From the NCBI GenBank assembly GCA_964247135.1, contig CAXTTL010000060.1, positions 5,220-21,638 on the forward strand: DNA of 16,419 nt, in the 5' to 3' direction. Under the pieces are notes generated by a model. The model made no database searches and was not told the origin of the DNA. It saw nothing but the letters and a program-made list of their open reading frames with translations. Positions 1 through 16,419 of the stretch are shown here, in pieces; position 1 is the first letter of the stretch, and every line of letters begins with the position of its first letter. The stretch comes from an uncultured Deinococcales bacterium. Lineage in GTDB: Bacteria; Deinococcota; Deinococci; Deinococcales; JAAFIG01. The position numbers and the translations under genes were made by a program.

Positions 1-39
1 GAAATCACTTCCAGGTTACGCAACGGTGAAAGTTTAGCG

Positions 40-48
40 TGATAAACT
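40..48 (+). promoter_or_regulatory. Extended -10 (TGnTAAACT), 6 nt before ptrB ATG; leaderless promoter
   Basis: TG a TAAACT ccaaaa ATG, with no Shine-Dalgarno. The same TANNNT-N6-start geometry recurs at 7 other genes in the window. Confidence 0.65.
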
Positions 49-54
49 CCAAAA

Positions 55-2106
55 ATGACCCCACCAATTGCCAAACGTCTTGATTTCGTGACCGAACTAC
101 ACGGCATTCGTCGCAATGATGAATACCACTGGTTGCGCGACAAAGAAAACCCTGAAGTGATCGAGTACCTCGAGGCAGAAAACGCGTACTTGAAGCTCAG
201 CATGACGCACCTCGAGGCTTTGGAGGAAACGCTCTACCAAGAAATGCGGGGTCGAATTCAAGAATCTGACCTTGAAGTGCCAGTTCAGGACGGGGCGTAT
301 TGGTATTACTCGAGAACCGAAGAGGGCAAACAGTACCGTGTCCATTGCCGAAAACCCGAGAATTTGGATGCGCCCGAAGAGGTATTGCTCGACCTGAACG
401 CGATAGAACAAGCCGAGCAACTCCGTTTCTTGCAATTGGGTATCTACAGTCACAGCCCAGATCACACCCTGCTGGCTTACGGCTTAAACACCGATGGCGG
501 CGAAAAATATACGATTTACATCAAACGTTTAAGTGACAACACGATCCTCGAGATTATCGAAAATGGTTATTACGGTTTTGCTTGGGCGAGCGACAACCAG
601 CATTACTTTTTCAATCGGGTCGATGCCGCCATGCGTCCGCATCAGGTGTACCGCCGCAAGCTCGGTGAGAGTCTCGAGACGCTGGTTTACGAAGAATCGG
701 ATGAGATGTTCTCGTTGGGCATCCAGCGTTCCAAGTCTGGCGCGTATTTGCAAATCGTAAGTTATGCCAAAATCACCACCGAATTTCAGATTTTACCCGC
801 CAACGAACCCTTGGGAACTTGGCAGGTTTTTGCGCCCAGGGTGCGTGCGGTGGAGTACAACTTAAGGCATTTGCCAACTCGAGGTTGGTTGGTCATCACC
901 AACGAAAACGCCGAAAACGGCAAATTGATGCTCGTGCCTGAAAGCAACACCACAGCCCAGAACGCGACTCGAGAAAACTGGACGGAGTGGTTAGCACACG
1001 ATCAAAATCGTTTGATCGAAGCGGTGTATCCCTTCGATCAACACCTGGTCATTTGGGGACGCGAAGCAGGATTCACGCAACTTTGGGTTCAATCTCTCGA
1101 GGATCAAAACCTGCGCCGAATTCCCATGCCAGACGCGGTGTACACAATTTACCCAGGCGATAACCCAATGATGGATTCCAACGTTTTTCGCTGCCAATAC
1201 ATCAGTTTGGTACAACCGCGCCAAGTCCTCGAGATCAACCTATCAAACCTCGAGCGTCGCGTTTTCAAAGAAGAACCCGTGCTGGGTGGTTTTGACAAAA
1301 CCCAGTACGTCACCGAACGACTCGAAGCCACCTCACACGACGGCACAATTATTCCCATCAGTTTGGTCTACAAAAAAGGGGCACTCGAGCGTGGGGCGAC
1401 GGGATTGTACCTGTACGGTTACGGCGCTTACGGTTTCAGCATGGACCCGTACTTCTCGAGCAACAACCTTTCGCTCTTGGATCGTGGAATGATTTTTGCG
1501 GTAGCTCACGTGCGCGGTGGGCAAGAACTCGGGCGGCATTGGTACGATCACGGCAAATGGCTCGAGAAGAAAAATTCGTTTCTGGACTTTATTGCCTGTG
1601 CCGAGCACTTGCAAAAGATCGGTTACACCAGCCCCGAAAAACTGGCGATCTCGGGCGGCAGCGCTGGCGGTTTGTTGGTCGGTGCAACCGTCACGATGCG
1701 TCCAGATTTGTGCCAAGTTGTGGTTGCCAGCGTGCCATTCGTCGATGTTTTGAACACCATGCTCGACTCGAGTTTGCCTTTGACCGTGGGCGAATACGAT
1801 GAATGGGGCAACCCAAACGAACTCGAGTATTACCAGTACATGGCGTCGTATGCGCCTTATGAAAACACAAAACTAGCCGCTTACCCACACATTTTTGCCA
1901 CCGCAGGTTTGAACGACCCCAGGGTTTCGTACCACGAACCCGCGAAATGGGTGGCGAAATTGCGGGTGCAAAACACGGGCGATAACAGCATTGTGTTGCG
2001 CACCAACATGGGCGCAGGGCATGGTGGCTCGAGCGGCAGGTTTGAGCGTTTGCGTGAAGTGGCGAACGAATTTGCGTTTGTGCTCGATAAACTTGGACTT
2101 GCTTAA
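55..2106 (+). CDS. ptrB: Oligopeptidase B (protease II), peptidase S9A family
   Basis: 683 aa. N-terminal HGIRRNDEYHWLR, LYGYGAYG, AHVRGG, nucleophile GGSAGG, GLNDPRV (Asp) and GAGHGG (His) complete the S9 catalytic triad. Confidence 0.95.
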   Translation: MTPPIAKRLDFVTELHGIRRNDEYHWLRDKENPEVIEYLEAENAYLKLSMTHLEALEETLYQEMRGRIQESDLEVPVQDGAYWYYSRTEEGKQYRVHCRKPENLDAPEEVLLDLNAIEQAEQLRFLQLGIYSHSPDHTLLAYGLNTDGGEKYTIYIKRLSDNTILEIIENGYYGFAWASDNQHYFFNRVDAAMRPHQVYRRKLGESLETLVYEESDEMFSLGIQRSKSGAYLQIVSYAKITTEFQILPANEPLGTWQVFAPRVRAVEYNLRHLPTRGWLVITNENAENGKLMLVPESNTTAQNATRENWTEWLAHDQNRLIEAVYPFDQHLVIWGREAGFTQLWVQSLEDQNLRRIPMPDAVYTIYPGDNPMMDSNVFRCQYISLVQPRQVLEINLSNLERRVFKEEPVLGGFDKTQYVTERLEATSHDGTIIPISLVYKKGALERGATGLYLYGYGAYGFSMDPYFSSNNLSLLDRGMIFAVAHVRGGQELGRHWYDHGKWLEKKNSFLDFIACAEHLQKIGYTSPEKLAISGGSAGGLLVGATVTMRPDLCQVVVASVPFVDVLNTMLDSSLPLTVGEYDEWGNPNELEYYQYMASYAPYENTKLAAYPHIFATAGLNDPRVSYHEPAKWVAKLRVQNTGDNSIVLRTNMGAGHGGSSGRFERLREVANEFAFVLDKLGLA

Positions 2107-2109
2107 AGT

Positions 2110-2141
2110 TTAAATCACATCTCGAATTGAAATCTTTTTCG
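2110..2141 (-). repeat. Second, displaced copy of the recG 3' end (direct repeat with 3438-3469); att-like
   Basis: 2111-2132 taaatcacatctcgaattgaaa matches 3439-3460 taaatcacatcccgaattgaaa at 21/22, and 27/31 when extended. The minus strand reads KISIRDVI*, against recG QVSIRDVI*. Confidence 0.85.
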
Positions 2142-2297
2142 ATTCGGGTTCTTTTTGTATTTGTACAATTTCGATTCGACATATTTCTCATTGCTTGCAC
2201 TTTGTATAGCTGACACGATAGAATTTCGTAATAGCTGTATCTCAGCTAATTTGGTCGTGACAGATTTTTAAATTTCGGTTGGTTGTTTGGAGACTCA

Positions 2298-3404
2298 ATG
2301 AGAAATAGTAAAAGCGTTTTCATTCCGTTACTGTTGGCTTTTTTCGCAATCTTTTCATGGGGTTATGGTCAAGCTGCTTCAAACGATAAACAGGCTTGGG
2401 TCAGTGTTGGGCAATTTAAATCGAGTGGAAATTTTGCGTCATGCCAAAGGTACGACCTGTCCAAACTAACCTCTACATTGCTGGTCGATCAATTAAAAGC
2501 CAGTGGTCGCTTTCGACTTTTCACCGATGAACGGATTGCAGAATTGCGCTTTGGTGGTGAAATCACATCTTGCAATATCTCAGTTTCACAAATTTTATTT
2601 GTTACAACTGTAAACATTAGCTTTTCGGTAAATATAACTGCGGTTGATATTGTTACTTCTGAGCAAATTATTAGTGAAACGGTAAAAGGTGAAACAAGTA
2701 ATTCAAACATTAGTCTTATTGGTAATTTTGTTAGCGATGCAGACTTCAAAAGTGCAATTGAAGGTGTTTTTAAAGAAAAAATTCCTCAACTTGTGAATGG
2801 AAAAGAGTTGTTGCCTTATATGACTCATATTTTGGGCGAGCGTCCAACGTTGCCAGCAACTACGACAAACCCAAACACTCAAACACCAAATCCAACACCT
2901 ATTGTTGCGCCTACGCCGCCGAATAATGCCGCTACTTCAACAAGTGTTACTTCGGCAATTGATGCAATGTTTAATGGATTAAAAAATATGGACTTTAATT
3001 CTTTTAATAACAGCTTAAGCGATAATTTATTAAATCTCTCGAGTATTGGAAACCTTTCTCAATATGCGACACCTGAGAATAAAAGCATTTCGAGTAAAAT
3101 TACTTATTTCGTTCAATCTGTTCAGGATTTCCAAAACGCCTATACAGTTGTAGACCTCCTCGTAATAATTCCGACAAGTGCGGGGGCTTCAACTACAAAA
3201 AACTACAAAATCGGTGTTATAGATACAGGCGGAAATTTATCTCAAGCCTTTCCCAATAGAAAAAATCAAGGTTTAAAAATTCTTTTCTTGGATAAAATCA
3301 ATCCATTGCGAGGAATACCTCAATTGCCAATCTTTAATAGCTCGAGTGAGGCTGTAGAACAACTCCTCAAAGATTTTAACGCTGCGCTTGGAATAAATTT
3401 GTAA
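2298..3404 (+). CDS. Secreted hypothetical protein: CsgG/HfaB-like N-terminal domain, Pro/Thr linker, unknown C-terminal domain
   Basis: ATG 2298 follows GGAGA (2289-2293), so it is preferred over the ORF-track start at 2283. Signal peptide ends near GQA-A. VSVGQF..LVDQLKASGRFRLF..GEITS..VNITAVDIVTSEQIISETVKG resembles the CsgG/TolB-N fold. Low-complexity linker PATTTNPNTQTPNPTPIVAPTPP. Confidence 0.7.
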   Translation: MRNSKSVFIPLLLAFFAIFSWGYGQAASNDKQAWVSVGQFKSSGNFASCQRYDLSKLTSTLLVDQLKASGRFRLFTDERIAELRFGGEITSCNISVSQILFVTTVNISFSVNITAVDIVTSEQIISETVKGETSNSNISLIGNFVSDADFKSAIEGVFKEKIPQLVNGKELLPYMTHILGERPTLPATTTNPNTQTPNPTPIVAPTPPNNAATSTSVTSAIDAMFNGLKNMDFNSFNNSLSDNLLNLSSIGNLSQYATPENKSISSKITYFVQSVQDFQNAYTVVDLLVIIPTSAGASTTKNYKIGVIDTGGNLSQAFPNRKNQGLKILFLDKINPLRGIPQLPIFNSSSEAVEQLLKDFNAALGINL

Positions 3405-3475
3405 AACCAAAAAACTCGAGTGAAACAGGTTCAACTTCTAAATCACATCCCGAATTGAAACCTGTTCCGCTCGAG
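3403..3475 (-). terminator. Long hairpin overlapping the recG stop, followed by a U-tract; probable intrinsic terminator
   Basis: Arms 3415-3434 (ctcgagtgaaacaggttcaa) and 3455-3475 (ttgaaacctgttccgctcgag) pair with 18 Watson-Crick pairs, 1 G-U, 1 mismatch and 1 bulge. The minus strand continues TTTTTTGGTTTT. Confidence 0.6.
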
Positions 3476-5780
3476 CTTGCAATTCCACCTTTAACAGCGC
3501 ATTCACGGGTTTCTCGAGCATTGGGTCTTGCTCGAGAATCTGTTTTGCCAAATTCCGGGCTTGTTCGATGATTTCGGTATCTCGAGTCAGATCACCCAGT
3601 TTTAAGTCGGGCATTCCGCTTTGTCGTGTGCCGCGCAGTTCGCCTGGTCCGCGAAGGCGCAAGTCGGCTTCGGCAATCTTAAAACCGTCGGTTGTGCCTT
3701 CAATCACTTTCAGGCGTTCTTTGGTTTTTTTGCTGTGATCGCCCGCAATCAAAACGCAATAACTTTGCTTGTCGCCTCGTCCGACCCGTCCGCGAAGTTG
3801 ATGCAGTTGCGACAACCCGAAGCGTTCGGCGTTTTCGATCACCATGATGCTGGCGTTGGGAACGTCCACACCGACTTCGATCACGGTGGTGCTGACGAGC
3901 AAATCAAATTCAGATGCGCGAAAACGGTTCATGATCGCGTCTTTTTCGCTGGGGTGCATTTTGCCGTGCAAAAGTTCCACTCGAGCGTCGGGCAGAATTT
4001 GTTTGAGGTCTTCACTCAGTTGCGTGGCTGCCAGAATCTCGGTCATTTTTTCGGATTCTTCGATGAGTGGCGCGACCACAAAAGCCTGCCGTCCCTCGAG
4101 AATCTGTTTCATCACAAAGCTGTACGCTTGACGGCGGTGCGTGTCCATTAAAAGTTTGGTTTGAATCGGCGTGCGACCTGGTGGCAGTTCGTCGATGGTC
4201 GTCAGCTCGAGGTCACCGTAAGCCGTCAGCGCGAGGCTGCGCGGGATGGGCGTGGCGCTCATCACAAGCACGTCAGGACGGTTTGCGAGGAGGGCGCGGC
4301 GTTGTTGCACCCCAAAGCGGTGCTCCTCGTCCACCACAGCCAAGCCAAGGCGTGCAAATTCGACGCCTTCCTGGATCAGTGCCGACGTGCCAACGATCAC
4401 ATCGACCTCGCCTTTTTTGATGCGCTCTCGAGCCTCCACGCGTTCTTTGCCGGTCATCGCGCCGATCAGCAACTCGACCCGAACCCCAAGCGGGTACAAG
4501 TATTTGGTGAGGCTCGAGAAATGTTGTCGCGCCAGAATTTCGGTGGGAGCCATCAACGCGCCTTGAAATCCATCTCGAGTCGCCAAGTACAGGGCGCTGG
4601 CAGCCACGGCGGTTTTGCCCGAACCGACATCACCTTGAATCAATCGCGCCATCTGTTTGGGTTCGCGCATGTCGGCGGCAATCTCGAGAATCGCGCGGCG
4701 TTGAGCGTTTGTGAATTTGAAAGGCAGCATCCGTTCAAACTCGAGCATGTGCTCATCCAAGGCGCGAAATTGTTTGCCCTCCAAACTGTTGCCGCCCTGC
4801 AACAGCATCCGAAGCTCGAGGAATAAGTATTCGTCAAATTTCAGGCGCTCGAGTGCCGTTTCCAAGTCCTCGAGTTCACTGGGATTGTGTGCTTCACGCA
4901 AGGCTTGGGGGTAAGGCATGATCTTGTACATGCCGCGTTGCTGGCTCGAGAGAAAATCTTGGGGTTCGGGTAATGCCTCGAAGGTTTGACGTGTAACCTT
5001 GCGAATGAACGCTTGCGAGATGCCTTCGGTGGTGTGATACACGCCAATGATTCGGTCAGTGCTGAAACTCTCGCCGCCCTCATCGTCATTTTCGAAATAC
5101 TCGACACCAAGCTCGAGCTTGCGCCCAAATCGTTTGGCTTTGCCCGTGATGATCAGGCGGTTGCCCTCTTTCAGTTGTCCTTCGACCCAAGGTTGATTAA
5201 ACCAAGTGGCTGACAGCACATTGCCGAATTCGTCACGCAAGTTCGCCTTCAAAATCAACATGCCTTTGCGCGGCGAATGACGGGTTTTGTCCGTCACCGC
5301 GCCGACCACCGTCACTCGAGCGCCGTCTTCTATCGTGTGAAACCCGGGCAGTCGGCGGCGGTCTTCGTAACGTCTGGGGTAATTGTGGAACATGTCCCGC
5401 AAGGTTTTGATGCCAAGTCGAGCCAGTTTTTTTGGCGCACTCGGCACAAGTGGCAACCTGGTGATTTCCGAATCTGGTGTGAACGTCGTGCGCTCGAGCC
5501 TGGGAAGCTCGGGTTTTCTGGCTTGCACGGGTTTGGCGTTCGAGGTTGGTTTTCGTTCCGCCTCGAGCAAATCCAGCGCGGTTCGTAAATTTTCTGCGCG
5601 TTCCTCAAGGCTCATGATGCCGTAACCGTCCAGCACTTCCCGAACCTTGGGGAACGGTTGCGCCACATTGTTTAAAAGCGCCTCGAGTCCTGCCGTGACC
5701 ACACGGTTCTGACAGCCCATCGCCAATTCTCGCTCGAGGGGTTTCATCAGTCGTTCGCGCAGTTCATCGCGGGTTGGCAC
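3438..5780 (-). CDS. recG: ATP-dependent DNA helicase RecG
   Basis: 780 aa. Wedge domain ([14 protein letters not shown]), [63 protein letters not shown] and RGPGE..GTRQSG. GTG start. Confidence 0.98.
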
Positions 5781-5786
5781 GGTGAT

Positions 5787-5792
5787 AGTTTA
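5787..5792 (-). promoter_or_regulatory. -10 box TAAACT, 6 nt before recG GTG (leaderless)
   Basis: Minus strand reads TAAACT atcacc GTG. Confidence 0.65.
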
Positions 5793-5813
5793 CCCTGAAT
5801 CCAAAATGATTTC

Positions 5814-5839
5814 GTAGGGGTAAACCTTGTGTTCACCCT
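5814..5839 (+). repeat. GTAG-type REP-like palindrome
   Basis: GTAG-GGGTAAAC-CTTGT-GTTCACCC-T: a GTAG tetranucleotide followed by an imperfect palindrome with one mismatch, in intergenic DNA. Confidence 0.55.
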
Positions 5840-5885
5840 TTATGGCACAACGATTTTTTATGTTTTGCATCAAGAATCTCGAGCA

Positions 5886-6704
5886 TCACCCCGAACTCAA
5901 GTTGCGGAATGCCTGATCTTCTGGCGGTGGTTTCTCGAGCGCGATTTGCGTCTCAGAAGGTTTAAACCCAACACTTTCGTAAATCTTGGCGGCGTGATAC
6001 TCGGGGTCGGCACACATCACCAAGACTCGAGCGTCCAATGTCTCGAAGGCGTGTTTGGCGGCAGTGTGGACCAGTGTTCCACACAATCCACGGCGTTGAA
6101 ATTCTGGATGTGTTTCAACACTCTGAAACCTGCCCACACCATGCTCGAGAAACAATCCAAGGCTCGAGACCATTTTGCCGTCCAAAAACGCGCCCCACCA
6201 GTTGCCCAGTCCCGCTTCGTTCATGCGTTGGTACTCGAGCATTTTGCGTTTGATGAAGAGCTTGTAGCCTTCGGGTTCGTGGTCATCGTTGCATTCGATC
6301 CGCAGTTGAACGGTTTGCGCCCAATCTTCTGGCGTTACAATCGGGCGGTATTCAGCCTCGAGATTCACTTTGGGCGGAGCGTGAACTTCGGTGGCGGTCA
6401 TGACAACAGTTTGGTCGAGTGTAAAGCCAAGTTTTTCAAAATCTCGAGCTGCGCCCATTTCGCCATTGACGCCATCGATGCCAAAAACCTGATGTTTAGA
6501 ATCTGGAAACTCGAGTTTGGAAATCTCCATCCAGCGCGTGATATCGGACGCTTTGGGCGGCTTGGGGAACAGGACATAATTTCCGTACCAAAACGTCGGA
6601 TTGCTGGGCGTGCGAATCACGGTGTACTCGCCGCGATCAATGACTTCACCCGAAAACCTCGAGAAAATCAGATCGGTTTGAAATCCCAAAGATTGAATTT
6701 GCAT
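5886..6704 (-). CDS. GNAT family N-acetyltransferase
   Basis: 272 aa. C-terminal VETHPEFQRRGLC (acetyl-CoA motif A) and AAKIYESVGF (motif B). Confidence 0.88.
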   Translation of the reverse strand: MQIQSLGFQTDLIFSRFSGEVIDRGEYTVIRTPSNPTFWYGNYVLFPKPPKASDITRWMEISKLEFPDSKHQVFGIDGVNGEMGAARDFEKLGFTLDQTVVMTATEVHAPPKVNLEAEYRPIVTPEDWAQTVQLRIECNDDHEPEGYKLFIKRKMLEYQRMNEAGLGNWWGAFLDGKMVSSLGLFLEHGVGRFQSVETHPEFQRRGLCGTLVHTAAKHAFETLDARVLVMCADPEYHAAKIYESVGFKPSETQIALEKPPPEDQAFRNLSSG

Positions 6705-6716
6705 ACCTCGAGTTTA
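6705..6716 (-). promoter_or_regulatory. Leaderless -10 TAAACT overlapping CTCGAG (GNAT gene)
   Basis: Minus strand reads TAAACT cgaggt ATG. Confidence 0.65.
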
Positions 6717-6752
6717 CAAACTTTGAAGCTCGAGTGTCACACGCCAAAGTGC

Positions 6753-7271
6753 TTATTGAATTGGGCTGAGCGTGGTTTCACGCAGTTGCACCAGACTCGA
6801 GTACCTTGTAATGGTATCGGTGCTTTGGGTTAGCTCGAGCTTGCCTGTAATCCTGATTTTTTCGCCTGTGGTCGGCAGTTTTTGACCGTTTGCCAAGTAC
6901 ACGAATACGCTGTCGGTCGAGACTGGCACGGCTTCAGTGTCCGCGTTCGGAAAAATCACGGTGATCGAACTCGGGTAATCCGCACTTTCATCGCACGGCG
7001 AGCAGACGGTTTTGCGTGTTCTGGTCAGTACAAAACGGTCTGGAATGTTCGGGTCGCTGGCTGCGAAACCCGTCAGTGTGACCAAATTTCCTCGCAACCC
7101 GAGCGTCTGTTTCGCATACACCGCGCCCCGTTCGTTGATGCTCGAGAACAGTTTTGGAATCTCGAGTTTGACGGCAGGTTTTTCTGGTTTTGAGAATGCG
7201 AAAGTGCTGATTGCTGCAATAATCGCGGCAATCAGCACCAGGGCGAAGATGTTATTTACTTTGGTTGGCAT
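6753..7271 (-). CDS. Membrane-anchored or exported hypothetical protein with CxxC; OB-fold-like (DUF3299/DUF1980-like)
   Basis: N-terminal hydrophobic segment, VTLTGF..FVLTR..CSPC and [12 protein letters not shown]. Overlaps the phosphatase 3' end by 20 bp, suggesting an operon. Family call is from pattern resemblance only. Confidence 0.65.
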
Positions 7272-9054
7272 TTAAGCCCATCGCTTGCGCAATTGTGAAG
7301 AAAATATCGGTTTGGTCCATGCTGCCTTGGAAGAGTTTTGCGCCAGGTCCAAAGGCGAACAGCGGCACTGGGTCGGCGGTGTGAACGCCCTGCGATTGGT
7401 CTTTGGGGAGGTTGCCGATGCGTTGGAACGCGCCTGGTTCGGAGCAGACCTTGGGGTTCGGGATAAAGCCGCCCTTGCCGTCAGAAATCGTCGGTGCTTG
7501 ATAGATTTCGCGCCCGACATAGGTTTCGCAGTAATCGGGGTGAGCGCCAAAACCGACCGCCAACCCTCGAGCCGCCACGGGCAGTGGAATGCCGTTTTGA
7601 TCCAGTTTTTCGTAGTAATTCGGGAAGCCCGCTTTTTCGTAGACCTGTGCCGCATCGCGGTTGCCAGGACCTTTGCTGGTGTCGTAGCCACCAAAGACCG
7701 TGAGGCTGTGACCGTGGTCGGCGGTCACGATAATCAGGGTGTCGTCGCGTTTGGCAGCCCATTCTTTTGCCAGTTTCACGGTCTTGTCAAGCTCGAGCAC
7801 GTCGAACATGGCGCGTGTCCAGTCGAGTGGGTGCAGGTACTTGTCCACCATGCCCGCCTCGACCATCAAGAAAAACCCTTTGTCGTTTTTCTCCAAGCTC
7901 GAGATGGCAGAATTGGTCATGTCCCACAGGTACGGCAGGTCGGTGAAATTGCCGAGCATTTCGGGGCGTTTCCAGGTGGCACGGTCCAAATAGCTTGGGA
8001 AGTTATCGAGGTGGAACAAGCCGAACAACTTGTCTGGAGCGCCAGCTTTCAACAAATCTGTGCGGTTGTTGACAAACGTATAACCCTGTTTTTGCGATTC
8101 GGTAATCCAGTCGGTCGCATCTTTGCGCCTCGAGCCGCCAGCGGTGCTCGGAATAAAGTCTTCCGACCCGCCGAACATCAGCACGTCCGGTTTGACATTG
8201 CCCTTAAAGTATTGATCGGCAATCGAACTGTAATCGCCGCGCCTGCGGGTGTGCGTAGCGAAGGCAGCGGGGGTCGCGTCCGTACCAAAAACATTGCTGA
8301 CGATGCCGACGCTCGCGCCTCGGGTGCGCTTCAAGATTTCAGTAATGATCTCGGCTCGAGGGTTGTCGAGCGTGTCTGGGGAGTTGTCGCGGTAAACATT
8401 CAGCGCGTTGACTTCTGCTTTTTGACCTGTCGCGATGCTGGTGGCGCTGTTGGCGCTGTCCACAATGTAGGAGTCAAAACTGCTGGTCGAAATGCTCGCC
8501 ATGCCGTCTGCGCCCGATTCCATCTCGAGCTTGCCGCGCGGCATTCCGTTGGCTGGGTTGTAACCCTTGGCGATCACCTGGGCGCCGTGCATGGTGTTCC
8601 AACTCATGCCGTCGGCAATAAACAAGATCACGTTCTTGGCGGGTTTGAGTGGACGGGTGGTGACGACGCCAGTCCAGTTGATTTTTTTGGTGACTTCGCC
8701 CTTGGCGTCAGTAAGTTTGACAAGCACTTCGTTCGCGCCGCCCCGCGCCGAAATATTGCGCAGCGTCCATTCCGCTTGACCGGCGCCCTGCGAGGTTTGC
8801 ACAAAATCGGTCAACACTTTTCCGTTCAAAGTGATGGTGTAATTCTTCAAATCCTCGAGCTTTGAGGCTTCGACCCGCAAATCCACGTGTTGCCCCGCCA
8901 ACAGCTTCGCGCCGTCGTAAGGGTAAACGTTGATGTCCGCTTCACTCGGGGCGCCGAGTGCCGAAACCACGGTGGCAGCGATGGGCAGCAGCACCAGTGG
9001 ATACCAATTCTTGAAGTTGGTTTTCACATGGTTAGTCTGGAACGGTTTTGTCAA
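7252..9054 (-). CDS. phoA: Alkaline phosphatase (PhoA family) with extra N-terminal beta-rich domain
   Basis: [18 protein letters not shown] (catalytic Ser), [32 protein letters not shown] and GVHTADPV, plus a signal peptide. Start is uncertain: TTG 9054 or GTG 9027. Confidence 0.92.
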
Positions 9055-9064
9055 CGCTTTGTCA
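9047..9064. promoter_or_regulatory. Pho-box-like direct repeat (TTTGTCA-N4-TTTGTCA, 11-bp period)
   Basis: TTTGTCA at 9047-9053 and 9058-9064, at the 5' end of phoA. Confidence 0.45.
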
Positions 9065-9206
9065 GCACGAGATCAATCATTGGCTCGAGTTTACTGAATT
9101 CAATTTGGAATCTTGATTCTCGAGATGAACCAATCTAGAACGTTCCGTGATGAGGTCAAGCGCTCAGCAGCCTAGACCTGCCTAAACTCGAGCCGCAAAA
9201 AAATGA

Positions 9207-9572
9207 TTACTTTTTAAGCTGATTGAACTGCGCGATGAAACCTGCTGGATGACGCAAGAACGCCATGTGCGTTTGGTTGCGTTCGTTGAAAAACGGTGCA
9301 GCCTCGTACTCGTAACCAGCCTCGAGTAATTCGGCACATTTGGCTTGCAGGTCATCGACTTCAAATGCCAAATGCAAAAATCCTGGTGCGGGTTGACCTG
9401 AGACTTGCACCAACTCGAGGTCCATGTTCGTTCCTGGGTGGTTGAGAAACGCGGTTGGGACTCCATTTGAGTAATGTTTGCCGCGACCCTCGACCAGAAA
9501 TCCAAGCGTGGCGAAATGGGTGATGGCGGCTTCAACATCGTGAACGCTCAATGCGAAATGATTCAGTTTCAT
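9207..9572 (-). CDS. VOC (glyoxalase/bleomycin resistance) family protein
   Basis: 121 aa. KLNHFALSVHDVEAAITHF, LELVQ, HLAFEVDDL and AFLRHPAG. Leaderless TAAACT cgagcc ATG. Confidence 0.9.
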   Translation of the reverse strand: MKLNHFALSVHDVEAAITHFATLGFLVEGRGKHYSNGVPTAFLNHPGTNMDLELVQVSGQPAPGFLHLAFEVDDLQAKCAELLEAGYEYEAAPFFNERNQTHMAFLRHPAGFIAQFNQLKK

Positions 9573-9666
9573 GGCTCGAGTTTAGCGCATACCTTGCGAA
9601 TACTCGTCCAATGGCATCCGATTCGCTGACTTGGCACGCTCGAGGGCTTCAACCAAAACGTTTTAC

Positions 9667-9696
9667 TTGACTTCATAATAAATAGTATTCTAGAAT
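9667..9696 (+). promoter_or_regulatory. Sigma70 promoter of lrp-lysE: TTGACT-N18-TAGAAT-N6-ATG (leaderless)
   Basis: -35 at 9667-9672 and -10 at 9691-9696. A perfect palindrome ATTCTAGAAT (9687-9696) overlaps the -10. Confidence 0.7.
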
Positions 9697-9702
9697 TTTA
9701 CG

Positions 9703-10179
9703 ATGGAATCTAAATTTCAAGACCTAGATCACCTTGATTTCCAAATTCTCGAGCATCTGGGCAGCAACGCTCGAGTTACCTGGACAGAACTTTCCGCTCA
9801 ACTCGGTTTGTCCGCTCCCGCCATCACCGAACGGGTACGCAAGCTCGAGGAACGTGGTGTCATCAAGAGTTATACGGTCTTGCTCGAGCCTGAATTGTTG
9901 GGTTGCGAGTTGCTGGCATTTGTGGCGGTGCAAATACCAGATGCAAAATCACGCAAAACCTTTCTCGAACGTGTGAAGGACATGCCTGAGGTGCTCGAGT
10001 GTCATCACATGTCTGGCGATGACGATTACTGGCTCAAGGTGCGCTGCGCTGGAACGAAGGCGCTCGAGAAGATCATTTCTGAAGACTTCAAATCGATCTC
10101 GAGTGGCATCAAAACCCATACCAGCATTGCGCTTTCGAGTTTTAAGGATTCGCCAAGTTTGCCGATTCGGGGAGCGTGA
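9703..10179 (+). CDS. Lrp/AsnC family transcriptional regulator
   Basis: LDHLDFQILEHL..NAR..ELSAQLGLSAPAITERVRKLEERGVI helix-turn-helix, and EVLECHHMSGDDDYWLKV ligand-binding domain. Confidence 0.95.
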   Translation: MESKFQDLDHLDFQILEHLGSNARVTWTELSAQLGLSAPAITERVRKLEERGVIKSYTVLLEPELLGCELLAFVAVQIPDAKSRKTFLERVKDMPEVLECHHMSGDDDYWLKVRCAGTKALEKIISEDFKSISSGIKTHTSIALSSFKDSPSLPIRGA

Positions 10180-10793
10180 TGGATTTCGCGTTTTTCCTCA
10201 AAGGCTTTTTGATTGGCATTTCAATTGCCGCGCCCGTCGGTCCAATCGGCTTGCTGACCATCCGCCGCACCTTAGCGTTTGGGCGTATCGCGGGCTTCAT
10301 GTCTGGTTTGGGTGCGGCAACGGCGGACGCGGTGTTTGGCAGCATCGCGGCGTTTGGCATCACCGCCATCTCGAGCGTTCTGATTGGGGCGAAATTTTAT
10401 TTGGGGCTGGTTGGCGGTATTTTTCTGGTCTATTTGGGTTGGCAAACTTTCGTCTCCAAACCCGTCGAGCGAGCCGCCGAATCTCGAGCATCAAGTCTGG
10501 GTGTGATTTATGCTTCGACCTTTGCGCTTGTCCTGACCAACCCGATCAGCATTTTGTATTTCACGGCAATCATCTCGAGCGTCGGCGCGGCTGGAAATTT
10601 GCTCAGTGCGAGTTTTATGGTGTTTGGTGTGTTCCTGGGTTCGGTGTCGTGGTGGTTTTTCCTGAGTTTTATTGCCGGTTTGCTCAAATCTCGAATCAAT
10701 CCAACAAGTTTAAAACTCGTCAATCAAGTCTCAGGCTTTGTGATTGCCGCGTTTGGGCTTTGGGCTGTCGCCAGCGTGTTATTCAAAATCTAA
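10176..10793 (+). CDS. LysE/RhtB family amino-acid exporter
   Basis: GISIAAPVGPIG, GLGAATAD, FALVLTNP and GVFLGSVSWW. Start overlaps the Lrp stop (GTG 10176 or ATG 10179). Confidence 0.93.
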   Translation: MMDFAFFLKGFLIGISIAAPVGPIGLLTIRRTLAFGRIAGFMSGLGAATADAVFGSIAAFGITAISSVLIGAKFYLGLVGGIFLVYLGWQTFVSKPVERAAESRASSLGVIYASTFALVLTNPISILYFTAIISSVGAAGNLLSASFMVFGVFLGSVSWWFFLSFIAGLLKSRINPTSLKLVNQVSGFVIAAFGLWAVASVLFKI

Positions 10794-10826
10794 GCGCAAA
10801 ACAGATTCTCGAGATACACTACAGCC

Positions 10827-11909
10827 ATGCTGAATTACCTGCTCATTTTTGTCCCGATCACCGCCTTGCTCGAGTTTGTGATTCATCCTGGCGACGTCTG
10901 GATTTTTATTTCGGCGGCGCTCGCCATCGTGCCGCTGGCGGGTTTGATGGGACGCTCCACCGAGGAATTGGCGGCTCGGGCGGGCAGCGCGGTCGGTGGT
11001 TTGTTGAATGCCACCTTTGGCAATGCCACCGAGTTGATTATTGCGTTTTTTGCGCTTCAAGCCGGTAAAATCGATGTGGTCAAAGCCAGCATCACGGGTT
11101 CGATGATTGGCAATTTGCTGCTTGTTTTGGGCATGGCGGTGTTTTTGGGCGGTCTGAAATTTCCAGTCCAGCGTTTTAACCGTCAAGCCGCCAGTTCGCT
11201 GGCGAGCATGTTGGTGATTTGCATCATTGCTTTTTTGATTCCGGCGATGTTCGATTTTACCGAGCGCGTCAATGGCATTCCTGGAACGCAACAAATTCTT
11301 TCCGATGGGCAGCTTTCGCTGGCGGTCAGTTTTGTTTTGATTGCCCTGTATGTCTTAAACATGGTCTTTAGTTTGTTCACCCACAAAGACATGCTCTCGA
11401 GTGCCGATGACGACGCTGATACCCACAAAGCCGAATGGACTCCGGCTCGAGCCATCGGCACGTTGTTTGCTTGCACCATCGTGGTCGCTTGGCTCTCCGA
11501 GGTGCTGGTCGGGTCGCTCGAGGGGTTCACGGCGGCGCTGGGGTTCTCAGAATTTTTTGCCGGTTTAATCATCATTCCAATTATTGGCAACGCTGCCGAG
11601 CACGCGGCAAGCGTGTTTGCCCGAAAGAACAAAATGGATTTGACCATCACGATTGCGATTGGGGCAACCATTCAAATTGCGCTGCTGGTCGCGCCGCTGC
11701 TGGTGATTTTGTCGTTTGTCATTGGCAAACCAATGGATTTGGTGATTCACAGCCCGCTCGAGTTGATGGCGTTGGTCGGCGCGGTCGGTATCGTCGGCAG
11801 TGTCGCCAGGGACGGCGAAACCAACTGGCTCGAGGGTGCGATGCTGCTGGGCGTGTATTTGATTATGGCAATCGCGTTTTTCTTTTTGCCTGTTGCCTCT
11901 CACAGTTAA
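10827..11909 (+). CDS. cax: Calcium/proton exchanger (CAX, CaCA family)
   Basis: Alpha-repeats GLLNATFGNATE and IIGNAAEH, plus GSMIGNLLLVLG and DGETNWLEG. Leaderless TACACT acagcc ATG. Confidence 0.94.
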   Translation: MLNYLLIFVPITALLEFVIHPGDVWIFISAALAIVPLAGLMGRSTEELAARAGSAVGGLLNATFGNATELIIAFFALQAGKIDVVKASITGSMIGNLLLVLGMAVFLGGLKFPVQRFNRQAASSLASMLVICIIAFLIPAMFDFTERVNGIPGTQQILSDGQLSLAVSFVLIALYVLNMVFSLFTHKDMLSSADDDADTHKAEWTPARAIGTLFACTIVVAWLSEVLVGSLEGFTAALGFSEFFAGLIIIPIIGNAAEHAASVFARKNKMDLTITIAIGATIQIALLVAPLLVILSFVIGKPMDLVIHSPLELMALVGAVGIVGSVARDGETNWLEGAMLLGVYLIMAIAFFFLPVASHS

Positions 11910-11932
11910 CTTGCCTGTTGCCTCTCACAGTT
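11886..11932 (+). repeat. Perfect 22-bp tandem duplication (period 25) of the cax 3' end
   Basis: ttgcctgttgcctctcacagtt at 11886-11907 and 11911-11932, separated by aac. Confidence 0.95.
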
Positions 11933-12010
11933 CAGCGTCAAGCTTCAAAACCTGCCAAAGCTCAACATTTCATGAATCTCAATCGGGCGCTCCTCGGGTA
12001 GACTCGGGTC

Positions 12011-12637
12011 ATGCGCTTCAATTGGAGGCACATTTTGAGTTTATTTCTTCTAAGCTGCTCTGGATTGGCGGCTTTGGCTCAAGTGCTGGTGTTTGAAGAT
12101 TCGTTCGACCAGGAAGGTATTTGGGACTCGAGAAACCTGAATGTCGGGCATTTTGGTTACGAAAACGGTTGGTTTCAGATTTTCATTGACAAACCCGACA
12201 GTTTTATTTACGTGCCCGCGCCGGTGCTGCCCGCCAAAGATGTCAGGCTCGAGGTGGACATTTCCAAGCGTTCGGGCGCAGCCTCCGATGAGGCTGGGGT
12301 GTTTTGCCGCCTTCAACTCGAGGGTGGGCATTACGAGCTGATGTTTAGCAGCGAAGCCCGAACCAGCGCGATTTACCGCGTCAGTGGCGACGAGTATGTG
12401 GCAATTGGACGTGCGGTGCTGCCGCCCGAAATCAAACTCAATGCTGGGGAAAAACCAAACCATTTGCGTGCCGAATGCGTGGGTTCAAAGTTACGTTTGT
12501 TTGTCAACGATTGGTTGACGCTCGAGGCGCAAGACAGCAATTTCGAGGGTGGTTGGGTCGGGTTGGCGGCTGGGACTGGAACGAAGGTCACGCAATTGAC
12601 CGCCGATTTTGATAATTTCAAATTGTTTGTGCTTTAA
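12011..12637 (+). CDS. Exported beta-sandwich protein, DUF1080/LamG-like
   Basis: Signal peptide, then FEDSF..W, DVRLEVD, AGVFCR, NHLRAECVGSKLRLFVND, GWVGL and ADFDNFKL. Leaderless TAGACT cgggtc ATG. Confidence 0.72.
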   Translation: MRFNWRHILSLFLLSCSGLAALAQVLVFEDSFDQEGIWDSRNLNVGHFGYENGWFQIFIDKPDSFIYVPAPVLPAKDVRLEVDISKRSGAASDEAGVFCRLQLEGGHYELMFSSEARTSAIYRVSGDEYVAIGRAVLPPEIKLNAGEKPNHLRAECVGSKLRLFVNDWLTLEAQDSNFEGGWVGLAAGTGTKVTQLTADFDNFKLFVL

Positions 12638-12655
12638 ATCGGTTAAAATTTGCCA

Positions 12656-12694
12656 ATGCGCCCTCCGACCAAGCTCGAGTTTGACCCTTCATGA
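12656..12694 (+). CDS. Putative leaderless leader peptide [12 protein letters not shown], coupled to trmD
   Basis: TAAAAT (12644-12649)-N6-ATG. Its TGA overlaps the trmD ATG as ATGA. trmD itself shows neither a Shine-Dalgarno nor a -10 at N6. Confidence 0.45.
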
Positions 12695-13476
12695 AAATCT
12701 CTTTGCTGACTTTGTTCCCGCAGCTTTTAACGCCCTGGCTGAATGAGGCTATTTTGGGGCGTGCGGTTAAAAACGGTTTACTCGAGTTTGATGTGCGTGA
12801 TATTCGCAATGCCGCCAGCGACAAGCACCGCATGGTCGATGACACGCCCTACGGCGGCGGCGCTGGCATGGTTTTAAAAGTCGATGTGCTTGAAAATGCC
12901 CTGAAGATGCTCGAGCCAAGCGACGAGATTGTCTTGTTGACGCCGGCAGGGGAGAAGTTTGCGCAAAAAATGGCAGAGGAATTCTCTAAAAAGCGGCATC
13001 TTGTGTTGTTGTGCGGGCGGTATGAGGGTTTTGATGCGCGGATTGAAACCCTGGTCACGCGCGAGGTCAGCCTTGGCGATTTTGTCATGATGGGTGGCGA
13101 GGCGGCGGCGTTGTGTGTGGTCGAGGCGGTCACGCGGCTTGTGCCCGGCGTTCTCGGCGATTCTGATTCCCATGAGCAGGATTCTTTCTCGAGCGGCATT
13201 CTGGATTACCCAGAGTTTACCCGTCCACCAGTTTGGAATGGTTTGGAAGCCCCCGAAATTTTGCGCGGCGGCAACCATGCCGCCATTGCCATTTGGCGAC
13301 GCCGTGAGGCGCTGCGGCGCACCTTGGAGCGCCGACCCGATTTGATCGAGCGGGCGGGTTTGACTGCTCAAGATTCGGCATTGCTGCTCGAGTTGGGCGT
13401 GACCTTGGAGCAGCTCATCGATTGGAACCTCGAGCTTCCACCGCCGCCAAAGGTCAAGCGCACAAGAATTCAGTAG
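12691..13476 (+). CDS. trmD: tRNA (guanine37-N1)-methyltransferase
   Basis: [60 protein letters not shown] and GNHAAI..WR. Confidence 0.98.
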
Positions 13477-14264
13477 TCTTTTAAGAAATCCTTTGCCACC
13501 TTCAAAGCGCGAGGTTCGTCGGCTGCCAGTCGCCCTTCAATCGCGATCAGACCATCAAATTGTGCCAGCAGTTTCGGTACAAGTGTTGACAATTCCAAAT
13601 CACCCTCGCCCAAAAGCGCGTGGGTTTTCCCTGGGCTGGAATCGCTCAAATGCGAGTGAAGCATTTTTGGAGTCTGGTGAATGTACTCGAGCGGTTTGCC
13701 CAGGGTTCCAGCGTGGGCGATGTCCAAAGTGATGCCAACGTGCTCCAGCGGCTCGAGGATGCTGGCGAGTCGGGTCAGGCTTTCTAGATGGGTGACAAAT
13801 TGCAATTTCTTTTTTTCCATCCCCTCGACGCCAACCCGAACCCCGAACATTCCCGCCGCCGAGTCGAGATCGCCGACAAAATCGTGCAGGCGCTCCCAAT
13901 AGACTTGTTCATCGTCGGTGGTGCTCGACAAATGCCCAGGATGCACCACGACCATGCCAGCGCCCATTCTGGCGGCTGTCTCGAGCGAAGAAAGCACCTG
14001 ATGCCTCGAGATGGCACGTATTTCGGGGTTGCTCGAGAGTGGATTGAGGTCATAACTCGGGGCATGAAGAGAAAGTTGCAGACCAAGATTTTCGGCTTTG
14101 GCACGAACTTCCTCTGGGCTGGCGTTCGATTCCCAGAGGTGTTGCGCCCAAACCTCAGACGCGCCAAAGCCCGCATCTTTGATCAACTCGAGTGCACCGA
14201 GCACTCCAGAATGCCATAAAAGGCGGGTTGCGGGGGCGAAACGGGGGTTGATGCTCAAAGTCAC
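13470..14264 (-). CDS. Sugar phosphate isomerase/epimerase family (xylose-isomerase-like TIM barrel)
   Basis: LSLHAP..N, VVVHPG, VGVE, LDIAHA, HSHLSD, H..LGEG and IAIE metal-site pattern. Leaderless TAAAAT aaaagc GTG. 7-bp convergent overlap with trmD. Confidence 0.88.
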
Positions 14265-14305
14265 GCTTTTATTTTACGGTCTGGCTTGCGGTTCATTTGT
14301 CAGCT

Positions 14306-14413
14306 TGCTCGAGTTTGGGTATGCACTTAAGTTTGAGTTGGACTTGGTGTCACAAAAGTATTTCGTATTTGATGTCGTTTTACAGATTCACTGCTCGAGT
14401 CTAAGGATGCAGT
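14306..14413. repeat. Imperfect 22-bp direct repeat pair containing CTCGAG
   Basis: 14306-14327 tgctcgagtttgggtatgcact against 14392-14413 tgctcgagtctaaggatgcagt, 17/22 identical. Confidence 0.5.
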
Positions 14414-14601
14414 CTTTGTGATAGGGCATATTCATCGGCGAGATACGTTCCAGACTTTGATCACCAGAATTCATGTTTTGACTGGATAACAATTAAATAT
14501 GAGTATAATTGGTCAATACGTGTAGTTAAAAATACAATGGATAAGTGATTTGTGTAGCGAATGTGAGTTTTTTGTAAGATTTTTTACTTTACAATACTTG
14601 A

Positions 14602-15861
14602 GTGATAAATAGCGTTCGGTTTCTTAAAATTGGTTTTGTATTGACCACCATAGCGGCGCTTGTTCCCCTGGGACGGGGCGCAGCCTTCTGGTCAACTTCA
14701 GAATTGCAGACCATCGAATCGTTACGATTGGATTCAAAGGGCAGCGTTTCAGCCGACCCAACAAATACAGTTGCGAACAATGCACAAGCGGCAAACATCG
14801 GTTACAAGTTGTTTTACGACAAACGCCTCAGTTCGGAGGGCGATGTTGCCTGCGCCACCTGCCACAATCCAGAAAAAACCTTCACCGATGGCAAAATCCT
14901 TTCCGAAGGCGTTGGCAGAACCAATCGCAATGCCCCAACGATTGTTGGCGCTTCGCACAACACCTGGCAATTTTGGGATGGACGGGCAGATTCATTGTGG
15001 CAACAGGCGTTAGGACCACTGGAAAACGCCAACGAACACGGATTTTCGCGGGTCGCTGTCGCCAAACTTGTCGCCAAACAATACCGTAGCGAATTTGAAA
15101 CTGTTTTTGGACCCATGCCAGATTTTGAAGACGATTATCGCTTTCCAGAAAACGCCACGCCGTTAGGCGACAGCGATGCACTAAACGCTTGGAAACAAAT
15201 GAACGAATCTGATCGCGCCTATGTCAACACGGTCTTTGTTAATGTCGGTAAATCAATCGAGGCGTTTGAGCGCCAAATTCAACCAGGATTCTCGAGGTTC
15301 GATCAGTACGCGCAATCCCTGAGCAAAGGGACAAACTCCGATGATCTCAACGCCACTGAAATCTCGGGTTTGCGGCTTTTCATTGGCAAAGCAGGTTGTG
15401 CCACTTGTCACACTGGAAGCCAATTCAGCGACGGGAAATTTCACAACACTGGTGTGCCACGAAACCCGGATACACCACTCGATCAGGGTCGTCAAGAGGC
15501 GATGGGCAACCTTTTTAAAGGCGAATTTTCTTGCAAAAGTACCTTCAGTGATGCAATCGAGGCTTGCCCCAAAAATTTCCAAGCCTCCACCGATGCGCAG
15601 TTGATCCGTGCCTACAAGACGCCGTCGTTGCGGACAGCCGCCATGACCGCACCATACATGCACGCTGGACAATTTGCCACACTGACACAAGTCATTGCCC
15701 ACTACCGAGATGCCCCCAAAGCGCCACTTGGAACCAGCGAGATCAAACCATTGTCACTGACCAACCAAGAAATGCTCGAATTGGAACAGTTTATTAAAAG
15801 TTTAAACGCGCCGATTGATGCGCCAGTTAAATTTTTGCACCCACCGCTCGAGGGCAATTGA
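14602..15861 (+). CDS. Di-heme cytochrome c peroxidase/MauG superfamily protein
   Basis: Two CATCH heme motifs, LFYDKRLS, RNAPT, QFWDGRA, YKTPSLR and APYMHAG, with an N-terminal signal segment. Leaderless TACAAT acttga GTG. Confidence 0.92.
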   Translation: MINSVRFLKIGFVLTTIAALVPLGRGAAFWSTSELQTIESLRLDSKGSVSADPTNTVANNAQAANIGYKLFYDKRLSSEGDVACATCHNPEKTFTDGKILSEGVGRTNRNAPTIVGASHNTWQFWDGRADSLWQQALGPLENANEHGFSRVAVAKLVAKQYRSEFETVFGPMPDFEDDYRFPENATPLGDSDALNAWKQMNESDRAYVNTVFVNVGKSIEAFERQIQPGFSRFDQYAQSLSKGTNSDDLNATEISGLRLFIGKAGCATCHTGSQFSDGKFHNTGVPRNPDTPLDQGRQEAMGNLFKGEFSCKSTFSDAIEACPKNFQASTDAQLIRAYKTPSLRTAAMTAPYMHAGQFATLTQVIAHYRDAPKAPLGTSEIKPLSLTNQEMLELEQFIKSLNAPIDAPVKFLHPPLEGN

Positions 15862-16085
15862 TCCGTTAAGCTTATTTTTTCGCTTCCAATGCCGATTTTT
15901 GACTCGAGCTTTGAAAATTCTGTTGTAAATTCATTTGACCTGTTGGATATATGTTCAGGGTTGTTTGAACTGAAAATGTGTCGGTTTCTGGCATGTACAG
16001 TCAGAATGAACAAATCTAAAAGTATCTAAAAGATATTATGCACAATACAGCCAGATTAAATTTGTGGGTAAAAGAAAGGTTTTTT

Positions 16086-16419
16086 ATGAAAAAAATATTG
16101 TTTGTTTTATTTGCCATTTGCTCGAGCGTCGCCAGCGCCGCCCCATTTGTATTTCCTAAGAATTGGACGGTTTCACAACCAGCTCAAGAAGAAACTGGGG
16201 GAACGTTGCGCGATTTTATCACCCAGGATTATCAAACTTACAATCCATTTACCGATGTCTCCGCTGCGGGAAATGGTGTTGGAAGCGTCGTTAATGCTCG
16301 AGGATTGTTTATTCAAGACCCAATTACGGGTGAAAACTTGCCCTATATGGCAGAATCTTACTCGATTTCTGCAAATAAGCTGAACTGGACGATTAAAGTA
16401 CGCCAAGGCATGAAATGGT
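16086..16419 (+). CDS. ABC transporter peptide-binding protein, family 5 (OppA/DppA-like); 5' part only, runs off the window
   Basis: Absent from the ORF track; translated by hand as MKKILFVLFAICSSVASAAPFVFPKNWT..GGTLRD..TYNPF..GLFIQDPITGENLPYMAESYSIS..WTIKVRQGMKW. AAGG Shine-Dalgarno at 16076-16079. Confidence 0.9.
   Translation, partial: MKKILFVLFAICSSVASAAPFVFPKNWTVSQPAQEETGGTLRDFITQDYQTYNPFTDVSAAGNGVGSVVNARGLFIQDPITGENLPYMAESYSISANKLNWTIKVRQGMKW

Follow-up and report, generated by a model that had tools for sequence, protein, structure and literature searches.

CTCGAG is a genuine highly iterated palindrome (HIP) in an uncultured Deinococcales bacterium, and it is common to the whole clade to which this organism belongs. 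The source genome (G000, 5.09 Mb) carries 33,925 copies, which corresponds to 6.66 per kb or one per 150 bp, and CTCGAG leads all other hexamers of the genome by more than twofold. The observed-to-expected ratio (O/E) is 24.8 under an order-0 model, which reflects base composition alone, and orders 1 and 2 give 35.2 and 14.4. No contig falls below 2.56 copies per kb, and the word is missing from just 1 two-kb window out of 2,358, so the enrichment is not confined to the stretch of DNA in which it was originally noticed. No published report of CTCGAG enrichment in this group was found.

The window, meaning the whole stretch of 16,419 bases that was analysed, contains exactly 111 sites, beginning with the one at 169-174 and ending with that at 16297-16302, where the initial annotation had counted about 110 by hand. 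In 200 dinucleotide-preserving shuffles of the window the mean was 3.04 (sd 1.70, maximum 8), and none reached 111. The features of the window that are relevant here are as follows.

169..16302, no strand: span with all 111 window sites, 6.8 per kb (counts and shuffles)
55..2106, plus strand: prolyl-oligopeptidase (ptrB-like) gene, 16 sites in all three frames (Pfam; frame counts)
2283..3404, plus strand: CTCGAG-poor ORF of 373 aa, GC 0.37, 2 sites (ORF; counts)
3438..5780, minus strand: recG gene, 22 sites (Pfam; counts)
9055..9702, no strand: interval separating lrp from the phosphatase gene, not part of the 12 main ORFs, 7 sites (counts)
9703..10179, plus strand: lrp/asnC-type regulator gene, 7 sites, 14.7 per kb (Pfam; counts)
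14602..15861, plus strand: gene for a di-haem cytochrome c peroxidase, site-poor with 2 copies, 1.6 per kb (Pfam; counts)

Sites occur in every reading frame. Recounting the ptrB-like gene bore out the early claim that all three frames are used, with 10 sites in frame 0 (read as Leu-Glu), 2 in frame 1 (PTRG, ATRE), and 4 in frame 2 (YSR, FSS, DSS, GSS). In recG, 14 sites are read as Leu-Glu, 6 lie in frame 1, and 2 lie in frame 2, and CTCGAG encodes 14 of the 17 Leu-Glu pairs; for lrp, the original figure of 5 of 6 such pairs was reproduced. Outside the 12 main ORFs there are 19 of the 111 sites, including those between the phosphatase gene and lrp (at 9084, 9119, 9187, 9321, 9414, 9575, and 9639), a stretch for which a mechanical ORF list has two overlapping minus-strand ORFs of 118 and 121 aa. 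The largest site-free gap (2034-3037) falls within the 373-aa ORF, which has no match in a Pfam search, and its upstream spacer. The scarcity of sites in this ORF fits its low GC, since the drop is about what base composition alone predicts: across the genome, windows with a GC of 0.3-0.4 have 5.8 sites per 2 kb, and those with 0.5-0.55 have 13.6. The cytochrome c peroxidase gene has few sites despite an ordinary GC of 0.50, and its region holds the second largest gap (14400-15290).

One explanation for this abundance is that it is a passive by-product of codon usage, amino acid composition, or restriction-driven avoidance of other palindromes. Many palindromes are indeed very strongly avoided (O/E below 0.1 for 28 of the 64 palindromic hexamers in the genome), and high-GC genomes (Trueperaceae, an actinomycete locus) exhibit a mild excess of CTCGAG and GAGCTC through their Leu-Glu and Glu-Leu codons. 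When synonymous codons are shuffled while protein and codon usage are preserved, however, the three frames yield 3,042, 301, and 548 sites against the 17,220, 4,116, and 6,294 observed, which leaves an excess of 5.7- to 13.7-fold. Furthermore, the density between genes (6.9 per kb) equals that in coding DNA (6.6 per kb) genome-wide, no other NTCGAN palindrome is enriched (O/E 0.09 to 0.96), and the mirror word GAGCTC has no copies in the genome. The initial annotation was therefore correct that amino acid usage alone is insufficient, and codon usage does not account for the word either. The refuting outcome it had named, a match by many other TCGA-containing hexamers, was not seen among the NTCGAN palindromes. 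Of the two nulls it had named, the excess survives the codon shuffle but not an order-4 Markov model, which gives an O/E of 1.24; the latter is regarded as uninformative, as fragments of the motif itself are built into it: about 88% of CTCGA 5-mers in the genome have G next. Intergenic and synonymous positions within sites are also conserved far over background, and these matched controls, the intergenic density, and the codon shuffles refute a passive origin, which we judge very improbable.

CTCGAG is a bare 6-bp word rather than part of a repeat element, and it is scattered near-randomly over genes, spacers, and mobile islands. Another reading is that the sites belong to a small mobile or repetitive element present in multiple copies, and these genomes do contain many copies of REP/MITE-like repeats of about 75-100 bp. 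However, the flanks of CTCGAG exhibit only a weak, symmetric base preference with none beyond background farther out than 3 bases, palindromic arms extend no longer than chance, spacing across the genome is near geometric (CV 0.96), and most sites are in frame within conserved genes. An origin from such elements is scarcely conceivable and is refuted by the flank preferences and the arm lengths.

A survey of relatives beyond the source genome covered 363 Deinococcales genomes, 19 of which belong to the source genome's family. All 19 family genomes carry 4.3-6.8 sites per kb, and the GC of their RecG loci ranges from 0.44 to 0.60. Across the 363 genomes the enrichment is graded, being extreme in f1, G140, and G141 and moderate in several genera of f2 and f5. 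In the large genus g7 the enrichment is absent or the word is counter-selected, and the presumed Thermus and Deinococcus genome groups lack enrichment. Within one genus the trait flips, with 7.0 sites per kb in G141 and 0.3 in G142.

Comparison of G000 with a congener, G005 (211 kb aligned, 85.9% identity), reveals how the word is retained. Sites are identical in 80.3% of 1,508 and 85.6% of 1,414 cases, against 47.4% for all hexamers. Where the amino acid is unchanged, CTC is kept in 92.4% of cases before GAG and 57.9% elsewhere, and the corresponding values within sites and elsewhere are 94.1% and 73.4% for GAG, 94.8% and 73.5% for TCG, and 83.3% and 62.5% for CGA. Intergenic CTCGAG is kept in 79.6% of cases (n=226) against a background of 48.9%. 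Compared with equivalent changes at other places, mutations that destroy a site become fixed about 3-5 times less often, and the density of about one site per 150 bp is maintained by a fixation bias whose target is the DNA word itself. Divergence data of this kind cannot tell direct functional selection from a bias in transmission or repair.

Sites are gained as well as kept. Among 150 site columns in a six-genome alignment, 70 are present in all genomes, 34 have been lost in one, and 15 occur in one only. Gained sites differ by one to four changes from the sister hexamers and have clean flanks, and graded intermediates can be found at one position (CCCTGG, CTCGGG, CTCGAG). New sites therefore arise stepwise at new positions, such that the ortholog alignments proposed at the outset did find gains, from precursors one to four changes away. 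Together with the shuffles, the intergenic density, and the conservation at synonymous and intergenic sites, this supports the original proposal of a genome-wide process that creates or retains the word, and the process does both, acting on the word itself. There is also suggestive evidence that lost sites are compensated locally: at distances of 13-60 bp from a loss, 47 reciprocal gains were counted where a divergence-weighted null gives 30.7. The excess is modest, and within 12 bp there is none (5 against 9.6 expected).

Proteins are affected as well. CTCGAG encodes 77.5% of the 22,208 Leu-Glu pairs in the genome, whereas elsewhere CTC accounts for 15.3% of Leu codons and GAG for 32.6% of Glu codons. 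The dipeptide O/E genome-wide is 2.37 for Leu-Glu and 1.02 for Glu-Leu; by loci, Leu-Glu reaches 2.19 in the family, 1.10 in Deinococcus, and 1.36 in Trueperaceae. A recG codon alignment of 21 sequences, 13 of them from the family, has 49 site columns, of which family members use 45, and at many of these columns Deinococcus orthologues encode other amino acids. New CTCGAG sites are thus built even at the cost of amino acid changes. Only a single column is common to all 13 family genes; positions turn over while density is maintained in 19 of 19 genomes.

Among systems already known to act on this word, XhoI-type restriction-modification shares the same 6 bp and exists in Deinococcales. Restriction targets are normally avoided, and here CTCGAG is enriched 25-fold. 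The XhoI-family nuclease (PF04555) is found in 7 of the 363 genomes, and a genuine cassette, with the nuclease and a PF01555 methylase, likewise in 7, always outside the CTCGAG-rich family. Neither nuclease nor cognate methylase was found in any of the 19 family genomes, which leads us to reject CTCGAG as the target of a resident system of this type. The methylase of the cassette was also found in 0 of 3 genomes in g17 and 0 of 1 in g13, and it occurs in 24 of 32 g9 and 13 of 23 f4 genomes, groups that are not strongly enriched. The suggestion that an orphan XhoI/PaeR7I-like methyltransferase tracks the enrichment was not borne out for this methylase, and CTCGAG abundance is independent of it.

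Methylation-directed biased repair in a wider sense, such as Elhai's HIP ratchet or Vsr-like very-short-patch repair, is another explanation. A methyltransferase would mark CTCGAG or its TCGA core, and a nicking or repair activity that reads the methyl group would favour the site-bearing strand, such that sites build up as a side effect without having to serve any function. Dcm/Vsr very-short-patch repair shapes CCWGG abundance in E. coli, where Dam/GATC is a dense genome-wide methylation mark with a density of the same order as that of CTCGAG here; systems for repair or methylation are able to make the words they act on more common. G000 is rich in methyltransferases (at least ten genes), and biased repair would yield the observed equal retention in coding and intergenic DNA. 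Precedent also exists in the HIP literature, where genomes with HIP1 or an alternate HIP are described as having methyltransferases that match the word, and a ratchet model is offered (PMC4390886).

The search for such enzymes tells against this explanation. No methyltransferase orthologue group among those tested is common to the family, the widest reaching 8 of 19 genomes against 18 of 19 for ComEC, and the searches recovered no C5 or Dam-class enzyme universal to the family. A C5 methyltransferase was not found in G008 (91% complete, 21,883 sites), and Vsr (PF03852) had no match in G000 (84% complete). Each Type II methyltransferase gene of G000, in the families searched, adjoins a nuclease of another family (NgoPII, Eco29kI, PvuII, NotI-like, SacI-like, or MvaI/BcnI) or decays in relatives. 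These results apply to known methyltransferase families other than the PaeR7I type; the metagenome-assembled genomes are incomplete and may be missing extra replicons, and non-orthologous enzymes could share one specificity. The pattern of change also bears on biased repair. Loci that differ from the word by one base do so somewhat more often at its outer positions (9,573 at positions 1/6, 8,267 at 2/5, and 4,572 at 3/4), but site-to-one-off changes between congeners are even (71, 77, and 59 transitions, respectively), which is not a single-position deamination-repair signature. Likewise, CTTGAG/CTCAAG is not depleted (O/E 1.17), unlike what Dcm/Vsr would leave. Gains from two to four changes away would not be expected from a process acting only on one-off mismatches. 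Overall, biased repair appears unlikely.

The initial parallel with HIP1 (GCGATCGC) in cyanobacteria holds outside that group. HIP1 and alternate HIPs are short GC-rich palindromes over-represented 15-fold or more (PMC4390886; PMC5861425), and Xu et al. give a range of 15- to 300-fold (PMC5861425). Both words occur within genes in all frames and between genes, are conserved between related genomes beyond background, and constitute lineage traits with exceptions. CTCGAG shares the abundance, the genic and intergenic occurrence, and the conservation (80-86% against 47%) of this class. It differs in being 6 rather than 8 bp long, in belonging to another phylum, and in its density of one per 150 bp against near one per 1,000 nt for HIP (PMC4390886). 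It also visibly inflates Leu-Glu usage. In HIP, the deviations of one-off variants are described as concentrated in the two end positions (Elhai 2015, PMC4390886), whereas those of CTCGAG have no strong outer-position bias. A matching methyltransferase accompanies HIP, and the reported effect of HIP1 on transformation is methylation-dependent (10.1101/2024.09.10.611283), whereas for CTCGAG no cognate enzyme was found. HIP1 is reported to be periodic at 10-90 kb (Xu et al. 2018, PMC5861425); the largest G000 contig measured is 66 kb.

From the conservation and periodicity of HIP1, Xu et al. argue for selection and a nucleoid role (PMC5861425), and CTCGAG might similarly be a directly selected landing site for a dimeric nucleoid-associated, chromosome-organising, or repair protein that favours dense, fairly even sites. 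Consistent with this, density is held across the GC range of the family RecG loci while positions turn over, gaps above 300 bp are slightly fewer than the geometric law gives (3,586 against 4,406, the deficit lying at 300-500 bp), compensating gains are in surplus at 13-60 bp from losses, and the graded intermediates would suit a reader whose affinity varies by degrees. However, counts per 2-kb window are over-dispersed rather than regular (variance 18.8, mean 13.3), there is no candidate protein, and selection would need to work at about 34,000 sites although its strength at each must be very low. The flip between G141 and G142 would also be odd for a core structural function. We consider a landing site a somewhat doubtful possibility.

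Uptake sequences offer a different analogy. The USS of Pasteurellaceae and the DUS of Neisseriaceae are 9-12 bp, non-palindromic, and present about once per kb. Like CTCGAG, they are short words that occur genome-wide in both orientations, also within genes, and affect peptide content, and an uptake or recombination drive could maintain such a word without a benefit at each site. CTCGAG differs in being a 6-bp palindrome with weak flank preferences and, at 6.7 per kb, is about seven times denser.

On top of the word-level fixation bias, we tentatively favour the view, drawn from these analogies, that CTCGAG may be a dense self-DNA tag for uptake or recombination. A symmetric, presumably dimeric factor would read the palindrome during the uptake, processing, or recombination of DNA of the cell's own kind, and alleles with CTCGAG would be transmitted or repaired preferentially, producing the fixation bias. 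The word would then work as has now been proposed for HIP1, sites of which raise natural transformation in Synechococcus PCC 7002 (10.1101/2024.09.10.611283) and for which an uptake-signal role has been put forward (PMC13756078). The uptake or recombination step is suggested by analogy. The uptake channel ComEC is intact in 18 of the 19 family genomes, which weighs little because it is nearly universal in bacteria. Several points count against this view. Thermus and Deinococcus, the phylum's two competent genera that have been studied well, are not known to have any uptake specificity, and their presumed genome groups lack enrichment. The dependence of the HIP1 effect on methylation, the difference in length, symmetry, and density from known uptake sequences, and the modest size of the compensation signal are further objections.

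A broader version of the self-DNA tag, to which we attach rather low confidence, is that CTCGAG might mark a previously unknown identity system, widespread within the phylum, that has no dedicated methyltransferase, relies on a symmetric reader, confers an advantage in uptake, recombination, or repair on DNA with the word, and is repeatedly switched on and off. If this is true, the word would spread by molecular drive with enough force to alter protein sequences, and the system would have been toggled repeatedly in Deinococcales, even inside one genus.

The initial annotation of the window described CTCGAG as a highly iterated palindrome. An exact count gives 111 sites between positions 169 and 16302, against a mean of 3.04 and a maximum of 8 in 200 dinucleotide-preserving shuffles, and the gene-level site details in that annotation proved exact on recount. 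The excess also extends well beyond the window, which lies within contig C60 of a 5.09-Mb assembly (G000; 386 contigs, GC 52.7%, 84% complete). The assembly as a whole carries 33,925 sites (6.66 per kb), no contig falls below 2.56 per kb, and only one of 2,358 windows of 2 kb lacks a site. CTCGAG is the top hexamer of this genome by more than twofold, and the runners-up are overlapping fragments of it. Other NTCGAN palindromes do not match it, with observed/expected ratios (O/E) of 0.96 for ATCGAT, 0.12 for TTCGAA and 0.09 for GTCGAC. Under Markov models of order 0, 1, 2 and 3, the O/E of CTCGAG is 24.8, 35.2, 14.4 and 3.45, respectively. The order-4 null named in the initial annotation yields just 1.24, but it is uninformative because G follows about 88% of CTCGA 5-mers, such that a 5-mer model already contains the motif.

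The excess likewise survives a null that preserves codons and dipeptides. When synonymous codons were shuffled within each of 4,186 crude ORF-based genes, keeping the protein and the per-gene codon usage, frames 0, 1 and 2 held 3,042, 301 and 548 sites versus 17,220, 4,116 and 6,294 observed, and this null is itself inflated by the effect of the motif on codon usage. Of 22,208 Leu-Glu pairs, 77.5% are written CTCGAG; outside this context, CTC accounts for 15.3% and GAG for 32.6% of the codons for Leu and Glu, respectively. Coding and intergenic DNA carry 6.6 and 6.9 sites per kb, respectively, as delimited by a crude gene set (greedy ORFs scored by codon usage) whose "intergenic" fraction includes some missed short genes. 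At the protein level, no dipeptide of the proteome is more over-used than Leu-Glu (O/E 2.37, with Glu-Leu at 1.02). On RecG-flanking loci, the Leu-Glu O/E of the family (2.19) exceeds those of Deinococcus (1.10) and Trueperaceae (1.36). Many sites in recG stand where Deinococcus has other residues (for example, LEF versus NRF and LER versus AAP). Ser-Ser is unrelated to the motif, because its O/E is about 1.5 in all three groups alike.

The iterated word is a bare hexamer. Intergenic flanks are only weakly biased, in a symmetric way (A 0.42 at −3, G 0.35 at −1, C 0.36 at +1, T 0.42 at +3), site spacing is near geometric (CV 0.96), and the sole periodic signal is the period of 3 of coding DNA. 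A spacing of 6 between sites, which would create GAGCTC, occurs in zero cases. Density reaches 12.6 per kb in the 25 bp past stop codons and drops to 5.4 per kb over the opening 25 bp of genes. This peak might suggest terminator stems, yet palindromic arms around the sites reach no further than chance geometric decay, and that reading was rejected. Windows of 2 kb hold 5.8 sites at GC 0.3-0.4 versus 13.6 at GC 0.5-0.55; by our own arithmetic this difference is roughly the one that base composition alone would produce, and low-GC islands are therefore enriched by a similar factor.

Several local features were recorded along the way.

Local features in the window, in G000 and in the congener G005
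Window 2283-3404 (+): 373-aa ORF, GC 0.37, no Pfam match, just 2 CTCGAG
Window 14602-15861 (+): di-haem cytochrome c peroxidase gene, 1.6 sites per kb at GC 0.50, the minimum among the window's normal-GC genes
Window 7285-8865 (+): stop-free antisense ORF, 526 aa, opposite the alkaline phosphatase gene at 7252-9054 (-)
G000:C112:1668-6167 (L081): 1,499-aa protein, Eco57I and N6_Mtase methyltransferase family matches near its front, on a contig among the poorest in CTCGAG (3.5 per kb)
G005:C6 about 3650-3724, 7098-7173, 7229-7460 and 11300-11400 (locus L128): copies of a dispersed repeat

The 373-aa ORF is not a very recent arrival, given that a locus of a congener matches the window at 84% identity from position 2153 on. 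Long stop-free antisense ORFs lie opposite real genes in the window; CTCGAG contains no stop codon in any frame of either strand and may contribute to them, and such frames are a hazard for gene callers. Our guess from the C112 protein sequence is that a helicase-like region might follow the methyltransferase part. The dispersed repeats (~75-100 bp, 80-97% identity) occur in dozens of copies in each of G000-G005, and those on G005:C6 are probably REP/MITE-like elements.

Comparison with relatives reveals how the sites are maintained. Between G000 and G005, CTCGAG and its component codons are kept far more often than matched controls.

Conservation between G000 and G005 (211 kb aligned, 85.9% identity)
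Hexamer identical in partner genome: 80.3% of 1,508 G000 sites, 85.6% of 1,414 G005 sites; control, 47.4% of all hexamers
CTC kept, amino acid unchanged: 92.4% before GAG; control, 57.9% elsewhere
GAG kept, amino acid unchanged: 94.1% after CTC; control, 73.4%
TCG kept, amino acid unchanged: 94.8% inside the motif; control, 73.5%
CGA kept, amino acid unchanged: 83.3% inside the motif; control, 62.5%
Intergenic hexamer kept: 79.6% of sites (n=226); control, 48.9%

These codon and intergenic controls indicate that retention acts on synonymous positions, with intergenic sites kept about as firmly as those within genes. Partners with a single difference are distributed evenly across the palindrome (71, 77 and 59 transitions at positions 1/6, 2/5 and 3/4), and transitions make up 77% of them (207/270) versus a 59% baseline. 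Elhai's methyl-directed ratchet, according to passages of PMC4390886, predicts a methylase together with near-miss variants concentrated at the outer positions; no such concentration is seen, and the searches described below found no cognate methylase. Vsr-type patch repair would leave one deamination product depleted, but CTTGAG/CTCAAG has an O/E of 1.17, and Vsr had no match in G000 (84% complete).

Sites appear to be gained as well as kept. A 21-sequence codon alignment of recG contains 49 site columns, 45 of them in the 13 family genes, each of which carries 9-21 sites, with one column common to all 13. In a six-genome alignment of the window's genus (10.8-16.5 kb per genome, pairwise identity 85-89%, star-like tree), 70 of 150 site columns are occupied in all genomes, 34 lack the site in one genome (mostly by a single transition), 15 have it in one only, and 31 are intermediate. 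Singleton sites have cleanly aligned flanks, and the sisters' hexamers are 1-4 positions away. In G004, for instance, CTCGAG faces CAATGG in four genomes and CAACTG in a fifth; in G000 it faces TTCTCA, and graded intermediates (CCCTGG, CTCGGG, CTCGAG) can occupy one position among sisters. Gain events in this alignment are few. Reciprocal gains 13-60 bp from a loss number 47, versus 30.7 under a divergence-weighted null and 25.6 under Poisson, with no excess at ≤12 bp; local compensation of lost sites by nearby gains is suggestive only.

A force on the DNA word thus preserves sites, with substitutions reduced about 3- to 5-fold, and favors the making of new ones, both in coding and in non-coding DNA. 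Overall density stays steady while individual positions turn over. An active bias toward fixation of CTCGAG at the DNA level is almost certainly at work. Direct selection for a landing site fits these observations, as does a transmission drive by way of uptake or recombination; divergence data cannot separate the two.

Candidate writers of the word were sought among the resident methyltransferases. G000 has at least 10 DNA methyltransferase genes, most of them in restriction-modification pairs in low-GC islands.

Paired methyltransferases of G000 and the families of their partner nucleases, with E-values
C14 (L084): C5 methyltransferase; NgoPII family, 3e-85
C178 (L085): C5 methyltransferase; Eco29kI family, 8e-68
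C36 (L088): N6/N4 methyltransferase; PvuII family, 9e-67
C189 (L087): N6/N4 methyltransferase; MvaI/BcnI family, 4e-64
C207 (L089): N6/N4 methyltransferase; NotI-like, 1e-5
C320 (L094): D12 methyltransferase; SacI-like, 8e-7

None of these six is left free for CTCGAG. We take the family targets to be GGCC (NgoPII), CCGCGG (Eco29kI), CAGCTG (PvuII) and GAGCTC (SacI-like), which have 380 (O/E 0.02), 11, 15 and 0 copies in G000. The pairs account for the extreme palindrome avoidance of this genome, in which 28 of 64 palindromic hexamers have an O/E <0.1 versus 160 of 4,032 non-palindromes. GGGCCC (1 copy) and GAGCCC/GGGCTC (O/E 0.003) are avoided alongside GAGCTC, which suggests that the avoided word may be the degenerate GRGCYC and that the C320 SacI-family enzyme would recognize this rather than GAGCTC alone. 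The absence of GAGCTC had been considered as a mechanistic mirror of CTCGAG. Restriction avoidance is simpler, given the SacI-family nuclease adjoining the C320 methylase and the near-zero counts of all four words.

Other candidate writers fared no better. Each of four methyltransferases is patchy among relatives and has a neighboring nuclease of another family: C36 (G002, G007, G013, part of G010), C178 (G001, G002, G007), C207 (G006, G009, part of G010) and C320 (4/5 congeners and G011). Two further G000 enzymes belong to the MmeI family. One of them, C4b (G000:C4:28577-29977, L158; 466 aa, PF01555-like), is paired with a 271-aa protein of no known family; it was rejected because 2 stop codons interrupt each of the orthologues in G005 and G012, which marks this restriction-modification pair as decaying. 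In five good genomes, the PF02384 proteins of about 500 aa proved to be Type I HsdM subunits flanked by HsdS and HsdR (27-41% mutual identity, one closer pair at 68%). The widest orthologue group, D12 group A (Dam-class), occurs in 8/19 family genomes in unrelated contexts. PaeR7I-type enzymes, presumably TaqI-like, were judged through PF07669 alone, whose matches in the single-contig genome G011 are a 1,111-aa fused enzyme and a Type I subunit, with no others. NCBIfam gave the candidates generic names only. Every methyltransferase orthologue group is patchy across relatives, whereas ComEC, the calibration for these searches, was recovered in 18/19 family genomes; the methylase negative rests on MAGs 57-94% complete, extra replicons may be unbinned, and different enzyme families could share one specificity.

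The initial annotation had offered, as one candidate, an orphan XhoI/PaeR7I-like methyltransferase that co-occurs with the enrichment; for the XhoI type, the searches do not support this. A search for the XhoI nuclease family found no match in G000, as was also true of every control genome. Among 363 Deinococcales genomes the family occurs in 7, and is absent from the window's family f1 (0/19) and from family f3. In 6 of the 7, the nuclease (about 240 aa) overlaps, in convergent orientation, a PF01555 methylase (about 340 aa).

XhoI-family nuclease and PF01555 methylase cassettes
Loci L282-L286 and L281: genomes G170, G156, G157, G015, G159 and G178

The cassette methylases share 64-79% mutual identity, and at E≤1e-20 they find homologues in 45/363 genomes, including 13/23 of family f4 and, at 62-66% identity and without the XhoI nuclease, 24/32 of genus g9. 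At the same threshold the methylase is found in 0/19 genomes of f1, 0/3 of genus g17 and 0/1 of genus g13. Lacking the nuclease, the g9 homologues may be orphan methylases, and they are assumed to keep the specificity of the cassette enzyme. Yet g9 genomes (about 2.2 Mb) carry CTCGAG at about 0.85 per kb, the GAGCTC level. A XhoI-type methylase, found in f4 and g9 but not in f1, g17 or g13, is therefore neither necessary nor sufficient for the enrichment.

The trait itself is distributed in a graded manner. Because no 16S rRNA was found in the G000 MAG, its taxonomy rests on RecG loci, the closest of which in public genomes belong to MAGs titled "Deinococcales bacterium."

CTCGAG around recG
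16 loci with RecG ≥72% identical (GC 0.44-0.60): 4.7-9.0 per kb, O/E 15-33; GAGCTC 0 to 2
Deinococcus loci: 0 to 6 CTCGAG per locus of up to 22 kb
Trueperaceae loci: about 1.3 per kb; GAGCTC about equally common

The Trueperaceae level is an ordinary high-GC codon effect. Across the 363 genomes, with densities computed from rounded genome sizes, f1 has 4.3-6.8 sites per kb in 19/19 genomes of 5 genera. In a sister family, the biggest genus (g7, 111 genomes, presumably Deinococcus) has ≤0.36 per kb, genus g13 (G022) has 3.6, and the three genomes of g17 have 8.6 (G140), 7.0 (G141) and 0.3 (G142). In family f5, three genera reach about 1.4-3.5 per kb, and moderately enriched genera of that family (g21, g22 and g24) may include cultured strains. 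Several genera of family f2 have 2-2.6 with GAGCTC strongly depleted. The trait is therefore graded across the order, and its state has changed even within a genus. None of these statements depends on G324, the one genome of the set marked as unpublished. In a viral scan for triple CTCGAG, the 25 densest among the 80 matches listed have GC 0.55-0.71, mostly with GAGCTC too, and none of them looks like this clade.

What might read the word is a more tentative matter. A putative reader would treat CTCGAG as a self-DNA tag during DNA exchange, and the fixation bias would arise from this role. The full statement is possible, although somewhat less than an even bet. It is favored because an uptake channel, ComEC, is present, because graded intermediates fit a reader with graded affinity, and because the current experimental lead for HIP1, the highly iterated palindrome of cyanobacteria, points the same way, as indicated in parts of two reports (10.1101/2024.09.10.611283; PMC13756078).

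No published report of CTCGAG iteration in Deinococcales was found in searches of the main text of openly readable papers. The main texts of PMC4390886 and PMC5861425 make no mention of Deinococcus or of "non-cyanobacterial," and that of PMC4390886 is also without CTCGAG. The present analysis contributes an order-wide map with a within-genus contrast, conservation figures set against matched controls, the linking of resident methylases to restriction systems of other kinds, and a negative test with a genuine XhoI-cassette methylase.

CTCGAG in Deinococcales is a second, independent case of the HIP type, in another phylum and with another word. The HIP1 problem is three decades old, and the phenomenon had been regarded as essentially confined to cyanobacteria; a second case makes the class general and gives a comparative handle. 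The Deinococcales word is about seven times denser than HIP1, and its excess suffices to double how often one dipeptide is used across the proteome. Should a methylome bear out the apparent lack of a cognate methylase, CTCGAG iteration would stand apart from the methylation-centered models for HIP1. XhoI would cut clade DNA about every 150 bp provided that the sites carry no modification, and the word is usable as a lineage signature for composition-based binning and for detecting horizontal transfer in these MAGs. Finally, the order includes genomes at 8.6, 3, 0.9 and 0.01 sites per kb, with both extremes in one genus, and a phylogenetic profile over this range, an approach applied to HIP1 with PGLS in PMC13756078, could pinpoint the responsible gene. 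The contrast within g17 is a natural comparison that could identify it.

Follow-up and report, generated by a model that had tools for sequence, protein, structure and literature searches.

Insertions recur at the 3' end of recG and leave orphan gene tails behind in an uncultured, CTCGAG-rich lineage of the Deinococcales, given that close relatives carry alternative cargo at this position and that a more distant relative supplies an independent second case. In the stretch of DNA analyzed here (the window, 16,419 nucleotides), a low-GC islet at positions 2142 to 3437 separates two copies of the recG tail. The slot that it occupies begins inside the last codons of recG and is replaceable.

The duplicated recG tail and the islet between its copies

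The islet lies between two convergent genes. On the plus strand, a complete ptrB-like gene (55 to 2106, stop codon TAA at 2104-2106) encodes an S9 serine peptidase of the oligopeptidase B family. Its product matched Pfam Peptidase_S9_N (1.5e-84) and Peptidase_S9 (1.8e-64) and scored 507 bits against the NCBIfam oligopeptidase B model, under the 1313-bit equivalog cut-off. On the minus strand, recG (3438 to 5780) is intact and encodes an ATP-dependent DNA helicase of 780 amino acids with the Pfam domains RecG_wedge, DEAD, Helicase_C and RecG_dom3_C. Scans for tRNA genes and Rfam families returned no match in the window.

The last codons of recG are present twice on the minus strand. The functional end, copy B (3438 to 3469), closes with TAG, and copy A (2110 to 2141), which we annotate as a displaced orphan of the recG 3' end, reads SKKISIRDVI* and closes with TAA. 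Positions 2111-2141 align with 3439-3469 at 27 of 31 nucleotides (87%), including a 22-nt core that matches at 21 of 22 and occurs exactly twice in the window (2111-2132 and 3439-3460). Two core matches were reached in none of 200 dinucleotide shuffles, and a 22-mer pair with at most one mismatch was present in none of 100 mononucleotide shuffles. The single core mismatch (CGA/CGG) is synonymous. Upstream of the core, copy A has 9 nt that encode KKI, where the conserved recG residues are EQV, and an extension of the repeat beyond the 31 nt was not significant in the window (325 of 1000 and 159 of 2000 shuffles were equally good). The TAA and CGA of the orphan match a natural recG allele found in L004, a close relative. 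The initial annotation had described the duplicated end, the synonymous mismatch between copies that both encode SIRDVI and differ in their stops, and a spacing of 3 bp between the ptrB stop and the complement of the copy A stop (2110-2112); the repeat search with its shuffles, the translations and the coordinates, respectively, confirmed all of these. It had also raised the concern that the 22-mer might be a common dispersed repeat, which it is not: in 1.19 Mb covering 80 related loci, the core gave five matches at up to four mismatches, every one of them at a recG tail.

The two tail copies bracket exactly a segment of foreign composition. The GC content of the islet is 0.369 compared to 0.519 for the remainder of the window, bearing out the AT-richness first reported, and the GC3 of its gene is 0.30 compared to 0.61 for ptrB and 0.62 for recG. 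The companion claim that the islet is poor in CTCGAG stood per kilobase (2.3 versus 7.2 per kb) but not relative to base composition, where the three sites observed against 0.15 expected amount to a 20-fold enrichment versus 27-fold in the host. The CTCGAG enrichment of the islet for its composition and the conservation of two of the three sites in its copy in the close relative L005 suggest that the donor belonged to this CTCGAG-rich lineage. The islet is filled by its cargo gene with a 156-nt upstream and a 33-nt downstream region, and it holds no pseudogene-sized unexplained DNA.

Both ends of the islet form strong folds. At the distal end, a terminator-like hairpin on the plus strand (2121 to 2148, 12-bp stem, 4-nt loop) is followed by a T-run at 2149-2158; its 5' arm lies within copy A, and its 3' arm is an inverted copy of a recG-tail 12-mer. 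The fold of 2095-2165 reached -16.6 kcal/mol (z -3.46) on the plus strand and just -7.5 kcal/mol on the minus strand, as two G-U pairs are specific to the plus-strand RNA. This hairpin is likely the intrinsic terminator of ptrB. A third copy of the 12-mer, TTTCRATTCGRG, lies at 2169 to 2180 on the plus strand with one mismatch and is unexplained; the pattern count gave five matches in the window versus 0.72 expected, three of them within 2121-2180, and five were reached in none of 200 shuffles. At the proximal end, a long imperfect inverted repeat encloses the recG stop (3415 to 3475, minus strand); one arm belongs to the coding sequence of recG, the other to the proximal islet end. The fold of 3400-3480 gave -30.5 kcal/mol (z -4.6) on the minus strand and -25.7 kcal/mol (z -5.8) on the plus strand. 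Since a T-run (the complement of 3403-3414) follows the repeat on the minus strand, it is likely the terminator of recG. A shorter form of this repeat was found in L005. An IS200/IS605-type or PATE-like element with hairpin ends was considered and rejected, given that the two hairpins are unrelated to each other in sequence and both come from recG-tail sequence, that there is no transposase in the window and that the strong hairpins are not present in the second case described below (L057). An integron cassette was ruled out on anatomy.

The cargo gene and its predicted product

The cargo gene (2298 to 3404, plus strand) starts with ATG at 2298 behind a GGAG at 2289-2292 and encodes a protein of 368 amino acids with a hydrophobic N-terminal leader (helix at residues 9-19) and a Pro/Thr-rich linker between its two domains. 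It is the only islet reading frame of at least 100 amino acids and carries no recombinase domain. The single gene with a Shine-Dalgarno sequence and a secreted product named in the initial annotation is thus in place, with secretion at the level of a prediction: the leader suggests that the protein is exported. We found no lipobox cysteine in the leader and no cysteine in the first 48 residues. A promoter-like TTGCAC-N18-TAGAAT upstream of the gene (2195 to 2224, plus strand) was picked out by eye and may drive its expression; the region is 78-85% identical to L005, and a consensus scan did not return the motif. The gene is under purifying selection, with a dN/dS of 0.12 against L005.

The protein scored 17.4 bits against Pfam CsgG (PF03783), below the gathering cut-off of 20.8, and a distant homologue (P0013) scored 29.4 bits, above it. 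An AlphaFold model built from 13 sequences had a mean pLDDT of 74; a model from seven sequences was set aside (pLDDT 43). When the retained model was compared to the PDB with Foldseek, the matches included FlgT (3w1e, E 1.3e-6), CsgG (4uv2, E 1.7e-6, target TM 0.44) and Cj1090c (7rxu, target TM 0.66). The predicted fold is an alpha/beta fold like that of CsgG, FlgT, PelC and LptE. With these envelope proteins the cargo product shares the predicted fold (E about 1e-6), a weak Pfam CsgG signal and an export-type leader, but it differs from them in lacking the lipobox cysteine, in its two-domain build and in belonging to a very small family. Two protein searches yielded seven close and six distant representatives of that family, and the ESM Atlas returned only sub-threshold matches (0.77). 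A tblastn search of the 80 recG loci with the family matched L005 and no other locus. The islet DNA had no match among plasmids (distant mode), and the protein had none among phages. Neither PADLOC nor NCBIfam matched the cargo protein or two products encoded behind recG in close relatives (a 401-amino-acid ORF in L002 and a DUF3885 protein).

The recG end in related genomes

In all five close relatives (L001 to L005, about 85% nucleotide identity), the sequence departs from that of the window precisely at the recG stop. Up to that codon, recG is 84-92% identical among these genomes, and the product in the window shares 95-96% of its amino acids with those of the five. The slot behind recG holds a DUF3885 gene and a GNAT gene in three of them, the other low-GC ORF in L002 and the islet in L005, the cargo gene being missing from the remaining four (L001 to L004). 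The islet in L005 has the same proximal junction as in the window, is homologous to it from window position 2153 on and lacks a second recG tail. On the distal side, the window continues with the tail copy and ptrB, whereas L005 continues with a GNAT remnant and an MFS gene. The DUF3885-GNAT pair looks native (GC 0.445, 8.7-9.7 CTCGAG per kb). Given that the last 18 and 12 nt or so of the GNAT ORF are retained in L002 and L005, respectively, the low-GC cassettes of these two genomes replaced that pair. The recG stop tracks the cargo: TAG in both islet carriers, TAA in all three carriers of DUF3885-GNAT and TGA in the single carrier of the 401-amino-acid ORF. The two islet carriers are not sisters in the recG tree: the window takes the basal position, and L005 is nested together with L003 (support 97/97).

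Neither a mismatch search nor local alignment with shuffles found a second recG tail above chance in L001 to L005. By eye, the distal end of L005 resembles the tail in register at 10 of 14 positions, which was not significant in the search. A comparison of the ptrB-recG junction in relatives had been proposed as a check and was borne out in one half: different cargo stands at the same junction, and no empty site was found. The convergent ptrB-recG layout put forward as ancestral fared worse, given that ptrB adjoins recG in none of the 80 related loci, so that the window structure itself is its basis.

The anticipated different cargo in a related genome also came from a more distant relative, L057, which is an independent second case. 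Here the cargo is a toxin-antitoxin pair of 0.7 kb, flanked by two recG tails with 33 of 37 positions identical. The four differences are all synonymous or affect the stop, as would fit a pair of genuine recG alleles. The CTCGAG density of this cargo is native-like (7.2 per kb). The two tail copies both start precisely at the homologous CTCGAG site in recG (shared CTCGAGG), and the repeat in the window ends right beside that recG site; an extension of the L057 repeat upstream was borderline (13 of 1000 shuffles as good). L057 is the only one of 59 other recG loci with a tail repeat. In 15 loci of the lineage, there are two tail-duplicating insertions at the recG end. A comparison of proteins and a reading of the ends found no element backbone shared by the two islets, nor any shared sequence beyond each host's recG tail.

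Origin of the islet and comparison to known systems

We favor, at about even chances, the reading that the islet is a single-gene unit acquired horizontally from a related genome through host recombination anchored in recG, with a second junction that was illegitimate or used short homology. The donor would be a related genome in which the cargo already stood immediately after recG, as in L005. Its DNA would have recombined with the resident chromosome through recG as the homology anchor, and the second junction would have formed just upstream of the resident recG stop. The working end of recG, with its TAG, would then have come with the incoming DNA, and the resident end, with the TAA 3 bp from the ptrB stop, would have been pushed to the far side and orphaned. 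Later, the orphan tail and the inverted 12-mer copy may have been recruited as the ptrB terminator, and inverted recG codons at the opposite islet end may have come to form that of recG. A single-crossover insertion of a circularized unit of recG tail and cargo, through about 22 nt of identity, would give the same product, and we group it with this reading because it needs host recombination alone.

Anchored illegitimate recombination would be expected to leave one conserved and one variable junction, which is the pattern that the window and L005 show. Extended recG homology runs to the stop, the proximal junction and the TAG are common to both islet carriers, and the distal junctions of the window and L005 differ; the L057 repeat starts at the shared CTCGAGG. 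The earlier view of the islet as an insertion that restores the end of recG holds in that the frame is restored and the old tail displaced; L005, the one other carrier of the islet, has no second tail. Against recG-anchored acquisition, neither a donor nor an empty site was seen, ptrB lay beside recG at none of the 80 loci, and a sliding-window identity analysis revealed no donor-like mosaic tract in the 3' part of the window recG. If copy A is the resident tail, three nonsynonymous changes (KKI for EQV) must have accumulated or been selected for the hairpin. The three tail-derived 12-mers at 2121-2180 are not predicted by this model, and two tail-duplicating insertions in 15 loci suggest more recurrence than would be expected of a purely haphazard process.

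The closest parallel is the formation of displaced 3' orphans by homology-facilitated illegitimate recombination, proposed for the Vibrio cholerae T6SS effector-immunity arrays and Rhs/CDI loci (PMC5361080). As described there, those loci likewise have a conserved upstream anchor gene, cargo behind or into its 3' end, the old end kept downstream as an orphan, alternative cargo at the same junction in close genomes and no dedicated integrase (PMC5361080). Compared to those loci, the anchor here encodes a housekeeping helicase and not a polymorphic toxin, the orphan measures just 31-37 nt, the cargo is unrelated to the function of the anchor, and the mechanism is one that we infer (PMC5361080).

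A site-specific cassette is possible, though we think it somewhat unlikely. The recG tail would be an attB and the islet a minimal nonautonomous unit with an attP that imitates the tail, inserted and excised by a recombinase whose gene lies elsewhere in the genome. In favor of such a cassette are the exact restoration of recG and the direct repeats, which are nearly identical over the 22-nt core and less similar beyond it. Outside the core, copy A shares the AT-richness of the islet and encodes no recG residues, as expected of a noncoding attP arm, and an element-borne mimic would explain KKI more directly than a resident tail. The three 12-mers at the distal end alternate in orientation and could be protein-binding sites. 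The tail-flanked module with other cargo in L057 and the different cargo at the same junction in relatives are also consistent with a cassette. However, the islet is integrase-free, as the initial annotation had it: no recombinase or transposase domain was detected in the islet, in the window ORFs scanned (5 and 10 in two scans) or in the L057 islet. The distal repeat is missing from the L005 islet and likewise from L002, L003 and L004. The window and L057 islets share nothing but each host's recG tail, and the strong hairpins are absent from L057, hence these hairpins are not a common site architecture. In L057, differences that are all synonymous across 37 nt suggest a pair of real alleles and not a recognition site. 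The core occurs nowhere else in the 1.19 Mb of related loci, and the plasmid and phage collections held no match. Among the literature matches listed, there was no report of recG as an integration target. Of the original suggestion that recG is an attachment site for a cassette mobilized in trans, the direct repeats and the second case stand, whereas the missing recombinase, the single tail in L005 and the lack of a common backbone count against it.

Xer-dependent IMEX elements carry no integrase, borrow host recombinases and use the chromosomal dif site. The islet resembles them as small, cargo-only DNA flanked by direct repeats of a chromosomal site and devoid of a recombinase of its own, but its site is a coding 3' end, and we noted no dif-like site.

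We doubt, but also considered, that the recG end is a dedicated dock for recombinase-free mini-cassettes (an envelope protein gene here, a toxin-antitoxin pair in L057) with CTCGAG as a portable joint. A host nuclease or recombinase that acts on the motif, or else microhomology, could then cut, join or anneal CTCGAG-bounded cassettes at any of about seven sites per kb. We found no paper on CTCGAG as a "highly iterated palindrome" and, among the literature matches listed, nothing relevant on its over-representation in Deinococcus.

It is improbable that the islet is what remains of a prophage or genomic island after deletion of the integrase and further genes, with a single cargo gene surviving between attL and attR. 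The att-like direct repeats and low GC agree with such an origin, and gene 3' ends are common targets of integrative elements, as with SGI1 at trmE (PMC8409611, PMC6531882). According to the same reports, integrase-mediated islands of this type likewise enter a few codons before the stop of a protein gene, have the gene end restored by the incoming DNA and are flanked by direct repeats. The islet differs from SGI1 as described there in having no integrase, excisionase or mobilization genes, in its size (0.7-1.3 kb for the two recG modules versus tens of kb), in a repeat that is missing from the other islet carrier and in having no conserved backbone. L005 contains the same 1.3-kb unit with the same proximal end, so a reduced form would have had to move or be inherited as such; the cargo and its flanks have no similarity to phages, plasmids or defense systems, and the interior holds no unexplained DNA of pseudogene size. 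Very improbable, finally, is a footprint without any insertion, in which local duplication or templated fold-back built the ptrB terminator, or the assembly is chimeric, around a fast-evolving resident gene: copy A and the inverted 12-mer do form a good plus-strand-specific terminator directly after ptrB and the window is probably metagenome-derived like its relatives, but the copies bracket exactly the segment of deviant GC and GC3, the gene is missing from four of five close relatives, L057 has the same architecture without any hairpin, and a 31-nt repeat with four mismatches should not drive misassembly at the k-mer sizes that the contig names of the relatives suggest.

In summary, the locus documents at base-pair resolution how small accessory modules without a recombinase of their own enter a chromosome via the last codons of a conserved housekeeping gene, with the short orphan gene end left as a datable scar. 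If the scar now serves as a transcription terminator, as its likely role in ptrB would imply, this reuse is a small example of exaptation. Involvement of CTCGAG, if true, would be the more far-reaching result and would connect a palindrome iterated across the genome with the traffic of gene cassettes. With two independent cases and three alternative sets of cargo, the 3' end of recG stands out as a recombination hot spot in this uncultured Deinococcales group.

A duplicated recG tail and the islet between its copies

A repeat search of the window found a 31-nt direct repeat (2111-2141 and 3439-3469) with 27/31 identity. The two copies of its 22-nt core differ at one position. The core occurs in the window at these two places only (0 of 200 shuffles), and no 22-mer pairs with one mismatch or fewer arose in 100 mononucleotide shuffles of the window, so the proposal in the initial annotation that the 3' end (tail) of recG is duplicated is upheld. 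Copy B (3438-3469) is, on the minus strand, the true end of recG (3438-5780, minus strand). Copy A (2110-2141), an orphan, reads SKKISIRDVI* on the same strand and ends in TAA; the complement of this stop lies 3 bp from the stop of ptrB (55-2106, plus strand).

The DNA between the copies (2142-3437; the islet) had been described as AT-rich and CTCGAG-poor. The first description is correct, given a GC content of 0.369 versus 0.519 for the remainder of the window; third-position GC is 0.30 in the islet gene compared with 0.61 in ptrB and 0.62 in recG. The second holds per kilobase (2.3 versus 7.2 CTCGAG sites) but not relative to base composition, for which enrichment in the islet (20x) and host (27x) is about equal. 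Given this near-host enrichment and the fact that two of the three islet sites lie at identical positions in the islet copy of L005, a close relative, the islet has either long resided in a CTCGAG-rich genome or was derived from one. CTCGAG sites were also gained independently in the two islet copies. The window as a whole carries 111 sites per 16.4 kb versus 4.1 expected. The palindrome occurs at 15-34x expectation (5-9 sites per kb) in all loci of this Deinococcales lineage (L001-L013, L053, L057, L059, and L074) and at 3-6x in Trueperaceae loci, and is nearly absent from Deinococcus species loci (L014-L043; mostly 0 versus ~6 expected). This over-representation resembles that of cyanobacterial iterated palindromes, and a literature search found no publication on CTCGAG as a highly iterated palindrome.

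The single islet gene (2298-3404, plus strand), which we call the cargo gene, encodes a 368-aa protein with an N-terminal hydrophobic leader that lacks a lipobox cysteine, followed by two domains that a Pro/Thr-rich linker connects. Its family is very small, with 7 close proteins in 5.8 billion clusters and, in a second search, 7 representatives (6 distant) in 1.8 billion. The match to Pfam CsgG was sub-threshold, with one distant homologue above the cut-off. A structure model built from 13 sequences (mean pLDDT 74) resembles FlgT, CsgG, PelC, LptE, and related envelope proteins (Foldseek E ~1e-6), and the cargo is most likely an exported, envelope-associated protein. The gene is under purifying selection, with a dN of 0.11 and a dS of 0.91 (ratio 0.12) between the window and L005; this dS is somewhat above that of recG (0.60).

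Positions 2121-2132 of copy A form a 12-bp stem with an inverted tail 12-mer at 2137-2148. The resulting hairpin has a 4-nt loop, begins 15 nt past the ptrB stop, and has a T-run behind it. Given that two of its pairs are G-U, this hairpin is stable as plus-strand RNA only (-16.6 versus -7.5 kcal/mol for minus-strand RNA), and we read it as a putative ptrB terminator. A long hairpin also surrounds the recG stop (-30.5 kcal/mol, z -4.6), with a T-run after it on the recG strand and a shorter form in L005; it forms because an islet stretch of ~20 nt is complementary to the recG codons directly upstream of the tail. The tail 12-mer TTTCRATTCGRG, which includes a tandem TTCGA pentamer, occurs five times in the window versus 0.72 expected. 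Three copies, oriented minus, plus, and plus, fall within 60 nt (2121-2180) at the distal, ptrB-side end of the islet, and none of the models considered explains this cluster, including its third copy (2169-2180).

The surrounding genes are ordinary chromosomal ones, encoding an oligopeptidase B-family S9 peptidase (ptrB), RecG, an alkaline phosphatase, an Lrp/AsnC regulator, a Na/Ca exchanger, TrmD, a TIM-barrel enzyme, and a cytochrome c peroxidase. Scans of the window returned no recombinase or transposase domains, tRNA genes, or Rfam matches. A 334-aa ORF divergent from recG (5829-6833, plus strand) lacks a Pfam or NCBIfam match and is far more diverged than its neighbours, sharing only 53-59% identity with the corresponding ORFs of L002-L005. 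The 3' end of the Na/Ca-exchanger ORF holds a perfect 22-nt direct repeat (11886-11907 and 11911-11932, spaced by 25 nt).

The slot behind recG in close relatives

The closest relatives of the window's RecG are in uncultured Deinococcales genomes, of which five (L001-L005) share 95-96% protein and ~85% DNA identity. The initial annotation had proposed looking in related genomes for different cargo at this junction, and such cargo was found in L001-L004, where DNA homology with the window ends exactly at the recG stop codon. A DUF3885 gene and a GNAT acetyltransferase gene follow recG in L003 and L004; the L001 contig ends 232 nt past recG, inside the DUF3885 gene. The pair looks native in GC (0.445) and CTCGAG density (8.7-9.7 per kb). 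In L002, the slot holds a single 401-aa ORF of unknown family (10555-11760; DNA GC 0.286), which is Lys/Asn/Ile-rich, contains one CTCGAG, and matches nothing in Pfam, NCBIfam, or PADLOC. L005 carries a homologue of the cargo gene (79% protein identity; GC 0.350) in the same place and orientation as in the window. An MFS transporter gene comes next in L002-L005, and ahead of it lie the last ~18 nt (L002) or ~12 nt (L005) of the GNAT ORF, indicating that the low-GC cassettes of both genomes replaced the DUF3885-GNAT pair.

Among the six genomes, the window branches off first in the recG tree (93/96 support) and L005 is nested beside L003 (97/97 support). Together with the L005 GNAT remnant, this placement means either that the islet arrived in each of the two lineages on its own or that one passed it to the other. 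Islet homology runs from the recG stop through window position 2153, past which the genomes are entirely different, with the tail copy and ptrB in the window and the GNAT remnant and MFS gene in L005. No second recG-tail copy above chance was found in L005. At the end of the L005 locus, ~4 kb from the islet, an ORF fragment (14319-14681, minus strand) was identified by eye as resembling a tyrosine recombinase C-terminus; given that homology with L003 extends to the final bases of the locus, this region is not specific to the islet carrier.

The recG stop codon tracks the cargo: both islet carriers use TAG, all three DUF3885-GNAT carriers TAA, and L002 TGA. Orphan copy A combines TAA with CGA, matching the natural L004 allele, which together place the junction inside the recG tail and not behind it. 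Among 80 related recG loci, none had ptrB within 8 kb of recG, and neither an empty ptrB-recG site nor a donor was seen. This group does include convergent genes whose ends nearly abut, as inferred for ptrB and recG; in L053 (10319-10320), L010, and L011, an alpha/beta-hydrolase gene runs towards recG and terminates right next to the recG stop.

A second displaced tail

When 59 recG loci were searched for a repeat of their own tail in the 4 kb downstream, only L057 was flagged (score 28.5 versus a null maximum of 12.5), a complete Deinococcales chromosome record whose RecG is 75% identical to that of the window. Its functional tail (10298-10334, stop TGA) and displaced copy (11031-11067, stop TAA) match at 33/37 positions, and each of the four mismatches is either synonymous or within the stop codon. 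The 698 bp between the tails encode a Phd/YefM antitoxin and a PIN toxin, and past the displaced copy lie a BglII-like restriction endonuclease and an MT-A70 methyltransferase (10335-12588 from toxin-antitoxin to methyltransferase). Both tail copies start at a homologous recG CTCGAG. Similarity farther upstream, equalled in 13 of 1000 shuffles, is possibly a decayed extension of the repeat. Folding revealed no notable hairpins in L057. Protein comparison and reading of the ends found nothing in common between the L057 islet and that of the window apart from the recG tail of the respective host. With the window included, displaced tails occur in 2 of the 15 loci tested from the CTCGAG-rich lineage, compared with 0 of 45 other tested loci. 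In L059, the locus closest to L057, recG is followed by ~4 kb of other genes and then a 480-aa ORF common to both. Here too, the position behind recG is a hot spot for accessory genes.

Origin of the insertion

All data fit an insertion into the recG tail that restored the gene and displaced its old end. We give roughly even weight to the view that host recombination catalysed it. DNA of related genomes, with cargo directly behind recG, would enter another genome, where recG would serve as a homologous anchor and the second junction would be illegitimate or formed by short homology. This anchored mechanism has been proposed for displaced 3' orphans in T6SS and Rhs loci (PMC5361080); recG as an insertion target was not reported among the literature matches listed. 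Host recombination fits the conserved proximal (recG-side) and variable distal junctions of the window and L005, the resemblance of the L057 tail differences to allelic variation, the native-like CTCGAG content of the cargo, and the lack of a recombinase or a shared element backbone.

A trans-acting site-specific recombinase is a possible but doubtful agent. It would suit the window's repeat, with its sharp identity in the core and poor identity beyond it, the copy-A KKI codons that differ from recG, and the repetition of the event at one gene end, and the 12-mer cluster could be a set of candidate protein-binding sites. However, L005 would then require extra deletions, and there is neither an enzyme nor a common site architecture to name. 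A degraded larger element is an unlikely source of the islet, as is a non-insertional origin or an artefact.
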